NCBI GenBank assembly: GCA_028717885.1
Contig: JAQUMX010000004.1
Coordinates: 2,145-66,144, forward strand
From: Candidatus Omnitrophota bacterium
GTDB taxonomy: Bacteria; Omnitrophota; Gorgyraeia; Gygaellales; Profunditerraquicolaceae
Direction of reading: 5' to 3'
DNA length: 64,000 bases
Shown: positions 1 through 64,000 of the stretch, piece after piece
Layout: every line of letters starts with the position of its first letter
Position numbering within the stretch: position 1 is the stretch's first letter
Notes under the pieces: model-generated
What the model saw: only the letters and a program-made list of their open reading frames with translations
Database searches by the model: none
What the model was told of the DNA's origin: nothing
Program-made: the position numbers and the translations under genes

Positions 1-3000
1 TTCCGCGATAGGCATAAACGCGATATTCGTAGGCGGATAATTCCGTAAGGTCTGTACTGGCGTCCAAATAAGTTTTAACATTCGCTGCGACGGTACCTAT
101 AGACTGAAAAGCAGCGCTACCCTTACGGCGTTCAATCTTAAACCCGTTTTCATCGGCTGAGTTATCCAACCAGCTCAAAGAAACCTGCGCTATTTTAGCA
201 TCAGCAATAGCAGAAAGATTAGAAGGCGCGGCCGGGCCATCCGCAGGCGTAGTTGCATTCACCTCCTGGGAATAAGGCGAATCTCCGTTTGCATTATGGC
301 AACGCAACCTGTAATAATATTTGGTATTGGCAGACAAGCTGCTGTCATTGTATGTTTGCGTTTCTCCGGCTACCGCTATACTCTCAATTTGAGCATATGC
401 GCTTGATTCAGTGCGCCGTTCAATACGTACTTCAGGAACTGAAACGAAGGTATTATTCTTCCAGCTCAGCTTTAAAGCCTGGCTATTGACAGCCGAAAGA
501 TTTAAATTTGTCGGCGCAACCAAAGGAAAAATAACCGAGGCTTCATTTGAATAAGCTGACCTATTTGCAGCATTGTAAGCCAGGACGCGGAATGTACAAG
601 CCACACCCGGCTGATAGCCTGTGGTAATATAGTTAGTTTTATTAGGCTGCGGCCAATTAACCAACTCTATAAACTGCGTAAACCCCGAAGGTTTTTCTTC
701 GATAATAAAACCTGCCTCATTATCCGCATTATCATCCCAAGTTAATCTTACTTCTCCCGGAGTACCGGTAAGCTCGGCCCTGAGATTCGTTGGTGCAGCC
801 AATTGCTTACGCACGTCGAGAGTATAACGTACGGTAGCTACTTCGATTTCCGGCTTTCCGGAAATCGATTCGAATACTTTTCCTGTACCGGCATAAATTC
901 CTGCTGGCCTGCCATTCCAACAAAATGTCTTTACAGTATAGGATGCACCGGCATTGATTCCGCCAGTTGACCATTGAAAACCAAAATCTGTGGCTGTTAC
1001 AGACTGAGCAGCTCCTCCCGGAGGAGTAAAAGTAGCATCATTATTTGCGCTTACCCTAAAACCGGTAAGCGAACCATTGTTGGTAATAATAAACCCGGTT
1101 CCGTAAGTATATAGCGTAGTATCGCTGCCCAACTGCAAAACCTCTGATACCGCGGTAGCTGAGACCTGCAATGCAGACAAAGTATGAATCTGCAGAACAT
1201 TACTATAAGCAGAATCTCCGGATTCGTTAAAAGCTTTGATCCGATAATAATAGGTCATGCCACTGGCTAAGTCTTTGTCTTCATAAGCCGTCGTATTCGC
1301 TCCTAAATTAGCTATCTGGGTAAAACCGTTTGCTTGTGCGGCGCTACGCTCCAGCTTAAACCCGTTTTCATTATTTGCATTATCCGTCCAGCTTAAGTTT
1401 ATCTGGTTCACCAGCGCAGAACTGGCAACAAGATTGCTCGGTGCGGCTGCAGGCAAAGGCATAGTTACAGAAACCTCGTTGGAATAACCGGAATCTCCCG
1501 TATCATTAGTCGCACGGATACGATAATAATATTTTGTGCCAGGAGTTAAATTAGTATCACTGTAAGTTGTTGGCTCAATTTCCGGCATAGCAATCTGGCT
1601 ATACGCGGTGTTATCGGTTTTTCGTTCCAGCTTGAACTTGGTTAAATTATTGGCATTATTCACCCAAGTTAGATTGATTTGCGTGCCGGAAATAACAGTA
1701 GCTGTAAGGTCGCTGGGCGCGGCCAAAATACCTACGTAGGAAACATTAGAATATCCGGAAAAATTTACACCCTTATAGGCGCGGATAACGAAATAATAAG
1801 TCGTGCCCGCGGAAAAATTACTTGTACGGGTAAAAGTAGTGGCGTTGGCCGGGACAGTTTCCACATCATAGAAAGGCCCGGTTGATTTAGTACCCTCTCC
1901 TATCTTAAAACCATCCTCGTTATTAGAATTATCCTGCCAAGTGAATCTTACCTGGTTACTGGAAATTGCGGCTGCAGTTAAGTTTCCCGGTATGGCAGGG
2001 ATTGGTGGATCCATTACTACTGCAATAGTATTAGAAGCAACGGAGTAATTTGTGCCCTTATACGCTTTAACGTTATAGTAATAAGTACTGCCTGGATTAA
2101 AAGCAGTCAAATGCCTAAAACTCGTAGCGTTTGCCGACACTGTTTTTACATGCTCAAATGGGCCATTATTGCTGGTTGCCGTAAAGATTTCAAAGCCATC
2201 TTCATTATTGGAATTATCTATCCAGCTTAAATCGATTTCTCCGCTAGAGATTGCCGCTCCGGAAAGCCCGCTAGGAGCAATCGGCGCACCTTCCTCCACC
2301 ACAATACTAAAATGAATCGTAGCAATATCAATACGCACGTTATCTATATATTCCTGCAATTTATAGGAACCGGCATATCTGCCTGCGGCTTTATTGTTAT
2401 TGATATAACCGCGGACAGTAAGCGTATGCCCTGCGCTTAAACCGCCTGAAGCTTCATAAAATCCGAATCCCTGGATAAGGACGGATTGCGGTTGTCCTCC
2501 AGGAGATGTAAAGGTACCGTCCTGATTAGGCGTTAATAACCAAGTAGTCCCTCCAGTGCTGCAGACATTAGTGATTACAAAAGCGTTTGTATAAGTATAT
2601 TCACCAGGAGGGCCTTTCACTAATCTTAAGGCAACATCAGTTGCGGAAGCGGTGATGGCAAAAGTCCTGGCAGCAATCGGGCCCGCATAATCCGATTCCA
2701 CGCTGGAATTCAAAGCACAGATCTTATAATAATACTTAATGCCAGGATTTAATCCTGTATTGTTGTAGCTTCTGGCAGATGCGTTTGTTACGGTTACGAC
2801 ATCCGGGAAGGTTGATCCGTTAGTGCCGCGGATAACCTTAAAACCGGTTAAGTTTACGCCATTATGCTGCCAAGCCAAGTTAACCTGAGTAGTAGAAATA
2901 GTACTGCCTGTGAAGCTGGTAGGTACTGACGGTATAGGCGCAAATGTAGCGGCACTTGCTTCTACAACATCAGAATCGCCACCGGAATTACTAGCCTTTA

Positions 3001-6000
3001 ACCGATAATAGTAGGTGGTAGCTGCTGTAAGGTTAGCATCGGAATAGCTGGTAGTATTAGGCGGTAAAACTTTCAAAGCCGCGTATGCGCTATCGCTGGA
3101 CCTGCGTTCCAGCTTAAATTCAGATTCATTATCAGCATTATCATGCCAGCTTAAATCGATCTGATGCCCGGAAACAGCCTTGGCGTTAAAGCCACTGGGT
3201 GCTGCCGGCGGATTCATAAATGTAGTTGCACTGGCGATATTGGAATAAGCAGAATTACCCGCAGCATTAATAGCTCTAATCCGGTAATAATAAGTAGTGC
3301 CGCTTGAGGCTTTCTTATCCTCATAAACGGTCGTATTCTGCTCCAAGGAAACTATTTGTACAAAACCTTCGTTTTGCTTAGTGCTGCGCTCCAATTGAAA
3401 AGCAGCTTCATTATCCGAAGCATCTACCCACTCCAAATTTATCTGTGTAGTAGAAGCAGCTATTGCTGCCAGGTCCTTAGGCGCAGCCGGAGGATTGATC
3501 GGCGTCGTAACATTTACTTCCACGCTATCGGAATCACCGCTGGCGTTAGTAGCTCTCAAACGATAATAATACTTAGTGCCTTCACTAAGGTTAACATCAG
3601 AATGATTTTCTGTATTGGCTGCCAAAGTTTCCAGAAGGTTGTACGCTTCCCCTTCTTTCTTACGCTCTAATTTGAACCCGGTTTCATTGACGGCATTATC
3701 TGTCCATAACAAATCAATTTTTTCGGGGTTAACCGCCTGGCCGCTAAAACCTGTCGGAGCAGCGGGAATGCCGGGCTGTGTAGTTGCCTGTGCCCGGTTG
3801 GAAAATTCAGAATCTATCCATTGCTTGTGAGCAGCCACCTTATAATGATAGGTAGTCCCCGCACTAAGGTTAGTCTCCTGATAAGTAATATTATCCGCGC
3901 CTTGCACAGTAGCGATAATCTCATAGTTTCCTCCGGCAGTATCACTGCGGCCAATATGGAACCCTTCGGCAGTAGGCGCATTGTTTTGCCAACTTAAATC
4001 AATTGCGCTGCTGGACACGGTTCTCGCAATAAGATTGCTGGGTGCTGATAACAAGGTAATTGCTCCGGCATTATTAGAGTATTCGGAAAATGTATTACCG
4101 CGGCTGGCGCGCAGGCGGTAATCATAGGATTCGCCTTCGATGAGAGCATCGCTATCATCATAACTTCTTACCTCTGCACCTAAAGTTGCAATCTGGGTAA
4201 ATGTAACGCCTCCGGAAAGTTTACGTTCCAGCTTAAAACCATCGTGATCGCTTTGAACGGCATCATCCCAAGAAAGATTAATCTGCGATACAGATACTCC
4301 TTGCGCCTTGAGGTTAAACGGCGCAGGCGGCGGATTAATTAAAGTCATAGCATTCGCCGGTTCGGAGTAACCTGATTCCGCGGTCGAATTCAAAGCACAA
4401 ATTTTATAGTAATAGGCAGTCCCTTCTCCTAATCCTGTATTATGGTAACTTCTCTCCAGTGCGCTGTTTATTACAAAGGTATCCGGAAAATTTAACCCGT
4501 CCGTACCGCGGATAATTCTAAATCCGGTGACATTGACCCCGCTATGTTCCCAGTTTAAATCGATTTGAGAAGTATTTATCGCTGTAGCCTGTAAATTCTG
4601 CGGCACAGTCGGTACAGGTATAGGAGTCGTGGCATCCGCGGTATTTGAATAAGCAGAATCACCCGCAGAATTTGTAGCCCTGATCCTATAATAATACTTA
4701 GTGCCTTCGCTTAAATTTTCATCGGCAAAACCTGTAGCATTAGCTTGGGCAACTGCGATTTCCGCAAAATCACTTTGCTGTGTTCTACGTTCGATCTTAA
4801 AGCCGGTTTCATTAGAAGAACTATCCTGCCAATCTAAATTAATATGCTCAGAGTCAATGGCTGTGGCGGTTAGATTCTCTGGTGCCAAAGGAAGATTAAC
4901 CGGCGTGACCGCATCTGCGGTGTTCGAATTAGCGGAATCACCGACCAAATTAAATGCGCGCACACGGTAATGATACTTCGTCCCTTCGGCTACGCGCGTA
5001 TCGCTATAAACATATACATTGGCATTGACAATACGGATCTCTTCGAAATTTCCGCCTTCGATTTTACGCTCGATCTTAAAACCGGTTTCGTTATGAGAGT
5101 TATCCTGCCAATTAAGGTTAATTTGCATCAGAGGCAACTGCGCAGCCGAAGCCAAAAGCTGGCTGGGGGCTTCGGGGATTCCGGTAATTGTCGTAGCGCT
5201 GGCAATATTCGTATACGCGGAATTACCGGCATTATTATGAGCACGCACCCTGTAATAATATGTGGTGTCGGCGATCAATCCGGTATTACTGAATGTCTCA
5301 ACCCCTTTTGCAACTGTGCCGATTTGAACAAATTCATCATCAGGATTAATTTTACGTTCGATTTTATACCCGTCTTCATTTATGGAATTACGCACCCAAT
5401 AGAGCCTGATCTCGGTAGAAGATGCCGCAGCCGCAGCTAAAGCTGTAGGCGCAGCAGGAACCCCCTGAGGTGTAGTTGCGCTAGCAGTATTGGAATATTG
5501 CGAATCGCCAATCAGGTTCATTGCCCTGACGCGATAATAATACTTTGTTACCGGAGAAACCTGAGTATCGCTATAGGCATTCACATCCGCATTTACAATT
5601 TTAATTTCCACAAACTGAGAAGCTGACCCGTTTTCCTCAATAGCCCTCTCGATTTTAAAGCCGGTTTCATTATTCGAATTATCTGTCCACTTTAAATCGA
5701 TTTGTATTGGAGACTGCGCGGATGCGCCTAAATTACTGGGAGCTAAAGGAGAAGTCTGTGCCGTAGTAGCAACAGCAATATTAGTAAATGGGGAATTCCC
5801 AGCTGCGTTATAGGCAAAAACTCGGTAATAGTAAGCGGTATCAGCTATTAATTCCTTATTACTATAAGTTTCTACTCCCGCGCCGACTGTGGCAATCAGA
5901 TTGAAATTTCCTTCGGGAGTGAGGCTACGTTCGATCTTAAAGCCGGTTTCATTGGTTGAATTGCGTACCCAATATAGATTAATTTCGCTGGCCGATGCGG

Positions 6001-9000
6001 TAACTGCTGCCAAAGCCGTAGGGGCGTAAGGAATGGCCTGTACGGTAGTAGCGGAAACCTTATTAGAGTATTTCGAGTTCCCGATCAAATTAAATGCCCG
6101 TACCCTGTAATAGTATTTTGTCTGTTCGGATAATTGAGTATCACTATAGGTATTTTCCCCGGCATTAAGGATTCTGATTTCCGTGAAATTCCCTCCTTCA
6201 ATGCGGCGTTCGATTTTAAACCCTGTCTCATTATCGGAATTATCAACCCAGGCTAAATTAATTCCTGAGCTTGAAATTGCTGTAGCAACAAGCCCGCCCG
6301 GAGCCAGGGGGATCGCCGGATTAACGGGAGCTGTCCCGACATTGGTATATTCGGAATTTCCCGCATCGTTAAAAGCGCAAACCCTGTAATAATATGTGTT
6401 ATCCAAATTGATATTGGTATCATCGAAAATATTGGTGTTTGCAAAAGTAGTAGCAATCTGGGCAAAGCCGCTATCCGGATTAAGGCTACGCTCCACCTTG
6501 AACCCATCTTCATTATTGGCATTATCCACCCAGGTAATCCTGATTTGCGTTGCAGAACTAATACTGACGCCCAAAGCAGTCGGCGCAACCGGGGTACTTT
6601 GCGGCGTTTTAGCATTGACAGTATTGGAATAATCGGATTCCCCGACAGCGTTATATGCGCGTACCCGATAATAGAACCTAGTATTCGGGCTGATACCTAT
6701 ATCCTGGAAGTTAACCACATCTGCATTCACGATCGCGATTACCGCAAATTCCTCTCCTTCTAAATGGCGCTCGACCCAGAAACCTGCTTCATTATTAGCA
6801 TTGTCTTTCCAATTTAAATCGACCTCGCTGGCAGAAACTGCCGAAGCGGTAAGGCCGCTTGGCGCACCAGGAGCGGTATTATACGTAGAGGTTCCGTTAA
6901 TATTGCTGTATCCTGAATCCCCCGCGCTATTATAGGCACGCACGCGATAATAATATGCCGTATTAGACGATAAATCCTTGTCATTATAGTTGGAGATATC
7001 CGCCCCTAGCGTAGTAATTTGCTGGAATTCCGTATCGGGCTTGAGGCTGCGTTCGATTTTAAAACCCTCTTCATTATTAGCATTATCCACCCAGGTAAGG
7101 CCGATCTCTGTCGTAGAAACCGGATACACGCCTAAAGCCGTAGGAGCATAAGGCACGATTTGTGGTGTAGTAGCATCGGCAATATTCGAATAAGGCGATT
7201 CCCCTGCTATATTATAAGCACGCACGCGATAATAGAATTTAGCCAAGGGGCTTAATCCGGTATCGCTGTACCTGTTCTGGCCGGCGCCCACGATGTAAAC
7301 TACGTCAAATTCTGTGCCTTCCATCCGGCGCTCAATCATAAAACCGACTTCATTATGTGAATTATCTTCCCAGTTTAAGTCGATTTGCGTAGCTGAAGCA
7401 GCTACTGCGCTAAGGCCGCTCGGCGCATTAGGAATGCCGCTTGAGGTAGTAGCAGAAATAGTATTAGAGTATTCGGAATCCCCTAAATTATTGAACGCCC
7501 TGACACGAAAATAATATTTGGAATCCGGAGTTAAATTTGTATTCACATAATCCATAACATTGGGGGCAACTAGGCCGATCTGAACGAATTCATTATTTTC
7601 TGTACGGCGCTCGATCTTAAATCCATCTTCATCTTCGGAATTATCCACCCAGGTCAAGGAAATCTGCGTCGGAGAATTTACGCTTGCCCCCAAAGCTGTC
7701 GGGCCAGCGGGCACGCCTTTAGGGGTAGTGCCTTCAGCGATATTGGAATCAGCTGATACCGCTGTCTGATTATAAGCACGCACGCGATAGAAATACTTCG
7801 TGCTGGATTTAGCCTGCGCATCTTCAAAAGATAATGTTTTATTATTGACTGTCGCAATAGTTTTAAAATCGGTTTTTGCAGTACGGCGGTCGATTTTATA
7901 CCCAAGGATGTTTGCGGAAAGGGTAGAAACCGCCAAACCTGACCTGATCCTTGCATCACGAACCCCCTGTTTCCAATGCAACGTAATCCGCGAACTGGAA
8001 ACCACGGTGGCAGTAAGATTAGCCGGCGCGGGAATTGCTGAATCAACCGGGGTTTTTACGATTAAAGCATCTGACCTGCATTCCGTGTATAATTCTCCAT
8101 CGGGCGTGGCATAAACCCGGTAATGGTATTCTGTATTGCCTCTCACGGTTTTATCCGTATAGGAAAGTGCTGTTCTGGCTACTTTATCGTCGATAGTGAT
8201 ATACCCGGCATTCGGAGCCCGGGTAAGGTCTTTGCGCCGGATAATAAAATTCTTTAAGAGATCGCTATTAGGACGGTTAAAATCGTAAGCCCAATTGATA
8301 ATAGCTTCGTTTGCCATAATATTCGTGGCATTCAGATTTGTTGCCGGCGGAGGCAAAACTAAAGCTTCTACCGTAACTCTAATACCATTACTCTCTCCGG
8401 CAGCGTTAATTACCTTAACCAGCCCGGTAACAGCACCAGCCGGGACTTTGCAGGTAATCTCATTGTCTTTCCAGGCCACGATTTCACAGGTTGCCTTATT
8501 TTCAAAAATTACCCTGCCATTTTCTTGCATGCTCCCAAAATCCTTACCCTTAATCACCATCTCCGTTTCCGGATTCACGGTTTGCGGTTCAATACTATGC
8601 ACAACCGGGGCAAATGCGACTCTTCCCAGATAAATATTGTCCTTATCTCTCCAGGCAATCCGGTTACCGAAAATCTTCGGGTAGGAATAATTTCCGCTGG
8701 CCACTTTTACTTCCATATCCCTGGCAATGTCATAAAGGTAAATCCCTTCCCCTCTTACTTTATCATTACCCCAGGTAATTTTTCCCTGATCGATATCCAA
8801 GCCGGATGCATTACCTATATCTGCAGCAACCAGAGTTTCTTTTTTCGCAGCTAAATTATAAAGGTAAAGGTCGCTTATAGAATGGCGCAATGAACGGCGG
8901 AAATCTATCCAGATAATATCGTCTCCGGAAATTTGCGGGGAGTCCGAACTGTAGCGGCAGATTTGTTTTTTACTCTGATCGGTAAAATCATACAAATAAA

Positions 9001-10216
9001 TCCCTCTTGAATTAATTTCCCGGGTAAAATTCCCAAATACCAGCTTTTCCCCATCCAAAGCAAAACTATAGGCGTTTGCCCCCAGAATCCTTCCTTTTTT
9101 ATGCGTAGACAGATTTACCGCATTCAAAGATTTACCGTCGTCCCAAACTACCCTGTTTTGGCCGATTTTTGCCCTGAATGCCTTTCCTGCTATATCTATT
9201 CTTTCTGTCAAACCGGTTGAAAGGTCATAAAGAGAAATATTGCCCTTACCCAGCTGGTTCCTTGTAATCCATACCAGCTTATTCTGGCTAAAATCATCTA
9301 TCGGATGATAAGAAAGGATTCTGTTTTTTTGCTTGGTATTTAAGTCATATTTATAGATGCCTGCGCCCCTGCCGATTTCGTTCCAAACCAAGTTGTCGCC
9401 TTCAATAAAAAGAGAGACCAAGAATTCCGGATAAGAAAATGTATTTATCTTCTTTTCCTTAATATCCACCACCGCGAATTCTAATTCTTTTGTTACGGTG
9501 TGAGTGTCGTCTTTGGCAACAAAAATTACCTTGTATGCTCTACCCTTATCTTTTTGAGAAGGATTCCAGGAAACTATCCCCGTTTGCGGGTTAAAACTGA
9601 ACCTGGGAACCTTGTTTGCATCAGGGCAAGAAAGCTTAAGCCTTCCCTGAACAGTAGCCGGGTCATCGGGGTCTTTGACATTAAGGCGGAACTTTAACAT
9701 CCTTCCCGCTGCCGTACCGTGATTATGCTGATTAACGAACTCCGGGGGCTCGCTTACATTATCAATGGTAAAATTTACTGAATCAGTTAACTCTATTTGT
9801 TGCTGATTCCGGACAGCTTTAACCTTTAAAATCAGAATGTATTCGCCATCTTTTATTCCGGCGGTATCCCAGAAACACAGAGAACTATCCCTGATCATGG
9901 TAGTTGCCGGGCGCTCGAGGATTTTTTTCATTTCCAAGGGGTTTGCCGCTGAGGCATAGTAAAGCTGGTATTCTTTGAAGCCAGCGTCTAAATAAGCGCT
10001 GCCCACGACATTGACCTTATTATTCGGCTCTGTATGCAGATATGCCCCTTCCTGGGGGCTGGAAATATACACCATCTGAGGCAACAATGCGGTTTGCCCC
10101 GGCAACCCCGCAGTGCCGTCGGCAAGGGTATTATAGGTAAAGGAAAATGGCGACAACAAAATAACCGAAATAATAAATGCTAATCCGCGTTTACTGTTCA
10201 ATAAATGTTTTTTCAT
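1..10216 (-). CDS. Giant secreted/cell-surface protein, N-terminal 3,405 codons; the 3' end of the gene lies beyond the left window edge. Signal peptide, two Ig/cadherin-like domains, ~7 beta-propeller-like blades, an IPT/TIG domain, then >=27 FN3 modules interrupted by two copies of an unassigned ~125-aa module
   Basis: Absent from the supplied ORF track because no stop codon falls inside the window. Own reverse-complement translation starts at ATG 10216-10214, preceded by GGAGGA (+ strand cctcctc 10221-10227), and reads MKKHLLNSKRGLAFIISVILLSPFSFTYNTLADG... The frame was checked base by base at several points (7441 downward: SGIPNAPSGLSAVA; 1201 downward: NVLQIHTLSALQVS) and read through to position 2. 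The + strand ORFs listed for 253-9697 are short antisense shadows. Confidence 0.9.
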   Translation of the reverse strand, partial: MKKHLLNSKRGLAFIISVILLSPFSFTYNTLADGTAGLPGQTALLPQMVYISSPQEGAYLHTEPNNKVNVVGSAYLDAGFKEYQLYYASAANPLEMKKILERPATTMIRDSSLCFWDTAGIKDGEYILILKVKAVRNQQQIELTDSVNFTIDNVSEPPEFVNQHNHGTAAGRMLKFRLNVKDPDDPATVQGRLKLSCPDANKVPRFSFNPQTGIVSWNPSQKDKGRAYKVIFVAKDDTHTVTKELEFAVVDIKEKKINTFSYPEFLVSLFIEGDNLVWNEIGRGAGIYKYDLNTKQKNRILSYHPIDDFSQNKLVWITRNQLGKGNISLYDLSTGLTERIDIAGKAFRAKIGQNRVVWDDGKSLNAVNLSTHKKGRILGANAYSFALDGEKLVFGNFTREINSRGIYLYDFTDQSKKQICRYSSDSPQISGDDIIWIDFRRSLRHSISDLYLYNLAAKKETLVAADIGNASGLDIDQGKITWGNDKVRGEGIYLYDIARDMEVKVASGNYSYPKIFGNRIAWRDKDNIYLGRVAFAPVVHSIEPQTVNPETEMVIKGKDFGSMQENGRVIFENKATCEIVAWKDNEITCKVPAGAVTGLVKVINAAGESNGIRVTVEALVLPPPATNLNATNIMANEAIINWAYDFNRPNSDLLKNFIIRRKDLTRAPNAGYITIDDKVARTALSYTDKTVRGNTEYHYRVYATPDGELYTECRSDALIVKTPVDSAIPAPANLTATVVSSSRITLHWKQGVRDARIRSGLAVSTLSANILGYKIDRRTAKTDFKTIATVNNKTLSFEDAQAKSSTKYFYRVRAYNQTAVSADSNIAEGTTPKGVPAGPTALGASVNSPTQISLTWVDNSEDEDGFKIERRTENNEFVQIGLVAPNVMDYVNTNLTPDSKYYFRVRAFNNLGDSEYSNTISATTSSGIPNAPSGLSAVAASATQIDLNWEDNSHNEVGFMIERRMEGTEFDVVYIVGAGQNRYSDTGLSPLAKFYYRVRAYNIAGESPYSNIADATTPQIVPYAPTALGVYPVSTTEIGLTWVDNANNEEGFKIERSLKPDTEFQQITTLGADISNYNDKDLSSNTAYYYRVRAYNSAGDSGYSNINGTSTYNTAPGAPSGLTASAVSASEVDLNWKDNANNEAGFWVERHLEGEEFAVIAIVNADVVNFQDIGISPNTRFYYRVRAYNAVGESDYSNTVNAKTPQSTPVAPTALGVSISSATQIRITWVDNANNEDGFKVERSLNPDSGFAQIATTFANTNIFDDTNINLDNTYYYRVCAFNDAGNSEYTNVGTAPVNPAIPLAPGGLVATAISSSGINLAWVDNSDNETGFKIERRIEGGNFTEIRILNAGENTYSDTQLSEQTKYYYRVRAFNLIGNSKYSNKVSATTVQAIPYAPTALAAVTASASEINLYWVRNSTNETGFKIERSLTPEGNFNLIATVGAGVETYSNKELIADTAYYYRVFAYNAAGNSPFTNIAVATTAQTSPLAPSNLGASAQSPIQIDLKWTDNSNNETGFKIERAIEENGSASQFVEIKIVNADVNAYSDTQVSPVTKYYYRVRAMNLIGDSQYSNTASATTPQGVPAAPTALAAAAASSTEIRLYWVRNSINEDGYKIERKINPDDEFVQIGTVAKGVETFSNTGLIADTTYYYRVRAHNNAGNSAYTNIASATTITGIPEAPSQLLASAAQLPLMQINLNWQDNSHNETGFKIERKIEGGNFEEIRIVNANVYVYSDTRVAEGTKYHYRVRAFNLVGDSANSNTADAVTPVNLPLAPENLTATAIDSEHINLDWQDSSSNETGFKIERRTQQSDFAEIAVAQANATGFADENLSEGTKYYYRIRATNSAGDSAYSNTADATTPIPVPTVPQNLQATAINTSQIDLNWEHSGVNVTGFRIIRGTDGLNFPDTFVINSALERSYHNTGLGEGTAYYYKICALNSTAESGYSEPANAMTLINPPPAPFNLKAQGVSVSQINLSWDDAVQSDHDGFKLERKLSGGVTFTQIATLGAEVRSYDDSDALIEGESYDYRLRASRGNTFSEYSNNAGAITLLSAPSNLIARTVSSSAIDLSWQNNAPTAEGFHIGRSDTAGGNYEIIATVQGADNITYQETNLSAGTTYHYKVAAHKQWIDSEFSNRAQATTQPGIPAAPTGFSGQAVNPEKIDLLWTDNAVNETGFKLERKKEGEAYNLLETLAANTENHSDVNLSEGTKYYYRLRATNASGDSDSVEVNVTTPINPPAAPKDLAAIAASTTQINLEWVDASDNEAAFQLERSTKQNEGFVQIVSLEQNTTVYEDKKASSGTTYYYRIRAINAAGNSAYSNIASATTFMNPPAAPSGFNAKAVSGHQIDLSWHDNADNESEFKLERRSSDSAYAALKVLPPNTTSYSDANLTAATTYYYRLKASNSGGDSDVVEASAATFAPIPSVPTSFTGSTISTTQVNLAWQHNGVNLTGFKVIRGTNGSTFPDVVTVTNASARSYNNTGLNPGIKYYYKICALNSSVESDYAGPIAARTFAITASATDVALRLVKGPPGEYTYTNAFVITNVCSTGGTTWLLTPNQDGTFTSPGGQPQSVLIQGFGFYEASGGLSAGHTLTVRGYINNNKAAGRYAGSYKLQEYIDNVRIDIATIHFSIVVEEGAPIAPSGLSGAAISSGEIDLSWIDNSNNEDGFEIFTATSNNGPFEHVKTVSANATSFRHLTAFNPGSTYYYNVKAYKGTNYSVASNTIAVVMDPPIPAIPGNLTAAAISSNQVRFTWQDNSNNEDGFKIGEGTKSTGPFYDVETVPANATTFTRTSNFSAGTTYYFVIRAYKGVNFSGYSNVSYVGILAAPSDLTATVISGTQINLTWVNNANNLTKFKLERKTDNTAYSQIAMPEIEPTTYSDTNLTPGTKYYYRIRATNDTGDSGYSNEVSVTMPLPAAAPSNLVASSALVNQINLSWTDNANNENGFKLERSAAQANGFTQIANLGANTTAYEDKDLASGMTYYYRIKAFNESGDSAYSNVLQIHTLSALQVSATAVSEVLQLGSDTTLYTYGTGFIITNNGSLTGFRVSANNDATFTPPGGAAQSVTATDFGFQWSTGGINAGASYTVKTFCWNGRPAGIYAGTGKVFESISGKPEIEVATVRYTLDVRKQLAAPTNLRAELTGTPGEVRLTWDDNADNEAGFIIEEKPSGFTQFIELVNWPQPNKTNYITTGYQPGVACTFRVLAYNAANRSAYSNEASVIFPLVAPTNLNLSAVNSQALKLSWKNNTFVSVPEVRIERRTESSAYAQIESIAVAGETQTYNDSSLSANTKYYYRLRCHNANGDSPYSQEVNATTPADGPAAPSNLSAIADAKIAQVSLSWLDNSADENGFKIERRKGSAAFQSIGTVAANVKTYLDASTDLTELSAYEYRVYAYRG
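812..1200 (-). other. Non-FN3 insert module X1 (~125 aa) within the FN3 array
   Basis: Translation LQIHTLSALQVSATAVSEVLQLGSDTTLYTYGTGFIITNNGSLTGFRVSANNDATFTPPGGAAQSVTATDFGFQWSTGGINAGASYTVKTFCWNGRPAGIYAGTGKVFESISGKPEIEVATVRYTLDVRKQ. It lacks the FN3 signature and is homologous to X2 (shared TY..F.ITN ... TF..PGG..QSV ... FGF ... GG..AG ... AG.YAG). Confidence 0.6.
2293..2665 (-). other. Non-FN3 insert module X2 (~125 aa), paralogous to X1
   Basis: Translation FAITASATDVALRLVKGPPGEYTYTNAFVITNVCSTGGTTWLLTPNQDGTFTSPGGQPQSVLIQGFGFYEASGGLSAGHTLTVRGYINNNKAAGRYAGSYKLQEYIDNVRIDIATIHFSIVVEEG. Confidence 0.6.
8365..8620 (-). other. IPT/TIG-like Ig domain of the giant protein
   Basis: PVVHSIEPQTVNPETEMVIKGKDFGSMQENGRVIFENKATCEIVAWKDNEITCKVPAGAVTGLVKVINAAGESNGIRVTV. 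This is the classic IPT/TIG pattern (P.I.SI.P......T...I.G..FG......V.F.......I..W....I.C.VP.G...G.V.V). Confidence 0.7.
8625..9440 (-). repeat. About seven ~40-45-aa beta-propeller-like blades in the N-terminal part of the giant protein
   Basis: Seven units of the form (G/Q)(D/N).(L/I/V)(V/I)W ... (G)IY(L/K)YD(L/F/I).(T/A) ... For example GDNLVWNEIGRGAGIYKYDLNT, QNKLVWITRNQLGKGNISLYDLST, GEKLVFGNFTREINSRGIYLYDFTD, GDDIIWIDFRRSLRHSISDLYLYNLAA, QGKITWGNDKVRGEGIYLYDIAR, GNRIAWRDKDNIYLGRV. Confidence 0.6.
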
Positions 10217-10235
10217 TTTTCCTCCTCAGCAATAT

Positions 10236-10258
10236 TAAATAAAAAACCCTCAAAGGGT
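10236..10258 (-). terminator. Short hairpin plus U-run between the riboswitch terminator and the RBS of the giant gene (a second terminator-like or SD-context element)
   Basis: Minus strand ACCCU-UUG-AGGGU followed by UUUUUAUUU. The stem is only 5 bp. Confidence 0.35.
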
Positions 10259-10282
10259 AACTAGCGCCCAATGAGGGGGAGG

Positions 10283-10319
10283 AAAAATAAAAAAACCCTA
10301 AAAGGCTTTTTTAGGGTTT
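10283..10319 (-). terminator. Intrinsic terminator, the candidate expression platform of the c-di-GMP riboswitch
   Basis: Minus strand AAACCCUAAAA-AAGCC-UUUUAGGGUUU (11-bp perfect stem) followed by UUUUAUUUUU. It lies about 65 nt upstream of the giant-gene ATG and directly after the aptamer. Confidence 0.75.
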
Positions 10320-10321
10320 GA

Positions 10322-10410
10322 TTCCTCTTTGGCAACCCCGCTATCCTTATATTAGGTAAGGACCGGAAGCTTTGCGCCCCAGCATTACTGCTAGTTAGCC
10401 TTTATCAGTA
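10322..10410 (-). promoter_or_regulatory. c-di-GMP-I (GEMM-I) riboswitch aptamer in the 5' leader of the giant surface-protein gene
   Basis: Minus-strand RNA UACUGAUAAAGGCUAACUAGCAGUAAUGCUGGGGCGCAAAGCUUCCGGUCCUUACCUAAUAUAAGGAUAGCGGGGUUGCCAAAGAGGAAU. It carries the conserved GEMM-I blocks as I recall them from the V. cholerae Vc2 aptamer (..GGCAAAC-[hairpin with GNRA loop]-GGGACGCAAAGCCUCCGG ... UAGCGGGGUUACC..). Here these are GGCUAAC, hairpin CUAGCA-GUAA-UGCUGG, GGGGCGCAAAGCUUCCGG, hairpin UCCUUA/UAAGGA, and UAGCGGGGUUGCC. P1 GGC(U)AAC/GUUGCC is complementary. Confidence 0.8.
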
Positions 10411-10452
10411 GGTACAAAATACCAAATTGTCAAAATTACATCTTATATATGA

Positions 10453-10480
10453 AATATAGCATATTTTTAGGCAATTTCAA
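10453..10480 (-). promoter_or_regulatory. Sigma70-like promoter for the riboswitch and giant gene
   Basis: Minus strand TTGAAA (10480-10475), 16 nt spacer, TATATT (10458-10453), about 40 nt upstream of the aptamer. Confidence 0.5.
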
Positions 10481-10503
10481 GGCAGGCAGCATGTTTGGCC
10501 GCC

Positions 10504-11025
10504 TTAATCTGCGGCTAGCTGCGAAATGGTAAACGCGCCTTCTAAGAGCTGGGAATTAGGCTTAGTGTTGAGATCCAGCTTCTTAACCTCCAGAAGAGAC
10601 AGGGAATTTTCCAGGCTATAGATGAATTTTATGTAACCATCGAGGCTACCCTCAGCCCTTACATCAATAATAATCTCTTTGTAGAGATCAAGGCTTCTGG
10701 GCGTCTGCGGGCGGATATCGACAATCCGGATATTCGCGTCTTTAGCGAGATTTTCCAATTCGGCTAAGGTATCTACTAAAGTATCTTTTTCCGATAAAGA
10801 TAGCTTTGCGCCCGAAGTGTATTTGTTATTCTGGATCGCCTCTTTCTGGTTCAGCAACCAGAGGTATTTTTTCAACTTTGCCCGGGTGGTAGTAATCTGG
10901 CGGTTTAAAAGCTCGTTTTTCTTAAATACAGGGGCGAGCAAAAAATTAAAAATTAGGCTAAAAATAATTATCGCTACGGTCAAATAAAAGATCAGCTTTT
11001 CTCTTTTGGAAATTATCCTTTGCAT
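10504..11025 (-). CDS. PilO/GspM-like assembly-platform protein
   Basis: 173 aa. N-terminal TM helix, coiled coil and a C-terminal alpha/beta domain. Last gene of the T2SS-like operon, 1 nt after the upstream gene. Confidence 0.7.
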   Translation of the reverse strand: MQRIISKREKLIFYLTVAIIIFSLIFNFLLAPVFKKNELLNRQITTTRAKLKKYLWLLNQKEAIQNNKYTSGAKLSLSEKDTLVDTLAELENLAKDANIRIVDIRPQTPRSLDLYKEIIIDVRAEGSLDGYIKFIYSLENSLSLLEVKKLDLNTKPNSQLLEGAFTISQLAAD

Positions 11026-11026
11026 T

Positions 11027-12460
11027 TTATTTATTTAAGCAGGCAATTTCGAATTCCACGATTTCCCCGGTTTTAGTCTTCCTCTTACTGGCATATCTGA
11101 CTTTAATATTAAAGTTTTTCAGTTCCGGCATTTTCTCCAACGCAGAGACAAAAACAAACACCGGATTCAACTCCTGCGCCTGGCCGCGTAAAATAACTTG
11201 CTTGCCTTCTTCGTAGCTAAAACTGATAAGATACGCAGAACTGGGCAGGGATTTAAAACATCCGGTTAAAAGCTCCAGGCTCGAAGACCTTTTAGCGCTC
11301 TGGCTATCCAATATCTTCGACCTTTTTTCGATTTCTTCTAGCGGCCGGGCATCTTTGCTGACCTTCTCCAATTCTGTTTTTAAACGTTGCAGGTATTTTG
11401 ATTTGTTATCGATGTTCTTGAATGTCGCTACGGACCAAATCAATGCCAAAACTGCGGCAAAAACAAACGTCCGTAAACTTTTTTGGTATACTTTCAGCTG
11501 CTTGCCTTTTTCCCTGACTTCTTCGGGCACAAGGTTAAGGGTATCTTCTATCGTATCCACCCCGAAACCAAAAAGGCTGACAAAAGAACACCCGTAAGAT
11601 TGAGCCTTTTGCGCCAAGGCATCGGAAAGATTAATTTTTTTATAAAAAGGTACCTGCTCAATTGACAAAGGGACCTTTTCTTTTAATAAATTGAAACATT
11701 CTTCCATCATCTTGCCGCTCCCCAAAATCATGATTTTTTGCGGCTGCTCTTTCGAAAATTCTTTTGTATAAGCCTCAAGGGAACGGTTGACTTCCTCGAC
11801 GAAAACAAACTTCCAGTCTTCTCTTGAACGGTTTAGTTTGAAATACCTGCTAAAGGCCATTTTCCTTTTGGAAACTACCACCAGCTCAACCTGATTAAAA
11901 TCGATATCGACGATCATTACCGGAGGATTATCCTGCGGAAAAAGGTAGTTGTATAAATTACATATCCCGTATGATCCAAGATGGATGAAAAATTTTTTTA
12001 TTTTCAGGGCCTTAAATATTTCCAGGTAACGGGAAACAATGTCTTTGTGGACAATAACCAGATTGATCGCTGAATACCCCCCGGTTTGCGTAGAAATCAC
12101 TTGATAGCCGGTAATTAATTCGTCGATCGGATAAGGCAGGTACCTCGGAGCCTGCAAGGAAGCGATCTTTGCTATTTCCTGAGGGGATTGGGCCGGAAGG
12201 ATAGCGTGCCGGCAGGTGGCCTGGTTGCGCGCCAGCGAAAGGATTACCGGGTAATTATTGATCCCGAGCTTTTGGGCAGCCGCTAATAACTTCTGCGTCA
12301 ACTTTTGATTATCGGCGCTTTCTGCCAAAGCTTCAAATTCAAGGCCGAGAAATTCTTTTTTCCCGTCTCTAGAGCATTTTACCGCTTTAAAGGCATTGTC
12401 GGTTATCTGCAGGATAAAAACAGTATTCTTGTTGCCTAGGCTACTCAACAGCTTCTTCAT
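11027..12460 (-). CDS. PilM-PilN fusion / GspL-like assembly-platform protein
   Basis: 477 aa. The ~330-aa N-terminus is actin-like and PilM-type, followed by a TM helix (LRTFVFAAVLALIWSVATF) and a ~120-aa periplasmic PilN/GspL-like domain. Confidence 0.75.
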   Translation of the reverse strand: MKKLLSSLGNKNTVFILQITDNAFKAVKCSRDGKKEFLGLEFEALAESADNQKLTQKLLAAAQKLGINNYPVILSLARNQATCRHAILPAQSPQEIAKIASLQAPRYLPYPIDELITGYQVISTQTGGYSAINLVIVHKDIVSRYLEIFKALKIKKFFIHLGSYGICNLYNYLFPQDNPPVMIVDIDFNQVELVVVSKRKMAFSRYFKLNRSREDWKFVFVEEVNRSLEAYTKEFSKEQPQKIMILGSGKMMEECFNLLKEKVPLSIEQVPFYKKINLSDALAQKAQSYGCSFVSLFGFGVDTIEDTLNLVPEEVREKGKQLKVYQKSLRTFVFAAVLALIWSVATFKNIDNKSKYLQRLKTELEKVSKDARPLEEIEKRSKILDSQSAKRSSSLELLTGCFKSLPSSAYLISFSYEEGKQVILRGQAQELNPVFVFVSALEKMPELKNFNIKVRYASKRKTKTGEIVEFEIACLNK

Positions 12461-12475
12461 TATTTTTTTATGATA

Positions 12476-13474
12476 CTATATTTGCCGCCAAAAGACAATT
12501 TTTTTGTTTTTCCGGTCATAAATAGCACTGATTTTCATCAATGTCCTGCCGGAATTACTGCTCGAATCAATACGAAAAACACTCGATTTAAAAGTAAGGC
12601 TGCCGGCAAGCTTATTTAAAAAATTCCCTTCTGCGGTGCTTAATTGGGCCAGCGTCCTGATATCGCCTTCCCCATTGACCGGTTGGGCATTGCGCAAAGT
12701 AATAATTTTTTCGCTAAGGCTTGCGGCAGCGGAAATTTCTTCTGCATTAGTGGCAAGGGCATTAGCCATGATTGCCAGCGCTTCCGGAGAAACAGTATTT
12801 ACATTTACCGCACTGGATGGGCTATAAACAGTAATGTAATTTTCCAGCTGCTTATAGACATCCCAGGCCTTTTTCTGGTAATCCGCGATTTTTCCTTTGT
12901 AAAAATACTCCAAAAGACTGACTAATTCTGCGCAATTGGAAAACTTATCTTTTTTTAACTGTGGGTAATTTAAAGTTACATCAAGCGCCGGGTCATTACG
13001 CCAGTAAAGAGCGTAATTGACCAATTCGTTTACCCCGCTTTCCACCCCGCCTTTTGCAAATATCCCGGAGAGTACAGCCGGTGAAACAAAGTTAAGATTG
13101 ACCCTACTCTCTTCATCGCTCATGCAATGATAATTATTCCCCTGATCGAGGAAACCAATGGTAAATTTATTTCCTGAGCCCTGGCTTAACTCTATTTCCT
13201 TGAAAATATAATTTTTCGTATCCGGATCTATGCCTATGCTCCAAGGATCAGTCAAACAATCCGAATCCTTTGAAACAGCAGACGCTGCGCTGCTTAAAAA
13301 CAGGATAGCTTTCTCTATTCCTGATTGTGCCAGAAGCTCTGAGGCGAGCCGCTCTTTCTGGGAACGCGCTAATTTCAAATTAATCATGGCGCGGTTTCCT
13401 AAACCGATAACAAAAACTACCAGGATCGCCAATACCCAGAGGCAAATCATCAAAATCGAACCGCGGCGCCTCAT
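12476..13474 (-). CDS. gspK: Minor pseudopilin GspK-like
   Basis: 332 aa. N-terminal hydrophobic helix without Glu5 (MRRRGSILMICLWVLAILVVFVIGL) and a helix-hairpin-helix-like VNVNTVSPEALAIMA motif typical of T2SS protein K. Confidence 0.75.
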   Translation of the reverse strand: MRRRGSILMICLWVLAILVVFVIGLGNRAMINLKLARSQKERLASELLAQSGIEKAILFLSSAASAVSKDSDCLTDPWSIGIDPDTKNYIFKEIELSQGSGNKFTIGFLDQGNNYHCMSDEESRVNLNFVSPAVLSGIFAKGGVESGVNELVNYALYWRNDPALDVTLNYPQLKKDKFSNCAELVSLLEYFYKGKIADYQKKAWDVYKQLENYITVYSPSSAVNVNTVSPEALAIMANALATNAEEISAAASLSEKIITLRNAQPVNGEGDIRTLAQLSTAEGNFLNKLAGSLTFKSSVFRIDSSSNSGRTLMKISAIYDRKNKKIVFWRQI

Positions 13475-14109
13475 GGGTTTCCTCCTAAGGGAATAGCGAT
13501 TGTCCTTAAAAAATCTACGGCAGAAACTTCTTCGCCGTGCCTATCCTTCTCAATCAAGGTAAGTTTTATTCTTACTGCCAAAGGCAATGACTTTTCCTGG
13601 TCCTGGTTCTGCTCCGCCGGCCAGGTATCTTGCCAGGCAATAGGATTATTCGCATCGGAAGACCGATAAGCAAACTCCAGCGAGATGTCTTTTATATCCG
13701 CAGCTAATTCTTGCGGCTCGAGCAGAGAATTTGTTTCGCTCGCCTCCAGCCCACGGTAAAAGTAGCGTTTCAAAACTTTATCCGTAAGTTCATACCGCAC
13801 CCGGCAAGGCAAAATCCGGCTCTCTCCTTTTTCGAAAACCTCGGATACCGAAAAAAATTCTAAACCGGACTGGGCTTTACCGCCTTTAAACCCTGAGCCG
13901 GATTGCATATAACAATAGGAATTCTTTAGATCGCTTTCCATGCGGTTTAAAATTACTTTTGCCGTCTGGTAAATTCCTGCCGCAGATTCCTGTTTTTCGT
14001 AGCTTAGGATCCCGGTCTGCAAGGCAGAATAAACACCCACTACGATCACCGCAGAAAGCGAAACTGCAAGCAATACTTCAATTAAGGTAAAACCTTTTTT
14101 CTTGATCAT
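13471..14109 (-). CDS. gspJ: Minor pseudopilin GspJ-like
   Basis: 212 aa. Prepilin leader MIKKKG|FTLIEVLLAV. Overlaps neighbouring genes by 4 nt. Confidence 0.75.
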   Translation of the reverse strand: MIKKKGFTLIEVLLAVSLSAVIVVGVYSALQTGILSYEKQESAAGIYQTAKVILNRMESDLKNSYCYMQSGSGFKGGKAQSGLEFFSVSEVFEKGESRILPCRVRYELTDKVLKRYFYRGLEASETNSLLEPQELAADIKDISLEFAYRSSDANNPIAWQDTWPAEQNQDQEKSLPLAVRIKLTLIEKDRHGEEVSAVDFLRTIAIPLGGNP

Positions 14110-14495
14110 TGGCTTTGCGCAGGTATGAGGGCTAAGAAATTAAGCATTGATTTCTCCCGGCTATTCTTACTCGGTAAAAACACCTTAAAATCCAACAACA
14201 ATAACCCTTGGTCGGCAGAATCCGATAAAGAACAATTCCAGTCAAACTGACTTTGCTGCAGTGTCGCGGCGCCTTCCTGGAACCTGGTTACGGAGGCAGA
14301 ATTTTTTTGTATTGCGCTAATCTCGAAGATTTTTTCTTCCGCTAAAAATGTAGCGGTAATCATATCCTGTGCCAGCCTTTGCGAAGCAAGTAATGTGACA
14401 AAGGAACGAAAAATAAAAATAATCGCCGTAGAAACTATGGCAATAGTGATCAAAACTTCAATAAGGGTAAACCCTTTATTTGACCTGGATTCCAC
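14106..14495 (-). CDS. gspI: Minor pseudopilin GspI-like
   Basis: 129 aa. Prepilin leader ..SNKG|FTLIEVLITIAIV. Confidence 0.75.
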   Translation of the reverse strand: MESRSNKGFTLIEVLITIAIVSTAIIFIFRSFVTLLASQRLAQDMITATFLAEEKIFEISAIQKNSASVTRFQEGAATLQQSQFDWNCSLSDSADQGLLLLDFKVFLPSKNSREKSMLNFLALIPAQSQ

Positions 14496-14934
14496 CTGAG
14501 GCTCCGCTAAAAATTAATGACAACTTATCCTTGTTCTGGTTTTCAAAAACTAAGCTCGCTTTACCGGTACTGGCATCCGGATAAAAGTAGACTCCTTGGT
14601 CCGCAGCAGGATCAAGCGAAACCTCTACTCCGCGCGGCGCCTGGTAGACCTTGGCAAACCTGCCGCTAAGATTCTTGAATTCCGCATTCTCCAAGGTTAA
14701 AGCCTGTAATTGGCCGCTTTCAATATTGACTGCCAGAAAATAGGTCTTCCCCTGCGAAATAGCGCTATCCTGCAAATAGCGGCTTAAGAAATAAATATCC
14801 TTGGAAAAATTTTGCAGTTCAAAACGGCAAAAGGTACTTTTGAAGCGCGGGAAGGCAACCGCCGAGGCGACCCCGATAATGATAATTACTATAAAAAGCT
14901 CGATAAAAGTAAAGCTTCTAATTTTGCGTATCAT
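14476..14934 (-). CDS. gspH: Minor pseudopilin GspH-like. The track ORF extends to 15039, but the likely start is ATG 14934
   Basis: MIRKIRS|FTFIELFIVIIIIG from ATG 14934. The longer ORF would overlap gspG by 120 nt. Ser rather than Gly sits at position -1 of the prepilin site. Confidence 0.7.
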   Translation of the reverse strand: MIRKIRSFTFIELFIVIIIIGVASAVAFPRFKSTFCRFELQNFSKDIYFLSRYLQDSAISQGKTYFLAVNIESGQLQALTLENAEFKNLSGRFAKVYQAPRGVEVSLDPAADQGVYFYPDASTGKASLVFENQNKDKLSLIFSGASGGIQVK

Positions 14935-15292
14935 TGCAGATTTGGCCTTCGGACTTGGTTTCATCAGGGCCGCTGGAGCAAAGCTTGTATTCTTTGCCGT
15001 CCGGAGAAGAATAGATATATGCTTTTCCCCATGGGTCAACAGGTTTTCTTTTCAGGTACGGCCCCTTTCCGGTTTTGGCGGTCAAATCATCGAGGCTGGC
15101 AGGGTATTTGCCGTTATCCATTTCATACATATCCAAGGCCGTAGCAATATTGGCATTAATATCCGCTTTAGCAGCAGCAATCCTGGCTTCTTCCGAACGG
15201 CCAACCAGACGCGGCATTACCATTGCCGCCAATACTCCGATAATAATTACCACTAACATTAACTCAATAAGCGTAAACCCTTTATTTCTCAT
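14918..15292 (-). CDS. gspG: Major pseudopilin GspG
   Basis: 124 aa. MRNKG|FTLIELMLVVIIIGVLAAMVMPRL..., DMYEMDNGKYPASLDDL and DPWGKAYIY are hallmark GspG motifs. Confidence 0.9.
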   Translation of the reverse strand: MRNKGFTLIELMLVVIIIGVLAAMVMPRLVGRSEEARIAAAKADINANIATALDMYEMDNGKYPASLDDLTAKTGKGPYLKRKPVDPWGKAYIYSSPDGKEYKLCSSGPDETKSEGQICNDTQN

Positions 15293-15314
15293 CGTATCCT
15301 CCTTTAGAGCTAAA

Positions 15315-16523
15315 TTATCTGGCCAGCAAATTAATTTGGAATATTGGTAAAAGCATGGAGATCACGATAAACCCTACGATTATCCCCATTACCAAAATAA
15401 TTACCGGTTCGAGCATCCGGGTTAAGTTCTTTATCGTGGAGTCCACTTCTTTTTCATAATCCTGCGAAATACGCAATAGCGCCTTCTCCAGCGTCCCGGT
15501 TTCTTCCCCTACACTCACAATACTATTTACCATGCTCGGGAATAATTTCGATTCGCTTAAACACCTGGACAAGCTTAAGCCGTCATTGATCCGTTCCCTA
15601 AACCGCAAAAGCTCGATCCGTAAGATTTCATTTTCCGCGAGGGCCGCGGAGATATCCAAAGAAGAAGTAATGGTAATGCCGCTAGAAAGCAGCAGCGCCA
15701 ACGTGTGCATCAGCCGGCTGATTTCGCTCTTTAAGATAATATCCCCGAAAAAAACTAATTTCAATTTTATCCTGTCCCAAACGATTTTATTGGCAACTAC
15801 TCGCTGTGAACGCCGAAACAAGAATACGCCGGTAATTACAATTGCCAGGATCATCCACCAATAAATGCGCAACGCATTAGAAGCTGCAATCAAGGCTCGC
15901 GTAGGAAGAGGTAACACCTGGCCCATATCTTCGAACATTACGGTTAAGCGCGGAATGACAAAGGTGAGCAGTACTATTATCGTGCCAATACCCACCAGCA
16001 TGATAAAAATAGGATAGATCAAAGCCGAACTCAGGGAATCGCTGAAATCCTGTTCTTTTTCCAAAAACCCGCTTAGGCGCTCCAGCGCCCCGTCGATATT
16101 CCCCCCCACCTCACCGGAATGGATGAGCTGTACATAGAGGTTAGAAAAAATTTGCGGGTGATAATTTAGGCTATCCGATAAAGATTTCCCGTCTTTGATC
16201 TTGCTTACGACGTCATTAATCACCGCCCTAAAATATTTATTCGTGGTCTGGCGGGAAATAATATTCAAACCATTGATGATATTGATTCCGGAACCGATCA
16301 GATTGGATAGCTGGCGGGTAAAAACTACGACTTCCTGTTTGCTGACCTTGCGAAAAGGAAAAAAACTTTTTCTTTCCAGGGAGATATTTAGTGCTTCGAT
16401 AGAAATCGGAAAGTAGCCTAATTTCGTAAGCTTGGTGACTGCTTCACTTTCTGATTCAGCTTCGATTTCCCCTTGGATAGTTTTATCGGGTGCAGGCTTG
16501 GCAATATAGATATATTGAGGCAT
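15315..16523 (-). CDS. gspF: T2SS/T4P inner-membrane platform protein GspF/PilC
   Basis: 402 aa with two T2SSF-type repeats and 3 TM segments. The start abuts the gspE stop. Confidence 0.9.
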   Translation of the reverse strand: MPQYIYIAKPAPDKTIQGEIEAESESEAVTKLTKLGYFPISIEALNISLERKSFFPFRKVSKQEVVVFTRQLSNLIGSGINIINGLNIISRQTTNKYFRAVINDVVSKIKDGKSLSDSLNYHPQIFSNLYVQLIHSGEVGGNIDGALERLSGFLEKEQDFSDSLSSALIYPIFIMLVGIGTIIVLLTFVIPRLTVMFEDMGQVLPLPTRALIAASNALRIYWWMILAIVITGVFLFRRSQRVVANKIVWDRIKLKLVFFGDIILKSEISRLMHTLALLLSSGITITSSLDISAALAENEILRIELLRFRERINDGLSLSRCLSESKLFPSMVNSIVSVGEETGTLEKALLRISQDYEKEVDSTIKNLTRMLEPVIILVMGIIVGFIVISMLLPIFQINLLAR

Positions 16524-18245
16524 TTATTCTTCAGGCAATTCTTCCTGCTGAGTTACCCGGATTACTTCGCTAAAGGTAGTAATTCCTTCGATAACCTTGG
16601 CCAAACCATCCTGACGCAATGTCCTCATACCTTCGGAGATTGCTTTCTGTTTGGTTTGCTGAGCTGAAGCGCGGTTCATAATCAAGTCGCGGATCGCCGC
16701 GGAAACCGTGATGATCTCATGGATCCCTGTCCTGCCGTGGAATCCGGTAAACCTGCATTCTTCGCACCCCTTGCCTTCAAAAATATTGAAATCCCTGGCC
16801 CCTAAGTTCAGGTTTTTTCGGATTTCTTCCGTGATTTCCTTGCTTGCGGCTACCGGGGCTTTACATTTCGGGCAGATTACCCTCACTAATCTTTGGGCAA
16901 TCAAACATTCCAAAGAAGATGACAATAAAAACGGCTCAACACCCATATCGATTAACCGGGTCACTGCTCCGGCGGCATCATTGGTATGCAAAGTGGAAAA
17001 TACCAGGTGGCCGGTGAGCGCGGCCCGTATAGTGATCTCTGCGGTTTCATAGTCTCTGACCTCTCCGACCATGATTACATCGGGGTCATGCCTTAAAATA
17101 TGCCGTAGACCCGTTGCAAAACTTAAGCCGATTTTAGGGCTGACCTGGATCTGGTTAATCCCTTTAAGCTGATATTCAATCGGGTCTTCAACGGTAATAA
17201 TCTTCACGGAATCAGAATTGATCCTGGATAGTGCCGCATAAAGCGTAGTGGATTTTCCTGATCCGGTAGGGCCGGTGACAAAAATCACTCCGTGAGGTAT
17301 CTTGATTACTTTTTCGATAATTGCCAAATCTTCCGGCGACAATCCGATATTGCCTAGCTCCAGGAAAAATTGCGGGCTTAAAATCCTCAAATGCACCGCT
17401 TCTCCGAAAGCCGTAGGCATAGTGGAAACGCGTAAATCAAGCTCATGTTCCTCAACCTTAATTTTGATCCTACCATCCTGCGGCAGCCGGTGTTCGGCGA
17501 TATTCAGGTGCGCCATTATTTTTATGCGCGAAACAATCGCCGGGTGGAAATATTTTATGGTTTCGGGGATATTAATGTTATAAAGTATGCCGTCTATGCG
17601 AAAACGCGTGCGCAACTCATCATGAAAAGGCTCCAAGTGCACATCCGTTGCCCGGCTCTTGATTGCTTCAGAAAGAATTTGGTTGACGAACTTGATGATC
17701 GAGGCATCTTCCGCCATATCTTCCAAGTCTTGCGCCTCTTCCGCTTCTATCCTGCTTTCTTTTAGGTCGGATTTCTGCGTAATCATCCTTTCCAGGGTTT
17801 CCGCGCCCACGCCGTAATACCTGCGGATCGCATCCTGGATATCCGACTCGCTGGCCAATACGCCCTTAACTTCCAGGCCCAAAAGCAACCTCAGGTCATC
17901 AAGGGTACGCACATCCAAGGGATCAGTCATGGCGATAATCAGGCTGTTATCTTTAAATTCAAGGGGGATGATTTTATAGTGGCTTGCGAATTTCGCCGGG
18001 ACCTTTTGGATAATCAGGTCTTCGATATCTTTATTCTTCAATTTTATATAGGGGATGTTTAACTGGTGGGAAAGGATCTCAAAAAGACGCTCTTCCTTGG
18101 CAAACCCAAGCTCGACCAAAGTCCGGCAGATAAAATGGCCGCTGTTCCTCTGCTCTTTAAGGCCGATCTCCAATTGCTCAGAGGTAATCACGCCTTCATC
18201 AATCAGGATCTGGCCGATAAGAATGCCGCTTCTGCTGACTACCAT
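16524..18245 (-). CDS. gspE: T2SS/T4P assembly ATPase GspE with an MshEN-type N-terminal domain
   Basis: 573 aa. Walker A GPTGSGKST, a tetracysteine motif (CPKC...CEEC), and N-terminal T2SSE_N repeats. Confidence 0.92.
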   Translation of the reverse strand: MVVSRSGILIGQILIDEGVITSEQLEIGLKEQRNSGHFICRTLVELGFAKEERLFEILSHQLNIPYIKLKNKDIEDLIIQKVPAKFASHYKIIPLEFKDNSLIIAMTDPLDVRTLDDLRLLLGLEVKGVLASESDIQDAIRRYYGVGAETLERMITQKSDLKESRIEAEEAQDLEDMAEDASIIKFVNQILSEAIKSRATDVHLEPFHDELRTRFRIDGILYNINIPETIKYFHPAIVSRIKIMAHLNIAEHRLPQDGRIKIKVEEHELDLRVSTMPTAFGEAVHLRILSPQFFLELGNIGLSPEDLAIIEKVIKIPHGVIFVTGPTGSGKSTTLYAALSRINSDSVKIITVEDPIEYQLKGINQIQVSPKIGLSFATGLRHILRHDPDVIMVGEVRDYETAEITIRAALTGHLVFSTLHTNDAAGAVTRLIDMGVEPFLLSSSLECLIAQRLVRVICPKCKAPVAASKEITEEIRKNLNLGARDFNIFEGKGCEECRFTGFHGRTGIHEIITVSAAIRDLIMNRASAQQTKQKAISEGMRTLRQDGLAKVIEGITTFSEVIRVTQQEELPEE

Positions 18246-18287
18246 AAATTAGATTATATTCCTTATTTGGGAAAAGTAAAGCTGACT

Positions 18288-19250
18288 TTAAGGATGGTAC
18301 TGCGAAAGCCGCTTGATTCTTTTAAGCATGTTCGGATGCGTACTCAACAGCTCCATCATCCTATCGCCGAGATTTAAACGCATGGTTTTATTCCTTAATA
18401 ACTCCAGTTCCGACGGATCGATGGAACCGCTTCTGTCCAAATCAAGCTGGCTTAATTCACGGATTTCATTCATTGCCCGGGAAGGATCGTTCAAGAAAAA
18501 TGCTTTTAGCCCCTCTGCTTCCTTTAGGGAATCTTTATCCATGCGTGCTGCCCCATAAACAAGCTTATAAAGGCTGGAAGCCAGCCACGCAGGCTTATTC
18601 CCTAATTCCACAGACCCCTTATCCGCAAAATATTCACGGATACGCGAAGCATAAAGCACCAGTAAATTCGTGATAAAATAAAAAAGGAAAGCCGCTAGCC
18701 CGATCAAAAGCGTATTCGAACCGCGCTCATCCCTTCTGCGGCCGTAAAAAAGGAATTGCCAGGCAATCCGGTACATCACCGTCGGGATTACGGAAAGCAG
18801 CGTAATCGTCAAAACATCCCGGTTCTTTAAATGGGTCAATTCATGCCCCAGTACCGCCCTTAGCTCATCGTCATTTAACAAACCAAGGATGCCTTCGGTT
18901 ACACATACGCGGCCGTCTTTAAGGCTCCTGCCAAAGGCAAATGCATTGGGAATATTGATCTGTGCGATACATACGCGCGGCATCGGGATATTCGCCCGCA
19001 TGCTCATGGCCTCGACAATTTGAAAAAGCCGCGGATATTCCTGCCGCTTTACATATTTTACCCGCATGCTCCATTCCACGATTTTCGGCCCCAGCATATA
19101 CTGGATAATCATCATCGCTACGGAAATAGCGATATAAAACCAGAAGTCATATACGTGGAAAAATGCGCTGCCGATAGCCACAATCAATGCGTAGATAAAC
19201 GCGAAAAGTATTGTTACCAATAACCACATCCTCAATTGCAAAGAAACCAT
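18288..19250 (-). CDS. htpX: M48-family zinc metalloprotease HtpX
   Basis: 320 aa. HELTHL zinc motif and 4 TM segments. Confidence 0.85.
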   Translation of the reverse strand: MVSLQLRMWLLVTILFAFIYALIVAIGSAFFHVYDFWFYIAISVAMMIIQYMLGPKIVEWSMRVKYVKRQEYPRLFQIVEAMSMRANIPMPRVCIAQINIPNAFAFGRSLKDGRVCVTEGILGLLNDDELRAVLGHELTHLKNRDVLTITLLSVIPTVMYRIAWQFLFYGRRRDERGSNTLLIGLAAFLFYFITNLLVLYASRIREYFADKGSVELGNKPAWLASSLYKLVYGAARMDKDSLKEAEGLKAFFLNDPSRAMNEIRELSQLDLDRSGSIDPSELELLRNKTMRLNLGDRMMELLSTHPNMLKRIKRLSQYHP

Positions 19251-19302
19251 CTTAATTCCTCCTAAAAATATATTTTGGGTGAAAAAATGCGGGCTGGAAT
19301 AA

Positions 19303-19695
19303 TTATTTGTTTACGTCGGCTTTTATTATAAACCTTATTACGGGATTGTCAAGATTATCGGTATCTACATACACATACTGCATTACCGGCCCGGAATACC
19401 CCTTACTTTTAAATTTAACTTCGATAACCGTACTTTCTCCTGGCGAAAGCGCCTTATCTTTGATCTTCGGAACCGTACAGCCGCAAGAAGCAGTTATGTC
19501 TTTAATCTTCAAAACCTTCTTTGAATCATTATGAAACTTAAATTCATGAGTTACGATTGTACCCTCTTTTATTTTTCCGAAATCCCATAAAAACGGATCG
19601 GCAACCTGCTCCTGCTTTACCTCGAATTTAGCATTCTGCGCCAGGCAGCCGGAAAAAACAAACACCAGGATTAACAAACCCGGGATTCTTTTCAT
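19303..19695 (-). CDS. DUF1573 domain lipoprotein
   Basis: 130 aa. Lipobox FSGC, WDFGKIKEG...HEFKFHN...LKIKDITASCGCT. Confidence 0.75.
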   Translation of the reverse strand: MKRIPGLLILVFVFSGCLAQNAKFEVKQEQVADPFLWDFGKIKEGTIVTHEFKFHNDSKKVLKIKDITASCGCTVPKIKDKALSPGESTVIEVKFKSKGYSGPVMQYVYVDTDNLDNPVIRFIIKADVNK

Positions 19696-19697
19696 TA

Positions 19698-20861
19698 TTA
19701 AGCTCTCCAGATAAGAAATGCCCCTAACAGGAAAAATAAAGCTGCCATGAGCGCCTTAATCAGAAGCATATTCTTTTTTAAAATCCTGGTAAATTCCTGC
19801 GAGGTAGTTCCGTATAGCGCAAAAACAAAAATCAATAAAAGCGGCAGGACAAACATAAAGTTATAAAGCAAAAGATAAAGAAAAGCGCTTAATTTAAGGC
19901 TGGTGGTCTTTAAAACAAAAACTATTGTCGGCAAATAAGTCTGCCCCGTACAAACAGCTTCCAGGATAGAAACCAGAAATCCGGTTACAAAAGCGCTGGC
20001 GATCAATTTCCCTATAGGATGCGTACTCTCGTCCTGCTGCCCGGATTCTTTCATGCGATAATGCATGCCGATAACCTTCTGGATCTTTCTTTTTACCGAT
20101 TCCGGAAGCTTAAGGAGCATCTGTTCGCTATTCTTATTCTCTCGGAACTTCAAGAAATCAAGAACCGACAATACTCCGAGTATTATGCTAAATACTCCGA
20201 TAGAAAAATTGACCAGCTTTACCAATCCCCAGAACCCTTTGATCCTATAGAGAAAACCAAAAATCCCCAGGCCCAATAACAAATAAGTCAGGAATACCGC
20301 AAAGATAAAGGTAAGCCCGATTGCCGCTAATTCCCGTTTACGGTATCCCTGAAGGGCAAGAAAGGAAATAAAAAAGACGATTACCGTAAAGGCGCAAGGG
20401 TTTATCCCGTCTATCGCCCCGGAGCTGATAATTGTTAAAGGCACGAAACTTTTAAAACGCTCCACGAGGCTTATTCCGTTCCCCGCATTAACAGTGACCG
20501 GAGAAGAAAGTAAATTATTGGAAATAAATTCCTGTAGTTTTTCGCCGGTTAAGCCCGGCCCGCCGTTTAAAAATTTTCCGTTCATGAAAAATACCGGAAG
20601 GGCCAGATTCATCCCCGGCTCGAATTTTTCTTTTAACCCGAATAACAATTTATAATTTTCCGCGTCGGAAATATCATAGTAATTGAATTCGGCTTTCCCG
20701 GCAAAGTTTTTTTCCTGCTGGGGGATAATTTTTTCTTTTGCGCTTAGGCATTCGTGGCAGGTAGGCGAATGAAAGATGTAAAGCTGCGCTTTTTTTCCCG
20801 AAGCAAAAGCAGGGCAGAAAAAGAAAAACACCATAATCATGGCCAAAATTTTAAATCTCAT
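19698..20861 (-). CDS. Thiol:disulfide interchange membrane protein (N-terminal thioredoxin-like CxxC domain plus a DsbD/CcdA transmembrane domain). The track ORF extends to 20903
   Basis: The signal-peptide-like start MRFKILAMIMVFFFFCPAFA is at 20861. CHEC motif, and INPCAF motif in the TM domain. Confidence 0.7.
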   Translation of the reverse strand: MRFKILAMIMVFFFFCPAFASGKKAQLYIFHSPTCHECLSAKEKIIPQQEKNFAGKAEFNYYDISDAENYKLLFGLKEKFEPGMNLALPVFFMNGKFLNGGPGLTGEKLQEFISNNLLSSPVTVNAGNGISLVERFKSFVPLTIISSGAIDGINPCAFTVIVFFISFLALQGYRKRELAAIGLTFIFAVFLTYLLLGLGIFGFLYRIKGFWGLVKLVNFSIGVFSIILGVLSVLDFLKFRENKNSEQMLLKLPESVKRKIQKVIGMHYRMKESGQQDESTHPIGKLIASAFVTGFLVSILEAVCTGQTYLPTIVFVLKTTSLKLSAFLYLLLYNFMFVLPLLLIFVFALYGTTSQEFTRILKKNMLLIKALMAALFFLLGAFLIWRA

Positions 20862-20910
20862 AGGGAAAAGTATATAGCGTTTAGCGGCCCCGGTCAATAT
20901 CAAAGTGTAA

Positions 20911-20939
20911 TTGACACCCGGAAATTTTTATATTACAAT
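20911..20939 (+). promoter_or_regulatory. Near-consensus sigma70 promoter of the GGDEF-like gene
   Basis: TTGACA (20911-20916), 17 nt spacer, TACAAT (20934-20939). The TTG that the ORF track uses as a start codon is the first triplet of the -35 box. Confidence 0.6.
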
Positions 20940-20949
20940 GTCGGTTAAG

Positions 20950-22254
20950 ATGAGGCTGACATTACAGAGCAGGATTATCAATATGATGATCGTTTCTAGC
21001 GTGCTGCTGGTAAGCGCCTTCACCTTTATCCAGGTCAATAACCAAGTCCAGAATATCAGCCGCTATAATTCCTACCAAGCAAACCTTTCAACCGTATTGG
21101 TAAAAAACAACCTTCAGGCAATGCTTAAGGGCGCAGCAGCAGAAGATGTGCCGGGATTTTTGCGCGTGGCGATTGCTTCCCTGGCGGAAGCGGAGATCAC
21201 GAATCATTTGATTGTTTATGATAAAGACGGAAAAATCATCGCTTCTTCGAATAACCAGGTCGGAGAAACGGTTTCATTCAAGGATTTAAGCAAAGCGGAT
21301 GATTTAAAAAGCCTCCTATCGCAGAACAAATGGTATTTCAGTTCTATTGACCGTCTTAAGCACCAATTGAACATCTATGTAGCGCTTACGGAACAGCCGG
21401 GGATACTGGGATATGTGGCAAAAATATCTTTACCCCTGGCTAGTATTGGCGAAGCCCTAAACCAAGTGTATATACCGGTAATTATCGCCATCCTCGTGGT
21501 TATCGCCGCAAACATTATCTTAAGTTACATACTTTCCCGTACCGTGGTCGGCCCGATAAAAATGCTTAATGAGGTCACTAAAATCATCGCTGCCGGAGAT
21601 TTAGCTGTCCGGACAGATATCCATACCGAGGATGAAATCGAAGAACTGGGCGCGACTTTCAATTACATGGCCGGAGAACTGGTAAAAATGAAAGAACGCG
21701 CGGAAAACGCCAATCCGCTGACAAAACTTCCGGGCAATATCGTCATCCACGAACAGATAGACAAGCGGATCAACAGCAAAGAAAAATTCATGGTTATCTA
21801 TTGCGACTTGGATAACTTCAAGGCTTTTAACGATAAATACGGCATTGCCAAAGGCGATGAGGCAATTAAACTTACATCCGAGGTATTTAAAGAATCGGTA
21901 AAAGTTAAGGGCGGGCCCGATGATTTTCTCGGCCACGAAGGCGGCGATGACTTCCTTTTACTCACTACTCCCGACAGAGCAGAGGGGGTTGCCGAATATA
22001 TTACCAGCGAATTTGACAAAAGGGTACGCTCCCTTTACAGCGAAGAGGATCTAAAGGCAGGCAAGATTATCGCTCATGCACGCGACGGTTCGATCAAAGA
22101 ATTCCCCATTATGACTATATCGCTTGCCGGTGTTACCAATGCACACCGGCCAATCATCAGCTACGTCGAAGTAACCAATATTGCGGCTGAAATAAAGAAG
22201 AAATCCAAAGCTATTCCCGGAAGCAGTTTTGTAGTAGATAAAAGGAAGGATTAG
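20950..22254 (+). CDS. Membrane sensor with HAMP and a GGDEF-family domain (variant signature GGDDF). The start is uncertain: ATG 20938, 20950 or 20983
   Basis: Two TM segments flank a periplasmic region. HAMP segment (VGPIKMLNEVTKIIAAGDL...). GGDEF-type domain NPLTKLPGN...IYCDLDNFKAFNDKYG...GHEGGDDFLLL. GGDDF is encoded at 21940-21954. Confidence 0.8.
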   Translation: MRLTLQSRIINMMIVSSVLLVSAFTFIQVNNQVQNISRYNSYQANLSTVLVKNNLQAMLKGAAAEDVPGFLRVAIASLAEAEITNHLIVYDKDGKIIASSNNQVGETVSFKDLSKADDLKSLLSQNKWYFSSIDRLKHQLNIYVALTEQPGILGYVAKISLPLASIGEALNQVYIPVIIAILVVIAANIILSYILSRTVVGPIKMLNEVTKIIAAGDLAVRTDIHTEDEIEELGATFNYMAGELVKMKERAENANPLTKLPGNIVIHEQIDKRINSKEKFMVIYCDLDNFKAFNDKYGIAKGDEAIKLTSEVFKESVKVKGGPDDFLGHEGGDDFLLLTTPDRAEGVAEYITSEFDKRVRSLYSEEDLKAGKIIAHARDGSIKEFPIMTISLAGVTNAHRPIISYVEVTNIAAEIKKKSKAIPGSSFVVDKRKD

Positions 22255-23897
22255 TCTTTTTGGAGCCCAGCGTCCCTTGCCCGCAGTTTTTCTGCCCTTT
22301 TCCTTGCTAAGGCATATTCAGGATCAATGCGCAGAGTATTTTCAAAAGCGATAATTGCCTTTTCGTAAAGCGCCTGGCTTTCGTAAATTACGCCTATATT
22401 ATATTGCGCGTCGGCGTATTCAGGATTGATCTCCGTAGCTTTCCTTAAGGCCTCGAGGGCATCGCCAAACCTGCCCTCATACCATAAACAATAGCCAAGG
22501 TTATTGTAAGCAAAGGCAAAACCCGGCTTTAATGCAACTGCTTTCTTTAAACTCACGATTCCTTTGGCATACTTTTCCTGTTTTGCATAGGCGTACCCTA
22601 AATTATAATAAATCTCGGCAATTTTTGAATTCAATCCGGTTGACCTGCGCAGCTCTTCTATTGCCGAATCAAACAATCCTAACTGTATATAGATATACCC
22701 GAGGTTGGCAACGGAAACCCAGTCGTTTTCGTTAAGCCTCACCCCTTCGCGCGCCTCTTGCAACGCTTCCTCTTTCTTGCCTAACCCTAAAAATGCCACG
22801 CCTAGCCCGGTATATGATTGGGCATCTTGTTCGTTGACTTTGATTGCACGGGAAAAAGCTTCGCTGGCAGCTTCATAACGTTTCCTGGAAAGTAAATAAT
22901 AGCCGCGGCTACGGTATTTTTTAGAGATAAAAGGAGTGACTTTGTTATCAATATATTTAATTAGCGGTTGCTCTTTCCAGGTTTCGCCGATCTTATCAAA
23001 AGCCTTGACCGCTTCATCGAAATTATTCAAATCGTAAAGGTAGGTAGCGCCCACTTTGAATTGCGCCATCTGCGCCACAGGCGCTCCGGTATATTCGCTG
23101 GCAAACTCCTCATTTGCCTTGATGGATTCATTTATCTTGCCCTGCTTATAAAGGATATCCGCAGATTCGTATTTACTTAAAACCGCTAATTCCGAATTTG
23201 GGTAATCCCGGATAATTTCATCAAAAACTGCTTTCGCCTGGTCTAGATCGCCTTTAGTTTTGTAGTCCCAAGCCTTGGTAAATTTGACCTTTGCCGCGCG
23301 GTAGATTTGGGGGTCTAATTCGATGAGTTTTGAAGAAACCTCTTCTGCTTTCTTGTACTCATTAAGCTTCTGGTAGACAACATTAAGCTGTGAATAAAGC
23401 TCCTGGATCTCTTCGGGCTTGGCGGTATTAATTTTTTCTTTCAACTTCACCTCTTCTTTTCGCAAATTATTTATTGTTTCTTTCTGCTGAATCGGCAAGA
23501 AGGTTTTGCTCATCGTATCTAACGATGCCATTAAGGGGCCTCTCTCCTGGCTCTTCTTGGCAATGACCCTCCTTAAGAAAAATTTGACATCTTCGAGCTG
23601 ATTCAGGTTTTTAGGATTAGAAAGGACGTCATTGACATATTCGAGATCGGCCAAAGTAGACATATCGATTTTTTGCTTGCTGATTTCTTTGCGTAAAGGA
23701 TAACTTAAGGCCTGTTCTATTTTCTTTACGTCTTCCAAAGTCCTGGCGTCAGAGATCTCATCCAAAGCCAGCTTAAGATTTACCAGAGAATGGTCAACCA
23801 GGTAAGTATTGTAACCGAGGAAAAAGATTACGGCACAGATAACAATAACGAAGATCAGGTAGGTTTTTTTAAAAAAGGCTAAAAAATTATTTTCCAT
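22251..23897 (-). CDS. TM-anchored TPR-repeat protein
   Basis: 548 aa. N-terminal TM helix and multiple TPR units (..YNLGYAYAKQEKYAKGIVSLKKAVALKP..). Confidence 0.8.
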   Translation of the reverse strand: MENNFLAFFKKTYLIFVIVICAVIFFLGYNTYLVDHSLVNLKLALDEISDARTLEDVKKIEQALSYPLRKEISKQKIDMSTLADLEYVNDVLSNPKNLNQLEDVKFFLRRVIAKKSQERGPLMASLDTMSKTFLPIQQKETINNLRKEEVKLKEKINTAKPEEIQELYSQLNVVYQKLNEYKKAEEVSSKLIELDPQIYRAAKVKFTKAWDYKTKGDLDQAKAVFDEIIRDYPNSELAVLSKYESADILYKQGKINESIKANEEFASEYTGAPVAQMAQFKVGATYLYDLNNFDEAVKAFDKIGETWKEQPLIKYIDNKVTPFISKKYRSRGYYLLSRKRYEAASEAFSRAIKVNEQDAQSYTGLGVAFLGLGKKEEALQEAREGVRLNENDWVSVANLGYIYIQLGLFDSAIEELRRSTGLNSKIAEIYYNLGYAYAKQEKYAKGIVSLKKAVALKPGFAFAYNNLGYCLWYEGRFGDALEALRKATEINPEYADAQYNIGVIYESQALYEKAIIAFENTLRIDPEYALARKRAEKLRARDAGLQKD

Positions 23898-24330
23898 GGC
23901 CTCGAGGACTAAAAAATAATTTCCTTTTTAGGAAGATATAAGAAATCATAACAGAATTAATGATAATATTCAAGATGATTATCACCTCTTGGTTGAATGA
24001 ATATTCCAGGGAACCTTTTACCCCCGCAATACGTACCGCTGGATAGATTTGTGGTGCGTATTTTTCAGCAAGCATCAGCGTGCTGTTTCCTATTAAAAAT
24101 AGGTGGAATACGCAAGCTGTAAAAAAAGAACTTATTTTTAATTTAGGGAGGGTTAAAAAAAGGTATATGGAAATAAATAAGAATACGAACCTGATGATTT
24201 TTGCAGAAAATGGCGATATCTGGTGCCCAAAGACAAAAACGCGGCTATAGAAAAAAAATGCTGAGCACAGAAAAAATAATGCGCTCAGCAAATAAATCTT
24301 TGCAATTACGCGGATTACTGCCAGATTCAA
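23887..24330 (-). CDS. Small polytopic membrane protein, function unknown
   Basis: 147 aa with about 4 hydrophobic segments. Wedged between two co-directional genes (an 11-nt overlap on one side, a 1-nt gap on the other). Confidence 0.55.
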   Translation of the reverse strand: MNLAVIRVIAKIYLLSALFFLCSAFFFYSRVFVFGHQISPFSAKIIRFVFLFISIYLFLTLPKLKISSFFTACVFHLFLIGNSTLMLAEKYAPQIYPAVRIAGVKGSLEYSFNQEVIIILNIIINSVMISYIFLKRKLFFSPRGHGK

Positions 24331-24331
24331 G

Positions 24332-24697
24332 CTATTTTCCGCTTTTAGCAGTAGGCTCAGCTTTTGTTTCTGCGGCCTTCTGCCCCTCTTCTGTTGCAGC
24401 AGGCACTGCTTGCTGCACCGCTTCGCCCTCTTTCACCTCTGCAGGAGCTTCTGCTGTCTCTTCGGGTTTTGCTGCCTCTTCGGCTTTCTCTTCCTCGCCA
24501 GGCGAAACAACAACCGGTTCGCTTAATTCAAGCGGAGCAGTCTCAGTGGCTTTTTGGCTCATTTTTGCCCTCTCCTGCTCCTGCTTCTCCTGAGGAGTAG
24601 ACGGAGAAGCACTGCCTTGTGCCCAAGAAATTCCCGCGCCAAAAAATAAAACCGTTAATATAACCAACATATTTTTCAACAATTTATAATTTTTCAT
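24332..24697 (-). CDS. Secreted acidic E/A/K/P/T-rich low-complexity protein
   Basis: ATG 24697 with GGAGGG 6 nt upstream. Signal peptide MKNYKLLKNMLVILTVLFFGAGISWAQ. The mature ~95 aa have no Cys and no aromatic residues. Confidence 0.6.
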   Translation of the reverse strand: MKNYKLLKNMLVILTVLFFGAGISWAQGSASPSTPQEKQEQERAKMSQKATETAPLELSEPVVVSPGEEEKAEEAAKPEETAEAPAEVKEGEAVQQAVPAATEEGQKAAETKAEPTAKSGK

Positions 24698-24761
24698 CTC
24701 ACCCTCCTTGCCCACAAGGGCAGACCGGCCTTCTCTATAAGTCCGGGGTGTCTATATATAA

Positions 24762-24790
24762 AGTATACCTTAAAATAAACCTGAAGTCAA
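24762..24790 (-). promoter_or_regulatory. Sigma70-like promoter of the acidic-protein/membrane-protein/TPR operon
   Basis: Minus strand TTGACT (24790-24785), 17 nt spacer, TATACT (24767-24762). Confidence 0.55.
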
Positions 24791-24801
24791 TATTATCGAG
24801 G

Positions 24802-25884
24802 CTAAATAAACTTAAACAACAGCTTTTCCAATATCCCCTGCACCCCTTTTAAGCGGAAAAGCCGTAAAATAATATCGGAATGCCGGTCAAAATCCGCAAA
24901 TTTTTCCAGGATCGAGCGGTTATTTTTTAATAATCTAAACACTTTTACCAGGCTCTCGTCATCCAATTCCTCATAAAGGCGCTTAATCTTTAAACCCACG
25001 GCAATATCCTCCCCAAACTTTTGCCGCCAGTTCCTTTCGTATAAGTTCAAGCGCCGGTTAATAATACAATCAGAGAGGATCTCCGCGCAGCTCATTCCAT
25101 AGTAGATGCCTCCGTGGGTAAGAGGCTTGATTTGACAGGCAGCATCCCCGACCAGGGCAATATTATCTTTTTGGCTAAGGCAGCTGCCCAAAGGCATGAT
25201 CCCGCCAAATTTCTCCAGGATCTGGCCTTCGATTTTAAGCTCCTTGATAAACTTCAAAAGTTCAGAATGAGGATTCTGCCCGATCAATCCCACGCGGATA
25301 ATTTCCTCTGACTCCGGGACCAACCAGGAAAAATATGGCTTTTTCATAAAAACTTGCGCAATATGCTGTTTTACCGCCCTGGTTTTAATCCTGGCCTGGG
25401 CACCGAAATAATATTTTATATCCTGTTCGTCATCGATAATTTTCCGCACGCTGGAATTTGCGCCATCGGCACCGATAATCAGATCCGCGCTTAAATCCCC
25501 CTTCTCCGTAAGGACTATATATTTATTTTTGCTTTTTTCCAGCCCCAAAAAACGGTTATTATAAACTACGTCGATATTCTGGCTTAGGAGATAATCGAAC
25601 ATCCTGCGGTCCAGGACAATTGCGACTCTTTTCTTCTTTATCTGAAAAGAATCTCCGTTTAAATGAAATTGCGCGCCGTCGATATAATTAATCACAGCCG
25701 CCCGCGGCAGGCTAAAAAATGTACGGCTAAAAAGGGAATCGCTCACCAGTCCCGTACAATGCAATGGCTGCCCCGAAGAAGAGTGCTCTTCGATAATGGT
25801 CACGCCAAGCGTTTTGTCTTTTTGTTTCAAAAGATGCGCCAAATAGCAGCCTACTGGCCCTGCCCCGATAATCAGTATTTTCAT
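24802..25884 (-). CDS. FAD-dependent oxidoreductase, geranylgeranyl reductase family
   Basis: 360 aa. N-terminal dinucleotide fold MKILIIGAGPVGCYLA, with length and motifs typical of the GGR family. Confidence 0.75.
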   Translation of the reverse strand: MKILIIGAGPVGCYLAHLLKQKDKTLGVTIIEEHSSSGQPLHCTGLVSDSLFSRTFFSLPRAAVINYIDGAQFHLNGDSFQIKKKRVAIVLDRRMFDYLLSQNIDVVYNNRFLGLEKSKNKYIVLTEKGDLSADLIIGADGANSSVRKIIDDEQDIKYYFGAQARIKTRAVKQHIAQVFMKKPYFSWLVPESEEIIRVGLIGQNPHSELLKFIKELKIEGQILEKFGGIMPLGSCLSQKDNIALVGDAACQIKPLTHGGIYYGMSCAEILSDCIINRRLNLYERNWRQKFGEDIAVGLKIKRLYEELDDESLVKVFRLLKNNRSILEKFADFDRHSDIILRLFRLKGVQGILEKLLFKFI

Positions 25885-25900
25885 ATTAATGCTTTCTTAT

Positions 25901-26755
25901 TTAGAAGAATGATTCAGGGACAACGATAGTGTCTCCAGGCAACAAAATTACATCGTAACTTTTACTGCCTTTCATGATTGCGGATATTTTGACAGGAAAA
26001 ACACGTTTTTTACCATTCTCTTCTCGGACCACCCTCGTAGCATCCATATCAGCAATTTTGGTAAAACCCCCTGCCAAAGCAATTGCCTCCAGGACAGTAA
26101 GGTCTTTTTTCAAAACGAAACTACCCGGCTTATTCACCTGTCCCAATACAGAAACCCTTCCATATTCTTCAACAGATACTACGTCTCCGGGCAAAAGCTC
26201 AATATCTTCTGATTTATCCCCTTGCTCGGTTATCTTAGTGGTATCAATTTCGTATATTTTTTCCCGGTCTCCGACTTTACGGATTACCTTAACCGTAACG
26301 GGATTCCCGGTCTCTGTAAAATCACCGGCTAAAGCAATGGCTTCCATGAGCGTTAAGCTCCCTTTTAATTCAAAAGAACCGGGTTTTTTCACCTGGCCTA
26401 AAACAGATACCTTGCTACCATACTCTTTCAGAAAGACGTGCACCTGCGGATTAACCAAATAATCTTCTTCCAGTAAATCCATAATATGTTTCTCTAGCCC
26501 TCTAATCGACAAGCCACTGGCTTTAATAATACCTAAAAGCGGGTAATTCACTGTCCCTGCTTCAGAAACCCTTACGGTTTTATCCAGGTCAGGCTCGTTA
26601 TAAACGCTGATCTCTAAAACATCATTTGGATGGATTATATAATCTGATTCCGTGTCATTATTTTTTGCTTGCGCATAAGCATAAGAAAAAATCAATCCCC
26701 ATACTACCCCCAAAAATATCAATCTGTTTTTCTTCACTTTAGAAAATCCCCACAA
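25901..26755 (-). CDS. Polysaccharide export protein (Poly_export plus two SLBB domains, Wza-like but short)
   Basis: 284 aa. Signal peptide, HPNDVLEISVY...YPLLG...GLS...LE..I, and two ..VLGQV.KPG.F.L... SLBB units. Confidence 0.85.
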   Translation of the reverse strand: MWGFSKVKKNRLIFLGVVWGLIFSYAYAQAKNNDTESDYIIHPNDVLEISVYNEPDLDKTVRVSEAGTVNYPLLGIIKASGLSIRGLEKHIMDLLEEDYLVNPQVHVFLKEYGSKVSVLGQVKKPGSFELKGSLTLMEAIALAGDFTETGNPVTVKVIRKVGDREKIYEIDTTKITEQGDKSEDIELLPGDVVSVEEYGRVSVLGQVNKPGSFVLKKDLTVLEAIALAGGFTKIADMDATRVVREENGKKRVFPVKISAIMKGSKSYDVILLPGDTIVVPESFF

Positions 26756-28043
26756 ACTTTATAGACATAATATGATCGACATAGGTATTGGCATCTAGGT
26801 TCGAGTAATCTTCTTTCCATTCATATTTTAACAAAGTATAAAACCAGCGCTGCAGATCATACTTTAATGCAGTACTGATTCCAAACAAATTATCCAGGCG
26901 TTCTTTTGTTGCAGGGTCAACGGGAGAAGGAAAATCGTCATATTCATAAAAACTTTCCATTCTAAATAGCAATTTCGGGTTAGAAGCAAATTGGTGCACC
27001 AGTCCCAGATCCAGGCGGTTTCTTTCATAATAATTCTGGTTATTGTAATCGGATTGTGCAGTGGTCTTAAGTAATTTTAGGAGAATTGAAGTTCTCTCCT
27101 TGAATTGATAGCTTAAATCAAAACCTAAAACCGGTTTATTCCAGTCCCCCCCGTTATTAAACTTACGGAACTGATAACCAGCCTTCATAAAACCATTGAT
27201 TTTGGTGGTGATATCGCCTTTAATCCCAAACCAGAATTGATTATAAGAGTTATCTTTCGAAGGAGAAGGTTTTTTAGGATAGCGCACTATGCCGTGGTCA
27301 TATTCCGCAAGAAGCCTTGTCTTAGGTGCAATTTGATAATACCCGGTAAGCGTAGGGATAGTTTCATTATAGGAATTGTCTCTTTTGAAATCCTTTCTGT
27401 AGAAATAATCATTGCGCGTCACAGAAGGCTCAATGGAAAACAAATTCATCTCCCGGCCGACCTTCAGATTGAAAACATTGTACTGATAGACATTGAACCC
27501 TGACGTATCTGCCACAATACTGCTGTTCGGGGTAGTCTCGTACCTGAATGCCTCATCTAATTTTAGATAATTACGCCCGTAAGTGTTATCTACGAAAAAG
27601 GTAATAAATGGGTTTTGCGTATTATTGGTCCAATGATGATAAAATGAATTTAGCTTCGCGCCGGCATCCATTTCAAAATGCTTATTGTCGCCAAGAGAAA
27701 TAAATTTTATCCCAGGGGTATAGGTAGTGATAACATCGCTGGATCTGGAGGGGGTTAGATAAATATTGTCTTCGTACTTCGTTTCAATTTCGAGATAAGG
27801 ATGCCAATAGCGCAACAGCTCATCCAGCTTTTCCGATTTCTCTTCGCGGGACAGTTCTTCCAAAGTCTTCAGTTGCGCTTCCTTAAAGCTTGACTCTATG
27901 GCTTTTTGCTTGCCCTCATAATCATCCAAATAGATGGTCATGCTTTCTTTATTTTTCGTAACAGCATCCCCTTCTTTAGCAAAAGCCATATTTGAGCCAT
28001 ATAATATAGTTATTAAAATAAAAAAAAATTTTTTGTTTTTCAT
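26739..28043 (-). CDS. Outer-membrane beta-barrel protein of the export operon. The track ORF extends to 28082
   Basis: Start MKNKKFFFILITILYGSNMAFA (signal peptide) at 28043. Alternating aromatic/polar beta-strand pattern and a C-terminal ...KFVGIF ending in Phe. Confidence 0.7.
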   Translation of the reverse strand: MKNKKFFFILITILYGSNMAFAKEGDAVTKNKESMTIYLDDYEGKQKAIESSFKEAQLKTLEELSREEKSEKLDELLRYWHPYLEIETKYEDNIYLTPSRSSDVITTYTPGIKFISLGDNKHFEMDAGAKLNSFYHHWTNNTQNPFITFFVDNTYGRNYLKLDEAFRYETTPNSSIVADTSGFNVYQYNVFNLKVGREMNLFSIEPSVTRNDYFYRKDFKRDNSYNETIPTLTGYYQIAPKTRLLAEYDHGIVRYPKKPSPSKDNSYNQFWFGIKGDITTKINGFMKAGYQFRKFNNGGDWNKPVLGFDLSYQFKERTSILLKLLKTTAQSDYNNQNYYERNRLDLGLVHQFASNPKLLFRMESFYEYDDFPSPVDPATKERLDNLFGISTALKYDLQRWFYTLLKYEWKEDYSNLDANTYVDHIMSIKFVGIF

Positions 28044-28065
28044 TAAGGATGTTTGATTCTTTCCT

Positions 28066-28461
28066 TTATTTCTTTTTGACAATCTCCTTTTCTTCCTGTA
28101 TTTTTTTGTTTACGAATTTGATCGCTTCGTCCATAAGAGCAGTTTTCTGCTCGTCGATTCCGATAAATCTTGCGCCGATTTCAAAATAACTGGGTTTGGC
28201 CTTTATCTCTTTAGCCCTGACAACTTTTGCAAGCGTGCGTATCGGCTCTTCCAGGCTAGGAAAATTGATTTTCAGGTCCAATATCGTATCTACCGGCAAA
28301 GATTCTTCTGTCCTAAAAAGGATACCGCTAGCGCTAATATTGAGCACGGCAGACAAAGTATACTCCCCTTCCTTCACCTGGTCAAAAAGGCGGTATTTTA
28401 CCAGGTGATAGCCGGACATGCGCTCCTTGATCCTTTTTTCTTTATATTCCGTATAGTCCAT
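28066..28461 (-). CDS. Stand-alone PilZ-domain protein (c-di-GMP receptor)
   Basis: 131 aa. RIKER (RxxxR) at aa 10-14 and NISASG ((D/N)xSxxG) at aa 41-46. Confidence 0.8.
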   Translation of the reverse strand: MDYTEYKEKRIKERMSGYHLVKYRLFDQVKEGEYTLSAVLNISASGILFRTEESLPVDTILDLKINFPSLEEPIRTLAKVVRAKEIKAKPSYFEIGARFIGIDEQKTALMDEAIKFVNKKIQEEKEIVKKK

Positions 28462-28474
28462 TTTTTCAGTCTAA

Positions 28475-28502
28475 TATTTACACACTTAGACGATAATGTC
28501 AA
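28475..28502 (-). promoter_or_regulatory. Sigma70-like promoter upstream of the PilZ gene
   Basis: Minus strand TTGACA (28502-28497), 16 nt spacer, TAAATA (28480-28475), inside the only sizeable gap (119 nt) of the glycan locus. Confidence 0.5.
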
Positions 28503-28580
28503 GAAAAATCGCCTATAAGCTGTTTTTTTGCCAAAAAGAAATGCGTTAACGGAGCCATATCCAAGCTACCGCTGCCAAAT

Positions 28581-29276
28581 TTAGGTTTTTATTAGCCCAA
28601 TCTGACTCTCTATCCTGTATTTTAGGCCTCGGCCTAAATAATGAAACCTGTCATTTCCGTCTTCCCACTTGCCTCTAAAAGTGATCAAAAAAGAAAGCAA
28701 GATAAGGTAAAGATCGAGAAAAAAATCCCGATTCCTAATATACCAGATATCATATTTGAATTTCAACTCCCGTTCGATATCCCGAGGCGCATAAACCTGC
28801 GCAACTCCGGTTAGCCCGGGGCAGACTTTAGACCTCTCCCGGAAACCCGGAACATCAAATATGTTTGTGGCGAGCTTATTTTGAGCTTCGGTTTCGCAGG
28901 CAACCAATGCCCGAGGACCAACAAAACTCATTTCACCTTTTAAAATATTCCAAAGCTGCGGCAATTCATCCATGGCAGTAATTCTTAAGAACCGGCCGAT
29001 TCTGGTTACCCGGGAATCATCCTTCTTTGCCTGCATGAAACTACCGCCCTCCTCCTGTTCATTAACCATAGAACGGAATTTTATTTCTTTAAAAAGCTTA
29101 CCGTTCTTTCCTACTCTCTCTTGAAAATAAAAAACCGGCCAGCCATCGTTTAATAATATAAGCAGAAATATAATTGCCGAAACCGGAAGGCTTAAAATTA
29201 TCCCACATAAAGAAAAAATAAAATCAAAAATCCTTTTCGCAGTATTATCCATTCGATAATCGGCCAGAATTCCCAT
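28581..29276 (-). CDS. Initiating polyprenyl-phosphate sugar phosphotransferase (bacterial sugar transferase family, WbaP C-terminal type)
   Basis: 231 aa. RIFDFIFSLCGIILSLP..., KFRSM, DELPQLWNILKGEMSFVGPRA. Confidence 0.9.
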   Translation of the reverse strand: MGILADYRMDNTAKRIFDFIFSLCGIILSLPVSAIIFLLILLNDGWPVFYFQERVGKNGKLFKEIKFRSMVNEQEEGGSFMQAKKDDSRVTRIGRFLRITAMDELPQLWNILKGEMSFVGPRALVACETEAQNKLATNIFDVPGFRERSKVCPGLTGVAQVYAPRDIERELKFKYDIWYIRNRDFFLDLYLILLSFLITFRGKWEDGNDRFHYLGRGLKYRIESQIGLIKT

Positions 29277-30012
29277 AAAACTGGCGGACCTTATTTAAAT
29301 TTTTCCTTATCAGTGAAACCGGGCTGATGCCATAAATCCGCATTATTTTATAATCTTCGCAACTCTTCCTGAAAATGTGCCAAAGACTACGGTTAGAATT
29401 CCCGCCCATGCTCATTTTTATCAGCGTTTCATTTATATAATACGTCGAGAGCTTATATTTATATAAGAAACGCAGGATAATCTCATAATCCGAAGCTATT
29501 TTAAATTCCAGGTTAAATACTCCGTACTTATCATATACCCGCTTCCTCACGCAGAAAGTAGGGTGCGGCACCATCCATCCGCAAGCAAGAAGAGAATAAT
29601 CAAATTCTCCCGACTTCCAAAATCGTATCACCTTGTTATTATCCTTCCTGCTTACGTAAACAAGGTCTCCGTAACAACTTTCGGTACCCGGGTTATTCGT
29701 AAAAACTTCTGCGAATTTCTTTATGATATTATTATTGTAATAAGTATCATCAGAATTAAGAAAAGCTACAATATCTCCGGATGCTAACTTAATGCCCTTA
29801 TTGAGAGCGTGGTATATGCCATTATCTTTTTCTGAAACTATTCTTATCCTCTTGTCTTGATACTGCTTTACTATATCCAATGTCCCGTCTGTGGAACAGT
29901 TATCAATTATTAAATATTCAATCTCTCCATACGATTGCCCAAGGACACTTTCAATAGTAGCCCTAATGGTATCTTTAGAATTAGAAGATGCGGTGATGAT
30001 GGAAAAAAGCAT
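29245..30012 (-). CDS. Family 2 glycosyltransferase
   Basis: 255 aa. FSIITASSN...YLIIDNCSTDGT...LNSDD. Confidence 0.85.
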   Translation of the reverse strand: MLFSIITASSNSKDTIRATIESVLGQSYGEIEYLIIDNCSTDGTLDIVKQYQDKRIRIVSEKDNGIYHALNKGIKLASGDIVAFLNSDDTYYNNNIIKKFAEVFTNNPGTESCYGDLVYVSRKDNNKVIRFWKSGEFDYSLLACGWMVPHPTFCVRKRVYDKYGVFNLEFKIASDYEIILRFLYKYKLSTYYINETLIKMSMGGNSNRSLWHIFRKSCEDYKIMRIYGISPVSLIRKNLNKVRQFYGNSGRLSNG

Positions 30013-30013
30013 G

Positions 30014-30568
30014 TTAGACGGTTATTGCCCTTTCTCTTTTGACTACGGCAGGATTGCCCTGGTAAACTTTGTAAGGCTCAAGATTATGGGTTGCAACAGA
30101 GCCAACGGTTAATACTGCATGGCTTGCGCATTTTACATTTCCACAGACAATCGCCCTGGCAGCTATCCATACCCCATCTTCAATAATAATCTGATACAAC
30201 AAGAGGTCGAAAGCGGCCTTTTTATAATCATGCCCTGCGCCGATAAGCGCGGCCCCTTGCGACAAGCATACATTATTGCCTAATTTAACCTTGGAAAAAT
30301 TCTCTATCAAAACCCCCTCCCCTAACCAGACATTATCGCCTATCTCCAAAAACCAAGGGCACCTGATATTCACAGATGGCTTAATGACCAAACCTTTACC
30401 CACTTGTGCGCCGAACAGCCTTAAGATAATGGCTTTAAAAAAATACGAGTAAGCCAAAAAGGGGTTTCTAAATATAAGCATGCTTACGATAAACCAACTG
30501 ATCCTCCTTAATAAGCCTGCCTGCATATATTGCTTATTTGAAAACTTGGCTAATTCTACTTTTTCCAT
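30014..30568 (-). CDS. Hexapeptide-repeat O-acetyltransferase (WcaF-like)
   Basis: 184 aa with a left-handed beta-helix repeat pattern. The N-terminal hydrophobic segment resembles that of WcaF. Confidence 0.8.
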   Translation of the reverse strand: MEKVELAKFSNKQYMQAGLLRRISWFIVSMLIFRNPFLAYSYFFKAIILRLFGAQVGKGLVIKPSVNIRCPWFLEIGDNVWLGEGVLIENFSKVKLGNNVCLSQGAALIGAGHDYKKAAFDLLLYQIIIEDGVWIAARAIVCGNVKCASHAVLTVGSVATHNLEPYKVYQGNPAVVKRERAITV

Positions 30569-30600
30569 CCGTTGCTCCCTTTTTCTTTTCCTTGGAATAA

Positions 30601-31521
30601 CTAACCTTTTGCAGCGAGTTTAACAGAGTAGTTATTCTCGATAAACTTTTTTATGTTATCTTTACCTCTCCCGGCTTTTTTATATATTTCGTAGATTTTG
30701 GCGTCGATCAAAAAACGGTACCAAAAACCCTGGAGAAAATGCCAAATCAACCCTTCCCTGCCGTCCAAGAAGCCAAACCTAAAGAGATAGCGGTAGATAA
30801 AATAAAAAAACGCCCTGAGAAAAAGCGGCATGTGGAGGTACACCCTTTCTTTCAGCCATCTCTTTTCCTGTTCCTGGCTTTTAAATAAAGCTCCACCCAA
30901 AAAGTCATTACCTGAAAAATTATATTTTAAATCAAGTATGTCTACAGCTTCCCTTGTAGCATAGGCGTTATGTTTGCCTATCCACCAATGCAGGCTTTTA
31001 TTATTATCATCAATAATATCATTCTCCAGAGACAAAATGCTTCCTTCTTTAATTTTAACATGCTCGTCCATCCAGCGTTCCTCATAACGGGCCTTTTCCT
31101 TACGCCATACCCTTAGAAGCCATTGTGGATAATACCCCCCGTGTTTTATCCAGCGCCCCATGAAGAAAACCTTCCTCTTCATGCGTAAACCGGAAATCCC
31201 GCTTTCTAAACCTACGAGCTTATCTGACAGCTCTGCGGCCAATTCCGGGGTAACTTTCTCGTCGGCATCTAAACGCATAACCCATTGCGAATTAATAGGC
31301 AGGTTTTCCAATGCCCAATTAAATTGTTTTGCCTGATTCTCGAAGGAATGGGAAAAAATTTTATCCGTGTATGCGCGAGAGATTTCCAGCGTCCTATCTG
31401 TGCTGAATGAATCCACTATGAATATTTCGCCTGCCCAGGCCTTTAGGCTTTCCAGGCAATTCCTTATATTCACTTCTTCGTTAAAGGTAAGAATTATTAC
31501 TGATATCGGCAGCTTGTTCAT
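30601..31521 (-). CDS. Family 2 glycosyltransferase
   Basis: 306 aa. ISVIILTFNEEVNIRNCLESL...IVDSFSTDRT...LDADE. Confidence 0.85.
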   Translation of the reverse strand: MNKLPISVIILTFNEEVNIRNCLESLKAWAGEIFIVDSFSTDRTLEISRAYTDKIFSHSFENQAKQFNWALENLPINSQWVMRLDADEKVTPELAAELSDKLVGLESGISGLRMKRKVFFMGRWIKHGGYYPQWLLRVWRKEKARYEERWMDEHVKIKEGSILSLENDIIDDNNKSLHWWIGKHNAYATREAVDILDLKYNFSGNDFLGGALFKSQEQEKRWLKERVYLHMPLFLRAFFYFIYRYLFRFGFLDGREGLIWHFLQGFWYRFLIDAKIYEIYKKAGRGKDNIKKFIENNYSVKLAAKG

Positions 31522-31555
31522 TTAATTGCTTTCTCTTAAATAATTATTCGTTATA

Positions 31556-32746
31556 TTATCGCGCGTTACTCATCTTTGCGCTAATGATATTTTCGTAGGC
31601 CCTGATAAGTTTAACAGCAACGCTATCCCAGTTAAATTCTTTCAATACTAATTCTTTCCCTCTTTGCCCAGCCGCTCTTTCATGCTCAATATTATGCAGG
31701 AATGTTTTTATGGCAGAGGTAATGTTGGCAATATCCAGTTTTACCACATAGCCGCAGCGCTCTTTCTTAATTAAATTTGCTGCAGCAACCCCTTGCGAAA
31801 CTAAAACAGGTAACCCTGCTGCCATTGCTTCAAAAACGGCAACAGCAAAGTTTTCGGAATTCGAAGTAAGCACTAAAATATCCGACCCCTGCAGCAGCAA
31901 ATCTTTCTTCTCACCCGTAATAAAACCGAACCGATGAGTACGTTCGCTAATTTTATATGATTTCAAAAGTTGTTCTATTTTTAATTCATAACTAGGCTCT
32001 CCGCTACCCGCTATCACGAAAGTAAACCTCATATCCGCCAAACTAGCTAACGCAGGAATAAGGTATTCCAGGCCTTTCTTAGGATGCAAACGGGACATAA
32101 AAAGTATAACTGGTTCATTTTCCGTTAATTTCAATAATCCCCTTAATTTACTCCTGGCATCCGGCACAAAATTAGGAATAGACACTCCGTGAGGCAATAT
32201 AATACCCGGCGCTTTAAATCCCAGGCGAGAAGATTCCAAGGCTTCCTGATCGGAGGTAAAATGAATGGCCTGGCTCTGATTAATATTGCTGCCCTCGATT
32301 ATACTCAAGTAAATTCTTTTTTTGAACGATTTCTGCTTCAGGCAATACCTCTCCAGCGCGCCAGCCGGCCTGATAATATAAGGAACATGTTTTATGCGCG
32401 CAATACGCATGGCTATAGTAGAAGGATATGAAAAAATAGAGTGGATATGCAAAAGATCGAAATCGCAAACATGCTTCCAAAGCCAGCCTGTCAATGAAGA
32501 AGAAAATGCGAATTCCCGGACAAACTTCAGAGGCGGAGAAAACCTGTGAAAAAACCAAACAGGCACCTGCTTATATTCCGTGCGCTGTTTTAACGCTACG
32601 CTTAAAACTCCCGGTCCATCGTCATCGGTAGTTGCGATTTCTGCTTCGATATTATGCGCGCGCAATGCTTTTACCATTGCCAGGACCGCTTGGCTGGGGC
32701 CTCCGCGCAGCAAAGAAACCGATGGGATCACATGCAGAACCTTCAT
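31556..32746 (-). CDS. Family 4 (GT-B) glycosyltransferase
   Basis: 396 aa. MKVLHVIPS...GGPSQ and a C-terminal E..FAVAVFEAMAAGLPV motif. Confidence 0.85.
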   Translation of the reverse strand: MKVLHVIPSVSLLRGGPSQAVLAMVKALRAHNIEAEIATTDDDGPGVLSVALKQRTEYKQVPVWFFHRFSPPLKFVREFAFSSSLTGWLWKHVCDFDLLHIHSIFSYPSTIAMRIARIKHVPYIIRPAGALERYCLKQKSFKKRIYLSIIEGSNINQSQAIHFTSDQEALESSRLGFKAPGIILPHGVSIPNFVPDARSKLRGLLKLTENEPVILFMSRLHPKKGLEYLIPALASLADMRFTFVIAGSGEPSYELKIEQLLKSYKISERTHRFGFITGEKKDLLLQGSDILVLTSNSENFAVAVFEAMAAGLPVLVSQGVAAANLIKKERCGYVVKLDIANITSAIKTFLHNIEHERAAGQRGKELVLKEFNWDSVAVKLIRAYENIISAKMSNAR

Positions 32747-33864
32747 ATCAATACCTTTCTTAACAAAGAATCCCTTTCTGCCAGGACGTTTTCTTTGCTA
32801 AATTCCAAAATTATCCTCTTGGCATTGTCGGATAGCCTTTTACGCAAATTTTCATCAGAAGATACTTTTAACATTGCTGTTGACAAAGCAGCAACATCGC
32901 CTACCGGCACTGCAATACAAGCGCCGTTTGCCTCAAATTCATTGACCCATGAAGTACTTCTTGTCGTAATTACCGGGGTGCCGGCGGCCAATGCCTCTAG
33001 AATCGAATAAGGCAGCCCTTCATAGCGCGATGGAGCAACAAAAGCAACTGCCTTAGCGTGGAGAGGAATGACATCGTCAACCCATCCTAAAAAGAATACC
33101 TTATCTGAAATACCAAGCTGCCCGGCTAACTTTTTCATTTCTGGCAATAAAGGGCCATCCCCTGCTATGACCAGATTTGAATTTATCTTTTCTTTGATTA
33201 GCGTATATGCCTTCAGTAAACAATCAAAGCCTTTAGCTTTTACGAAACGCCCCGCCGCCAAAAAGTAAAACCCGCTTTCCTGCATGCCTTCCACTTGGGG
33301 GCCAGGAATTCTCTGCCGGATTTTCTCGATTTGGACAAAATTTTTTACGACTTTTACTTTTTCGGTTTTACAGCCGTAAATCTTGACCGCATCTTCTGCC
33401 GCACCTACCGAATTACATAAAAGCAGGTCTGACTTTGGATAAACCTTGCGCTCTAATACTGTCCATATTTTCCAGCCTACAGAAGGTTCTACTTCAGAGG
33501 GCTTGCTTAACTGGCTAATAACAGTCATTACAGTTTTTACCTGGCGGCCAGATAACTTTACTGCCAAGTAGTTAACAATATTGGAACAACGGCTGAATGA
33601 ATGGACTAAATGGATATCCTCATTGCGGATAAACTTAGCCAATCTATAAATAGCCCTGGGATAATCCAGCCAGGAACCCCATCCCAAAGAAAATACATTT
33701 TTCCCTTCTATTTCTAATTTACCTTCTACTTTAAAAAGCGAAAAAAAGAACCGCCTATTACCCTCTCTTAAAAGGTTAGGCGCAAACTGGTAGAAATCGA
33801 CTTTATCTCCGCCGCGTATTAATGAAGTTGCAAGAAAAACTATATTTGCCTGTTTGATTTCCAT
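32743..33864 (-). CDS. Family 4 (GT-B) glycosyltransferase. The track ORF extends to 33960; the likely start is MEIKQANIVFL at 33864
   Basis: EGLPYSILEALAAGTPVITT motif. The longer ORF would overlap the upstream gene by 120 nt. Confidence 0.8.
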   Translation of the reverse strand: MEIKQANIVFLATSLIRGGDKVDFYQFAPNLLREGNRRFFFSLFKVEGKLEIEGKNVFSLGWGSWLDYPRAIYRLAKFIRNEDIHLVHSFSRCSNIVNYLAVKLSGRQVKTVMTVISQLSKPSEVEPSVGWKIWTVLERKVYPKSDLLLCNSVGAAEDAVKIYGCKTEKVKVVKNFVQIEKIRQRIPGPQVEGMQESGFYFLAAGRFVKAKGFDCLLKAYTLIKEKINSNLVIAGDGPLLPEMKKLAGQLGISDKVFFLGWVDDVIPLHAKAVAFVAPSRYEGLPYSILEALAAGTPVITTRSTSWVNEFEANGACIAVPVGDVAALSTAMLKVSSDENLRKRLSDNAKRIILEFSKENVLAERDSLLRKVLI

Positions 33865-34814
33865 ATCCGCTTTACCTTCAAGCTGGCCGTTCGAATGAAG
33901 TATAAAAAAGGGGAAAAACTTTTCGGTGTAACTGAGATTAGAAACGCAATGGGCAACCAAAATCCCAGCAACCTTTTATAATCATGCAATAATACATGTA
34001 TAATCTTTTTATCTTTTTTCTCCAAAGATTCCGCTACTGCTCTTTCCGCCAGAAATCTTGCGGTAGGTAAGAAATATGAATTTTCTTTAATAAGCCCGGA
34101 ATTCTCTTTCAATAAAACTAAGGCATTCATGGCCTTTCCATGAGAAGACGACTTTTTATGCTTGCGCCTCAATATTGCTGCCGGCCAGGCAAATCCAATC
34201 CTGCGGTATCCGCTGGCAATTTTAAAAAAAAGGTCGAAATCTTCGTTAGTTTCAAAACTAACATTAAATAATCCTTTTTCCTCTAAGGCTTTCTTTTTTA
34301 TCAGCATCCCCGATAATATAAATGGAGCGCCACAGGCAAAAGCAGCAAAAAAATTATCAAATAACTCACCGTGTAAAAATAATCTTTTCCATTTATCCGA
34401 AAAGATAAAATTCTCGCTGCCTTGCCCCTGAAGCTGCATGCCTGAACAAGCCCAAACCAACCCGTATTTATTTATTATCTGCGCCAGCCTTTCCAAATGG
34501 CCGGGCTTCCAAATATCATCGGAATCAAGAAAAGCAATCCATTCGGATCCGGAGTTTTCTATCCCCAAATTTCTCGCGGAGGATACGCCCGAGTGCGTTT
34601 TATAAATATATTTCACCTCCGAGAAGCTTTTAACGACTTCGGCAGTATTATCGTTTGAGCCATCATCAACGACGATGATTTCCTTTGGTTTAAGTTTCTG
34701 TGATAGGGCCGACCGGATGGCTTCTGCGACAAACTCTTGCGCATTATAAGCCGGAATAACTACGGATATTGAACCTACTTTATTATTATCTTGAATAAGG
34801 TTATCTTTCATCAA
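33840..34814 (-). CDS. Family 2 glycosyltransferase
   Basis: 324 aa. ISVVIPAYNAQEFVAEAIRSALSQ...VVDDGSNDNT...LDSDD. Confidence 0.85.
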   Translation of the reverse strand: MMKDNLIQDNNKVGSISVVIPAYNAQEFVAEAIRSALSQKLKPKEIIVVDDGSNDNTAEVVKSFSEVKYIYKTHSGVSSARNLGIENSGSEWIAFLDSDDIWKPGHLERLAQIINKYGLVWACSGMQLQGQGSENFIFSDKWKRLFLHGELFDNFFAAFACGAPFILSGMLIKKKALEEKGLFNVSFETNEDFDLFFKIASGYRRIGFAWPAAILRRKHKKSSSHGKAMNALVLLKENSGLIKENSYFLPTARFLAERAVAESLEKKDKKIIHVLLHDYKRLLGFWLPIAFLISVTPKSFSPFLYFIRTASLKVKRIWKSNRQI

Positions 34815-34824
34815 TAATTAATGC

Positions 34825-35703
34825 TTAAATATTATCCAGATGATTGCAAAATTTTAGTTTTAACCTCTTCGCTTTAAGAATCACTCTTTTCATAAAAGGG
34901 AAGGCCAGGTATAACTTAGTCAGATAAAGGAAAATTAATGAGAGAAAATTAATTCTTATGCCTTTACTGTCCAGCCTGTAAATGATGTCTTCCGCATAAA
35001 AATAAAGTGCTTCCCCTCCAAGAGATTTATTATAATCGGCTTCTTGCCCTTTCCAGGTTTTACCTTGATTCTGGCCTAAAATATGAGAATAATCATGCGC
35101 CTGGTGAACGCTATAGATAAAACCTGAAACATCGATAACCGCAGTATGATGTAAACTCAAATAGTATACGAGCCAATTATCCCACGCGCCCCTCCCCAAC
35201 GCGAAAGGCGGTATTCTTTTGAAAGTACCCTTTGGAAATAAAAAATAATCACTGCCGTAAGGCTGTATCCTGCCCCGGGCCTTGAGCCGGAGCAGAAGCT
35301 CTTCCTGCCAATTTCCGGAAATCTCTAAATCACAATTGTCAAGATCGTATCTTCTTCCGGTTAAAAGAAATTTTTTAAATTTCTTTTGCGCAGCTTTAAG
35401 CGCAAAAGAAAAATTTCCGAAAAACAGGATATCGGTATTGACATAACAGATCAAAGGAAAAGAAGCCGCGGCTTCTGCTTTCTCAAAAATTGAATTAACC
35501 AGAGGCGTACCTAATGCATTTTTTTCTATATCCGGCAGATGGCGCAAACCGAAGTCATTAGCGACCTTACAAGTATCAAGCGCATCCCCTAACAGCAATA
35601 TCTCTGCAGCCGGCTTAACCTGCATCCAGCTTCTTATCGCCTTAAGCTGAAGATCCAGCATTTGCCCGACAAAAGGTTTCGGGCATGTAAAAATTGTAAA
35701 CAT
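34825..35703 (-). CDS. Conserved hypothetical protein of the glycan locus (possibly a GT-A-like transferase); start ATG 35703
   Basis: MFTIFTCPKPFVGQ...NTDILF. GGAG lies upstream of ATG 35703. I recognised no family confidently. Confidence 0.5.
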   Translation of the reverse strand: MFTIFTCPKPFVGQMLDLQLKAIRSWMQVKPAAEILLLGDALDTCKVANDFGLRHLPDIEKNALGTPLVNSIFEKAEAAASFPLICYVNTDILFFGNFSFALKAAQKKFKKFLLTGRRYDLDNCDLEISGNWQEELLLRLKARGRIQPYGSDYFLFPKGTFKRIPPFALGRGAWDNWLVYYLSLHHTAVIDVSGFIYSVHQAHDYSHILGQNQGKTWKGQEADYNKSLGGEALYFYAEDIIYRLDSKGIRINFLSLIFLYLTKLYLAFPFMKRVILKAKRLKLKFCNHLDNI

Positions 35704-35704
35704 G

Positions 35705-36544
35705 CTATTTCTCCGCCTCAATTACTAAAAACCAGCCAAAATGCCTTTCCAGGATTTTCATTCTTCGGAGTAACCCAAAGAACCTGCTTTTTCCGTGTTC
35801 GAATGCTTCTGCCTTAACGCACCTAAAATCCGAAAACATCTTTCTCGCCTCTTTTCTGGTATAGACTTTAGAAAGCGGGTTTCCCGCGCCATCGGTACAG
35901 GCAGAAAGCAATCCTTCGCTATCCATTTTTTCATAACAAAAATCTTTGCTCTCCGAAGGCACTAATCTCCTTAATGGAAAGAACACCTTGCTGATTTTTT
36001 TAAACCATCCTCTGCTAAAAAGGTACTGCCGCCTATAATAAGCGCAGAGAAAAGAACGCTTGTTATAAAGCATGACAATAGCCTTACCACCATCCGGTTT
36101 TAAACATCGGTATAGCTCGCTGATTGCTTTCTTTGTTCCCGGCGTATGATGCAGCACCCCCCAGGAAAATACCAGATCAAAAACACCGTTTTTAAAAGGA
36201 AGGTGTTCCGCATCAGCAACGCATAAAGACCCTTTCAGGTTAAATAATCCCAACCTTCTTTTTGTCAATTCCAGCGAGCCTGCCGATAAATCAATGCCCG
36301 TAGCCCTGGCGCCGTTACCGACAAAGCGCGAAAAATCTTTCCCTAACCCTACACCTATTTCGAGGACGCGCTTTCCGGACCAATCAGGATAACGCGCTAT
36401 TGTATTAGTGAAAGGCTCATAGGTGTCTTTATATAAATCGACCTGCTTAAAGAATTCTTTCGACCCCCATTCGGAATCAGCCTGATTCCCGCAGCAGGGG
36501 TGACTATCCCACCAGGCCCGGACTTTCTTTTTTATCTCTTCCAT
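35705..36544 (-). CDS. Class I SAM-dependent methyltransferase
   Basis: 279 aa. VLEIGVGLGKD (motif I) and DLVFSWGVLHH. Confidence 0.8.
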   Translation of the reverse strand: MEEIKKKVRAWWDSHPCCGNQADSEWGSKEFFKQVDLYKDTYEPFTNTIARYPDWSGKRVLEIGVGLGKDFSRFVGNGARATGIDLSAGSLELTKRRLGLFNLKGSLCVADAEHLPFKNGVFDLVFSWGVLHHTPGTKKAISELYRCLKPDGGKAIVMLYNKRSFLCAYYRRQYLFSRGWFKKISKVFFPLRRLVPSESKDFCYEKMDSEGLLSACTDGAGNPLSKVYTRKEARKMFSDFRCVKAEAFEHGKSRFFGLLRRMKILERHFGWFLVIEAEK

Positions 36545-36553
36545 CTCGATATA

Positions 36554-37894
36554 TTATTTTACGGCAGCGCTATTTACCCCCAAAGGCACATACTCAATAC
36601 CCTGTTTTCTTTCAAGGCCACGATTAAAGAAAACCCTCCAACAATCAATAACGATCAGGCGGCGCCGGTTATTTTCGAAAACAGAATTTTTTATCCGCAT
36701 AAATTCCGGATCGGAATTAGCAATTACCGCTATATCGGAATTAAGGACTGCCTGCCTTGCCGACTTGGCATATGATACTTTTTTCCCAAAAACCATTTTC
36801 AGGTTATTCATTGCCAAAGGATCATAGAGAACAACTCTATACCCTGATTTGAGGAGCTTTTTTGCCAAAAAGACCGGCTGCGATTCTTCTATTACATTCG
36901 ACAATGGCTTATAAGATAACCCCAATATTCCTATACTATCACTCTTCTTGGCCTTTGCGGCAATAAGCTTAAACACTGATAGGATCACTTGCCGGTTAAA
37001 CTTATCCGTAGCCTTCGGTATCGTTGCCTCGATCCCCAATTTCCCGGCTACTGCAGACAGCGCTGAATTGTCTCGGGGAAAACACGGCCCTCCGAAACCT
37101 AACCCTCCTTTTAGATAACGGCTGCCGATACGCGAATCATAGCCCAGAGCCTTTGTTACAACATCTACATTACCGCCCGGTAGCTTTTGGGCCATAAAAG
37201 AAAGCATATTGGCAAAGGTAATCTTAGTAGTAACAAAAGAATTGACGGATATCTTTGTTAATTCAGCATTAATAAAGTCCATCCTGGCTATGGCCGGTTT
37301 ATTTTCGCAGATATTACGGTAAAATTTTTCCAGCAGGAAACCGGAATTTTTATCGGACTCGCCGATCAAAACAAAATCCGGATTAAGGAAATTTTTAATA
37401 ACTGTGCCCAGGGCGATAAATTCCGGATTATAGCACAAGCCAAAATCCTTAGCGCATTTCTTACCGGAAAATCTTTCCAGAAGCGGTTTTACGCAATTAT
37501 CCATTGTGCCCGGCAAAACCGTGCTGGTAAGAACAACGGTATGGTATGATTGTTTTTGTGCTAATGCTTTACCCAGCTCTTTTGCGGCCTTAGCTACAAA
37601 AGAAAGCGAAAATTCCCCATTTGCCAGAGAAGGCGTAGGCACCACAATGAAACTGATATCAGAATTTAATACTGCTGTGTAATAATCGGTGCTTGCAGAA
37701 ATTTTCTTTTTATAGCGGCGGAAGAATTGTTCCAGCCTCGGCTCAAATAAGGGGGCGTGCCCCTGATTAACAATCTTTACCCTCGCCGCGTCGTTGTCGA
37801 CCCCGATAACCTTAACCCCCTTGCTGGCTATGCCAGCCAACATACAAGCGCCTAACTTTCCGAGGCCGATAACAGAGACTCTCTTAATATCCAT
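36554..37894 (-). CDS. Nucleotide-sugar 6-dehydrogenase (UDP-glucose/GDP-mannose dehydrogenase family)
   Basis: 446 aa. VSVIGLGKLGACMLAG NAD fold and catalytic-Cys motif GGPCFPRD. Confidence 0.85.
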   Translation of the reverse strand: MDIKRVSVIGLGKLGACMLAGIASKGVKVIGVDNDAARVKIVNQGHAPLFEPRLEQFFRRYKKKISASTDYYTAVLNSDISFIVVPTPSLANGEFSLSFVAKAAKELGKALAQKQSYHTVVLTSTVLPGTMDNCVKPLLERFSGKKCAKDFGLCYNPEFIALGTVIKNFLNPDFVLIGESDKNSGFLLEKFYRNICENKPAIARMDFINAELTKISVNSFVTTKITFANMLSFMAQKLPGGNVDVVTKALGYDSRIGSRYLKGGLGFGGPCFPRDNSALSAVAGKLGIEATIPKATDKFNRQVILSVFKLIAAKAKKSDSIGILGLSYKPLSNVIEESQPVFLAKKLLKSGYRVVLYDPLAMNNLKMVFGKKVSYAKSARQAVLNSDIAVIANSDPEFMRIKNSVFENNRRRLIVIDCWRVFFNRGLERKQGIEYVPLGVNSAAVK

Positions 37895-37928
37895 ATAAAT
37901 ACCTTCCTTTTTTAAAACGACCGTGGTT

Positions 37929-38726
37929 TCAAAAAGTAACCGAGATCAGAGATGTAGAAAAACCTTTTCTGTAATTAACAAAACCTTCCAATTCACGAAG
38001 ATAGCATGCGTCCAAACATCCGGACAGCGACAAATATGGAAAATTGAGAGTCAACCTGCGCTTTCTCACATAATTCAATAACTCCGGAACTTCATCGTAA
38101 CCGACGATCCCGGCAGGCGGAGGCCCTTCCCACTGGACACAACAATGATCCTTGTAGTTTAACGGGTCATTTTTTTTAACCAGGAGGAAATCTTTTTTTG
38201 TCATCCCCGGAAAATAGGAAAAATCATGAAAAATGGCAAGGTGCCTTTTTTGCTTTAAAATAGGCGCGTATCTACCAAGAAAATGCCTGATGAGCTTTTT
38301 TCCGTGGATATCATATAGTATCAATATATCGTCGGCATTTAAGAAAGCTGAACCGTCATATTTTAAAAAATTCCTTGTGGTTATTTTGATCGCGGGGTTT
38401 AAATTATACCCTGCCTGTGCTTCGACCTTTTTTTTGCTTTCAAAAATGGTGTCTGCTAAACATACGGACTCAATCAACTCCGGCTGATAACCTAAGCTAT
38501 CGGCAGCAATACTAATAGTATAGAGGCTGTTGCCAAAAGCCCTGCCTAACTCCAGGATATATTTCGGCTTAAAATACAGGATCATCCCATAAAGCAGAAT
38601 AAATTCTGTTAATCCCCAGAAATCTTTGTGCCCGATCGCATCAAAGATTTTTTCGAATAGCTTTGCTTTATCTAAAATCGCCCGGTGGTTAGCTGCTAAA
38701 AAATTGGCAAACTCCTGATTCTCCAC
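37929..38726 (-). CDS. Hypothetical protein of the glycan locus (possible methyltransferase-like fold)
   Basis: 265 aa. ILELGRAFGNS resembles a degenerate SAM motif I. No confident assignment. Confidence 0.45.
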   Translation of the reverse strand: MENQEFANFLAANHRAILDKAKLFEKIFDAIGHKDFWGLTEFILLYGMILYFKPKYILELGRAFGNSLYTISIAADSLGYQPELIESVCLADTIFESKKKVEAQAGYNLNPAIKITTRNFLKYDGSAFLNADDILILYDIHGKKLIRHFLGRYAPILKQKRHLAIFHDFSYFPGMTKKDFLLVKKNDPLNYKDHCCVQWEGPPPAGIVGYDEVPELLNYVRKRRLTLNFPYLSLSGCLDACYLRELEGFVNYRKGFSTSLISVTF

Positions 38727-38747
38727 TGTAAATCGCTCCTCCCTTAT

Positions 38748-39764
38748 TTATCTTTCCGTCAACATTCTTTTTAAAATCATCTTTACTTGCTTACTGTCTT
38801 TAACTGAGAAATACCAATCGATGGTCCGGTGCAGGCCATCCATAAACTTCATCTGCGGTTCCCAGCCCAATAATTTTTTTGCCAGGGCATTATCAGCCAC
38901 CCTGTTGTACGGCCCGGTAGGCATAGAAGGCTGCAATATTATCCTGGCCTTGTGGCCGGTATAGCGCAATACTTCTTTCACTGCGCTAATCACGCTAGTC
39001 CGCTCCCGGGTGCCCAAGTTAATTGCTGTTGCATCGCTGATCTTCTCTGCTGCCAGTATCGTCCCTTCGACAATATCTCCGACATATGTCCAGTTGCGTA
39101 TTTGCTTACCTGTGCCCCAGACAAAAAAGGGATCCTGTTTTATAAAGGCCCTGGCAATCATTGCTATTACAGCATGATTTTCCACGCCCCGCTCACCATA
39201 CACTGTAAAATAACGGCAACTGGCTGACTTCATTCCATAATCCTTGTAATATGCCTTTAGCGTCATTTCTGCCATTAGCTTTGCCCATCCATACATATTA
39301 TCCGCCTCATAAGGCGGGCCGACCATTTTTTCGGTCAAATATAAGATTTTCTTTGGGTTCGTCTGAAGATAATTCGGATAAACGCACCCCGAAGAAGCAT
39401 ATACAACTTTCTCTATCCTTTGTTGCCTACAGGCGTCAAAGATCAGCCCATCCAGCATCAGATTGGAAGCACAGGCAGCTTGATGCAAATCCACATATCC
39501 CCTGCCACCATGGTCAGCAGCAAGATGAAATACTATATCGATCCCCTTGACCGCCTCTTTCGCAGCCTTACTTTCTTTAAGGTCCGCCTTGATAAATTTT
39601 ACTTTACCGGACTTCAGGTGCCCATCTATATTCTTTATCTTACCGCTGCTTAAATTATCTACCACCCTGACTTTGGCTTGGCGTTTAACCAAAGCATCTA
39701 CTAAATGCGACCCGATAAAAGAAGCGCCTCCGGTTACCAATACATTTTTTTTCGGCCAATTCAT
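38748..39764 (-). CDS. NAD-dependent nucleotide-sugar epimerase/dehydratase (extended SDR)
   Basis: 338 aa. VLVTGGASFIGSHLVDAL, and an S...YxxxK catalytic triad (YGWAKLMAE). Confidence 0.85.
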   Translation of the reverse strand: MNWPKKNVLVTGGASFIGSHLVDALVKRQAKVRVVDNLSSGKIKNIDGHLKSGKVKFIKADLKESKAAKEAVKGIDIVFHLAADHGGRGYVDLHQAACASNLMLDGLIFDACRQQRIEKVVYASSGCVYPNYLQTNPKKILYLTEKMVGPPYEADNMYGWAKLMAEMTLKAYYKDYGMKSASCRYFTVYGERGVENHAVIAMIARAFIKQDPFFVWGTGKQIRNWTYVGDIVEGTILAAEKISDATAINLGTRERTSVISAVKEVLRYTGHKARIILQPSMPTGPYNRVADNALAKKLLGWEPQMKFMDGLHRTIDWYFSVKDSKQVKMILKRMLTER

Positions 39765-39790
39765 CTTCTTCTCCTTTTTTGTATATGATC

Positions 39791-40660
39791 CTATCTTTTC
39801 TTATAGATAATTTCAGCAGGCTCTTTTACGATCGCCCATTTTTCCTCTCCAAAATCATAATTTAGCGCAGAATAACGGTACCTGATTAAGTTTTTCAATA
39901 CCGGTAGCCGCGAAATCCTATAGCGGGTTTCATGATAGAAAATCGAAAAAATATTGTTATGGTAATAATCATCGAGGATTTTTCTGCTGTTTTTGTTATA
40001 GTCAAGAATACCTGGCTCCTGCCCCTGATGGTGCCTGATTCCTGCTAGGGGGCTCCAGAGAGAATAGAGTGTGGCGTGTTGCCAGAATCTTAGCCACAGC
40101 TCGAAATCCGTAATCTTGATACTACTCTCAACGCGCCCGCCGGCACGCAACCAGAGAGATTTTTTCCAAAAAGTCGATTCCTGCTGGATACAGCCCCGAA
40201 TCGGAAGGTAGTGGCCGTCAAAGAAAGCTTCTTTGCTAAAACCGGTCCTTCTGTAATAGCGTAAAGGCATATCCCTGGTAATCCAGCCGAAAGGCGTGGC
40301 TGAAGTAAGCCACTCTACCTCGGGTAAAGCGCTGAATATTTGGCTGACTACTTCAAATGTCCAGGGAAAATATTTGTCCCCGCATCCAAGCCAGCCCATA
40401 ATCTCGCCTGTTGCATGCTGGAAGCCTTTGTTAAGAGTAAACCCCAGGCCCATATTCTTCTCATTGGTTAAACAAGTAATCCTTGAACTATATTTTTTAA
40501 TCACCTCTTGGGTTGCATCTTCGGAGCCATCATCCACAACGATATACTCAAAATTAGGGTACTCCTGGGATAATACGGACTGGATAGTGGCTTCCAGGTA
40601 ATCCGCCTGATTGAAAGACGGAGTTACGACCGAGATTTTAGGCTTTTTACGATCGCCCAT
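39791..40660 (-). CDS. GT2 paralog A of the tandem array
   Basis: 289 aa. KISVVTPSFNQADYLEATIQSVLSQ... The head resembles paralog F; the middle and tail are near-identical to paralog B. Confidence 0.85.
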   Translation of the reverse strand: MGDRKKPKISVVTPSFNQADYLEATIQSVLSQEYPNFEYIVVDDGSEDATQEVIKKYSSRITCLTNEKNMGLGFTLNKGFQHATGEIMGWLGCGDKYFPWTFEVVSQIFSALPEVEWLTSATPFGWITRDMPLRYYRRTGFSKEAFFDGHYLPIRGCIQQESTFWKKSLWLRAGGRVESSIKITDFELWLRFWQHATLYSLWSPLAGIRHHQGQEPGILDYNKNSRKILDDYYHNNIFSIFYHETRYRISRLPVLKNLIRYRYSALNYDFGEEKWAIVKEPAEIIYKKR

Positions 40661-41484
40661 TTTCCCTCTCCAAAATCATATTTTACCGCAGAATAACGGT
40701 ACCTGATTAAGTTTTTCAATACCGGTAGCCGCGAAATCCTATAGCGGGTTTCATGATAGAAAATCGAAAAAATATTGTTATGGTAATAATCATCGAGGAT
40801 TTTTCTGCATATTTCAAAATGGCTTAAGACAGCTCCCCCCTGGCTAGGATGGTGCCGCAACCCTGCCAAGGGACTCCAGAGAGAATAGAGTGTGGCGTAT
40901 TGCCAGAACCGCAGCCACAGTTCGAAATCCGGCATGATCTTTAAAGCGCTCTCAACGTGCCCTCTTGAGCGCAACCAGAGAGATTTTTTCCAAAAAGTCG
41001 ATTCCTGCTGGATACAGCCTCGGATAGGCAGATATTGCCCGTCAAAGAAAGCTTCCTTGCTAAAACCGGTCCTTCTGTAATAGCGTAAAGGCATATCCCT
41101 GGTAATCCAGCCGAAAGGCGTGGCTGAAGTCAGCCATTCTACCTCGGGTAAAGCGCTGAATATTTGGCTGACTACTTCAAATGTCCAGGGAAAATATTTG
41201 TCCCCGCAGCCAAGCCAGCCCATAATCTCGCCTGTTGCATGCTGAAAGCCTTTGTTAATCGCCTCCCCCCGCCCCTTATCCGGCTCACTTACCCAATAAC
41301 TAATCCGGTCAGAATATCTTCTGATGATTTCTACGCTGCCGTCGGTCGAGCCGCCGTCAATGATGATGTATTCCAGGTTAGGATAGTTCTGGGAGAGGAC
41401 AGATTTAATAGTCTCTTCCAAATACTCTGCCTGGTTAAAGGACGGAGTTACGATTGAGATCTTGGGGAAAACTTTTTCACGCAT
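40624..41484 (-). CDS. GT2 paralog B
   Basis: 286 aa. Its first ~115 aa are identical to paralog C; the tail matches paralog A. Confidence 0.85.
   Translation of the reverse strand: MREKVFPKISIVTPSFNQAEYLEETIKSVLSQNYPNLEYIIIDGGSTDGSVEIIRRYSDRISYWVSEPDKGRGEAINKGFQHATGEIMGWLGCGDKYFPWTFEVVSQIFSALPEVEWLTSATPFGWITRDMPLRYYRRTGFSKEAFFDGQYLPIRGCIQQESTFWKKSLWLRSRGHVESALKIMPDFELWLRFWQYATLYSLWSPLAGLRHHPSQGGAVLSHFEICRKILDDYYHNNIFSIFYHETRYRISRLPVLKNLIRYRYSAVKYDFGEGKWAIVKSLKSRS
41141..41470. repeat. 330-bp block, 100% identical to 41929-42258 (5' part of GT2 paralogs B and C)
   Basis: Compared base by base in the window; offset 788 bp. The identical 97-aa antisense ORFs in the track (41164-41457 and 41952-42245) independently show this. 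Confidence 0.95.
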
Positions 41485-42275
41485 TTTAGCAAAAAGGAAA
41501 TAATTTTTAAGCTGGCTCTATAGAGCCGCGACTTTAGAGTACGGGATTCAAAAGTAGTTAGTTTCCACTTATATTCTTCCCACCAGTCAAAAATTACTAC
41601 GTTGCACCTTACCATGCGCCTTTGCAAAGTTACCGGCCCGCTAGATTCTTTATGGCGAGCTAAGGCAGGACGGCTGCCGCCTAACGGAGTGGAAACATTA
41701 TTCAATCTCGCTAATTTCAATAACTCCAGCCAAAATTCAGCAGTTTCGCCATTAGGCAGGCTTTTATTCTTATGCATAGTAATATGATTATAAAGAGACA
41801 TCCTCCAGAAAGTCGATTCTCTGCTGATATGCTCTAGATTTATTCTATACAAATCCAGAGATTCATCTAAAAAACAAGGGCTGCCTTCTTTATTAAGCAT
41901 CATTTTAATGTCTGAAGTAAGCCACTTCACCTCGGGTAAAGCGCTGAATATTTGGCTGACTACTTCAAATGTCCAGGGAAAATATTTGTCCCCGCAGCCA
42001 AGCCAGCCCATAATCTCGCCTGTTGCATGCTGAAAGCCTTTGTTAATCGCCTCCCCCCGCCCCTTATCCGGCTCACTTACCCAATAACTAATCCGGTCAG
42101 AATATCTTCTGATGATTTCTACGCTGCCGTCGGTCGAGCCGCCGTCAATGATGATGTATTCCAGGTTAGGATAGTTCTGGGAGAGGACAGATTTAATAGT
42201 CTCTTCCAAATACTCTGCCTGGTTAAAGGACGGAGTTACGATTGAGATCTTGGGGAAATTATTTTGTTTTGTCAT
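41448..42275 (-). CDS. GT2 paralog C
   Basis: 275 aa. The head is identical to B. The C-terminal half is strongly divergent, retaining only the ESTFWR motif. Confidence 0.8.
   Translation of the reverse strand: MTKQNNFPKISIVTPSFNQAEYLEETIKSVLSQNYPNLEYIIIDGGSTDGSVEIIRRYSDRISYWVSEPDKGRGEAINKGFQHATGEIMGWLGCGDKYFPWTFEVVSQIFSALPEVKWLTSDIKMMLNKEGSPCFLDESLDLYRINLEHISRESTFWRMSLYNHITMHKNKSLPNGETAEFWLELLKLARLNNVSTPLGGSRPALARHKESSGPVTLQRRMVRCNVVIFDWWEEYKWKLTTFESRTLKSRLYRASLKIISFLLKCVKKFSPRSQS
41929..42258. repeat. Second copy of the 330-bp identical block
   Basis: See 41141-41470. Confidence 0.95.
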
Positions 42276-43098
42276 TTTTATATTTAATCACCCTCCTGTC
42301 TGCCAAAAATAAAATCCTGCATAAATTTGGCCTGCGAATCAGCATCCTGGGAATAAATAAACTTTTTTCGGATGGCATCCTGCCAAAACGGCTTGTAAAT
42401 ATCCTCTTCTCCTCTGCGAGGCATGCGTTATATTGATCGGAAGTAGCTTGGCCTTTATGCCGGCGAAAAATCCCTAACGGGACAGTAGCCGAATACAATT
42501 CACTCATCTCCCAAAATCGCGACCATAATTCAAAATCCGGCATAACGCGGGAAGCCTCATTTATATACCCGCCGGCCCTCTCCCACAAGGGCCGCCGCCA
42601 AAAAGTCGATTCCTGCGAAATGACATTATCGCTGGCAAAAAGGTAAAAACCTTTTTTAAAGCCGCTTCTGCCGAAATTTACAAAGGTAAGCTCCTTATGC
42701 GCCAGGTTGTCTATTTCCAGAGAAACTCTCCTGGCAGTAGTCAGCCACTCAACTTTCGGATAGGCGCTAAAAATCTCGGATACTGCTTTAAACGCCCAGG
42801 GAAAATATAAATCATCTGAATTTAACCAGGCCATAATCTCGCCCGTAGAATGCTTAAATCCTTTGTTCAAAGCATCACCATGCCCCTTATCCGGCTCACT
42901 AACCCAGTAGCTTAAGCGATCAGCATATTTCTTAATAATATCAATGCTCCCGTCGGTTGATCCGCCGTCAATAATGATATATTCCAGGTTAGGGTAGTTT
43001 TGGGAAAGGACGGATTTTATAGTCTCCTCCAGGTACTTTCCCTGGTTAAAAGACGGGGTGACGATAGAGATTTTAGGAAAATTATTTTGTTTTGTCAT
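42259..43098 (-). CDS. GT2 paralog D
   Basis: 279 aa. The first ~118 aa are identical to E apart from the first few residues. The tail is related to E and F. Confidence 0.85.
42737..43077. repeat. 341-bp block, 100% identical to 43557-43897 (5' part of GT2 paralogs D and E)
   Basis: Compared in 10-mer blocks; offset 820 bp. A further shared segment cgccggccctctcccacaagggccgccgccaaaaagtcgattcctgc occurs at the same offset (about 42570 and 43390). Confidence 0.95.
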
Positions 43099-43912
43099 TT
43101 TTGTATTCGATCGTTCTTTTTCTATTCCTGAAAAACAGGTAATAGAAATAAGGCCTCTTCAATAAAAACTGGGGCAGAAACGTATAAAATTTCCCGGGCA
43201 AATGGCCGGCCCGCTCTTTAAATATCTCTCTGCACATATCACAACAATAATTAAATAAACGGCTGGTAACTTGTTCTTCATGTTTCCTAAATGCCGCCAG
43301 GGAAGTTGTAACAGAATATAATTCCGCCTTTTCGCTAAACCGCGACCATAATTCATAATCAGGCACAATCTTTTCTTTATCAATATGCCCGCCGGCCCTC
43401 TCCCACAAGGGCCGCCGCCAAAAAGTCGATTCCTGCTGCAGGCAGTTAACGGTTTCAGGCAGGTAAAAACCTTTTTTAAAACCGCTTGACCCAAAGTTCA
43501 GGAAAATAAACCTGCAGGTTTCATTGCCATTTTTATCAACTACAACCTTTTTCTCCGTAGTCAGCCACTCAACTTTCGGATAGGCGCTAAAAATCTCGGA
43601 TACTGCTTTAAACGCCCAGGGAAAATATAAATCATCTGAATTTAACCAGGCCATAATCTCGCCCGTAGAATGCTTAAATCCTTTGTTCAAAGCATCACCA
43701 TGCCCCTTATCCGGCTCACTAACCCAGTAGCTTAAGCGATCAGCATATTTCTTAATAATATCAATGCTCCCGTCGGTTGATCCGCCGTCAATAATGATAT
43801 ATTCCAGGTTAGGGTAGTTTTGGGAAAGGACGGATTTTATAGTCTCCTCCAGGTACTTTCCCTGGTTAAAAGACGGGGTGACGATAGAGATTTTAGGGTA
43901 CACTTTATTCAT
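43082..43912 (-). CDS. GT2 paralog E
   Basis: 276 aa; see paralog D. Confidence 0.85.
43557..43897. repeat. Second copy of the 341-bp identical block
   Basis: See 42737-43077. Confidence 0.95.
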
Positions 43913-44864
43913 CTAATTCACGATTAAGCCAAACTTGCACACCATCATCAAAATAAATAGCGCCATACGCAGTATCGCTTGTCCTTTTGCACGGATAATC
44001 GTAAAGGCATTTCCATCCTAAATTATTAAAAAGGGCGCGTAAGCCTGCTTCGATCTCCGGGCTATGTGTGCCGATATGCACACGCTTGACCTTTTGAGCT
44101 ATCTCATTTTTGGCTGAACTAAATACCTTACTCTCCGCACCCTGGATATCTGCATGAATAAGATCTACGCAACCGCAAGGAGCAAGCAATGATTTTAGGC
44201 AAACTGCCCTTACCTTCTTTTCCTCTATAAAACCATGCACCGCTTTGCCGCTCTTCGAATCAGTAAGCGTTAATTTTCTCTTCCCCGGATGCCGATTCTT
44301 TCCAGAAACAAATAAAAAAATGCCTTCTGTTAGATGGCGCAGATGCACCAATTTGTTGACTACGGCATTTCCATAATTAGCAGGGAATCCTATTTGAAAA
44401 AAAACGTTTCCATCTTTATCATAAACTGCGGCATTAATCAGCCGGTGCTTCTTAGGGTCAATATGATTATCGATAAAATTTTGCTTTAACCATGCGAAAT
44501 GCGTCTCTTCTGCCTCTATCCCTGTAAGATAGCACGGGAAGCCTTCTCCGTGGAAGCTTCGCACAGCCAGATAGGCATTTACCAGGTGGAAGCCAAAACC
44601 TGCTCCCAACTCAAACATGGTAAACCTCTTTTTAGCCTGAACAACACTTTCTAGAACGCTAATCCACTCGAAATAACCTTCGGAAAAGTCCGGGTATCTG
44701 GCACAACCACGCTCTTGCTGCCTATCGGTATGCGCTAATTTTTCAGCATAAAAATAATCGAGATATTCTTTTCTTACGATTGCTCCGAGAAAATTAGTGC
44801 AAAACTGCGCTCCGGGATTAAGCCTGACTTGCTTAAAGTTCGCAAAAACCTCGTGATGCTGCAT
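43905..44864 (-). CDS. FkbM-family methyltransferase
   Basis: 319 aa. [10 protein letters not shown] and [16 protein letters not shown] are FkbM-type motifs. Confidence 0.7.
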
Positions 44865-44873
44865 TAAAATCCT

Positions 44874-45848
44874 TTATCTTCTTAAAAACCCTAAACCTTT
44901 GGACAACAACATTGCCCTCAATAACCTTAGCCTGCCAACGAATGATATATTCTGTGGTTTAAATATCTCCTCGTCTTTATATCCTAATTGTTTGCAGGCA
45001 GAACGATAAGTACCGTATTCATAAATAGTATTATAATTACAGCCGCAATATAAGTATGGGCATTTTTCCATTCCCGGAGGAAAAAATTTATCTTTATTCA
45101 CCGAAAAACCATCCAGGAAATTCCCCATTTTTAACCTGGGTTTATCGTAACGGCTATTGCACCAAAGGCCGTAATAGAAAGAGGCATCCGCAAGAATGAT
45201 GTAATAAAAATACCCCAATGCGCATCTTTTCCCTAAACTTGTTACAAAATTTCTTGCAGCTTCAACTTCTTTTTCTTTACTGATTTTTCCGGTTACGGTC
45301 CAGGGAGGTATGTAACTTTGAAAGAATATTCTTTGGCCTGTTTTGCTCTCGATTTCGCATAGCCTCTTTCTGTCAGCGATAGATAGGCCATAATCTACCT
45401 GCGCCAGCGATAACGCAGTAATATTTTTAAGTTTATTTATCCTCGAAATTAAAAATTCAACATCGGCATCGCTCCTATACTTGATATGCAAACTGGCCAC
45501 GATTTGTGACAGCTTCGGCACATGGTCCATTATCCTGTCTATGGAAATAAGGTTGGTAATCAGCCTGGTTTCGATATTGGGTACTGCACTCAATATTTCG
45601 ATAACTTCAACGATATTCCTGGCCAGCAGAGGTTCCCCTCCGGAAAAGACTACTATAACTTTCTTAGCGAATTGGCTTATTTCGGCGATTTTCCTTGCGA
45701 TCTCAATTTCGCGCCCGGGAGAATAGCTTATTTTAGTCCGTTCTTTCTGCGAATATTCCCCCTTGTTGACACAGTAACTACAATTAAGGTTACAATCGTC
45801 AATTACCGCCCAATCAAAAAACAATAAATCTTTTTTTTCCGGCGTCAT
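44874..45848 (-). CDS. Radical SAM protein
   Basis: 324 aa. CNLNCSYC (CxxxCxxC) near the N-terminus, a GGEPLL motif, and a Cys-rich C-terminal region (CPYLYCGC). Confidence 0.8.
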   Translation of the reverse strand: MTPEKKDLLFFDWAVIDDCNLNCSYCVNKGEYSQKERTKISYSPGREIEIARKIAEISQFAKKVIVVFSGGEPLLARNIVEVIEILSAVPNIETRLITNLISIDRIMDHVPKLSQIVASLHIKYRSDADVEFLISRINKLKNITALSLAQVDYGLSIADRKRLCEIESKTGQRIFFQSYIPPWTVTGKISKEKEVEAARNFVTSLGKRCALGYFYYIILADASFYYGLWCNSRYDKPRLKMGNFLDGFSVNKDKFFPPGMEKCPYLYCGCNYNTIYEYGTYRSACKQLGYKDEEIFKPQNISFVGRLRLLRAMLLSKGLGFLRR

Positions 45849-46753
45849 AGTTGGAAAACTTTTTTTCTTAAACCCCTCAATAAACCGGCCATTCTTCTTA
45901 AGTTAAACATTAGCGAATACCATTTGATGGCCCCATGGCTATAGTCGATTATCCTTTTTTTATTTCTTAATAAGGCAATTGTGTTAAAAACCGGGACCCT
46001 GATCTTAATAGATTGGACAAGGCGTATAATCCTAGGAGGGAAATTACCGTTGTGTTTGCGCCATACTGCCATCGCTTGTTCACAACAGGCACCAAAGATC
46101 CGGCTTGACTTCTGGTTGGCATGCCAACGAAAAATCCCTAAGGGTACAGGCACGCTATAAAGATCGGCTGCTTCCCAAAACCTTGACCAAAGCTCAAAAT
46201 CAGGGACATTCAAAAAATCCTTATCGATATATCCTCCCGTTTTTTCCCATAATGAACGCCGCCAAAAAGTTGATTCCTGCGTAATGCAATTTCCGCTATC
46301 CGGCAGATAGAGGCCGTCTTTATAGGCTTTTTTCCCAAGGTTCAAAAATACTCTCTGCTTAAAATCCTTTCCGCTTGAGCCAACCACAGTCGGGGTTTCC
46401 GTAGTCAACCATTCTACATGCGGATATTTAGTAAAAATTGCGGATATCGTGGCTAAAGTCCAGGGGAAATATAAATCATCTGCATTAAGCCACCCCATAA
46501 TCTCACCGCAGGAAGATTGAAAACCTTTATTCAAAGTAAATCCCAACCCCATATTTTTTTCATTAGCCAAAAAACTAATCCGGTGGCCGTACTTACTTAT
46601 AATCTCCCGGCTGTTATCTGTAGAACAATCTTCAACGACAATATATTCAAGATTAGGATAAGACTGGGAGAGAACCGAACATATGGCCTCTTCCAGATAC
46701 TGCGCCTGGTTAAAAGACGGGGTGACGATGGAAATTTTGATACTATGAGCCAT
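45845..46753 (-). CDS. GT2 paralog F (sixth, more divergent member of the family)
   Basis: 302 aa. [26 protein letters not shown]...QESTFWRR...[10 protein letters not shown]. Confidence 0.85.
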   Translation of the reverse strand: MAHSIKISIVTPSFNQAQYLEEAICSVLSQSYPNLEYIVVEDCSTDNSREIISKYGHRISFLANEKNMGLGFTLNKGFQSSCGEIMGWLNADDLYFPWTLATISAIFTKYPHVEWLTTETPTVVGSSGKDFKQRVFLNLGKKAYKDGLYLPDSGNCITQESTFWRRSLWEKTGGYIDKDFLNVPDFELWSRFWEAADLYSVPVPLGIFRWHANQKSSRIFGACCEQAMAVWRKHNGNFPPRIIRLVQSIKIRVPVFNTIALLRNKKRIIDYSHGAIKWYSLMFNLRRMAGLLRGLRKKVFQL

Positions 46754-46759
46754 GGAACA

Positions 46760-48160
46760 CTAAGCCTCGTTTTTCTTGAAAAGAAAAACACCGACGCCGA
46801 ATATTATCCACATCTGGCTGATATTTAAAAAAAACAGGTTATAAGAATCGAATACCCCGTTAAATAAAAAAGCGATCGTGGCGCCAATAATACCGATATG
46901 GGATGGCAAGTCCATCGAAACTCTCTTCTTTAGAGGCGCAAAGATTTTCTTGAACCATGTAAAAACAAACCAGAGAAAACCAAACAGGCCAATGAGCCCC
47001 TGTGCCAGGCCGATCGACAAATAAATATTGTGCGCCGTAGTAAAAAGAGAGCCAAATTTATAATACTCTTCAAAGCCTATTCCCATAGGATTTGAAAAAA
47101 CCTCCACCGCAGCAGATTTCCAGATAACAAAACGATCAAGTAAGCTTATATCTTGAGAAACATTTTTCAGGGATTCGATTCTTCTCCATAATTCCACCCC
47201 TAAAAAATCGGCATTAACTATAAATAAACACCCGATGGCAAAAAGCAGAATTGCAAAAGTAACCCTTAATAAATGCGGCCTGGAATATCTTATAGTCAGG
47301 ATAAAAACAGCTACCAAGCCTAAAATTGCACCAAACCAACAACTACGGCTTCCTGTCAAGACCAAAAGATAGGAAAGCGCGCATAACGCACCTAGCCCAA
47401 TATACCTTTTAAAACGCGAAGGGCTTAACAGGAACAAGGAAAACGATAGAACGATCAAACTGCTTAAATAATCAGCCAGCGCCAAAGCATGGACAGCAAA
47501 TATGTTATTCGCAAATTCAATCTTGCCCCCCAGCCTTAAAGTCTCCACGGAATCATTGAGCATATCCGGGCTATACTTAAAAATATACCAATAACGGCTC
47601 CCTAATACGCAGCCTCCGATAATCATCGCAATAATGCAATTATTCAAATGTGATTTATTTTTTATAAGTTTCGAACAAAGAAAATACGTGATGAGGCCGT
47701 AAAAACAATTCTCCCTGACTAAATCGTAGGCAAGCTCCCTTCCTGCCGGCTGCCCGGACCCTAAGAGAAATGCAGCCATTCCTCCCAGAAAAAATAAAAA
47801 TAAAGGCAAAAAAAGAGGAACCGTTACAATGTAGCGCAGATCTTCTTTGGAACGGACCGACAGCAAAGCTTTAACTAACCAACCGATAAAACCTGCATAG
47901 AGCCCAACTTCAACTAATGATGCATCATGCAAGAGGTCTTGCAGCGGCCCCAGCTGCAGATACCGCGGGAACCAGAAGAAAGCGATAAACAAATAGAGAA
48001 AGAAAATTTCCTTTGAATACAATAAAACCAAAACCGCTATAAAAAAACCGAATAACGCAAAACGTAAGCTTCTGGCATAAGATACCCAGACAAAAGCAAT
48101 AAACAACGCGGCAATAATACTAAAAATAAGGTTAAGATTCTTCCTGCGTGTTTCAATCAT
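46760..48160 (-). CDS. O-antigen ligase/polymerase (Wzy_C-type) polytopic membrane protein
   Basis: 466 aa with at least 10 TM segments and the LTGSRSCWFGAILGL motif. Confidence 0.75.
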   Translation of the reverse strand: MIETRRKNLNLIFSIIAALFIAFVWVSYARSLRFALFGFFIAVLVLLYSKEIFFLYLFIAFFWFPRYLQLGPLQDLLHDASLVEVGLYAGFIGWLVKALLSVRSKEDLRYIVTVPLFLPLFLFFLGGMAAFLLGSGQPAGRELAYDLVRENCFYGLITYFLCSKLIKNKSHLNNCIIAMIIGGCVLGSRYWYIFKYSPDMLNDSVETLRLGGKIEFANNIFAVHALALADYLSSLIVLSFSLFLLSPSRFKRYIGLGALCALSYLLVLTGSRSCWFGAILGLVAVFILTIRYSRPHLLRVTFAILLFAIGCLFIVNADFLGVELWRRIESLKNVSQDISLLDRFVIWKSAAVEVFSNPMGIGFEEYYKFGSLFTTAHNIYLSIGLAQGLIGLFGFLWFVFTWFKKIFAPLKKRVSMDLPSHIGIIGATIAFLFNGVFDSYNLFFLNISQMWIIFGVGVFLFKKNEA

Positions 48161-48162
48161 TA

Positions 48163-49431
48163 TTATGAATTAACCTCGGTAACCGTCCATTCATGGTCCA
48201 TAAGCATCACTCCAACTCCGGAATCCGGCAATTTGCTATTCGCAAAAAATGAACCCACTTCCACATCGAATTTTCCGGCATCATGAAGCATATCCGAAAT
48301 TACCCCTTCCACCCGGCAAAAAACGTTAAAAGTATAGCTGCCGGGCACAAGCGGCAATTTCTTTATCCTGCACCTTACTATTCCCCGCGATGGGGCCTGC
48401 GGCCAGATTTCCCCAGAAACCCGGTTAGCCAAATCAGTAATATTATTACCCAAAAAATCATTAAGCACAAAAGAAACCGATACATTTTGCAATCTTTCAT
48501 GCGGATGAGAAACATACTCTACGGCTATCACCGCCTCCTCCCCGCTTCGAAAAGCCTTTACGCTTTGCCCTTGTGCATTTTCGAGGTGATAGTTTACAAA
48601 TTTCATTACCCCGCTGCCGGAACGATCAGAACGGCTGCCTAAGTCGGTCTCCATAAGCTGGTAGATGCGGTTAATATATTCATTAATTACCGCTTCCTTA
48701 TTGCCTTCTGCCAGGATCCTCCCTTTGTCTAATAATATCGCGCGTGAACAAAGCGCATTGATCACCGACATGTTATGGCTGATAAACAATACAGTCCTTT
48801 CCTTCTTAATCTCCTCCCCTATCTTTTCGAAGCATTTTTTCTGAAAACGAGTATCGCCAACGCTTAATATCTCATCGATCAAGAGGATATCCGTATCCAA
48901 GTGAGCCGCGACAGCAAATGCCAAGCGCACATACATGCCATTTGAATAGAATTTAATTGGGGTATCCAAAAATTCGCCTATCCCGGAAAATTCCACTATT
49001 TCCTCAAATCTACGGCTGATTTCTCTGTGCTTCATCCCCAAAATTATGCCATTAAAATAAATATTTTCCCGGCCTGTTAAATCGGGATGAAACCCTGTGC
49101 CCACTTCCAATAAAGAGCCGACCCGGCCGTGCACCCTGACACATCCGGAAGTCGGCTTGGTGATCTTTGACATAATTTTAAAAAGTGTGGTCTTGCCGGC
49201 GCCATTGCGCCCAATTATCCCTACAACTTCACCCTGTTTTATCTCGAAAGAGACATTATCCAGAGCCCTCACCATGCCTGTGCCCTGCCCATAGGCAGAA
49301 GGCCGCCGGTTTATAGGCTTTAAAAACAATCTCGATAAACTCTCCTTTATGTTTAACGGGCTATTTTCGGTATACTTACGAAGATTATATTCCTTCCCAA
49401 GATTCTCGGCTACAACCGCCAACTGTCCCAT
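48163..49431 (-). CDS. wzt: Polysaccharide ABC exporter ATP-binding protein with a C-terminal Wzt_C-like carbohydrate-binding domain
   Basis: 422 aa. Walker A GRNGAGKTT, signature YSNGMYVRL, and a ~160-aa beta-rich extension beginning DRSGSGVMKFVNYHL. Confidence 0.85.
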   Translation of the reverse strand: MGQLAVVAENLGKEYNLRKYTENSPLNIKESLSRLFLKPINRRPSAYGQGTGMVRALDNVSFEIKQGEVVGIIGRNGAGKTTLFKIMSKITKPTSGCVRVHGRVGSLLEVGTGFHPDLTGRENIYFNGIILGMKHREISRRFEEIVEFSGIGEFLDTPIKFYSNGMYVRLAFAVAAHLDTDILLIDEILSVGDTRFQKKCFEKIGEEIKKERTVLFISHNMSVINALCSRAILLDKGRILAEGNKEAVINEYINRIYQLMETDLGSRSDRSGSGVMKFVNYHLENAQGQSVKAFRSGEEAVIAVEYVSHPHERLQNVSVSFVLNDFLGNNITDLANRVSGEIWPQAPSRGIVRCRIKKLPLVPGSYTFNVFCRVEGVISDMLHDAGKFDVEVGSFFANSKLPDSGVGVMLMDHEWTVTEVNS

Positions 49432-49450
49432 ATGGTTTTAAGATCCCCTC

Positions 49451-50296
49451 CTAAACTATATCCGCAAACGAATCTTCTGTTTTTAAAAAATAAAGTAACC
49501 CGCCGAGGAATATAAGAAATAAAATTATGAACGCCAGCGGAAAACTATCCGTAAAGATCAATGGTGTACCTAAGAAACTCCAGCGAAAACCATCGATAAT
49601 CACTGCCATGGGGTTAAGATAATACAAGAATTTCCAATGTGCAGGGATGATTTTTGCCGTATAAGCTACCGGCGAACAATAAAACCAGATTTGAATCAGA
49701 AAAGGAACGGCATTACGGATATCCCGGTATCTGACATTCAAGGCAGATAACCAGAAACTTACCCCCATGGCCAAAATTATTCCTAACAACAGGAACAGCG
49801 GAAGATAAACAATTCCGGGGCTGATTCTTATGTTGTAAATAAATAGAATAACTACAAAAAACGCCGTTGTAATACAAAAATCTATCAGGTTTTTTAAAAT
49901 AATGTAGGTGGGCAGGATAATCCTGGGAAAATAAACTTTTGTCACCAGGTCCCGGCTCATCACTAAACTATCTACGGACATTGAGGTGCTATTCGCAAAT
50001 AAGTTCCAGGGCAGGAATGCACACAAAACAATAACTAAATAAGGGTGGCTCCCGGAAGAACCCAGCCCGAGAAAACGGCCGAATATAACGCTGAATATCA
50101 GAGAGGAAAGGAACGGCTGAATAATTACCCAGCTGACACCGATTAAGGTTTGCCGGTACTTAATTTTCAGGTCTCTCAAGATCAGAAAAAGAAGCAATTC
50201 GCGATAGGACCAAATCTCTCCGGCACTCACAGAAAGGCTGTCTCTTTCAGAACAAATTCTACGCATACCGGATTTTTCTTGAAGATGGACGCTCAT
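49451..50296 (-). CDS. wzm: Polysaccharide ABC exporter permease (ABC-2 type)
   Basis: 281 aa. RDLKIKYRQTLIGVSWVIIQP is the typical Wzm/TagG N-terminal motif. 6 TM segments. Confidence 0.85.
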   Translation of the reverse strand: MSVHLQEKSGMRRICSERDSLSVSAGEIWSYRELLLFLILRDLKIKYRQTLIGVSWVIIQPFLSSLIFSVIFGRFLGLGSSGSHPYLVIVLCAFLPWNLFANSTSMSVDSLVMSRDLVTKVYFPRIILPTYIILKNLIDFCITTAFFVVILFIYNIRISPGIVYLPLFLLLGIILAMGVSFWLSALNVRYRDIRNAVPFLIQIWFYCSPVAYTAKIIPAHWKFLYYLNPMAVIIDGFRWSFLGTPLIFTDSFPLAFIILFLIFLGGLLYFLKTEDSFADIV

Positions 50297-50300
50297 ATTA

Positions 50301-51383
50301 TTATATTTTATTTAATCTCGCTCTTGCTTCCTTCTTTATGGTTTCCGCTTCATCCCCCGAAGCAGACCTGATAGCTTCCTCAAAGAAAAATTTTGCTTTG
50401 TCTTTTAAACCCAGCATTTCATAAGAATAGCCCAAACAGAGCATCTCTATGCTGCGAGTAGGGTCAATCGCTAAGGCCGTTTCAAAAGATTCGCTTGCCT
50501 GCCCATACTGCTTAAGCCTGAAATAACAGTCTCCGAGGTTGTGCGCAAAAACAGCGTTACGGGGCGATAATTGCACTGCTTGCTCGAAATATGGCAGCGC
50601 CTCGCTAAATTGTTTTTTCTCAAACGAGTATATTACCCCGATCCAATTGTAAGCTTCAGCCTGTGTATTCTTGTCATTTTCCTTACGCGCAAGGATAATA
50701 GATTTTTTATATTCCCGTATACTTTCCGGATATTTCTTCTTTCCCCGCAGGAACTGTGCGAAAGAGAACCGCAAATTAGCGTTATTCGGGACGATCCCCG
50801 CCAAGAAAACATAGTCACCGCGGTATAGAGAAAAAATTTCCTCAAAAATATCTACCCCCACACCCTTTTCCCATAAAGATATCGCTTTTTTAAACTCCGC
50901 ACGCGCCCGTTGCCGGCCAAAGCTTTCGGTACGCAGAGAGTAAAACTTTGCTAATTCATAATGGGTCAAGAAACTCATAGGCCCTAAATTAAGCGCCTTT
51001 AAGAACTCTGTTTCAGCCGGGGCAGTTTCATTCATTGAAGCTAAAATATTGGCTAGTTCCAAATGATAAAAATAATTAGTAGGCTCCAGCAACAAAGCAT
51101 CAACAGCCTTCTTTTTCGCCAAGACAAAATCATTTTGGCTTAGAAACACCTGTGCTAACTTAAATTGGTATTCCGAAACCAAGGGATTTAGCCTCACGGC
51201 AGATCTTAAGGAATTCATCACTTCTTCCTTTATCAGCCCAAGTCCGTTCGCAATATCCACTTTTTTATTCTTTTCATAAATTCGTGCGGCGGCATACTTC
51301 TGCCAGAGGAAATACTGGAGAAAAAAAATACAAAGTGCGAAGAATATGAAATTATATATTGCTATTTGCCTGGTTAATTTCAT
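50301..51383 (-). CDS. TM-anchored TPR-repeat protein
   Basis: 360 aa with an N-terminal TM helix and TPR units. Confidence 0.75.
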   Translation of the reverse strand: MKLTRQIAIYNFIFFALCIFFLQYFLWQKYAAARIYEKNKKVDIANGLGLIKEEVMNSLRSAVRLNPLVSEYQFKLAQVFLSQNDFVLAKKKAVDALLLEPTNYFYHLELANILASMNETAPAETEFLKALNLGPMSFLTHYELAKFYSLRTESFGRQRARAEFKKAISLWEKGVGVDIFEEIFSLYRGDYVFLAGIVPNNANLRFSFAQFLRGKKKYPESIREYKKSIILARKENDKNTQAEAYNWIGVIYSFEKKQFSEALPYFEQAVQLSPRNAVFAHNLGDCYFRLKQYGQASESFETALAIDPTRSIEMLCLGYSYEMLGLKDKAKFFFEEAIRSASGDEAETIKKEARARLNKI

Positions 51384-52680
51384 TTGTCCTATCCTTCAAA
51401 AAAACACATTTATAAGTAACAGCCATCACGATAGTAAAGAGCAGCGCATTTGCCGGAATTTGTAGATTAAAATCAAAAAAACTGTGTGCCAAGATCGAAA
51501 TTATAGAGCAAATTCCACCCAAGGCAATACCTTTAAAAAATGGATGGTGGCGGGAAAACCAAGCCGGAAAAATATCCTTAAAAAATAAACAAAGGAATAA
51601 AAAAGCTATTCCCACCCCTAAGAATCCGGTCTCCGAAACTAACTGTAAAACATCGCTATGGGCCTGCGAAAAAACGGCTTGGCTGGCAATGGTCTTATAC
51701 ATCGGATAAATATTATGAAAGGTGCCTAAGCCGGACCCAAATACTGGAAAATCAGAGATTATTTTTAACGTATCTTTCCAGATAAACCAGCGCGTTTCCG
51801 CAGTAATCGATTCGGACCTGGCCATACTCAGCATTCTTTCCCAAAACGGCCCAGCCCCGGCAAAAAACAAAAACATCAAAGCAAAGATAAATAAACTAAA
51901 GACCAATATTGACCTTTTCTGGATCGTTTTACGTAATTGCAATAAATAGAACATTGTGGCCAAGGCAATTAAAAAACTAAAAAAACCCGCGCGGGAAAGG
52001 GATAAAAATATCCCCAAGGTCATAATTATCGCCATAAAAGAAAAAACGATCCTTTTTTGCCTATCCATATCGGTCAGCAATAATCCTATCCCTAAGAACA
52101 AGACCATTTCCAGGTAACCGGCATAATGGTTACGGTTAATAAAAGGATAGGCAAAATTTCTTGCTATTCCGATGATAGCGACCAAAAACCCGAGAGAAAC
52201 AATAAAAATTACCAGGCGCTTTATTTGTTTTTTCGATTCCAGGTTATTGACTAAAACAAAAAAAACCGATATATAACTTAACAGTTCCAAAAGTTTTAAG
52301 ACGGTTGCATTCCTGTAAGCCGTAATACAGTATTGTACCCTGGAGATAACTTCCGATGGCACGAAGTTGCTATAAATATAGAGATGTTTAGGGGATAAAG
52401 CCCCCAGAAGGTGCTTTGGCAAAGATACCAGCTGAAAAATAACCAAACAGATAAAAAGGATAACTGGCAGCCAGAAAGATGCCTTTACGATGCATAGCTC
52501 TTCGCAGAATAAAGACTTTAGCAACCAAACAAAAAGGATAACGAAACTTAAGGATTCCAAGAATGTTACAGATGAGATTTCTACGCTACCGAAGGCAAAG
52601 GGTGCAAAAATCAACAAAGAATATACCAATCCTTCGATTATATAAGCGCAGATATTTTCTCCAGATAATTGCATACACAA
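51352..52680 (-). CDS. O-antigen ligase family (Wzy_C) membrane protein
   Basis: 442 aa, polytopic, with the LSLSRAGFFSFLIAL motif. Confidence 0.75.
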   Translation of the reverse strand: MCMQLSGENICAYIIEGLVYSLLIFAPFAFGSVEISSVTFLESLSFVILFVWLLKSLFCEELCIVKASFWLPVILFICLVIFQLVSLPKHLLGALSPKHLYIYSNFVPSEVISRVQYCITAYRNATVLKLLELLSYISVFFVLVNNLESKKQIKRLVIFIVSLGFLVAIIGIARNFAYPFINRNHYAGYLEMVLFLGIGLLLTDMDRQKRIVFSFMAIIMTLGIFLSLSRAGFFSFLIALATMFYLLQLRKTIQKRSILVFSLFIFALMFLFFAGAGPFWERMLSMARSESITAETRWFIWKDTLKIISDFPVFGSGLGTFHNIYPMYKTIASQAVFSQAHSDVLQLVSETGFLGVGIAFLFLCLFFKDIFPAWFSRHHPFFKGIALGGICSIISILAHSFFDFNLQIPANALLFTIVMAVTYKCVFLKDRTNEINQANSNI

Positions 52681-52691
52681 TAAAAAACTTT

Positions 52692-54506
52692 TTACCCTTC
52701 TTTATTGCCCTCGTTCCTATAATAATAATGATAATAATAGTATGAATCTTTTTTCTTTACCTCAACGTCATTTAAGATTACCCCTAAAATTTTCGCTTTG
52801 GCTTCAAGTAACCGTTGTTTGCCATGCAAGACGTGGTCCAGGTTTATCCTGCCGGCGCGGATGATCTCAACAACGCCTTCGCACATATTTGCCAGGATCG
52901 AAGCATCTGCCACTGTCATTACCGGAGGCGCGTCCACAATAATCCGGTCGAATTTTATCTTTAAGCCTTCAAATAATTCTTTTGTCTTTACGGAAGTTAA
53001 AAGTTCCGCCGGGTTAGGCGGTGTCGGCCCGGAAGGTATCAAGTACAGGTTGGGTATGGGCGTTTTTTTGATTACCCTCTCTAACGTTGCCGTCCCCGTA
53101 AGATAGCTGCTTAAGCCCTCTTTATTATCCAAATCAAAGGATTTTGCTATGCGGTGTTTACGCATATCCCCTTCCACAATCACTACCTGCTCATTCTTTT
53201 GCGCAAAAACAATCGCCAAATTTATCGAATTTGTGGTTTTACCCTCTTCGGGGAAAGTGCTGGTAACCAGGATGACTTTTAGCGGCCGGTCTTCCGGCGA
53301 AGAAAAGATTATAGAAGTACGGATACTGCGGAATGCTTCTGCAATAGTAGTAGCCTGCTGCGAATAGCAGATCAGGTCTGCGCTCCTATCCGAAGACACC
53401 TCCTTCTTAAAAGAAGGCACATAACCCAAAAAAGGAAGCTTTACATAGAGCTCGACATCTTCTGAGGTCTTGATTGTGGAATCGATGTATTCAAGCAGTA
53501 TTGCGATACAAAAACCTCCCAAAAGCCCTAAAATAGCCGCTGAGATTATATTGCGCGGCTTATTAGGCCCCAGAGGCTGCTTAGGAACTTCCGCGGGATC
53601 AACAATCCTGATATTAGAAGTCTGTAATTCCTCCGAAACACTGGTTTCTTTTGCGCGTTTAAGCAGGGATTCATAAAGCTCTTTATTCGATTCCACTTCA
53701 CGCTTTAGGATATTGTATTCTCCCATTTTCTGATTTAAACTGAGTAAACGGTTAGTTTCAATATTAATTTTATCTTTTATTGATTTTAACTCGGAATAAA
53801 GCCCGATCATTTTCGGGTGTCTTTCTTTATAACGCTTAGACGATTCTTGTATCTCCGTCTCAACCCTGGCCTGGTCTTTTTTCAATGTTTCTAAGAGGCT
53901 CTCGCTTTGCTCCTGCATTGTAGGGATTGAAACGATTTTATTTTCCTGGATATAGCTGTTTAGCTTACCTTCCGCGTTCTCCAGTTTCTTCTTGATACCC
54001 ACCAACTGTTCTTCGAGCCAGCCTACGGCCTGGCGCGAAGTAGACGATTTATTTTCTAAGTCCTGCTGGATATAAAGGCGGGCAAAGGTATTCACGATCT
54101 TCGCGGCTTTCACCGGATCGTAACTATTAAAGCTCACATTCACTAAACGGCTTTCTTTTACTGGCTCAACAAAAAGTTTCCTTATGAAAGCACTGACAAT
54201 ATCGCCTGCTTTCTGGAATTCTTCATCCTGGCCTAATCTTAACTCATCAACTGTTTTTTTTACGAGCGTGCGGCTGGTAAGGATTTTGTACTGCGTCTGA
54301 TAATATTCTTTATCAGCGATACCTGATTGGTAAACCTCTTCTATGGAAACTATTTTTGGCGGGGTCCTTTCTATCAGGATACTGGTGGTAGCCCGGTAGA
54401 TCGGGATCATACGCATGGTAAAAACAGTAACCGTTCCTACCAGCACAAAAAAGAACGCAAAGATAACCCAAAACCTTTTCTGGATTATCTTCAGATAATC
54501 CTGCAT
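52692..54506 (-). CDS. wzc: Polysaccharide co-polymerase / BY-tyrosine autokinase (Wzc-like). The track ORF extends to 54539
   Basis: Wzz-type periplasmic coiled-coil domain between 2 TM segments. Walker A FPEEGKTT. C-terminal Tyr cluster DSYYYYHYYYRNEG. Confidence 0.85.
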   Translation of the reverse strand: MQDYLKIIQKRFWVIFAFFFVLVGTVTVFTMRMIPIYRATTSILIERTPPKIVSIEEVYQSGIADKEYYQTQYKILTSRTLVKKTVDELRLGQDEEFQKAGDIVSAFIRKLFVEPVKESRLVNVSFNSYDPVKAAKIVNTFARLYIQQDLENKSSTSRQAVGWLEEQLVGIKKKLENAEGKLNSYIQENKIVSIPTMQEQSESLLETLKKDQARVETEIQESSKRYKERHPKMIGLYSELKSIKDKINIETNRLLSLNQKMGEYNILKREVESNKELYESLLKRAKETSVSEELQTSNIRIVDPAEVPKQPLGPNKPRNIISAAILGLLGGFCIAILLEYIDSTIKTSEDVELYVKLPFLGYVPSFKKEVSSDRSADLICYSQQATTIAEAFRSIRTSIIFSSPEDRPLKVILVTSTFPEEGKTTNSINLAIVFAQKNEQVVIVEGDMRKHRIAKSFDLDNKEGLSSYLTGTATLERVIKKTPIPNLYLIPSGPTPPNPAELLTSVKTKELFEGLKIKFDRIIVDAPPVMTVADASILANMCEGVVEIIRAGRINLDHVLHGKQRLLEAKAKILGVILNDVEVKKKDSYYYYHYYYRNEGNKEG

Positions 54507-54550
54507 TGTTACTTCACGGACCTGAGCAGACGGCAACATGCGCTAATGCC

Positions 54551-55036
54551 CTAAAGGGCTTTTGGGACCAAAGAAATTATTTTCAGGATTTCTTTCTTGT
54601 CTTTAGCTTTCTTCAACAGTTCAACCGTATATTTATCTTTGACCAGCCGGGAAATCTCTGCGAGAATTTTCAAATGCGCGCCCACTTCTTTTTCCGGGGA
54701 TGCCAGCACGAAAAACAAATATGTCCTCTCCCCGTCCAGCGCGCCGAAATCTATTCCTTCTTGCTTACGTCCAAACGCAAGGATAAAACTTTTCGTGGCG
54801 TCCGACTTGGCATGCGGGATAGCTACTCCGCTGCCAATCCCCGTTGAACCAAGCGCTTCTCTTTTCATCAGTGCGGCCAAAAACATCTTCTTGTTTTTGA
54901 GCTTTTTTGACCGGCCGATCAAATCCACTAACTCAACAAGAATTTCTTTCTTGGTTTTTCCCTGCAGGCCCAACTCAATAAACTTTTCTTTCAAAACCTC
55001 GGACAACCTTATTTCAGTGTTTTTTTCTAGAGCCAT
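54551..55036 (-). CDS. ptsN: PTS EIIA(Ntr)-type regulatory protein
   Basis: 161 aa. GIGSGVAIPHAK phospho-His motif. Confidence 0.75.
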   Translation of the reverse strand: MALEKNTEIRLSEVLKEKFIELGLQGKTKKEILVELVDLIGRSKKLKNKKMFLAALMKREALGSTGIGSGVAIPHAKSDATKSFILAFGRKQEGIDFGALDGERTYLFFVLASPEKEVGAHLKILAEISRLVKDKYTVELLKKAKDKKEILKIISLVPKAL

Positions 55037-55142
55037 TTCTTTTTAGCCTTTTTGTGTTTACTTATTATACCACAAAAACTTACAATACAAGAAATTTTCT
55101 TAATAATCTTTCAGGGCTTAACTTTTCAAAATTTAATTTTGC

Positions 55143-55775
55143 TTAAAAAAGGTAGGAAATTCCGCAAATCCCGTAATTGGTATTGATACCGGAATTCGGG
55201 CTATCTATTCCGGCATTGGAAAGGTGGCGCCAACGGAATTCCGCGGTAAGGGCGATGTTCTTCTTAAAAAAATAATGCATGCCGATACCCGCGTATTCAT
55301 TGAAGTTGAATTGCGTACCCTGCTCTCTCGTATGCTGTGTAATATAAACTACGCCAACCCCACCTTTGAAATAAGGCTGGACCTTGGAAGATTCGGGAAG
55401 AAAACCAATCTTGATCAGGAAGTTATTTCCGATTTCTGCATTATTATCCGGCTCCGAAACATAGCTTGCAAAAGGCTCAATTATACCCTGGATCATAATG
55501 GAGGGGTTAATCCCGATCTTTTTGGTGAGCGGTTTAAGGTCAAAATCGAGGTCTATCAGGAAAGGAGTAACATGATAAGAGCCTTTTTCACGGATTCTTG
55601 CAACGCCAAAACCCGTAAGGAACTCTATCCCCTTAAGGGAGTGCGGTTTCTCTTGCGCCGGTTCTACTGCAGCCGTTTCTTTTGTTGTTTCTGTAATTGC
55701 TTCTTCTGCCTGACAGGTACCAGCAAAAATGATTACAATTGCGCAAAGAATAAAAAATCTCTTAAAGTCAATCAT
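55143..55775 (-). CDS. Acyloxyacyl hydrolase / lipid A deacylase (PagL-like) outer-membrane protein
   Basis: 210 aa. Signal peptide, a small beta-barrel, and a C-terminal FRWRHLSNAGI...N.GIN motif ending in Phe. Confidence 0.6.
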   Translation of the reverse strand: MIDFKRFFILCAIVIIFAGTCQAEEAITETTKETAAVEPAQEKPHSLKGIEFLTGFGVARIREKGSYHVTPFLIDLDFDLKPLTKKIGINPSIMIQGIIEPFASYVSEPDNNAEIGNNFLIKIGFLPESSKVQPYFKGGVGVVYITQHTREQGTQFNFNEYAGIGMHYFFKKNIALTAEFRWRHLSNAGIDSPNSGINTNYGICGISYLF

Positions 55776-55848
55776 TGTAAGTAATTATATTAGGCTTTTT
55801 TTCTTTGTCAAGATTTAAATTTTTAAAAGCACACCTTAATTTTTGATT

Positions 55849-57882
55849 TTAATCAAAATATTCTTTGATGGTATCCAAGAATTTTTTATTCTCTTCTGAA
55901 GAAGCCTGGCTCCCTGTAAAATCTTCCAAATCAGTATCTGCAAAATCCCCGGATAGATTTTCCGTGGCCAGCAAGGTATCTAAAATGTCCTGGCGGTCCA
56001 GAAAACGGGTCATCCGGGTAAAGACCATTCCTCCTTCATCAAAAACCCCTTTGGGCGAACGGTCCAGGTGCGGCTTTAAAAAATAAAGCTCGTCCTTTGC
56101 CCGGGTAATTGCCACATAAAATAACCTGCGCTCTTCTTCCAGTTCTTCATCGCTTTCTAGCGATAAATACGAAGGGATATGCCCTTCTGCGGCGTAAATA
56201 ATAAAAACCGCTTTCCATTCCAGGCCCTTGGCAGAATGTATAGTAGAAAGTGTCAGCCGCATATCATCCTTATCGCGCTTGCCCGGTTCGATAATGTTCC
56301 TCTCCGGAGGCTCCAGCGCCATATCGGAAAGAAAATCCTCTAACGAATCATAGCGGGAAGCAATCCTTTGCAAAGAATCAAGATCATTGACCCGCTTATG
56401 GAAATCATCGTACTTTTCTTTTAATAACGGCTGGTAATATTCTAGGAATGCATCGATCAATTCGGCAGGAGAAAATTCCTCCCCCCGGGTTTTCTGGAAC
56501 AGTTCGAAAAATTTCTTTAAATCTTCCGATTGCGCTGCGCGCTTATTTTCCAGGTTCAGCCCTTTTTTATTCTTGATAATTTCATTGATCACGATTGCCG
56601 CGGTCTTTGGGCCAATCCCGCGCATCAATAAAAGCTCGCGGTACCAGCTCACCTCATCGAAAAGGTTCTGTTTAATGCGCAAAAATCCTAACACATCTTT
56701 AATGTGCGCTGCTTCCACGAATTTTTGCCCTCCGTATTTTACAAACGGGATATTACGGCTGGCAAGCTCGATTTCCAGGTCATTCGAATGCCAGGAAGAA
56801 CGAAAAAGCACGGCAATGTCGCTTAGCTCTGCGCCTTCCTCCCTTAACTCCAGGATCCTGTCCGCGATATAACGCGACTGTGCATGCTCATCTGGAGCAT
56901 CCACAAAAACCGGCAGGTTCTCGCTGTTCCTTTTGGTAAAAAGCGTTTTTTCGAATTTTTCTTTGGCGGCATAGATAACTTCATTCGCTAAATTCAGGAT
57001 CGGCTGAGTGGAGCGGTAATTTTCTTCCAGGGTAATAACCCTGGCATCTTTAAAAATCTTGGGGAAATCGATGATATTTTTAAAATTTGCCCCCCGGAAA
57101 GAATAAATGCTTTGCGAATCATCGCCTACCACCATGATATTGCCGTGCACGGAAGATAAAAGGCAGGTAATGTGCGCCTGTAATTTATTGGTATCCTGGT
57201 ATTCATCCACCATGATGTATTTATACTTTTTTGCCAGTGACAAACGGATATGCTCGTGTTGTGTAAGCAGGTCCCTTAAAAAAACCAGCAGGTCATCGTA
57301 ATCCAGCAGGGATTTTGCACGCTTAAACTTAACGTATTCATCCCGGATTTTCTTGATCTCTTCTTCCCATTCGATAAACTGCGGGTATTCTTCGTAAAGC
57401 ACTGTTCCCAAATCTTCGGATTTATTGATGCTTTTGGAAATCACCTCGAGGATTGCTTTCTTCCTGGGAAAACGCTTGTCGGTTTTGTTAAAGCCTAATT
57501 GCGTGCGCACCAAATTAACCGTATCCTCCGCATCGCTCTCATCGAGAATAGAGAAATTATTCTTCAGCCCCAGCACTTGCGCATACTTCCTTAAAGTATA
57601 GTTGGCAAAAGAATGGAATGTGCCGCCGCTTACTTTCCGGCAGCGCTCATCCAATAATAATGATGCCCGGCGCAGCATCTCCTCTGCCGCCTTACGGGTA
57701 AAAGTGAGCAATAAAATCTCTTCCGGAGCCACACCCTTTTCTACTAAGTGCGCTACCCGAAAAACCAAAGTGCGGGTTTTGCCGCTGCCTGCTCCGGCAA
57801 TTACCAAATACGCCCCTTCGCTGGATTGTACAGCCTCCAATTGAGCAGGGTTCAATTCTTTTTTATAATCGATTTTTTGCAT
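55849..57882 (-). CDS. UvrD/PcrA/Rep-family ATP-dependent DNA helicase
   Basis: 677 aa. AGAGSGKT Walker A, VDEYQDTN, and other SF1 motifs. Confidence 0.9.
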   Translation of the reverse strand: MQKIDYKKELNPAQLEAVQSSEGAYLVIAGAGSGKTRTLVFRVAHLVEKGVAPEEILLLTFTRKAAEEMLRRASLLLDERCRKVSGGTFHSFANYTLRKYAQVLGLKNNFSILDESDAEDTVNLVRTQLGFNKTDKRFPRKKAILEVISKSINKSEDLGTVLYEEYPQFIEWEEEIKKIRDEYVKFKRAKSLLDYDDLLVFLRDLLTQHEHIRLSLAKKYKYIMVDEYQDTNKLQAHITCLLSSVHGNIMVVGDDSQSIYSFRGANFKNIIDFPKIFKDARVITLEENYRSTQPILNLANEVIYAAKEKFEKTLFTKRNSENLPVFVDAPDEHAQSRYIADRILELREEGAELSDIAVLFRSSWHSNDLEIELASRNIPFVKYGGQKFVEAAHIKDVLGFLRIKQNLFDEVSWYRELLLMRGIGPKTAAIVINEIIKNKKGLNLENKRAAQSEDLKKFFELFQKTRGEEFSPAELIDAFLEYYQPLLKEKYDDFHKRVNDLDSLQRIASRYDSLEDFLSDMALEPPERNIIEPGKRDKDDMRLTLSTIHSAKGLEWKAVFIIYAAEGHIPSYLSLESDEELEEERRLFYVAITRAKDELYFLKPHLDRSPKGVFDEGGMVFTRMTRFLDRQDILDTLLATENLSGDFADTDLEDFTGSQASSEENKKFLDTIKEYFD

Positions 57883-57889
57883 AGGAAGG

Positions 57890-59293
57890 TTATTTCTCTT
57901 CTTCTAAAATCTTAACGAAGACATCCACGATACGCGGGTTAAACTGCGTGCCTTTACTGCGCTTCAATTCTTCGATTGCCTGTTCTTTGCTGAGTGCCGG
58001 GCGGTAAGCGCGCACCGAGGTCATCGCGTCATAAGAATCGATGATCGAAAGGATTTGCGCAAAAAGATGGATATTGTTACCGCTGAGCTTATCGGGATAG
58101 CCGGTGCCGTCAAAACGCTCATGATGGCCCCTGACTATCGCCAACATCTCCGGGTTAATCATAATCGGCCGTAAAATGTCCTCTCCGATCACCGGGTGCT
58201 TCTTTATCAACTCCCACTCTTCCGGGGTAAGTTTTTCTTTTTTATTCAAGACATTTTCCTGGATGCCTAATTTACCGATATCATGCAACACCGCGGTTTC
58301 ATGCAGCAATTCCATTTTTTCCGGGGAGAGCCCCCATCTCTGGCCGATTTTCAGCGCATACTCCGCAACCCGCTCAGAATGGCCCCGCGTATAAGAATCC
58401 TTGGCTTCGATAATCCTGATCAACGACTGGATTACCCGGTAAACGTAATTCTGCATCCGCCTTCTGGCCTTATAAAGTGAACGCGCCATGCGGTTAAAAT
58501 TCCTGCCTAATTCGCTGATCTCATCATTACCCGCAACCTCTACCTGGTAATTCAAATTTCCCGAGGCAATACTGCGCGTACCGGCAACGATTTTTTCGAT
58601 CGGCTTGGTGATCCTTCTGGAAAATACGACCCCTAAGAGCACAGAAAGGATAATCCCGATAATCAATACAAAAAGTGCGCGCCTTAAAATTTCATTCTGC
58701 GCCTTATAAACATCGGTAGCTGCGATATCCGCGCCTAAGATCGCAATGGTTTTACCATCATTATCAACTATCGGCGCATAACCGGAAAGCGTAGCCCCCC
58801 ACTGGTCGACTTCCAGCTTTGTATCGGAAGACGGGCCCTCGAAACCGCTAAGCATTTCCGGAAAACGCGTAGCATCGTACCTATCTCCCGGCAAAGCGCT
58901 TAATTTGTCTTTTCCGCGGCCGATGATCAAAGGGTCAGCATCAACCACAAACTGCAAAACCCCATCCTGGCTGGTTTTTGCCAAAGTATAGATAAAACGG
59001 ATCTGGCGGTTTGCTTTTTTGATTCGCCGCAACCTCTCTAACACAATCTTGTAGGCATCGCTAGCAGCTCCTTCATGGTTCAAAGGCACGCGGGCGAGCA
59101 CATCGCCGTCTACCAATAACGCGGCAGTGCGCGCGACAATCTTGATTTTATCCCTTAATTGGTTGAACTGGGAATCCAGGGAAACTTTATAAATCAGGAA
59201 ATTGCTCATGCCGCCGACAAAGAGCATCGATGCCACCAGCGCCAGAGTTACTTTAAACTGAAAACTCTCGAAGTATGACCTGATTTTTGTCAT
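57890..59293 (-). CDS. Membrane sensor with a periplasmic Cache-like domain, HAMP and an HD-GYP c-di-GMP phosphodiesterase domain
   Basis: 467 aa. HDIGK and HHERFDGTGYP motifs, with a HAMP segment after the second TM helix. Confidence 0.85.
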   Translation of the reverse strand: MTKIRSYFESFQFKVTLALVASMLFVGGMSNFLIYKVSLDSQFNQLRDKIKIVARTAALLVDGDVLARVPLNHEGAASDAYKIVLERLRRIKKANRQIRFIYTLAKTSQDGVLQFVVDADPLIIGRGKDKLSALPGDRYDATRFPEMLSGFEGPSSDTKLEVDQWGATLSGYAPIVDNDGKTIAILGADIAATDVYKAQNEILRRALFVLIIGIILSVLLGVVFSRRITKPIEKIVAGTRSIASGNLNYQVEVAGNDEISELGRNFNRMARSLYKARRRMQNYVYRVIQSLIRIIEAKDSYTRGHSERVAEYALKIGQRWGLSPEKMELLHETAVLHDIGKLGIQENVLNKKEKLTPEEWELIKKHPVIGEDILRPIMINPEMLAIVRGHHERFDGTGYPDKLSGNNIHLFAQILSIIDSYDAMTSVRAYRPALSKEQAIEELKRSKGTQFNPRIVDVFVKILEEEK

Positions 59294-59349
59294 GAATATT
59301 ATTTTAGCGGGGAATCAGCAAATTGGCAACAGATTTATCAATAAAATAA

Positions 59350-60477
59350 TTACCCTAAGGTTTTGCGGAAACGCAGGGCGCTAAAATTAATTACAATCAA
59401 ACCGATAACAAATAACGGCAGAAGTTGGTCCCAAAGGATATCCAGCCCAACCCCCTTCAAGAAAATATTCCTGATAATCACCATAAAATAACGCAATGGG
59501 TTAAAAAATGTAGCCCATTGGATTAGCTGCGGCATATTGCCTATAGGATAAGCAAACCCGGAAAGCAGCACTGTCGGCATATAATAAAGGAATACCGACA
59601 TCATCGCTTCCTGTTGTGTGGCGGAAATCGTGGAGATGAACAAACCGATGCCTAAAGTAGTAAATAAATATATGCCGGTACAAAATAAGAGCAATAAAAT
59701 ATTCCCCCGTAAAGGTATATGGAACCATAATATCCCTAAAGCCGTAATCAGGATGATTTGCACCAAAGCGATTACCGCAAAAGGAAGCAATTTTCCCACA
59801 ATCAGCTCAATCGGGCTTATAGGACTGACAATCAGCTGCTCCATGGTGCCGATTTCTTTTTCTTTTACGATTGCCATCGCGGTAAGTAAAAGCGACATCA
59901 TCGTCACGATAGTAGCGATAACCCCCGGCAGATAATAATTGCGGGTAATCAGGTTAACGTTAAACCAGGCGCGGTCCCGCAGGTCAACGCTGGGTACACC
60001 GCGCGGCAACCCATGCTCCATCGCCCTTCGCATTAATATATCATACGTATAAGTACTGACGATAGTATTGGCATAACCCATAACAATCATCGCGGTATTG
60101 GAATCCGAACCATCATAAGCTAATTGTATTTCCGCGTCTTTTCCTGCATTAAGGTCCCTTCCGAAGCCGCGGTCAATATGAATCACTACCGTAACCAGCG
60201 CTTTGTTCAATAACTCATTCTGCTCGTTTTCGGAAAAGATATAGTGCTCGGGAATGAAGTATTTCGAATAAGTAAACCTGCGCAAAAGTTCGCGGCTCTC
60301 CAGGGTATTGTCTCGGTCAAGGATTGCTGTTGGAACATAAGTGATATCCCTGTTCGCGGCATAGCCAAAAAGAATAATCTGAAAAAGAGGCGTGACAAAA
60401 ATTACCATTTTCATCCTGGGGTCGCGGAAAATCTGTTTAAATTCTTTTACCAGGATTGCCAGTGCGCGCTCAAACAC
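59350..60477 (-). CDS. ABC-2 family permease (YbhS/YbhR-like)
   Basis: 375 aa. N-terminal TM helix, a large periplasmic loop, and 5 C-terminal TM segments. Confidence 0.8.
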   Translation of the reverse strand: MFERALAILVKEFKQIFRDPRMKMVIFVTPLFQIILFGYAANRDITYVPTAILDRDNTLESRELLRRFTYSKYFIPEHYIFSENEQNELLNKALVTVVIHIDRGFGRDLNAGKDAEIQLAYDGSDSNTAMIVMGYANTIVSTYTYDILMRRAMEHGLPRGVPSVDLRDRAWFNVNLITRNYYLPGVIATIVTMMSLLLTAMAIVKEKEIGTMEQLIVSPISPIELIVGKLLPFAVIALVQIILITALGILWFHIPLRGNILLLLFCTGIYLFTTLGIGLFISTISATQQEAMMSVFLYYMPTVLLSGFAYPIGNMPQLIQWATFFNPLRYFMVIIRNIFLKGVGLDILWDQLLPLFVIGLIVINFSALRFRKTLG

Positions 60478-60497
60478 GTTTTTCCCCTTTTTTTTAA

Positions 60498-61640
60498 CTA
60501 GGCTACCCGCTTATGGAATCTCTTCATTGCCAGGCCCAGCATTAAAATAGCAAAAATAAATAAAAATACCGCTTCGTCCCAGAGAACACGTATTCCTCCG
60601 CCTTTTAAAAACAATTCTCTTAATACCACGATATAATAGCGCGCCGGAATAAAATAAGTAATCGCCTGGACAAATTTAGGCATATTAAAAATCGGATAAA
60701 TAAACCCCGAAAGCAGCAATGTCGGCAGCATAGTGGTCAAAGCTGCCATTTGGCTGGCCATTAATTGCGAACGGGCAACTACGGAAATATATATTCCCTG
60801 GGAAAGCGCTCCGGTTAAGAAAAAAGCGCTTAAGATAAACAACAAAATATAGCTGCCACGGAACGGGACATTAAACAAAAACCTTGCCATGATCAATCCA
60901 ATGCTTAAATCAAAAAAACCAATGGCAAAATAGGGGATAAACTTTCCGATGATCAGTTCCGGGCCTTTTACCGGAGTAGAGATCAGTTGTTCCATAGTGC
61001 CCCTCTCCCATTCGCGGGCAATGCAAATTGAGGTGAGCAATGCCGCAATAATCATCAGGATCATTGCCATGACTCCCGGGACGATAAACCAGGTGCTGGT
61101 TAACCCCATATTAAACCAAATTCTCGGCCGCGCGTCGAAAGACGGCAGCGGAGCTTTACCTGCCTGTTTTAAAGCCGAAGCCACAAGATTAATATTATAT
61201 GAGCCGACTACCGAACGCACATAACCCATAGCAATCATCGCTGTATTAGCGTCACTGCCGTCTACGATCAGTTGCAGGGGCGCTGTTTTCCCTGATTCTA
61301 AAAAATGGGAAAAATCTTTTGGTATAATCAACGCCAACATCACATCGCCTTTATCTATTGCATGCGTGATCTCGCGGTAATTATCGGTGTAGCCGACGAT
61401 TTTGAAATATTTCGAATTGCTGAAATTAAGCAGGAAATTCTGGGAAAGCTGCGATGAAGCATCCTGGTTCCAAACCAGGGTACGCACATGATCGATATCC
61501 AAGGAAAGCCCGTAACCGAAAATCAATAAAAGAAAAACCGGGATGCCTAAGGCTAGCCCGAGGCTGCGCGGGTCGCGCCTGATCTGGACGAATTCCTTCC
61601 AGGCAATTGCCTTAATTCTTTTTAGGATTTGCGCGGTCAT
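60498..61640 (-). CDS. ABC-2 family permease (YbhS/YbhR-like)
   Basis: 380 aa, paralogous to the preceding permease. Confidence 0.8.
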   Translation of the reverse strand: MTAQILKRIKAIAWKEFVQIRRDPRSLGLALGIPVFLLLIFGYGLSLDIDHVRTLVWNQDASSQLSQNFLLNFSNSKYFKIVGYTDNYREITHAIDKGDVMLALIIPKDFSHFLESGKTAPLQLIVDGSDANTAMIAMGYVRSVVGSYNINLVASALKQAGKAPLPSFDARPRIWFNMGLTSTWFIVPGVMAMILMIIAALLTSICIAREWERGTMEQLISTPVKGPELIIGKFIPYFAIGFFDLSIGLIMARFLFNVPFRGSYILLFILSAFFLTGALSQGIYISVVARSQLMASQMAALTTMLPTLLLSGFIYPIFNMPKFVQAITYFIPARYYIVVLRELFLKGGGIRVLWDEAVFLFIFAILMLGLAMKRFHKRVA

Positions 61641-62568
61641 ATTCTTCTATGGAACAGACAAACACGTCTTCCAGCGAAGGAAGAATTTTATTGATGTTAA
61701 ACCCCGTAACTTTATTCTGCTCTAAGAATGCTTTAACCGCTGCAATAGCTTTTACGGTATCGAAAGTTACGGCGTGGATATTCGAGCCGAAGAGCGCTGC
61801 TTCCTTGATTCCTTCTAACTTGCTGATTGCTTCCAGCCAGTTTTGCGAATCCGGCAGGGTAATCTCCAAAACATCGTTTTTCATGCAGGTAGTCTTCATT
61901 TCAGATGGTGTGCCTTTTGCAATGATCGTGCCGTGATAAATCAACACCATACGGTTACAATTTTCCGCCTCGTCCATATAATGAGTAGTCACAAAAATAG
62001 TTACCCCTTGAGATGATAACTGTTTGATGATCGCCCAGAAATTCCGGCGCGTTAAAGGGTCCACTCCGGAAGTCGGCTCATCAAGAAAAATAATATTCGG
62101 CTTATGGATTAAAGCGCACCCTAAAGCCAGGCGCTGCTTCCATCCTCCGGCAAGGGTTGCGGTAAGCCGCGACTCCATCCCTTCTAATCCGGCAGTATGG
62201 ATAATATCGTTAAAACGCTCTTTTTTTTCTTTTTTGGGGATCTTGTATATGCCACTATAGAAGTTAATATTTTCTTCGATGCTCAAATCATTATAAAGCG
62301 AAAATTTCTGCGACATGTATCCGATATGTTCCTTAATCTTATACTGTTCTTTAATAATATCGAACCCGCCTACAGTGCCTTTTCCGGAAGTAGGAGGAAT
62401 AATCCCGCAGAGCATTCTGATGGTAGTAGATTTTCCCGCGCCATTCGGCCCTAAGAACCCAAAGATTTCTCCTTTTTTCACATCAAAATCAATGTGATTG
62501 ACTGCGGTAAAATCTCCGAATTTTTTTTCCAAGCCCCGGACACTGACCGCTAATTCGCTATTATCCAT
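61612..62568 (-). CDS. ABC transporter ATP-binding protein
   Basis: 318 aa. GPNGAGKST, LAGGWKQRL, IIFLDEPTSG. Confidence 0.9.
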   Translation of the reverse strand: MDNSELAVSVRGLEKKFGDFTAVNHIDFDVKKGEIFGFLGPNGAGKSTTIRMLCGIIPPTSGKGTVGGFDIIKEQYKIKEHIGYMSQKFSLYNDLSIEENINFYSGIYKIPKKEKKERFNDIIHTAGLEGMESRLTATLAGGWKQRLALGCALIHKPNIIFLDEPTSGVDPLTRRNFWAIIKQLSSQGVTIFVTTHYMDEAENCNRMVLIYHGTIIAKGTPSEMKTTCMKNDVLEITLPDSQNWLEAISKLEGIKEAALFGSNIHAVTFDTVKAIAAVKAFLEQNKVTGFNINKILPSLEDVFVCSIEEYDRANPKKN

Positions 62569-63303
62569 TTAATTGGCTTTGTCTGTTTCTTTGATGATCT
62601 GAACGAATGCTTCTTCCAAGGTTTTTACGGAACATTCCTTTTTGATTGCTTCGGGAGTATCGCAGCGCAAGAGCCTGCCCTTATGCATTAGCCCCACCCT
62701 GCGGCAGCGCTCTGCTTCATCCAGATAACAGGTCGAGCAAAAAATCGTCACTTTTTCTTTTAAGAGGTCGTAAAGGATATTCCAGAAATCACGGCGGGAA
62801 ACCGGGTCTACGCCATTAGTGGGCTCATCAAGGAATAATACCCGGGGAGTATGGATTAAAGCGCAGGCCAGCCCTAATTTTTGTTTCATCCCTCCGGAAA
62901 GTTTCCCGGCAAAGCGCTCTTTAAAAGGAAGCAGCCCGGAAAACCCCAGTAAACGCTCGATAGCCTCCTGCCGCTTTTCTTTTCCTACTCCATAAACATC
63001 AGCGTAAAAATTTATATTCTCTAAAACGGTTAATTCTTCATACAGGCCGAAGCGCTGCGACATGTAAGCAATCAGCTCTTTAAGCTTTTCCGCTTCTTTA
63101 ACCGTGTGTTTTTCGTAAACCCAGGCCTCTCCCTGGGTGGGATTAAGGATACCGGTTAAAAGCCGCATAGTGGTAGTTTTTCCTGCGCCGTCAGGGCCGA
63201 CTAAACCAAAGATCTCCCCTTCTTCTACCTCCAGGCTTAGCCCATCCAGGGCAGTAAGGCTTCCGAATTTACGCGTCAACCCTTGCGTTTTTATGGTAAT
63301 CAT
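62569..63303 (-). CDS. ABC transporter ATP-binding protein
   Basis: 244 aa. GPDGAGKTT, LSGGMKQKL, VLFLDEPTNG. Confidence 0.9.
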   Translation of the reverse strand: MITIKTQGLTRKFGSLTALDGLSLEVEEGEIFGLVGPDGAGKTTTMRLLTGILNPTQGEAWVYEKHTVKEAEKLKELIAYMSQRFGLYEELTVLENINFYADVYGVGKEKRQEAIERLLGFSGLLPFKERFAGKLSGGMKQKLGLACALIHTPRVLFLDEPTNGVDPVSRRDFWNILYDLLKEKVTIFCSTCYLDEAERCRRVGLMHKGRLLRCDTPEAIKKECSVKTLEEAFVQIIKETDKAN

Positions 63304-64000
63304 TTATTTTAAGATAATGTAAGCATCTGCCGGCATGCCGGGTTTTAATTCAAGGCTGGAATTATCTACTCTTACTTTGACACGGTAAACATATTTCACG
63401 CGCTCTTCGGTAGTCTGGATATATTTCGGGGTAAATTCTGCCTGGTCGGAAAGAAAGGAAACCCAGCCGTCATATTTTTTTCCTTTATAACTGTCGGTCT
63501 CTACGTATGCCTTTTGCCCAAGTTTTACTTTTCCTAAATCGGTTTCATTCACATAGGCAGTAACCCAGATATTATTCAGGTCTATGGCAGTAAAAACCGG
63601 CGCGCCGGATTGCACTACTTCGCCAGGCAAAGCGCTTTTCACTAAAACATAACCATTAAGCGGAGAAGCGAGGTCAGTCCAGCCTAACTTGGTATTTGCC
63701 AACTCTAAGGAAGCCCTGAGCTGGTCGATATTGGCTTTATCGGTTTCGGCTTTGGTTTTCGCTGCATCCCTCTGCTGCACGGAGATCGCTCCGGCTTTAA
63801 GCAGGTTTTCCGCACGCTGATAATCATCGTAATCCAGTTTATACTGGTATTGCGCTAATTTTAAAGCTGCGTCTGCCTGCGCCTGGATTTTGCTTAGCTC
63901 ATCCTTATTCAGCCGCGCGACAATATCGTCTTTCTTGATCACCATGCCTTCATCGGTCAAAAGGTCAGTGATCTGCCCGTCCACGCGGAAAGAGATCCGT
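63304..64000 (-). CDS. HlyD-family membrane-fusion protein, C-terminal part (the 5' end lies beyond the right window edge)
   Basis: The frame stays open upstream of the GTG used by the ORF track (..RISFRVDGQITDLLTDEGMVIKKDDIVARL..). Lipoyl-like, coiled-coil and beta-barrel regions are typical of HlyD/YbhG. Confidence 0.85.
   Translation of the reverse strand, partial: RISFRVDGQITDLLTDEGMVIKKDDIVARLNKDELSKIQAQADAALKLAQYQYKLDYDDYQRAENLLKAGAISVQQRDAAKTKAETDKANIDQLRASLELANTKLGWTDLASPLNGYVLVKSALPGEVVQSGAPVFTAIDLNNIWVTAYVNETDLGKVKLGQKAYVETDSYKGKKYDGWVSFLSDQAEFTPKYIQTTEERVKYVYRVKVRVDNSSLELKPGMPADAYIILK

Follow-up and report, generated by a model that had tools for sequence, protein, structure and literature searches.

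A putative c-di-GMP-controlled extracellular fibre or adhesin at a T2SS locus of an Omnitrophota (OP3) bacterium

The giant open frame and the upstream T2SS cluster

The window analysed here, a stretch of 64,000 nucleotides from an Omnitrophota bacterium, begins inside a giant minus-strand gene. Reverse-complement translation of positions 1..10216 yields 3,405 codons without a stop from the ATG at 10216, and the frame is open past position 1, as the sequence-only reading had described. An in-frame stop lies upstream at 10228, with just three sense codons between it and the ATG, and the ribosome-binding site pointed out earlier is found as GAGGAGG 4 nt upstream of the start. At a GC content of 43%, about 5% of random codons would be stops; a frame this long then has a chance of roughly e^-175, so it did not arise by chance. 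The ORF track over positions 1-10216 again shows only short ORFs, and the giant gene is absent from it because the list leaves out ORFs that run off the source sequence. The lesson for annotation is an ordinary one: the largest genes vanish where ORF lists drop edge-truncated frames.

The gene is already in GenBank as a partial FN3 protein. The record (MDD5652813.1, "fibronectin type III domain-containing protein, partial", from the 75.7-kb contig of a Candidatus Omnitrophica MAG; P0133 below) has 4,120 aa, is identical to the window protein over the shared 3,405 aa and ends inside an FN3 module, so the real protein is indeed larger than its part in the window. The visible 4,120 aa correspond to 448 kDa with a pI of 5.2. 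The protein is acidic and poor in Cys. No 19-residue hydrophobic window above KD 1.6, and hence no TM-like segment, occurs anywhere in it. All named homologues of its head come from Candidatus Omnitrophica/Omnitrophota.

Directly upstream, where a T2SS/T4P-like operon had been noticed, nine Gsp genes could be identified, all on the minus strand:

10504..11025, minus strand: gspM / PilO-like (PF10741 T2SSM_b; NF040576 GspM sub-threshold)
11027..12460, minus strand: gspL-like PilM-PilN fusion (PF11104 and PF05137)
12476-13474, minus strand: gspK-like pseudopilin (profile matches)
13471-14109, minus strand: gspJ pseudopilin (profile matches)
14106-14495, minus strand: gspI pseudopilin (profile matches, just below the NCBIfam cut-off)
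14476 to ~14934, minus strand: gspH-like pseudopilin (profile matches)
14918-15292, minus strand: gspG major pseudopilin (102.5 bits against a cut-off of 88.85)
15315-16523, minus strand: gspF (just below the NCBIfam cut-off)
16524-18245, minus strand: gspE ATPase (GspE, 617.8 against 630)

The nine T2SS components from GspE to GspM are thus all present in canonical order at 10504-18245. Only GspG scores above its NCBIfam equivalog cut-off; GspE, GspF and GspI narrowly miss theirs, and the remainder are clear best matches. Every homologue of the gspL-like gene that bears a name (96/96) is from Omnitrophica/Omnitrophota. Among some 70 minus-strand ORFs between 10.5 and 64 kb there was no match to PF00263 secretin, T2SSC or peptidase A24, and prepilin peptidase, gspC and secretin genes were found nowhere in the 64-kb window; gspC/gspD are predicted to lie past the giant gene, beyond the left window edge.

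The N-terminus of GspE carries an MshE-type c-di-GMP-binding motif (NF053729, 52.8 bits against a cut-off of 38, aa 10-61). Proteins of the HAMP-GGDEF, PilZ and HD-GYP types are also encoded in the window, and together with GspE these make a coherent c-di-GMP context. An exopolysaccharide (EPS) gene cluster of about 30 kb (24-54 kb), with Wza, Wzc, Wzy, Wzm/Wzt and glycosyltransferase homologues and one PilZ gene, neighbours the locus upstream.

Domain architecture of the giant protein

The domains of the window protein, placed by Pfam and other profiles, AF2 models and Foldseek, are as follows:

1..10216, minus strand: giant gene, 5' 10.2 kb, coding for aa 1-3405 (whole protein at least 4,120 aa); start ATG 10216-10214
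10124..10216, minus strand: putative Sec-type signal peptide, aa 1-31, MKKHLLNSKRGLAFIISVILLSPFSFTYNTLA|DG (sequence features; AF2 helix aa 2-28)
9752..10075, minus strand: first beta-sandwich (Ig-like), aa ~48-155 (AF2 strands 67-151)
9467..9739, minus strand: second beta-sandwich (He_PIG / cadherin-like putative Ig), aa ~160-250 (PF05345, AF2)
8615..9466, minus strand: seven-bladed beta-propeller (TolB / DUF5050-like), aa 251-534 (AF2, Foldseek, TIGR04275, DUF5050)
8357..8608, minus strand: IPT/TIG domain, aa 537-620 (PF01833)
1..8347, minus strand: FN3 stalk, aa 624-3405, with 27 modules of which the window edge truncates the last (Pfam fn3 and self-trained profile)
2279..2668, minus strand: insert domain 1, aa 2517-2646, non-FN3, all-beta, PapD/ASH-like Ig fold (gap in FN3 tiling)
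797..1186, minus strand: insert domain 2, aa 3011-3140, paralogous to insert 1 (gap in FN3 tiling)

The signal peptide was judged from sequence: KK..KR is followed by a 16-residue hydrophobic core, which falls under the 19-residue TM threshold, and by TLA|D, and AF2 models aa 2-28 as a helix. It has neither a lipobox Cys nor a prepilin G-F-x-x-x-E motif, and the N-termini of the orthologues are conserved. Two Ig/cadherin-like sandwiches had been proposed next, and both can be placed. The fold of the first comes solely from the AF2 model, whose pLDDT is low over aa 24-78; this sandwich has no Pfam match and is highly conserved relative to the protein P0001. The second has strands at 166-249 (pLDDT 62-89) and a weak He_PIG match (E 2.5e-4; 21.9 bits, where the cut-off is 24).

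Confidence in the head model (mean pLDDT 76) rises to ~80-95 over the propeller, aa 251-534. Its 27 strands are consistent, by our count, with seven four-stranded blades, in line with the earlier estimate of about seven. Foldseek retrieved TolB 7mx5, the seven-bladed 3s25 and others at E ~4e-11, and the segment also matches the TIGR04275 beta-propeller repeat and DUF5050 (E 1.7e-5). The TIG domain scores 31.4 bits at aa 537-603 against a gathering cut-off of 20.9, and 40.3 bits on the isolated segment. A Pfam scan of the whole protein and of isolated segments gave no lectin or CBM family match in the head. The same head cassette also turns up at internal positions of numerous unrelated multidomain proteins, and its fold types (propeller, Ig and TIG) are generic.

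Behind the head, Pfam fn3 (PF00041) matches 23 stretches (E 1.8e-185, 602 bits against a cut-off of 25). A self-trained FN3 profile finds 27 modules in the window, matching the earlier count of at least 27, and 35 in the 4,120-aa record. The modules have a period of ~93 aa and a mean pairwise identity of 38%, and no tandem repeats occur in the DNA of the stalk. The two 130-aa inserts, which the sequence-only reading had overlooked, are 39% identical to each other. The AF2 model of insert 1 (pLDDT 76.7) resembles the ASH/PapD-like 6fvi in Foldseek (E 2.4e-5, TM 0.61); no Pfam match and no homologues were found for this insert.

Since P0133 itself ends mid-FN3, the picture of the C-terminus comes from two orthologues, the first genes of the related loci L002 and L006. 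The former is colinear with P0133 aa 3475-4092 at 66.5% identity, and both finish '...EASVTTP*' directly behind an FN3 module. No PEP-CTERM, T9SS, LPXTG or barrel domain was found at either C-terminus. The orthologue ends argue against a sorting domain such as a T9SS CTD, LPXTG, PEP-CTERM, autotransporter barrel or T1SS RTX, and the giant protein probably has no separate functional C-terminus.

The riboswitch leader and the variable cargo slot

Between gspM and the giant gene lies a leader with the following features:

10453..10480, minus strand: predicted sigma-70-like promoter, between gspM and the aptamer (TTGAAA, 16-nt spacer, TG-n-TATATT)
10327..10409, minus strand: c-di-GMP-I-type riboswitch aptamer (Rfam clan CL00126, best model RF03167)
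10286..10319, minus strand: terminator-like hairpin T1, AAACCCUAAAA-AAGCC-UUUUAGGGUUU and a U run (conserved in L003, L004, L005 and L008)
10241..10277, minus strand: terminator-like hairpin T2, CCCUCA...UGAGGG and U6 (from sequence)
10221..10227, minus strand: Shine-Dalgarno GAGGAGG, 4 nt from the ATG (from sequence)

The predicted promoter has 10/12 matches in a consensus scan, and its region is almost invariant across four orthologous leaders. The aptamer, already suspected ahead of the gene, is recognised by RF03167 at 62.3 bits (gathering score 59, E 2.5e-12) on the same strand, within the 5' leader; 110 nt separate its end from the ATG. Its orthologues in L003, L004, L005 and L008 score 60.5-61.2 bits, with a compensatory change in P3, and an aptamer is present ahead of every giant-gene orthologue whose leader is on the contig. 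RF03167 is the model of the 'GGC' variant, for which a settled ligand is not known. In the canonical c-di-GMP-I class the ligand contacts are G20, A47 and C92 in Vc2 numbering. Read by eye in the cmscan alignment, the window aptamer has the stretches AAAGGC, CGC-A-AAG and UUGCC; where the RF03167 consensus CGC-G-AA has G, it has A. The aptamer of L010 fits canonical RF01051 better (62.2 bits against 54.3 for RF03167).

An intrinsic terminator stands directly behind the aptamer in 7/7 leaders. In the window T1 begins 8 nt past the aptamer without overlapping it, and T2 is kept in L003, L005 and L008 with a differing stem sequence. The Shine-Dalgarno segment GGAGGAAAAA is exactly complementary over 10 nt to UUUUUCCUCC at ~10272-10281, and the MFE fold pairs the two. 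In equilibrium folding aptamer and terminator coexist in most leaders, and no clear two-state switch appeared in silico. The expression platform resembles an OFF switch no less than it does an ON switch. We lean slightly, at little better than even odds, towards ligand-promoted termination (OFF), since T1 lies clear of the aptamer and the two can be formed together. If the switch were OFF at high c-di-GMP, the equation of high c-di-GMP with adhesin on would fail, and the c-di-GMP-binding GspE would be an odd fit.

We compared the interval between gspM and gspC/gspD across 12 Omnitrophota loci. The relatives share the gsp order, which continues into MerR, ATPase_2, a weak T2SSC match and secretin. 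By gene order, the giant gene occupies a slot of variable content that follows gspM and precedes gspC/gspD in the T2SS cluster. The slot holds a riboswitch and a giant gene in L003, L005 and L008 as in the window, with the gspL/gspM neighbours conserved in those three; L004 has the riboswitch and the giant gene on a contig that stops short of the upstream genes. The orthologous heads are 57-94% identical, come from independent metagenomes and share architecture and leader. In L010 the slot contains a riboswitch and a small ORF, in L011 two riboswitches with FN3, PilZ and CARDB genes, and in L009 toxin-antitoxin and phage-like genes only, with no aptamer; in L012-L015 it is empty. Across the 12 loci a c-di-GMP-I aptamer is thus present in each slot with secreted/surface-type cargo and in none of the empty slots. 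We found no report of this link between cargo type and aptamer in the literature searched.

Proposed function and relation to known systems

With the ORF, domains, aptamer, synteny and taxonomy of the giant gene established, we consider it probable that it encodes a Sec/T2SS-exported, c-di-GMP-controlled extracellular fibre or adhesin; a regulated giant adhesin or fibre, as first suggested, is still the best reading, and it is strengthened by the conservation of the aptamer and gspL/gspM in L003, L005 and L008 and of the aptamer in L004. Transcription would start at the gene's own promoter and be gated by the aptamer and the two intrinsic terminators, so that output of the giant protein would depend on the cellular c-di-GMP level. 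A cleavable Sec signal peptide would bring the protein to the periplasm, and the product would be extracellular and rod-like, acidic and soluble, with a mass of at least 450 kDa. Its head (Ig-like, He_PIG-like, seven-bladed propeller and TIG) is the likely binding module. The stalk, with at least 35 FN3 modules and two PapD/ASH-like inserts, would be ~130-150 nm long, assuming ~3.5 nm per module. By orthology plain FN3 modules would end the protein, and a membrane anchor is absent from the visible 4,120 aa. The outer membrane would most likely be crossed through the T2SS encoded at the same locus, since the giant gene sits in the cargo slot of that cluster; this dependence is read from gene position only. 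Once outside, the long fibre or adhesin may attach to surfaces, matrix or host/prey cells. Well-known large T2SS substrates, PulA and SslE among them, fall well short of 200 kDa, and an FN3 fibre of at least 450 kDa would be far larger than the known substrates of this system. T2SS export of a folded rod whose length exceeds the width of the periplasm is mechanistically awkward, and an anchorless adhesin lacks visible means of retention on the cell.

Retention would be provided for if the protein were a pseudopilus- or pilus-tip adhesin like PilY1, its head docked on the GspK-I-J tip and its stalk displayed outward on the extended pseudopilus instead of being released as a free T2SS substrate. 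An anchorless fibre that stays on the cell needs protein-protein attachment, minor pseudopilin and assembly genes directly precede the giant gene, and PilY1 likewise combines a Sec signal peptide with a seven-bladed propeller. We nevertheless rate this reading as unlikely: neither the whole protein nor the isolated propeller matches PilY1/PilC PF05567 in Pfam, and the propeller is TolB/DUF5050-like and N-terminal, on a stalk without a distal binding domain, which would leave plain FN3 at the free end. The internal occurrence of the head cassette in many unrelated multidomain proteins also counts against it, and the machinery is Gsp-like (gspG above its NCBIfam cut-off), not a T4a pilus, with no retraction ATPase seen. 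The EPS cluster of ~30 kb with its PilZ gene immediately upstream, and the GGDEF and HD-GYP proteins in the same window, suggest another role, that of a scaffold in a c-di-GMP-controlled matrix or capsule, in which the head binds the cell's own polysaccharide from the adjacent cluster and not foreign cells. Propeller and Ig/He_PIG modules often bind carbohydrate, but the head has no lectin/CBM family match. What orthologous loci retain is the T2SS neighbourhood, on contigs too short to show an EPS neighbourhood, and the sugar-related genes near the T2SS differ in L009 and L012; we hold a scaffold role to be rather improbable.

A neighbourhood without functional meaning, in which a mobile or fast-evolving insertion landed behind gspM and its product is exported otherwise or freed by lysis, seems to us very doubtful. 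The unrelated toxin-antitoxin and phage-like genes in the slot of L009 suggest that the slot acts as an integration hot spot, and mobile elements flank many long-protein loci (Nielsen & Lui 2026, bioRxiv 10.64898/2026.06.07.730766). Yet FN3, CARDB and giant-gene cargo recurs in the slot across lineages, always behind a c-di-GMP aptamer, and the only secretion signal seen in the giant protein is its putative Sec signal peptide. The contig does break at its 3' end inside a near-repeated two-module unit, as might a misassembled or decaying repeat region that is no functional gene. Such an artefact is hardly credible and is effectively refuted by the open frame (3,405 and 4,120 stop-free codons) and the conserved orthologues, whose heads, architecture and leader recur in independent metagenomes; in addition, the modules have diverged to ~38% identity with no DNA tandem repeats.

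Fibrillar adhesins with a stalk of Ig-like repeats and a binding head include the T1SS RTX proteins LapA, SiiE and MpIBP and the Gram-positive SasG/Aap. Like them, the acidic, Cys-poor giant protein would project a non-repeat binding region on dozens of ~90-aa beta-sandwich modules arranged as beads on a string. Unlike them, it has no RTX, C-terminal T1SS signal, N-terminal retention module or LPXTG, its orthologues end in FN3, and export would presumably be by Sec and T2SS. c-di-GMP switches ahead of surface-protein genes are known from Vibrio cholerae (Vc1/gbpA) and Clostridioides difficile (class-II, at pilA1 and CD2831). The window leader resembles these in placing an aptamer with a terminator-type platform in the 5' leader of a putative extracellular attachment gene; it differs in that the aptamer is of class I, the terminators form a tandem pair and the anti-SD pairs exactly over 10 nt, all inside a T2SS cluster and in Omnitrophota. 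PilY1/PilC share the Sec signal peptide, the seven-bladed propeller and a gene adjoining minor (pseudo)pilin genes; the absence of a PF05567 match, the N-terminal propeller with ~3,500 aa of stalk behind it and the Gsp-type machinery set the giant protein apart.

The giant gene is nothing new in kind: it well exemplifies a type of gene already described in Omnitrophota. In two studies (West-Roberts et al. 2023, bioRxiv 10.1101/2023.11.21.568195; Nielsen & Lui 2026), giant or long proteins of this phylum are typically flanked by T2SS/pilus genes and PilZ, with lower size limits of 10,000 aa or 25 kb. The giant class, as defined in the abstract text of West-Roberts et al. 2023, comprises proteins of tens of thousands of aa with numerous transmembrane regions and, in most, a divergent SecA-DEAD domain. 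A riboswitch is mentioned in neither study, and the term 'c-di-GMP' does not occur in West-Roberts et al.; our literature search on Omnitrophota c-di-GMP riboswitches gave only unrelated papers. The window protein shares with these giants the phylum, a long, repeat-rich, attachment-type sequence adjoining gspE/F and pseudopilin genes with PilZ nearby, and repeats that are of old origin and have diverged, in contrast to recent tandem copies in the DNA. It differs in its known length of at least 4,120 aa, under the cut-offs of those studies, in having no transmembrane regions, SecA-DEAD, dockerin or TSP3 repeats, and in its purely FN3 stalk and propeller head. With no TM-like segment, no SecA-DEAD match and at least 4,120 aa known, we rejected its assignment to the giant class so defined.

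A bolder proposal, which we regard as tentative, is that the gspM-MerR/AAA/gspC/gspD interval is a c-di-GMP-riboswitch-gated cargo slot that chooses the T2SS substrate; here the cargo would be a 130-150-nm FN3 fibre of at least 450 kDa, perhaps the filament with which an ultra-small episymbiont captures host or prey, possibly made at low c-di-GMP while searching. Omnitrophota are ultra-small, mostly uncultured and presumed to live on other cells or to prey on them, and their very long proteins are a recognised puzzle in export, regulation and binding target. The locus offers a compact and tractable example of that puzzle: a clear putative Sec signal leads a protein whose architecture is predicted to be purely extracellular and whose head is defined, the gene lies in a T2SS context, and the ligand of its riboswitch can be tested. 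The observation of giant genes near secretion systems may thereby become a specific hypothesis on regulation and export that is testable in vitro.

The giant protein and its orthologues

Reverse-complement translation of window 1-10216 (-) gives the uninterrupted frame proposed by the sequence-only reading, with 3,405 codons and 0 stops from the ATG at 10216. An in-frame stop lies at 10228, with only three sense codons between, and the proposed ribosome-binding site is present as GAGGAGG, 4 nt 5' of the ATG. Since the window is 43% GC and has zero Ns, a frame of 3,405 open codons is not a chance product. The ORF list does give only short ORFs across 1-10216, as had been remarked; it leaves out frames that run off the source, and the region therefore seemed empty on first reading. 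An exhaustive HMMER search with the N-terminal head (residues 41-625) retrieved a longer public copy of 4,120 residues with 100% identity to the query, here called P0133 (NCBI MDD5652813.1, on a 75,661-bp contig). Its residues 1-3,405 equal the window ORF exactly and 715 further residues follow, so the protein is indeed larger than the window. P0133 ends "...IRLSWKDSNN", inside an FN3 module, and is thus also cut by its contig end. The giant gene is therefore not unannotated, being present in GenBank in truncated form, and the full protein must be longer than 4,120 residues. The extension past the window edge rests on this protein record and not on DNA; window bases 1-50 had no exact match among genome or metagenome contigs, an exact look-up returned no contig for P0133, and the sole contig for the neighbouring gspM protein was a 2-kb Logan contig. 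Matching gspL and gspM genes are present in the read set SRR22315506.

The domain list of the earlier reading is correct. Pfam fn3 matches the protein with an E-value of 1.8e-185 in 23 stretches, and Pfam TIG matches residues 537-603 over its cut-off. A self-trained profile tiled 27 FN3 modules from residue 624 to the window edge at a spacing of ~93 residues, the minimum number that had been counted, and 35 units in P0133. The modules share a mean identity of 38% and carry the bacterial signature "W-x-D-N-S-x-N-E-x-G-F-x-I-E-R". Tandem Repeats Finder detected no DNA repeats in the array, which argues that it is old. Two 130-residue gaps in the tiling (residues 2517-2646 and 3011-3140; mutual identity 39%) are stalk inserts that the first reading missed. 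Neither Pfam nor a protein search found relatives of these inserts; the AF2 model is an all-beta sandwich (pLDDT 76.7), whose best PDB match is the ASH/PapD-like domain 6fvi (E 2.4e-5, TM 0.61).

The head was modelled with AF2 from 31 sequences (mean pLDDT 76). By eye, 27 strands over residues 251-534 fit seven four-stranded blades, in line with the propeller of about seven blades that had been predicted. The pLDDT is about 80-95 across this segment, Foldseek groups it with TolB and other 7-bladed propellers (E about 4e-11), and weak TIGR04275 and DUF5050 matches agree. The two sandwiches proposed ahead of the propeller stand less firmly: residues 160-250 give a sub-threshold He_PIG match (E 2.5e-4), and residues 48-155 are modelled as a beta-sandwich, partly at low confidence. 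The expected signal peptide reads as a standard Sec signal, with a KK..KR n-region, a 16-residue hydrophobic core and a TLA/D junction. Prepilin-like processing was ruled out for lack of a G-F-x-x-x-E motif and because the Gly is missing from the homologous head-FN3 protein P0001; a lipoprotein anchor was ruled out for want of a lipobox Cys. No 19-residue window exceeds a KD value of 1.6 over the whole 4,120 residues of P0133 (448 kDa, pI 5.2). The Ig/He_PIG/propeller/TIG cassette also occurs as an internal module, e.g. at residues 500-1,200, in about 200 multidomain proteins (30-37% identity; 205 matches at E <1e-30 in a protein search), and is thus reusable rather than fibre-specific.

P0001 is the one close public relative of the head (42-47% identity; contig JAQUNE010000101.1, Omnitrophica MAG GCA_028717765.1), and none was found among GTDB representative genomes. 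In its locus, L002, a 623-residue C-terminal part of another FN3 protein is followed by a 77-residue ORF and then P0001. This fragment is colinear with P0133 residues 3475-4092 at 66.5% identity and stops "...EASVTTP*" directly after an FN3 module. On the metagenome contig L006 an FN3 protein closes in the same way, and there too the small ORF and a further head come next. As both stop straight after an FN3 module, the orthologues end in plain FN3, and PEP-CTERM, T9SS CTD, LPXTG, RTX and barrel domains are all absent from these two ends. P0133 runs beyond the L002 stop point and enters one or more additional two-module units, a near-repeat that probably accounts for the assembly break at its end. 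Since the small ORF is followed in both loci (L002 1-5686, L006 1-1289) by a second, paralogous head-TIG-FN3 gene of the P0001 type, the giants stand in tandem in these relatives. The same MAG holds two paralogous T2SS clusters (L007 and L008); P0136 may be its third head-bearing protein, judging from a neighbouring accession number.

The riboswitch leader

The c-di-GMP riboswitch noticed upstream of the giant gene is recognized by Rfam as an aptamer of the c-di-GMP-I clan.

Features of the leader
10480-10453 (-), promoter-like site, nearly invariant in four leaders
10327-10409 (-), c-di-GMP-I-clan aptamer, 83 nt
10319-10293 (-), T1, terminator-like hairpin with a U run, kept in relatives
10277-10247 (-), T2, terminator-like hairpin with U6, kept in relatives

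The aptamer scores 62.3 bits against RF03167, the "GGC" variant (gathering score 59), which was reportedly defined by Weinberg and colleagues in PNAS in 2017. This label should not be over-read, because the RF03167 consensus column CGC-G-AA is CGC-A-AA in the window aptamer and its relatives, and because the aptamer of the related Omnitrophota locus L010 favours canonical RF01051 (62.2 bits, gathering 35) over RF03167 (54.3 bits). G20, A47 and C92 (Vc2 numbering), which we take to be the canonical ligand contacts, all appear to be present by eye, and c-di-GMP is therefore the likely ligand. In L003, L004, L005 and L008 the giant-gene orthologues likewise stand behind an orthologous aptamer, with P3 pairing kept across them (GGUC/GAU to GGCC/GGU).

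An intrinsic terminator lies immediately 3' of the aptamer in 7/7 related leaders examined, and for most leaders the unconstrained MFE and partition-function folds contain both elements. In the window T1 begins 8 nt past the aptamer and both can coexist in the MFE, so ligand binding cannot directly exclude T1. Such a separate layout is more typical of OFF switches. Complementarity between aptamer and terminator (window, AAAGGCU/AGCCUUU; L010, CAAGGC/GCCUUG) and a helix that reads GAGGAA/UUCCUC versus GAGAAAU/AUUUCUU are suggestive, the cases being too few to call covariation. An exact 10-nt anti-Shine-Dalgarno element, UUUUUCCUCC, occurs in the window and L004 only and pairs with the Shine-Dalgarno sequence in the MFE fold (z = -4.0). 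Locus L011 carries two c-di-GMP-I aptamers in one interval (12146-12272 and 14581-14661), each before its own gene pair; the first shares its 3' part with the terminator and so looks like an ON-type switch, and the second has a separate terminator. The L010 leader (about 12125-12230) holds two copies of a ~40-nt direct repeat, GCTAGGTAAAGCAGCACCGGCGCAATTCATCATAAGCGC, between terminator and small ORF.

In most related loci a small ORF (76-100 residues) lies directly 3' of the aptamer. It is 76-77 residues long in L002, L003 and L005 and 100 in L010, has the motif 'RVITxLNRxExDFLDxxxKD..FS.G' and matches no Pfam family.

Small ORFs in the related loci
L002, 1888-2121
L003, 3000-3230
L005, 7397-7624
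L006, 604-804
L008, about 5299-5439
L010, 12238-12540
L011, 14732-15367, fused as the N-terminal 80 residues to a PilZ domain

This fusion ties the small ORF to c-di-GMP signalling. A tblastn search did not find the 76-77-residue form in the window, and the small ORF is missing from the closest relative, L004, as well; in both, the giant gene comes straight after the riboswitch.

The secretion cluster and a proposed cargo slot

The T2SS-like operon reported upstream of the giant gene was recovered on the same strand. At its head (window 18288-19695, (-)) stand genes for a DUF1573 protein of the ASH/PapD-like Ig type and for an M48 peptidase that also matches an EF-hand; then come gspE, gspF, gspG, pseudopilin genes resembling gspH, I, J and K, a PilM-PilN fusion in the place of gspL, and gspM. 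The ASH/PapD-like fold of the DUF1573 protein is also that predicted for the stalk inserts of the giant. The gspE product carries an MshE-type c-di-GMP motif over its NCBIfam cut-off (52.8 versus 38), and gspG passes its own. The scan of the 64-kb window, which covered roughly 70 minus-strand ORFs across 10.5-64 kb, gave no match to a secretin, to gspC or to a prepilin peptidase.

Wherever a homologue of the gspL-like protein is named, it belongs to Omnitrophica/Omnitrophota. Nine loci (L007-L015) were obtained through gspL homologues with 35-77% identity to the window protein, and three more with leader or upstream DNA (L003, L004, L005) through the head. In these relatives gspE-F-G-H-I-J-K-L-M is followed by a variable interval, here called the cargo slot, and then by (MerR), an ATPase_2-type AAA protein, a protein of about 200 residues with a weak T2SSC match, and a secretin.

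Content of the cargo slot
L013, L014, L015: none
L012: 190-residue gene only
L009: toxin-antitoxin and phage-like genes
L010: c-di-GMP-I aptamer and 100-residue gene
L011, first aptamer: 320-residue gene and 354-residue FN3 gene
L011, second aptamer: PilZ-fusion gene and 679-residue CARDB gene
L003/L005, L008, window: aptamer, with or without small ORF, and giant gene

L004 also has aptamer and giant gene, its contig stopping short of the gsp genes, and no aptamer was found in loci without such cargo. Taken together, these contents indicate that the giant gene fills a recurrent riboswitch-gated slot in the T2SS cluster. From this order we predict MerR, AAA, gspC and gspD genes to the left of the window, past position 1.

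A probable c-di-GMP-governed surface locus

Further genes of the window concern c-di-GMP and the cell envelope.

20911-22254 (+), HAMP-GGDEF protein with the variant motif GGDDF
about 24800-54540 (-), exopolysaccharide (EPS)/O-antigen-like cluster, ~30 kb
28066-28461 (-), small PilZ protein, N-x-S-x-x-G present and RRxxR absent
39791-43912 (-), five tandem paralogous GT2 genes of ~275-289 residues each, starts and stops overlapping
55143-55775 (-), PagL-like lipid A deacylase gene
57890-59293 (-), HAMP-HD-GYP protein, HD and GYP motifs intact

The EPS cluster encodes a Wza-like exporter, a BBP2 porin, a priming transferase, many GT2/GT4 enzymes, UDP-glucose dehydrogenase, an epimerase, a radical-SAM protein, two Wzy_C proteins, a Wzm/Wzt ABC transporter and a Wzc-like GNVR/AAA_31 protein; the five tandem GT2 genes look like a local gene amplification. 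The PagL-like gene points to a diderm envelope with LPS.

The giant protein would be exported by Sec with cleavage of its signal, and would pass the outer membrane via the flanking T2SS. Outside the cell it may then form a fibre about 130-150 nm long, with the head binding a ligand and c-di-GMP as the probable controlling signal. Folded and at 450 kDa, it would be far larger than the well-known large T2SS substrates, and it has no evident means of retention on the cell. It could instead be a PilY1-like adhesin at the tip of the pseudopilus, or a matrix scaffold linked to the EPS cluster; alternatively, the neighbourhood might carry no function, a reading against which the recurrence of aptamer-led cargo in related clusters speaks. 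The proposed secreted fibre is like fibrillar adhesins in design, and its regulation is like that of adhesin genes under riboswitch control in Vibrio and Clostridioides.

Giant or long Omnitrophota proteins flanked by T2SS/pilus genes and PilZ have been described and read as attachment or predation devices (West-Roberts et al. 2023, 10.1101/2023.11.21.568195; Nielsen & Lui 2026, 10.64898/2026.06.07.730766). The 2026 study includes 176 complete Omnitrophota genomes. The window protein matches this pattern of giant proteins but is, at its known length, far below the length cut-offs of both studies. It lacks the TM regions and SecA-DEAD domain of the published giants and, unlike the published long proteins, has no dockerin, being a pure FN3 fibre. 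Riboswitches are mentioned in neither study.

The finding is real and was well described from the sequence, and the protein is a new member of an already known kind. The GGDEF, PilZ and HD-GYP proteins and the EPS cluster indicate that the locus is part of a c-di-GMP-governed surface programme. What the comparison of loci adds is modest but new, namely the riboswitch-gated cargo slot.

Follow-up and report, generated by a model that had tools for sequence, protein, structure and literature searches.

The question raised by this locus is whether, and in which direction, c-di-GMP controls a giant surface-protein gene through its leader RNA. The giant genes of the Omnitrophota are among the largest known in bacteria; to our knowledge, most Omnitrophota are not yet culturable. 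In the window, i.e., the whole 64-kb stretch of DNA that was analyzed, a leader of 230 nt with a conserved sigma-70 promoter is located between a type II secretion-like operon and such a gene:

10504..18245, minus strand: upstream type II secretion-like operon (Pfam)
10453..10480, minus strand: sigma-70-type promoter (consensus scan, 10/12 matches with TG)
10416..10440, minus strand: conserved 5′ leader element of 2-3 tandem ~8-nt units, AUUUUGAC AAUUUGGU AUUUUGUA (alignment of leaders)
10324..10412, minus strand: class I c-di-GMP aptamer, Rfam span 10409-10327 (Rfam alignment, model R1, covariation)
10283..10319, minus strand: terminator 1, T1 (terminator scan and several predicted folds)
10237..10277, minus strand: terminator 2, T2 (predicted folds, with the inner hairpin from the terminator scan)
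1..10216, minus strand: giant ORF of more than 3,405 codons, which leaves the window (translation, no stop)

The secretion-like operon ends 287 nt before the giant ORF and encodes an M-like protein, a PilM/PilN fusion, J, pseudopilins, F and an E ATPase with a MshEN domain. The N-terminus of the giant protein is signal-peptide-like, and ~30 fibronectin type III repeats were recognized in it besides a beta-propeller/TIG region (Pfam fn3, TIG and DUF5050); in the preliminary description of this DNA, a gene of more than 10 kb had been placed behind a riboswitch. No orthologue of the N-terminal domain was found among the searched genome contigs, and its best matches in a set of 5.8 billion proteins, which were TolB-like or beta-propeller surface proteins, were 27-31% identical. 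The 173-aa neighbour was matched exactly on a single Logan contig, of 2 kb, and the exact neighbouring protein is present in SRR22315506.

On the sense strand, the order of the elements is promoter, aptamer, two terminators, SD and the ATG at 10216. The promoter consists of TTGAAA (10480-10475), a 16-nt spacer and a TG-extended TATATT (10458-10453), so that transcription is expected to start at ~10446, and CTTGAAAA-N17-TGnTATAcTT is conserved at the corresponding position of 12 related leaders. When both strands of the window were scanned with 4,227 Rfam families (cmscan), a single match was obtained, at 10409-10327 of the minus strand (62.3 bits, E 2.5e-12), and this match is separated from the ATG of the giant ORF by 111 nt. 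Our own model R1 gave 93 bits with the window aptamer. Each of the sequence blocks from which a class I aptamer had initially been recognized was present, and together with the helices they are distributed as follows:

10400-10394, minus strand: GGCUAAC block (sequence)
10394-10379, minus strand: P2, the CUAGCA-GUAA-UGCUGG hairpin (sequence)
10380-10363, minus strand: GGGGCGCAAAGCUUCCGG block (sequence)
10362-10344, minus strand: UCCUUA/UAAGGA hairpin (sequence)
10343-10331, minus strand: UAGCGGGGUUGCC block (sequence)
10371-10334, minus strand: P3
10412-10410 with 10326-10324, minus strand: outer part of P1, CCU paired with AGG
10407-10406 with 10331-10330, minus strand: inner part of P1, UG paired with CA

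P1 is bipartite and reaches out to 10412/10324. The model alignments, in which the Vc2 numbering was anchored at G83/C92 from PMC11218506 and PMC4744006, gave a canonical ligand triad: G20 corresponds to 10400, A47 to 10373, and C92 to 10332, which is the first C of UUGCC and lies 9 nt 3′ of the G83 equivalent (10341), as in Vc2. Two of the ligand contacts proposed in the preliminary description, the G of GGC and the A, were hence correct, but the third, the C of UAGCGGGG (10340), is a helix base and not a ligand contact. The inter-helix Watson-Crick pair C44-G83, which has been called universally conserved (PMC4744006), is present as C10376 and G10341. Of 20 distinct related rows, 15 have both bases, and the five rows without them are insertion-bearing or partial aptamers that are poorly aligned there. 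In c-di-GMP-I aptamers, P2 bears a GNRA tetraloop for docking on P3; here the tetraloop of P2 is GUAA (10388-10385), and P3 is a continuous helix that has no 11-nt receptor; relatives with GAAA loops bear CCUAAA/AAGG receptor-like motifs.

The two terminators are self-contained, start 7 nt after P1, and have no aptamer nucleotide within their stems. T1 is formed by AAACCCUAAAA (10319-10309), the loop AAGCC and UUUUAGGGUUU (10303-10293), i.e., an 11-bp stem (10319-10293) with a 5-nt loop, and is followed by the U-run UUUUAUUUUU, with UUUUUUUAUUUUU extending down to 10283. It is identical in the related loci L030 and L032 and compensated in L031; where T1 seemed to be missing from the unconstrained L031 fold, this was an artefact of how the 3′ end had been set. 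The T2 hairpin (10277-10247) is formed by CCCUCA-UU-GGG (10277-10267), the loop CGCUAGUUA and CCC-UU-UGAGGG (10257-10247), then UUUUUUAUUU, with the U-run reaching ~10237. A second terminator was likewise found in L030, L023, L048 and L042. Only one terminator had been described before, with an 11-bp stem and a U-run, which corresponds to T1; T2 had been overlooked.

Segments of both terminators can pair with the aptamer, and the targets of these alternative pairings are:

10298..10307, minus strand: anti-T1 target AGCCUUUUAG, i.e., the T1 loop and the top of the 3′ arm (predicted folds)
10252..10265, minus strand: anti-T2 target GCUAGUUAcCCUUU, 13/14 complementary to AAAGGCUAACUAGC of the aptamer (10403-10390)

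The aptamer 5′ half is complementary to T1 over 10 bp, with AGCCUUUUAG pairing with CUGA..AAGGCU of the aptamer (10408-10405 and 10402-10397). This anti-T1 pairing was the minimum-energy fold for transcripts ending at 10302-10299 and was also present in the full-length fold; when it was enforced the energy was -37.5 kcal/mol, and the native aptamer together with T1 gave -34.2 kcal/mol. Its bases are swapped between lineages (GGCU/AGCC here versus GGCA/UGCC in others) with the pairing kept. Once complete, T1 wins thermodynamically in the ligand-free model, so that only a kinetic mechanism could bring about antitermination at T1. The anti-T2 duplex (-20.1 kcal/mol, z -3.2) involves 13 matches, a number that was reached in 0/1000 dinucleotide shuffles. 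For the transcript to 10238 it was the minimum-energy fold, at -61.8 versus -49.6 kcal/mol for aptamer, T1 and T2 together, i.e., ~12 kcal/mol lower, and it is predicted to form once the T2 loop is transcribed. The same antiterminator logic recurs with different sequences in other lineages: L005 has a 16-bp aptamer-terminator duplex (-23.2 kcal/mol, z -4.5), L012b and L048 have an alternative pairing of AAGGCAAACC with GGUUUGCCUU, and in L002, L003, L055 and L023 the P1 3′ strand is set against a terminator arm. When, as a test for co-evolution, the aptamers were paired with their own or with other-lineage terminators, the difference was modest (-16.1 versus -13.7 kcal/mol, the own terminator ranking first in 3/9). 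The antiterminator that had been suggested in the preliminary description, GGGGUU with AACCCU, did not occur in any fold that was predicted, and neither L048 nor L012b conserves it; it was rejected as the main antiterminator, those of the aptamer 5′ half being better supported.

From these folds we infer the following course of events. Without c-di-GMP, the aptamer 5′ half (P1 5′ strand, G20 junction and P2 5′ strand; 10408-10390) would be free. Its first partner would be T1 (loop and 3′ arm, 10307-10298) and its second, in a more stable pairing, T2 (loop and 3′ arm, 10265-10252), so that with both antiterminators formed RNA polymerase would read into the giant gene. With c-di-GMP bound, the 5′ strand would be locked in the aptamer, T1 and T2 would fold, and transcripts would end at ~10285 and ~10240. 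The sequence analysis establishes what the aptamer is and that it is conserved, as well as the two terminator hairpins and the complementarities; the ligand binding, the hand-over from T1 to T2 and the polarity are all predictions of this model. When the aptamer was enforced, the T1-type terminator was complete in 12/12 leaders, and so were the second terminators, except for that of L094 (60% of the pairs). As the terminators form with the aptamer enforced, the bound aptamer cannot prevent termination. Terminators compatible with the aptamer, and antiterminators that use its nucleotides 10408-10390, represent the architecture of an OFF switch, and this polarity, which had been put forward tentatively, is the one that the architecture supports. 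We estimate at roughly 65% the probability that this canonical class I c-di-GMP riboswitch switches transcription OFF by means of two terminators in succession. High c-di-GMP usually favours adhesion, and it would be contrary to this rule if an adhesin-like gene that neighbours an exopolysaccharide cluster were switched off by c-di-GMP.

The two terminators could instead be a largely constitutive attenuator or insulator behind the secretion operon, with the aptamer acting little on transcription or via translation or RNA stability, but this seems unlikely. Whether or not the aptamer was constrained, T1 was part of the minimum-energy fold, and in most related leaders the terminator was present in the free and constrained folds alike. 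There are also precedents, since the dual terminator of Bc1 is OFF at any c-di-GMP level (PMC11218506) and Vc2 works partly through RNA stability (bioRxiv 10.1101/617340). In addition, a helix that would sequester the ribosome-binding site, overlooked in the preliminary description, was predicted from the following strand:

10278..10296, minus strand: predicted anti-SD strand GUUUUUUUAUUUUUCCUCC, i.e., the T1 U-tract plus CCUCC, which pairs with 10225-10207

The region 10225-10207 contains the SD GGAGG (10225-10221) and the AUG (10216-10214), and the predicted 19-bp helix over both (duplex -25.6 kcal/mol; 0/500 shuffles) was found in the full-length folds; the pairing was not conserved in L030. 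Since this helix is predicted in both switch states, translation may be limited whatever the switch does. The P1 3′ GAGGAA was also considered as a decoy for the anti-SD UUCCUC, but it appeared in one intermediate fold only and is far weaker than the SD helix. What speaks against a constitutive element is the 13/14 complementarity of T2 to the aptamer 5′ half, which is far above chance, is retained within the clade and would be difficult to account for without competition of the two structures, as well as the strong purifying selection under which the whole leader stands.

If the binding of c-di-GMP were to relieve termination or to expose the ribosome-binding site (an ON switch), the adhesin-like protein would be made at high c-di-GMP, which would suit the exopolysaccharide cluster, the PilZ protein and the GGDEF-like protein present at the locus. 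The Bc2 riboswitch of the collagen adhesin Cap from Bacillus thuringiensis reportedly works in this manner, c-di-GMP relieving its terminator. Bc2-cap (PMC4933901) is a precedent for the riboswitch control of an adhesin, and T1 of Bc1 is unfolded by c-di-GMP (PMC11218506). We nevertheless regard an ON switch as improbable at this locus: the aptamer shares no nucleotide with either terminator stem, the first terminator remained complete in all the leaders when the aptamer was enforced, the strong alternative partners of the terminators are all inside the aptamer, and no pairing was found by which the bound aptamer could break T1 or T2.

The Rfam assignment raises a further alternative, namely that the aptamer belongs to c-di-GMP-I-GGC (RF03167) or to a cGAMP-type subclass and has a ligand other than c-di-GMP. 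RF03167, the ‘GGC’ variant, was the top model in the window (gathering score 59), another family of the same clan (CL00126) being likewise at or above its own gathering score, and RF03167 was also the best family for L030, L031, L012b, L048 and L042b. The overall fold and the short P3 are indeed shared with this variant. However, the RF03167 consensus is CGCGAAgC, and the window and all the relatives have CGCAAAGC, therefore an A at position 47; the GGC variant, as we take it from this consensus, is defined by a G instead of A at that position, and neither the window nor any of the relatives assigned to RF03167 has it. The cGAMP-sensing GEMM-Ib aptamers have an A at position 20. A G is found here (10400), and an A only in the unrelated locus L065. 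Furthermore, the relatives with GAAA loop and receptor gave 57-82 bits with RF01051 (gathering score 35). A ligand other than c-di-GMP is thus very unlikely. The RF03167 match is a cross-match and not membership, and this model appears to owe its lead to a P3 that is short and lacks a receptor, and to a tetraloop other than GAAA; as the RF03167 ‘GGC’ matches here possess the canonical binding site, they constitute an annotation pitfall. The three-helix junction, recognized at or above a curated covariance-model threshold via RF03167 of clan CL00126, is the fold of c-di-GMP-I. Judged by its sequence, the leader RNA is a genuine canonical class I c-di-GMP riboswitch (GEMM-I, RF01051 clan CL00126) that is predicted to bind c-di-GMP, i.e., a known type of switch found in a new place, the leader of an Omnitrophota giant surface-protein gene.

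Syntenic loci were collected through the neighbouring PilM/N gene, the giant N-terminus giving no orthologue. The aptamer was found at the same position after the homologous type II secretion-like operon in 15/65 distinct related loci, to which the promoter-aptamer-terminator leader is common, and it precedes long or giant ORFs in at least six lineages. Orthologous giant genes are preceded by near-identical leaders: from the -35 box through T2 the leader is almost invariant in L030 and L031, where the adjoining PilM/N protein is just 65% identical, and the operon gene order is the same in L029-L031. Covariation across orthologous leaders, which the preliminary description had named as a check, was strong among 20 distinct related Omnitrophota aptamers, with 14/21 pairs changed on both sides and 91% of the cells paired in an alignment that was fitted to the model; 0/500 shuffles were as good, and slid controls were 30-44% paired. 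The Rfam match, the canonical triad, the C44-G83 pair, this covariation and the near-identical orthologous leaders together bear out the original identification of a class I aptamer with an intrinsic terminator in the giant-gene leader. That the aptamer is a decaying or non-functional relic, to which its presence at just 15/65 homologous loci and the loss in the window of the small ORF usual after the aptamer might point, is extremely improbable, given that every key nucleotide is intact, that the core is the same in L030 and one base off in L031 with compensatory changes in distal P3, and that covariation is strong. No homologue of this small ORF of the relatives was found in the window, and it had no Pfam match.

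The window RNA resembles Vc2, from the Vibrio cholerae tfoY leader, in the three-helix junction, G20/A47/C92, C44-G83 and a GNRA loop on P2, and differs from it in the GUAA loop, the continuous P3 without the 11-nt receptor and the bipartite P1 with an internal loop. Vc2 has been reported as an OFF switch that acts on translation and RNA stability (bioRxiv 10.1101/617340), whereas the platform in the window consists of two intrinsic terminators. In this respect it is similar to Bc1, from the Bacillus thuringiensis mcpE leader, the one dual-terminator leader of the c-di-GMP-I type that has been studied, in which the aptamer is followed by two rho-independent terminators a few tens of nt apart. 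In Bc1, T1 is unfolded by c-di-GMP, T2 persists, and expression does not respond to c-di-GMP in vivo (PMC11218506). In the window, unlike in Bc1, each terminator fits the bound aptamer and has a complement in its 5′ half; the phylum is another, and so is the gene that is regulated. As a similarity, the T1 U-tract of the window is predicted to pair with an A-rich stretch around the AUG, and the structure figure of Bc1 marks a poly(A) just before the mcpE AUG (PMC11218506); one might guess that the U-tract of Bc1 pairs with its own poly(A). Bc2-cap (PMC4933901) and the C. difficile surface-protein riboswitches (PMC6200980) represent direct c-di-GMP control of a large surface or adhesion gene, as is proposed for the window, but Bc2-cap is reportedly ON and the window architecture indicates OFF, and the window gene exceeds 10 kb and adjoins a secretion system.

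A conserved secretion-system locus is known to precede the giant surface-protein gene in the Omnitrophota, with PilZ and GGDEF nearby (bioRxiv 10.1101/2023.11.21.568195; 10.64898/2026.06.07.730766); the word ‘riboswitch’ is absent from these two reports on Omnitrophota giant genes. The presence of a conserved, Rfam-detectable riboswitch after the secretion operon and before the giant gene leads to the hypothesis that low c-di-GMP allows read-through, and for the riboswitch field the OFF switch proposed here would be a clear example from nature in which a single aptamer serves two terminators in turn. More tentatively, a module might recur in the Omnitrophota by which c-di-GMP negatively controls giant secreted or surface proteins. 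The 5′ strand of one aptamer would be passed from T1 to T2 (a two-checkpoint OFF switch), with two additional inputs, the U-tract/anti-SD helix and the 5′ tandem-repeat element. If this doubtful extension were true, the giant protein would be confined to low c-di-GMP, e.g., to the stage at which a predator or epibiont is free or attacks.

The core of the 5′ repeat, TTGACAATTTG, occurs once in the window and was found in 8/109 loci, each with a copy just 5′ of the aptamer. A UUUGG with CCAAA pairing was predicted for this element, which might make it an antiterminator or a P1 extension, but it is kept in L002 and L003, although the 3′ strand differs there. In L031, an extra TTGACAATTTG copy is located ~1 kb upstream.

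The preliminary description had proposed a c-di-GMP-I riboswitch with a terminator in the leader of the giant gene. All of its sequence blocks are present in the riboswitch leader, i.e., the 287-nt minus-strand interval that separates the stop codon (10504) of a 173-aa ORF from the giant ORF, with its ATG at 10216, and the Rfam match, the promoter/terminator scan and the long open ORF also confirmed the observation. Across all 64 kb of the window, Rfam gave a single RNA family match, at 10409-10327 (minus strand, 62.3 bits, E 2.5e-12), and a second family of clan CL00126 was also above its own threshold at this aptamer. The 11-bp stem with a U-run was found as described, but it is accompanied by a second terminator:

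10480-10453, minus strand: promoter, TTGAAA-16-TG-TATATT (promoter/terminator scan)
10319-10293, minus strand: terminator 1 (T1), 11 bp, then the U-run UUUUUUUAUUUUU (scan and folds)
10277-10247, minus strand: terminator 2 (T2), CCCUCA-UU-GGG / CCC-UU-UGAGGG, then a U-run (folds; in the scan, a hairpin ending at 10246)
10216 to the window edge, minus strand: giant ORF, 3,405 codons without a stop

The N-terminus of the giant ORF product resembles a signal peptide, and the protein also contains a beta-propeller/TIG region and ~30 fibronectin type III repeats.

The best-scoring Rfam model for the window aptamer was RF03167 'c-di-GMP-I-GGC' and not RF01051, the family named before, but the binding site is that of a canonical c-di-GMP-I aptamer. 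In the model alignment the RF03167 consensus CGCGAAgC stands against CGCAAAGC in the window, and therefore position 47 (numbering of Vc2, the Vibrio cholerae tfoY riboswitch), which we take to be the site defining the GGC variant, is the canonical A. In Vc2, C92 is located 9 nt past G83. From this distance, and because G73 and C81 of Bc1 (Bacillus thuringiensis mcpE) are Vc2 G83, which pairs with C44, and C92 (PMC11218506, PMC4744006), the key bases of the window aptamer were assigned as G20 = 10400, C44 = 10376, A47 = 10373, G83 = 10341 and C92 = 10332. The third ligand contact proposed earlier was misassigned: that base, 'C of UAGCGGGG' at 10340, is paired within P3, and the true C92 is conserved too. 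RF03167 was also the top model for five related aptamers from homologous secretion-like loci (L030, L031, L012b, L048 and L042b), all with A47; these receptor-less Omnitrophota aptamers reach 60-66 bits (gathering score 59), and related aptamers that combine a GAAA loop with a receptor-like P3 reach 57-82 bits on RF01051. We infer that RF03167 comes out on top because P3 is short and lacks the receptor, and not because of the binding pocket. Automated 'c-di-GMP-I-GGC' labels would be misleading for these RNAs. Judged by the sequence of its binding site, the window RNA is a canonical c-di-GMP-I aptamer, with fold and site as in Vc2 and RF01051; that it is a real member of this class is virtually certain, and its ligand is very probably c-di-GMP, another ligand being highly improbable for this site. 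The receptor-less aptamers were all put in RF03167 by Rfam (window 10327-10409, L030, L031, L012:8563-8643, L048 and L042:2959-3045), and each has A47. A separate Omnitrophota aptamer, L065:8045-8133, scores 74.5 bits on RF01051, yet it carries A at the G20 position (AAUAGCUAAC); A at position 20 is a mark of the cGAMP-sensing GEMM-Ib RNAs.

Homologous loci were collected via an alignment of PilM/N, the PilM/PilN fusion protein of the upstream operon, which is 77%, 65% and 65% identical to Candidatus Omnitrophota MAG proteins. The set comprised 27 loci from genomes, 78 from metagenomes and three contigs with the closest homologues (L030 and L033 are one locus, and the L032 leader, from a different contig, is identical to that of L030). 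Of the 65 distinct loci with enough downstream sequence, 15 have an aptamer at the syntenic position, directly after the M-like gene, according to Rfam and R1, a covariance model built in this analysis. The covariation alignment that had been suggested showed, for 20 distinct aptamers, 91% of cells paired and 14 of 21 pairs changing on both sides, figures somewhat inflated by fitting the alignment to the model; no shuffle attained these values, and slid controls dropped to 30-44% paired. P1 has two parts, UG/CA and CCU/AGG, and shows covariation (ACCU/AGGU in L048, GUU/GAC in L007, CUC/GAG in L042). The closest leaders, L030 and L031, are nearly invariant from the -35 box through T2, with compensatory changes in distal P3 among the closest leaders. 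That the window aptamer is a non-functional relic is scarcely credible.

A long or giant ORF lies downstream of the riboswitch in the window, L030, L031, L048, L005/L056 and L007. Most relatives have, between the switch and the long gene, a small conserved ORF that is absent from the window (L030:3000-3230, L048:7264-7617, L007:6202-6543, L002:6200-6508, L023:6153-6539, L012:8714-9349). It encodes 76-128 aa with the motif RVITxLNRxExDFLDKxGKDALFSTG and had no Pfam match in the relatives; in L012 it forms a fusion with a PilZ domain. Large insertions occur in some of the syntenic aptamers (L042:~1950-2156, L034:5099-5237, L055:7018-7169, L007:6004-6184, L012:6127-6259), which may represent a structural sub-variant. 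In L042, L034 and L055 there are two conserved extra hairpins (UCCGCCAC..GUGGCGGA; CYCGCCAA..UGGCGRG) between GGGGC and GCAAAGC, beside A47, where L007 has an insert of ~95 nt.

No aptamer nucleotide is part of T1 or T2, and the alternative partners of the terminators are located in the 5′ half of the aptamer. For T2, the loop and 3′ arm (10265-10252) match aptamer AAAGGCUAACUAGC (10403-10390) with 13 complementary positions out of 14; in 1000 dinucleotide-shuffled versions of the downstream region 13 matches were never reached (mean 8.0, maximum 12). This anti-T2 pairing emerges in the predicted folds once the T2 loop is transcribed, and it has the lowest energy for a transcript that ends at 10238 (-61.8 versus -49.6 kcal/mol for aptamer plus T1 and T2). 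For T1, the partner of the loop and 3′ arm (10307-10298) is aptamer CUGA..AAGGCU (10408-10397), over 10 bp with a 2-nt bulge, but this pairing is the minimum-energy fold only for transcript ends 10302-10299; the completed T1 beats it, so that antitermination at T1 would need to be kinetic. Other lineages show the same antiterminator logic with different sequences: a 16-bp duplex of the aptamer 5′ half with the terminator 5′ arm in L005 (-23.2 kcal/mol, z -4.5), AAGGCAAACC with the GGUUUGCCUU loop in L012b and L048, and the P1 3′ strand against the terminator arm in L002, L003, L055 and L023. In the window clade the aptamer carries GGCU and the T1 loop AGCC, where other lineages have GGCA and UGCC, which is a single compensatory event; comparing the duplex of each aptamer with its own and with other-lineage terminators gave modest support only. 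The GGGGUU x AACCCU antiterminator of the preliminary description was in none of the predicted folds and is not conserved, although its tentative OFF polarity matches the architecture.

One aptamer strand would serve two successive checkpoints, T1 and then T2, and the leader would work as a transcriptional OFF switch, to which we assign a probability of about 0.65. A constitutive attenuator, or regulation at another level, is rather unlikely. An ON switch is improbable, given that T1 and T2 both still form when the aptamer helices are enforced, as does every first terminator in the related leaders (12 of 12), and therefore the bound aptamer cannot prevent termination, which argues against the usual kind of ON switch. 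Together, the results for the window leader point to OFF-switch polarity, as read from structure.

A translational layer is possible, as a lead and not a finding. The T1 U-tract plus CCUCC (10296-10278) and GGAGGAAAAAUGAAAAAAC (10225-10207) form a predicted 19-bp helix on the minus strand spanning the Shine-Dalgarno sequence, the AUG and the A-rich first codons of the giant ORF (-25.6 kcal/mol, reached by 0 of 500 shuffles), in free and aptamer-enforced full-length folds alike. It is not in L030, whose leader precedes a different gene. In the Bc1 structure figure a poly(A) stretch is marked right before the AUG, near the two terminators (PMC11218506).

Riboswitch control of large surface proteins is already known from Bc2-cap, upstream of a B. 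thuringiensis collagen adhesin (PMC4933901), and from C. difficile (PMC6200980), and Bc1 has a dual terminator behind its c-di-GMP-I aptamer, as in the window; unlike what is proposed here, c-di-GMP unfolds Bc1 T1, and Bc1 expression is unresponsive in vivo (PMC11218506). What appears to be new is the host phylum and target, an Omnitrophota giant gene, and the repeated occurrence of this arrangement at secretion/giant-gene loci, as well as the putative negative polarity and the predicted pairing of a single aptamer strand with two terminators. Giant genes adjoining type II secretion-like loci are a described Omnitrophota feature (bioRxiv 10.1101/2023.11.21.568195; 10.64898/2026.06.07.730766), and one of these papers also mentions PilZ genes and GGDEF domains; the word 'riboswitch' is absent from both, and no relevant paper came up in literature searches for riboswitches or c-di-GMP in Omnitrophota (Omnitrophica). 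The riboswitch makes the regulation of these genes directly testable. Upstream of the giant ORF the window contains:

directly upstream, minus strand: type II secretion-like operon
16524-18245, minus strand: E-type secretion ATPase of this operon, with an N-terminal MshEN domain
upstream, minus strand: M48 peptidase and DUF1573 protein
20911-22254, plus (opposite) strand: HAMP-GGDEF-like protein, motif GGDDF
28066-28461, minus strand: stand-alone PilZ protein, inside a long exopolysaccharide cluster

The MshEN-domain ATPase, the GGDDF-motif protein and the PilZ protein are other c-di-GMP-related parts of the locus. One MAG, GCA_028717765.1, has two paralogous secretion-like loci, L029 and L031 (PilM/N 77% and 65% identical to that of the window); in L031 the riboswitch is followed by a giant fn3/TIG gene, and the L029 contig stops short of that point.

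Between the conserved promoter and P1 (10416-10440, minus strand) there are 2-3 tandem units of ~8 nt (AUUUUGAC AAUUUGGU AUUUUGUA); they may act as an operator, as a site for protein binding to the RNA or as an alternative P1 (UUUGG x CCAAA in one fold). Their core, TTGACAATTTG, occurs once in the window and in 8 of 109 loci, all 8 with a copy directly 5′ of the aptamer; L031 has an extra copy ~1 kb upstream, and L023 has a perfect ATTTGACA x2 as its version of the repeat. In L052 (~7170-7320) a ~47-nt unit (GCUAGGUAAAGCAGCACCGGCGCAAUUCAUCAUAAGCGCGGGUGUCA) is present in three tandem copies between the terminator and the downstream ORF, and in another Omnitrophota MAG a fluoride riboswitch (L010:8860-8921; RF01734, 56 bits) is located ~3.5 kb downstream of the homologous secretion-like locus.

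Follow-up and report, generated by a model that had tools for sequence, protein, structure and literature searches.

Gene content of the window

The window, which is the whole 64-kb stretch of Omnitrophota DNA analysed here, begins inside the gene for a giant secreted protein and extends upstream of it through a short leader into a T2SS-like operon encoding GspE-F-G-(H)-(I)-J-K-L-M (Table 1). The giant protein has a signal-peptide-like N-terminus, a TIG domain and at least 20 fn3 repeats, and a word-index protein search with its first 397 aa returned no match. The gene order of the T2SS-like operon is common to two Omnitrophota MAG loci (L001 and L002), and the best match of GspE, at 72% identity, also comes from an Omnitrophota MAG; neither a secretin, nor GspC, nor a prepilin peptidase was found within the window. 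The initial annotation had placed five c-di-GMP elements here (a GEMM-I riboswitch, an MshEN-type domain on GspE, a stand-alone PilZ protein, a HAMP-GGDEF-family sensor and an HD-GYP phosphodiesterase), and Rfam, profile and motif evidence recovered all five at or near where it had put them.

Table 1. Features of the window, in order of position
Feature	Position	Strand	Evidence or remark
Giant secreted protein, N-terminal part of at least 3405 aa	1..10216	-	open frame continues past window start
Second terminator-like hairpin with U tract	10246..10258	-	between T1 and Shine-Dalgarno/ATG (10216)
Intrinsic terminator T1	10293..10319	-	AAACCCUAAAA-AAGCC-UUUUAGGGUUU plus U tract
c-di-GMP-I (GEMM-I) riboswitch aptamer	10327..10409	-	Rfam, consensus comparison, compensatory changes
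Promoter-like site for riboswitch and giant-gene transcript	10453..10480	-	TTGAAA-16-TATATT with TG extension
T2SS-like operon	10504..18245	-	profile matches
GspE	16524..18245	-	T2SSE 456 bits; Pfam MshEN 79 bits
MshEN-type N-domain of GspE (residues 1-150)	17796..18245	-	family and fold present
M48 peptidase, DUF1573 protein and 401-aa protein without annotation	18288..20903	-	
Membrane sensor, HAMP plus GGDEF-family domain	20950..22254	+	HAMP 48 bits; GGDEF 53 bits
Export sub-operon, PilZ to TPR protein	22251..28461	-	
TPR lipoprotein-like protein	22251..23897	-	
FAD oxidoreductase and two small unannotated ORFs	within 22251..28461	-	
Poly_export/SLBB Wza-like protein	25901..26755	-	
BBP2_2 porin	26739..28082	-	
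PilZ, stand-alone, 131 aa	28066..28461	-	Pfam PilZ 39 bits
Promoter-like site upstream of PilZ	28473..28502	-	TTGACA-18-AATATT, in 119-nt gap
Polysaccharide biosynthesis genes	28581..54539	-	
HAMP-HD-GYP phosphodiesterase	57890..59293	-	HD_5 120 bits

A predicted c-di-GMP-I riboswitch ahead of the giant gene

The leader matched the Rfam family RF03167 (c-di-GMP-I-GGC) at 10409..10327 on the minus strand with 62.3 bits (gathering score 59; E 2.5e-12), and another model of the same clan was likewise over its threshold at this site. The GGC and plain c-di-GMP-I models differ after the GC pair (GCGAA versus GCAAA), and since the window riboswitch has an A at the separating nucleotide, its pocket is canonical even though the GGC variant is the best match. 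The aptamer carries a GUAA tetraloop, and both P1 and P2 show compensatory changes among 15 related leaders. The GEMM-I riboswitch claimed earlier in front of the giant surface protein is thereby borne out, at 110 nt upstream of the ATG.

The promoter-like site of this transcript is separate from the T2SS operon, and its extended -10 box (AATATGYTATAYTT) is kept in related leaders. Downstream, T1 starts 8 nt past the aptamer, and the Shine-Dalgarno region (10220-10232) can pair with a U/C-rich stretch at 10272-10287. The cassette of promoter, aptamer and terminator is 86-93% identical ahead of unrelated genes; elsewhere it precedes secreted proteins and HD-GYP operons, including REC plus GAF-HD-GYP operons, and all 15 leaders are followed, ~100-620 nt from the aptamer, by the start of a co-oriented gene.

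GEMM-I riboswitches are known from adhesin, pilus and flagellar genes, as in Vibrio cholerae, where Vc1 precedes gbpA, and in Clostridioides difficile, where the OFF switch Cd1 precedes flgB. The window leader shares their aptamer fold and pocket nucleotides, and also their layout, with the element in the 5′ leader and an intrinsic terminator between it and a surface-protein gene. Unlike them, it belongs to an Omnitrophota host and targets a giant fn3 protein encoded downstream of a T2SS-like operon; its leader family is nearly invariant and, beside a conserved 5′ element (UUGACAAUUUGG), frequently has two terminators.

The order of T2SS-like operon, riboswitch and giant fn3 gene (Module A) recurs in a metagenome relative, L161, in which GspK (54% identity), GspL (65%) and GspM (69%) are followed by the leader and by a giant fn3 orthologue with 53% identity over its first 1000 aa. 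The leader DNA of L161 is 92% identical over 170 nt, as against 53-69% for the flanking proteins, and the near-identical strain L171 has the same riboswitch-giant arrangement. As read from these alignments, the link between the predicted riboswitch and the giant fn3 gene is direct (in cis) and conserved. By way of this promoter, aptamer and terminator, c-di-GMP would set expression of the fn3 protein in cis.

The placement of a T2SS-like operon immediately before a very long gene has been published for Omnitrophota, as has the association of pilZ and GGDEF genes with such giant-gene loci (West-Roberts et al. 2023, bioRxiv 10.1101/2023.11.21.568195); the riboswitch link is absent from that preprint, in which the term riboswitch has 0 occurrences. 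Unlike the giants described there, the window protein is rich in fn3 repeats and has a signal-peptide-like start, and its visible 3405 aa display none of their SecA-type or multi-transmembrane features.

Folding of the expression platform

The aptamer junction AAAGGC is complementary to the loop and 3′ arm of T1 (GCCUUU), and T1 does not overlap P1. This AAAGGC:GCCUUU antiterminator appeared in the minimum-energy fold of the nascent transcript in 4 of 6 leaders. In full-length folding, four leaders placed it within 1.6-3.1 kcal/mol of the terminator fold, and a fifth had it as the minimum. Of the T1 loop, which otherwise varies, GCC is kept unchanged in 14 of 15 leaders, and one leader (L143) has a different terminator, yet keeps complementarity to the P2 strand of its aptamer. 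By these foldings, the riboswitch of the giant gene is most likely an OFF switch: without ligand, aptamer strands would pair with the terminator and transcription would read through into the giant gene, and with c-di-GMP bound the terminator would form and the gene would be off. The terminator fold is the thermodynamic minimum at full length in 5 of 6 leaders, which counts against this OFF logic.

We consider it unlikely that the element is instead an ON switch, or a stand-alone RNA of the kind for which Bdellovibrio merRNA is a precedent, namely a short c-di-GMP-binding transcript with control of the giant gene as a secondary matter. Such readings would fit the near-identity of the cassette, promoter and terminator included, ahead of unrelated genes, as well as the predominance of the terminator in full-length folds and the second terminator of many leaders, and an ON switch would give sensible negative feedback to those HD-GYP operons that follow the cassette. 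However, leader folding revealed no pairing by which a ligand-bound aptamer could disrupt T1, leaving the ON switch without structural support, and both the gene start that consistently follows the aptamer in the same orientation and the T2SS-riboswitch-giant order kept in L161 speak against an ON switch or stand-alone RNA.

Two features of the leader family also count against the OFF reading. The second terminator of many leaders is not needed by a simple OFF model, and at the REC plus GAF-HD-GYP operons a homeostatic design would predict an ON switch.

The N-domain of GspE

The N-domain of GspE was also recognised by NCBIfam NF053729 ('c-di-GMP_motif'), with 52.8 bits on residues 10-61 (cutoff 38). 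Its four-helix subdomain aligns gap-free with that of MshE (PDB 5HTL; Wang et al. 2016) over residues 9-69 and keeps the hydrophobic core, G11, G18, G47, L25, L29, L54, L58, Q32 and Q61. Unlike MshE, it carries R9L, R38F and G40C, and the closest GspE orthologues have the same substitution pattern. Substitutions at positions of the R9/R38/G40 type abolish or strongly weaken binding (PMC5013675; PMC12002112): binding was abolished in MshE G40I (PMC5013675), and in a PilF GSPII-A reconstruction it was abolished by Arg-to-Ser at motif II position 1 and weakened 10-30 fold by Gly-to-Ala at position 3 (PMC12002112). With these three ligand-contact residues replaced, c-di-GMP binding by GspE is doubtful, and the domain probably no longer binds the signal. 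Motif-based prediction for MshEN domains is not fully reliable, since PilF GSPII-C binds c-di-GMP (PMC12002112) even though the alignment puts a non-glycine at its G40-equivalent position. Family and fold of the MshEN domain proposed earlier were thus retained, and key ligand contacts were not.

The PilZ export operon and the GGDDF sensor

The PilZ protein has both canonical motifs (RxxxR at R10-R14 and NxSxxG at N41-G46), its stop codon lies within the BBP2_2 porin gene, and this gene in turn overlaps the Poly_export/SLBB gene, in keeping with the initial annotation of a stand-alone PilZ as first gene of an OMP/Wza-like export operon. The polysaccharide genes, which span about 26 kb, include an initiating sugar transferase, many GT2 and GT4 enzymes (among them five tandem GT2 paralogues), a Wzm/Wzt ABC pair, two Wzy_C proteins and a Wzc-like tyrosine kinase; the polysaccharide locus of ~28 kb described before corresponds to about 25.9-54.5 kb. 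Gating of exopolysaccharide systems by PilZ is known from Alg44 (alginate) and BcsA (cellulose). Like these, the window PilZ is canonical (RxxxR plus [D/N]xSxxG) and has a genetic link to the synthesis and export of polysaccharide; unlike them, it stands alone instead of being fused to a synthase or co-polymerase, it is translationally coupled to a porin and a Wza-like exporter, and its locus also has Wzc-like, Wzy_C and Wzm/Wzt genes.

The sensor next to this operon is of the HAMP-GGDEF family as annotated, with GGDDF as its motif. It keeps the guanine-reading residues of PleD (N335 and D344) and the D-x-D, FK..ND and G-D residues, and motif inspection revealed no RxxD I-site. GGDDF and PLTKLPGN are kept in all 120 best homologues, and a GGDEF protein that matches at 100% identity is assigned by name to Omnitrophica. 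Activity has been demonstrated for one GGDDF enzyme (PMC8835794), the Hypr GGDEF protein GSU1937 of Geobacter sulfurreducens, which makes cGAMP. Where GSU1937 has the Hypr serine, the window sensor keeps an aspartate (GD in YGIAKGDEA), and GTP and c-di-GMP are therefore its expected substrate and product.

In relatives, the M48-DUF1573-orf trio (always divergent from the GGDDF gene), the GGDDF gene and the export and polysaccharide genes recur together with no T2SS beside them (Module B). The order M48-DUF1573-orf / GGDDF / TPR-orf-orf-FAD-Wza-BBP2 is kept in L090 (80% identical), L082 (72%) and L085/L086 (68%). L090 and L082 encode a PilZ that retains RxxxR and NxSxxG, and L085 and L086 lack one despite their otherwise conserved synteny; in L089 the polysaccharide block is absent beside GGDDF. 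By gene order and motifs, Module B is a lineage-conserved unit in which a canonical PilZ heads a porin/Wza-like export operon adjoining the GGDDF sensor. The membrane sensor would make c-di-GMP, and PilZ may bind it and then license polymer export or assembly.

The HD-GYP gene

The HAMP-HD-GYP protein has intact motifs (HD and HHExxDGxGYP), and an identical protein occurs in NCBI assembly GCA_028706935.1. Pfam gave no support for the Cache domain that had been part of its earlier label. Its gene, 3.3 kb past the end of the polysaccharide locus, is the last but one of an efflux-type OEP-HlyD-ABC-ABC2 operon, followed by uvrD, and is unlinked to Modules A and B. The enzyme probably degrades c-di-GMP cell-wide, and not for the surface locus in particular.

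One island or separate modules

The five parts had been proposed to form a coherent sessility module. As a single island, the local cyclase and phosphodiesterase would set the c-di-GMP level, and its rise would jointly turn on the adhesin (through a riboswitch ON switch), the secretion machine (through the MshEN domain of GspE) and PilZ-dependent matrix export. The five parts do lie within 49 kb with nearly all genes on the same strand, T2SS ATPases across Omnitrophota repeatedly have c-di-GMP parts nearby (GspE-PilZ fusions, HD-GYP and GGDEF neighbours), with extra parts at most 10 kb from GspE in 7 of 12 other T2SS loci, and pilZ and GGDEF genes are reported near giant genes (bioRxiv 10.1101/2023.11.21.568195). 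However, synteny does not extend over the entire block. The closest T2SS relatives have neither the riboswitch nor the giant gene nor the GGDDF gene, and around GGDDF-centred relatives the T2SS and giant gene are replaced by tRNA synthetase and MacB genes or by a riboswitch-controlled HD-GYP gene, while the L090 and L161 loci are cut at the ends relevant to adjacency of the two modules. These differing neighbours argue that the supposed island is not one conserved unit, even though each module is conserved. Together with the substituted MshEN contacts, the unrelated operon of the HD-GYP gene and the lack of structural support for an ON switch, they make a single island quite improbable; what stands of the proposal are the riboswitch-giant and PilZ-export-GGDDF links.

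We see as little probability in a co-location without functional meaning, in which Omnitrophota are so rich in c-di-GMP genes that any surface-structure region would show five such parts. Across 172.6 kb, the 12 T2SS-centred Omnitrophota loci hold at least eight genes bearing GGDEF, HD-GYP or PilZ (~1 per 22 kb), compared with three in the 64 kb of the window (~1 per 21 kb), so that in density of c-di-GMP parts comparable loci match the window, and MshEN-type N-domains are generic to the ATPase family of GspE. The comparison loci, however, are all T2SS-anchored and not random genome samples, and the GGDDF-PilZ-exporter and riboswitch-giant adjacencies are each conserved in relatives at 53-80% protein identity, which chance placement does not predict.

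We therefore favour, with a probability of roughly 0.55, a window made up of two separately conserved c-di-GMP-linked modules and an unlinked phosphodiesterase gene, with OFF logic most likely for the riboswitch. Such logic would argue against a simple sessility module in which everything is turned on with c-di-GMP. The association of T2SS, giant, pilZ and GGDEF genes in Omnitrophota being already published, the most useful new point is the conserved, predicted c-di-GMP riboswitch before the giant surface-protein gene.

Two separately conserved modules

All five c-di-GMP components listed in the initial annotation (a riboswitch, an MshEN domain on GspE, a PilZ protein, a HAMP-GGDEF-family sensor and a HAMP-HD-GYP protein) were present in the window, which has a G+C content of 43% and carries nearly all of its genes on the minus strand. 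While this observation was largely correct, its interpretation as one coherent module was supported only in part. Every one of the five parts belongs to a known kind, and their clustering is not in itself remarkable. Indeed, the window was not denser in c-di-GMP genes than the T2SS-anchored Omnitrophota background (three GGDEF, HD-GYP or PilZ-bearing genes in 64 kb, compared with at least eight in 172.6 kb over 12 loci), and function is indicated by conserved adjacencies rather than by the number of parts. The closest GspE relatives were found in Candidatus Omnitrophota MAGs (72% and 62% identity). Exact look-ups matched no record for GspE and PilZ, and of the proteins looked up in this way only HD-GYP led to a source MAG contig, in NCBI assembly GCA_028706935.1. 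For the GGDEF-family protein, a 'Candidatus Omnitrophica' sequence of NCBI, on a 75.7-kb contig, was a 100% match.

Features of the window in transcription order of the minus strand (high to low coordinates)
Feature	Coordinates	Strand	Remarks
HlyD / ABC / ABC-2 transporter set		minus	upstream of HD-GYP
HAMP-HD-GYP gene	57890-59293	minus	after transporter set
uvrD		minus	next after HD-GYP
PagL-like outer-membrane protein			between uvrD and polysaccharide locus
PTS EIIA-2 (PtsN-like) gene	54551-55036	minus	directly upstream of Wzc-like kinase, heading polysaccharide locus
Polysaccharide locus, ~29 kb	Wzc-like kinase 52692-54539 to Bac_transf initiating transferase 28581-29276	minus	interior: Wzy_C, Wzm/Wzt, many GT2/GT4 genes
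GT2 glycosyltransferase paralogues	39791-43912 and 45845-46753	minus	five head-to-tail, sixth nearby
PilZ, BBP2_2 porin, Wza-like exporter, FAD oxidoreductase, two unannotated ORFs, TPR protein	28461-22251	minus
HAMP-GGDEF-family gene (motif GGDDF)	20950-22254	plus	convergent with TPR end of exporter genes
orf401, DUF1573, M48 peptidase	20903-18288	minus	divergent trio
T2SS-like operon, GspE to GspM	18245-10504	minus
GspH-called ORF	14476-15039		overlaps GspG by ~120 nt
Intergenic region between T2SS-like operon and giant ORF			290 nt
Conserved 5' leader element UUGACAAUUUGG	~10415-10426	minus	~20 nt before aptamer
c-di-GMP-I aptamer	10409-10327	minus	E 2.5e-12
Intrinsic terminator T1	10293-10319	minus	11 pairs, 8 nt downstream of aptamer
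Giant open frame	start 10216	minus	at least 3405 aa, leaving window

The arrangement was compared with related Omnitrophota MAG or metagenome loci (L-numbers). All loci centred on a GGDDF orthologue retained the divergent orf-DUF1573-M48 trio and the convergent FAD oxidoreductase, with tRNA synthetase and MacB genes beyond M48. The order TPR-orf-orf-FAD-Wza-BBP2 was retained in L090 (80%), L082 (72%) and L085/L086 (68%), followed in L090 and L082 by PilZ and the initiating transferase. L088 (65%) retained the TPR protein and polysaccharide genes without the exporter, and L089 (59%) carried carotenoid genes instead. None of these GGDDF-centred loci had a T2SS beside the GGDDF gene. T2SS-centred Omnitrophota loci in turn kept the E-to-M order, and no riboswitch, giant gene or GGDDF was found in them; canonical PilZ was fused to the GspE C-terminus in five, GGDEF and HD-GYP genes lay upstream in L002, and an HD-GYP gene lay downstream in L077. 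Because the two kinds of locus differ in their synteny, the region is composed of two separately conserved modules, one with the T2SS-like operon, riboswitch and giant fn3 protein and the other with the GGDDF sensor and the PilZ-headed exporter and polysaccharide genes. In the loci compared, synteny held within each module, but not across both.

Two further features accompanied the GGDDF-centred loci. The M48 peptidase, the Ig-like DUF1573 protein and an unannotated protein of ~360-400 aa were always divergent from GGDDF (in the window, L082, L085, L088, L089 and L090), and this trio, which was more constant than the polysaccharide genes, may be the real functional partner of the sensor. Between M48 and the tRNA synthetase, 3-4 kb from the GGDDF orthologue, L085 (riboswitch 5206-5389, minus) and L088 (riboswitch 7154-7237, minus) hold a PAS-GAF-HD-GYP gene immediately preceded by a c-di-GMP-I riboswitch. 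This arrangement appears to be a riboswitch-controlled phosphodiesterase adjoining a conserved cyclase.

A predicted c-di-GMP aptamer precedes the giant gene

An Rfam scan revealed a single riboswitch in the window, upholding the proposed riboswitch before the giant protein, and this order was conserved in L161 and L171. The match was to RF03167 (62.3 bits against a gathering score of 59; clan CL00126, RF01051 / RF03167), and a second member of the clan also exceeded its own threshold but was hidden through clan competition. The pocket (AAAGG-C junction, GC-AA-AGC and UU-GC-CA) corresponded to the RF01051 consensus, and we take it to contain G20, A47 and C92 (Vc2 numbering). In the pocket, RF03167 differs from the plain c-di-GMP-I consensus solely by GCGAA instead of GCAAA after the P1b GC pair. 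Since GCAAA, and not GCGAA, was present in the window, in L088 and in all 15 metagenome leaders of the family described below, the altered-ligand 'GGC variant' reading, whose defining G is absent from all of these, was dropped. The riboswitch thus appears to be a canonical c-di-GMP aptamer, with the RF03167 label stemming from overall similarity rather than from the pocket.

Compensatory changes in both aptamer helices supported the predicted fold. In P2, CCGG/CGG was changed to CCUG/AGG (L174) or CAG/CUG (L138, L179), and the distal stem was wholly replaced in L161, L171 and L118, while in P1 CCU/AGG was changed to UCU/AGA (L173), CUU/AAG (L118) or GCU/GGC (L174). An alternative P1 helix proposed by RNAalifold (UUUGGUA:UUGCCAAA) was broken by variants without compensation and was left unproven. 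Upstream of the aptamer lay a promoter-like site whose -10 box is extended, and weak Rfam matches in the leader (Phe leader, miRNAs) were attributed to U/C-rich hairpins of the expression platform. The 5' element UUGACAAUUUGG was also found in 12 of the 15 related leaders; pairing with the aptamer 3' strand is conceivable, but it is disrupted in variants, none of which restore it.

The leader belongs to a conserved family

With GspE to GspM ending at 10504 and the giant ORF starting at 10216, the locus conforms to the Omnitrophota giant-gene arrangement, in which a T2SS-like operon directly precedes a very long ORF and pilZ or GGDEF lies close by; the ORF length is a lower bound. A word-index protein search with the first 397 aa of the giant protein gave no match, nor did a metagenome scan with GspL, and orthologues of the giant protein were recovered solely through a DNA pattern scan of metagenomes. 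In L161, of which L171 (from the same scan) is a near-identical strain, GspK, GspL and GspM (54%, 65% and 69% identical) come first. Behind them lie a leader that matches at 92% identity over 170 nt, an ORF of 76 aa and a giant fn3 protein whose first 1000 aa are 53% identical. The non-coding leader is therefore far better conserved than the adjacent proteins.

A common upstream element was shared by 15 of the 120 pattern matches, 14 of which also had the same type of terminator. Behind these 15 leaders lay further proteins that are fn3-rich or secreted (L173), REC + GAF-HD-GYP operons (L096, L174), BNR/Ycf48-like propellers of 519-555 aa, a small basic ORF and a 76-93-aa protein carrying ..TFLNREE.D.LD... 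No riboswitch turned up when seven Omnitrophota T2SS loci were scanned with Rfam. The two small proteins recurred as first or second ORF behind the cassette in L118, L161, L154, L147, L163 and L209: the 76-93-aa protein (..V(I/V)TFLNREE(L/V)D(Y/F)LD..GKDALFS..), with no Pfam match for the one member scanned (L118), and the basic ORF (..HMNFLKALRLFEGMPLFG) of 45-65 aa.

Alternative pairings point to a probable OFF switch

T1 and P1 do not overlap, so ligand binding cannot directly block T1. Two alternative pairings were found, the first between the aptamer junction AAAGGC(U) and (A)GCCUUU of the T1 loop and 3' arm, and the second between the P2 strand GGGGUU and AACCCU of the T1 5' arm. Together these pairings suggest that without ligand the aptamer strands would pair with T1 and allow read-through, while with c-di-GMP bound T1 would form and terminate transcription. 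In folding of nascent transcripts, the first pairing was part of the minimum-energy fold in four of six leaders. At full length the gap to the terminator fold was 1.6-3.1 kcal/mol in four of the six; in a fifth the pairing was itself the minimum, and in L209 it was 8.6 kcal/mol worse. Moreover, the GCC of the T1 loop was invariant while neighbouring loop bases vary, and L143, with a different terminator, kept a CCCCG:CGGGG complementarity.

An ON-switch mechanism was rejected, since no pairing of T1 was found with the aptamer in its ligand-bound form or with the 5' element once freed. Three points nevertheless speak against an OFF switch: most leaders still have the terminator fold as their full-length thermodynamic minimum, many have a second terminator, and OFF control would result in positive feedback for the HD-GYP operons. 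Weighing these points, we slightly favour a c-di-GMP OFF switch.

Ligand and active-site motifs of the proteins

The MshEN domain ascribed to GspE was detected with Pfam PF05157 (79 bits) and with NF053729, a model of the c-di-GMP motif (52.8 against a cutoff of 38), but key ligand residues were not retained. Ungapped alignment with V. cholerae MshE revealed R9L, R38F and G40C, leaving motif I as L-I-G (Arg lost) and motif II as F-I-C (Arg and Gly lost), and the closest orthologues (L001, L002) showed the same substitution pattern. In MshE, G40I abolished binding (PMC5013675). In PilF GSPII-A, a resurrected domain, binding was lost with Arg-to-Ser at the corresponding motif II position and weakened 10-30 fold with Gly-to-Ala (PMC12002112). 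The GspE domain is probably not a high-affinity c-di-GMP receptor. GspE scored 617.8 against TIGR02533 (cutoff 630). Of the core T2SS set (GspC-D-E-F-G-H-I-J-K-L-M-O), the window encodes E, F, G, J and K together with L-like and M-like proteins; another two pseudopilins of the N-methyl type were identified, and no secretin (GspD), GspC or prepilin peptidase was found in the window, T2SS-like operon included. Because of its overlap with GspG, the true start of GspH probably lies later than called. In another Omnitrophota clade (L005, L006, L009, L016, L025), the T2SS-like ATPase (714-731 aa) ended in a canonical PilZ domain (RxxxR and NxSxxG), and a separate MshEN-only ORF of ~160 aa was situated just upstream of the PilZ-ended GspE (e.g. 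L006, GspE 9998-12154).

The stand-alone PilZ protein was indeed first in the export operon (PF07238, 39.4 against 22.5 bits) and carried both receptor motifs (RIKER and NISASG), which were conserved in L090 and L082. A promoter-like site of its own precedes it, and its stop codon lies in an overlap with the porin gene.

The HAMP-GGDEF-family sensor also held up at the domain level (PF00990, 53.1 against 23.8; TIGR00254, 48.1 against 37.4), although the match to either profile was confined to its N-terminal two thirds and the canonical active-site motif ([G/A/S]G[D/E]E[F/Y]) was replaced by GGDDF. Both GGDDF and PLTKLPGN at the domain start were kept in 120 of the 120 best homologues (56-100% identity, 401-523 aa), arguing for a conserved variant rather than a decayed copy. 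The motifs D-L-D, FKAFND and GD were present, which we provisionally equate with the metal-binding and guanine-reading residues D327, N335 and D344 of PleD, and the RxxD I-site was absent (GPDD). Because the presumed guanine-reading residues are present, the product would be expected to be c-di-GMP. A Hypr/cGAMP reading was not favoured, given the Asp at the specificity position and G20 in the riboswitch. Activity of a GGDDF enzyme has been shown once, for Geobacter GSU1937 (PMC8835794).

The proposed Cache/HAMP-HD-GYP phosphodiesterase had canonical motifs (PF13487, 119.6 bits; HD dyad LHDIGK, and HHExxDGxGYP as GHHERFDGTGYP), but no Cache domain was detected with Pfam, even at E 10.

The polysaccharide locus, earlier put at ~28 kb, was confirmed from the Wzc-like kinase through the initiating transferase. 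Its five head-to-tail GT2 paralogues (mutual identity 46-79%) are a tandem amplification, and the PTS EIIA-2 gene may provide regulation that has nothing to do with c-di-GMP. Membership of an XrtA / PEP-CTERM system was rejected, as every equivalog model for its exporter, TPR, chain-length and kinase proteins scored under the cutoff (TIGR03027, 164 against 180; TIGR02917, 79.5 against 312; TIGR03018, 132 against 231), with no exosortase family match among the proteins scanned.

Implications for the Omnitrophota

A preprint, in the text of which riboswitches are absent, has already linked T2SS-like loci with giant genes, pilZ and GGDEF in Omnitrophota (West-Roberts 2023, bioRxiv 10.1101/2023.11.21.568195). 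Three points are new here: the riboswitch preceding the giant gene, with the conserved family to which its leader belongs; a group of GGDDF orthologues linked to a PilZ-headed exporter; and the evidence for a degenerate MshEN domain on the GspE of the window.

In this uncultured phylum, few features are as puzzling as the giant genes beside T2SS-like loci. The predicted riboswitch would link the giant protein with an established second messenger and, being conserved, offers a concrete in-vitro handle in the form of an RNA of ~200 nt, for which culture is unnecessary. The phylum-wide GGDDF sensor family and the PilZ-headed exporter operon are two more items that can be tested biochemically.

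Tentatively, with a probability of roughly one in four, the near-invariant cassette of promoter, c-di-GMP-I aptamer and terminator might define a c-di-GMP-repressed regulon comprising giant fn3 proteins near a T2SS-like machine, secreted BNR/Ycf48-like propellers, small conserved proteins and REC + GAF-HD-GYP operons. If so, phosphodiesterases under OFF control would create positive feedback and thereby a bistable switch between low and high c-di-GMP lifestyles in ultra-small, putatively predatory or host-dependent bacteria, with the phylum-wide GGDDF sensor beside a PilZ-gated polysaccharide exporter as its opposite, high-c-di-GMP arm.
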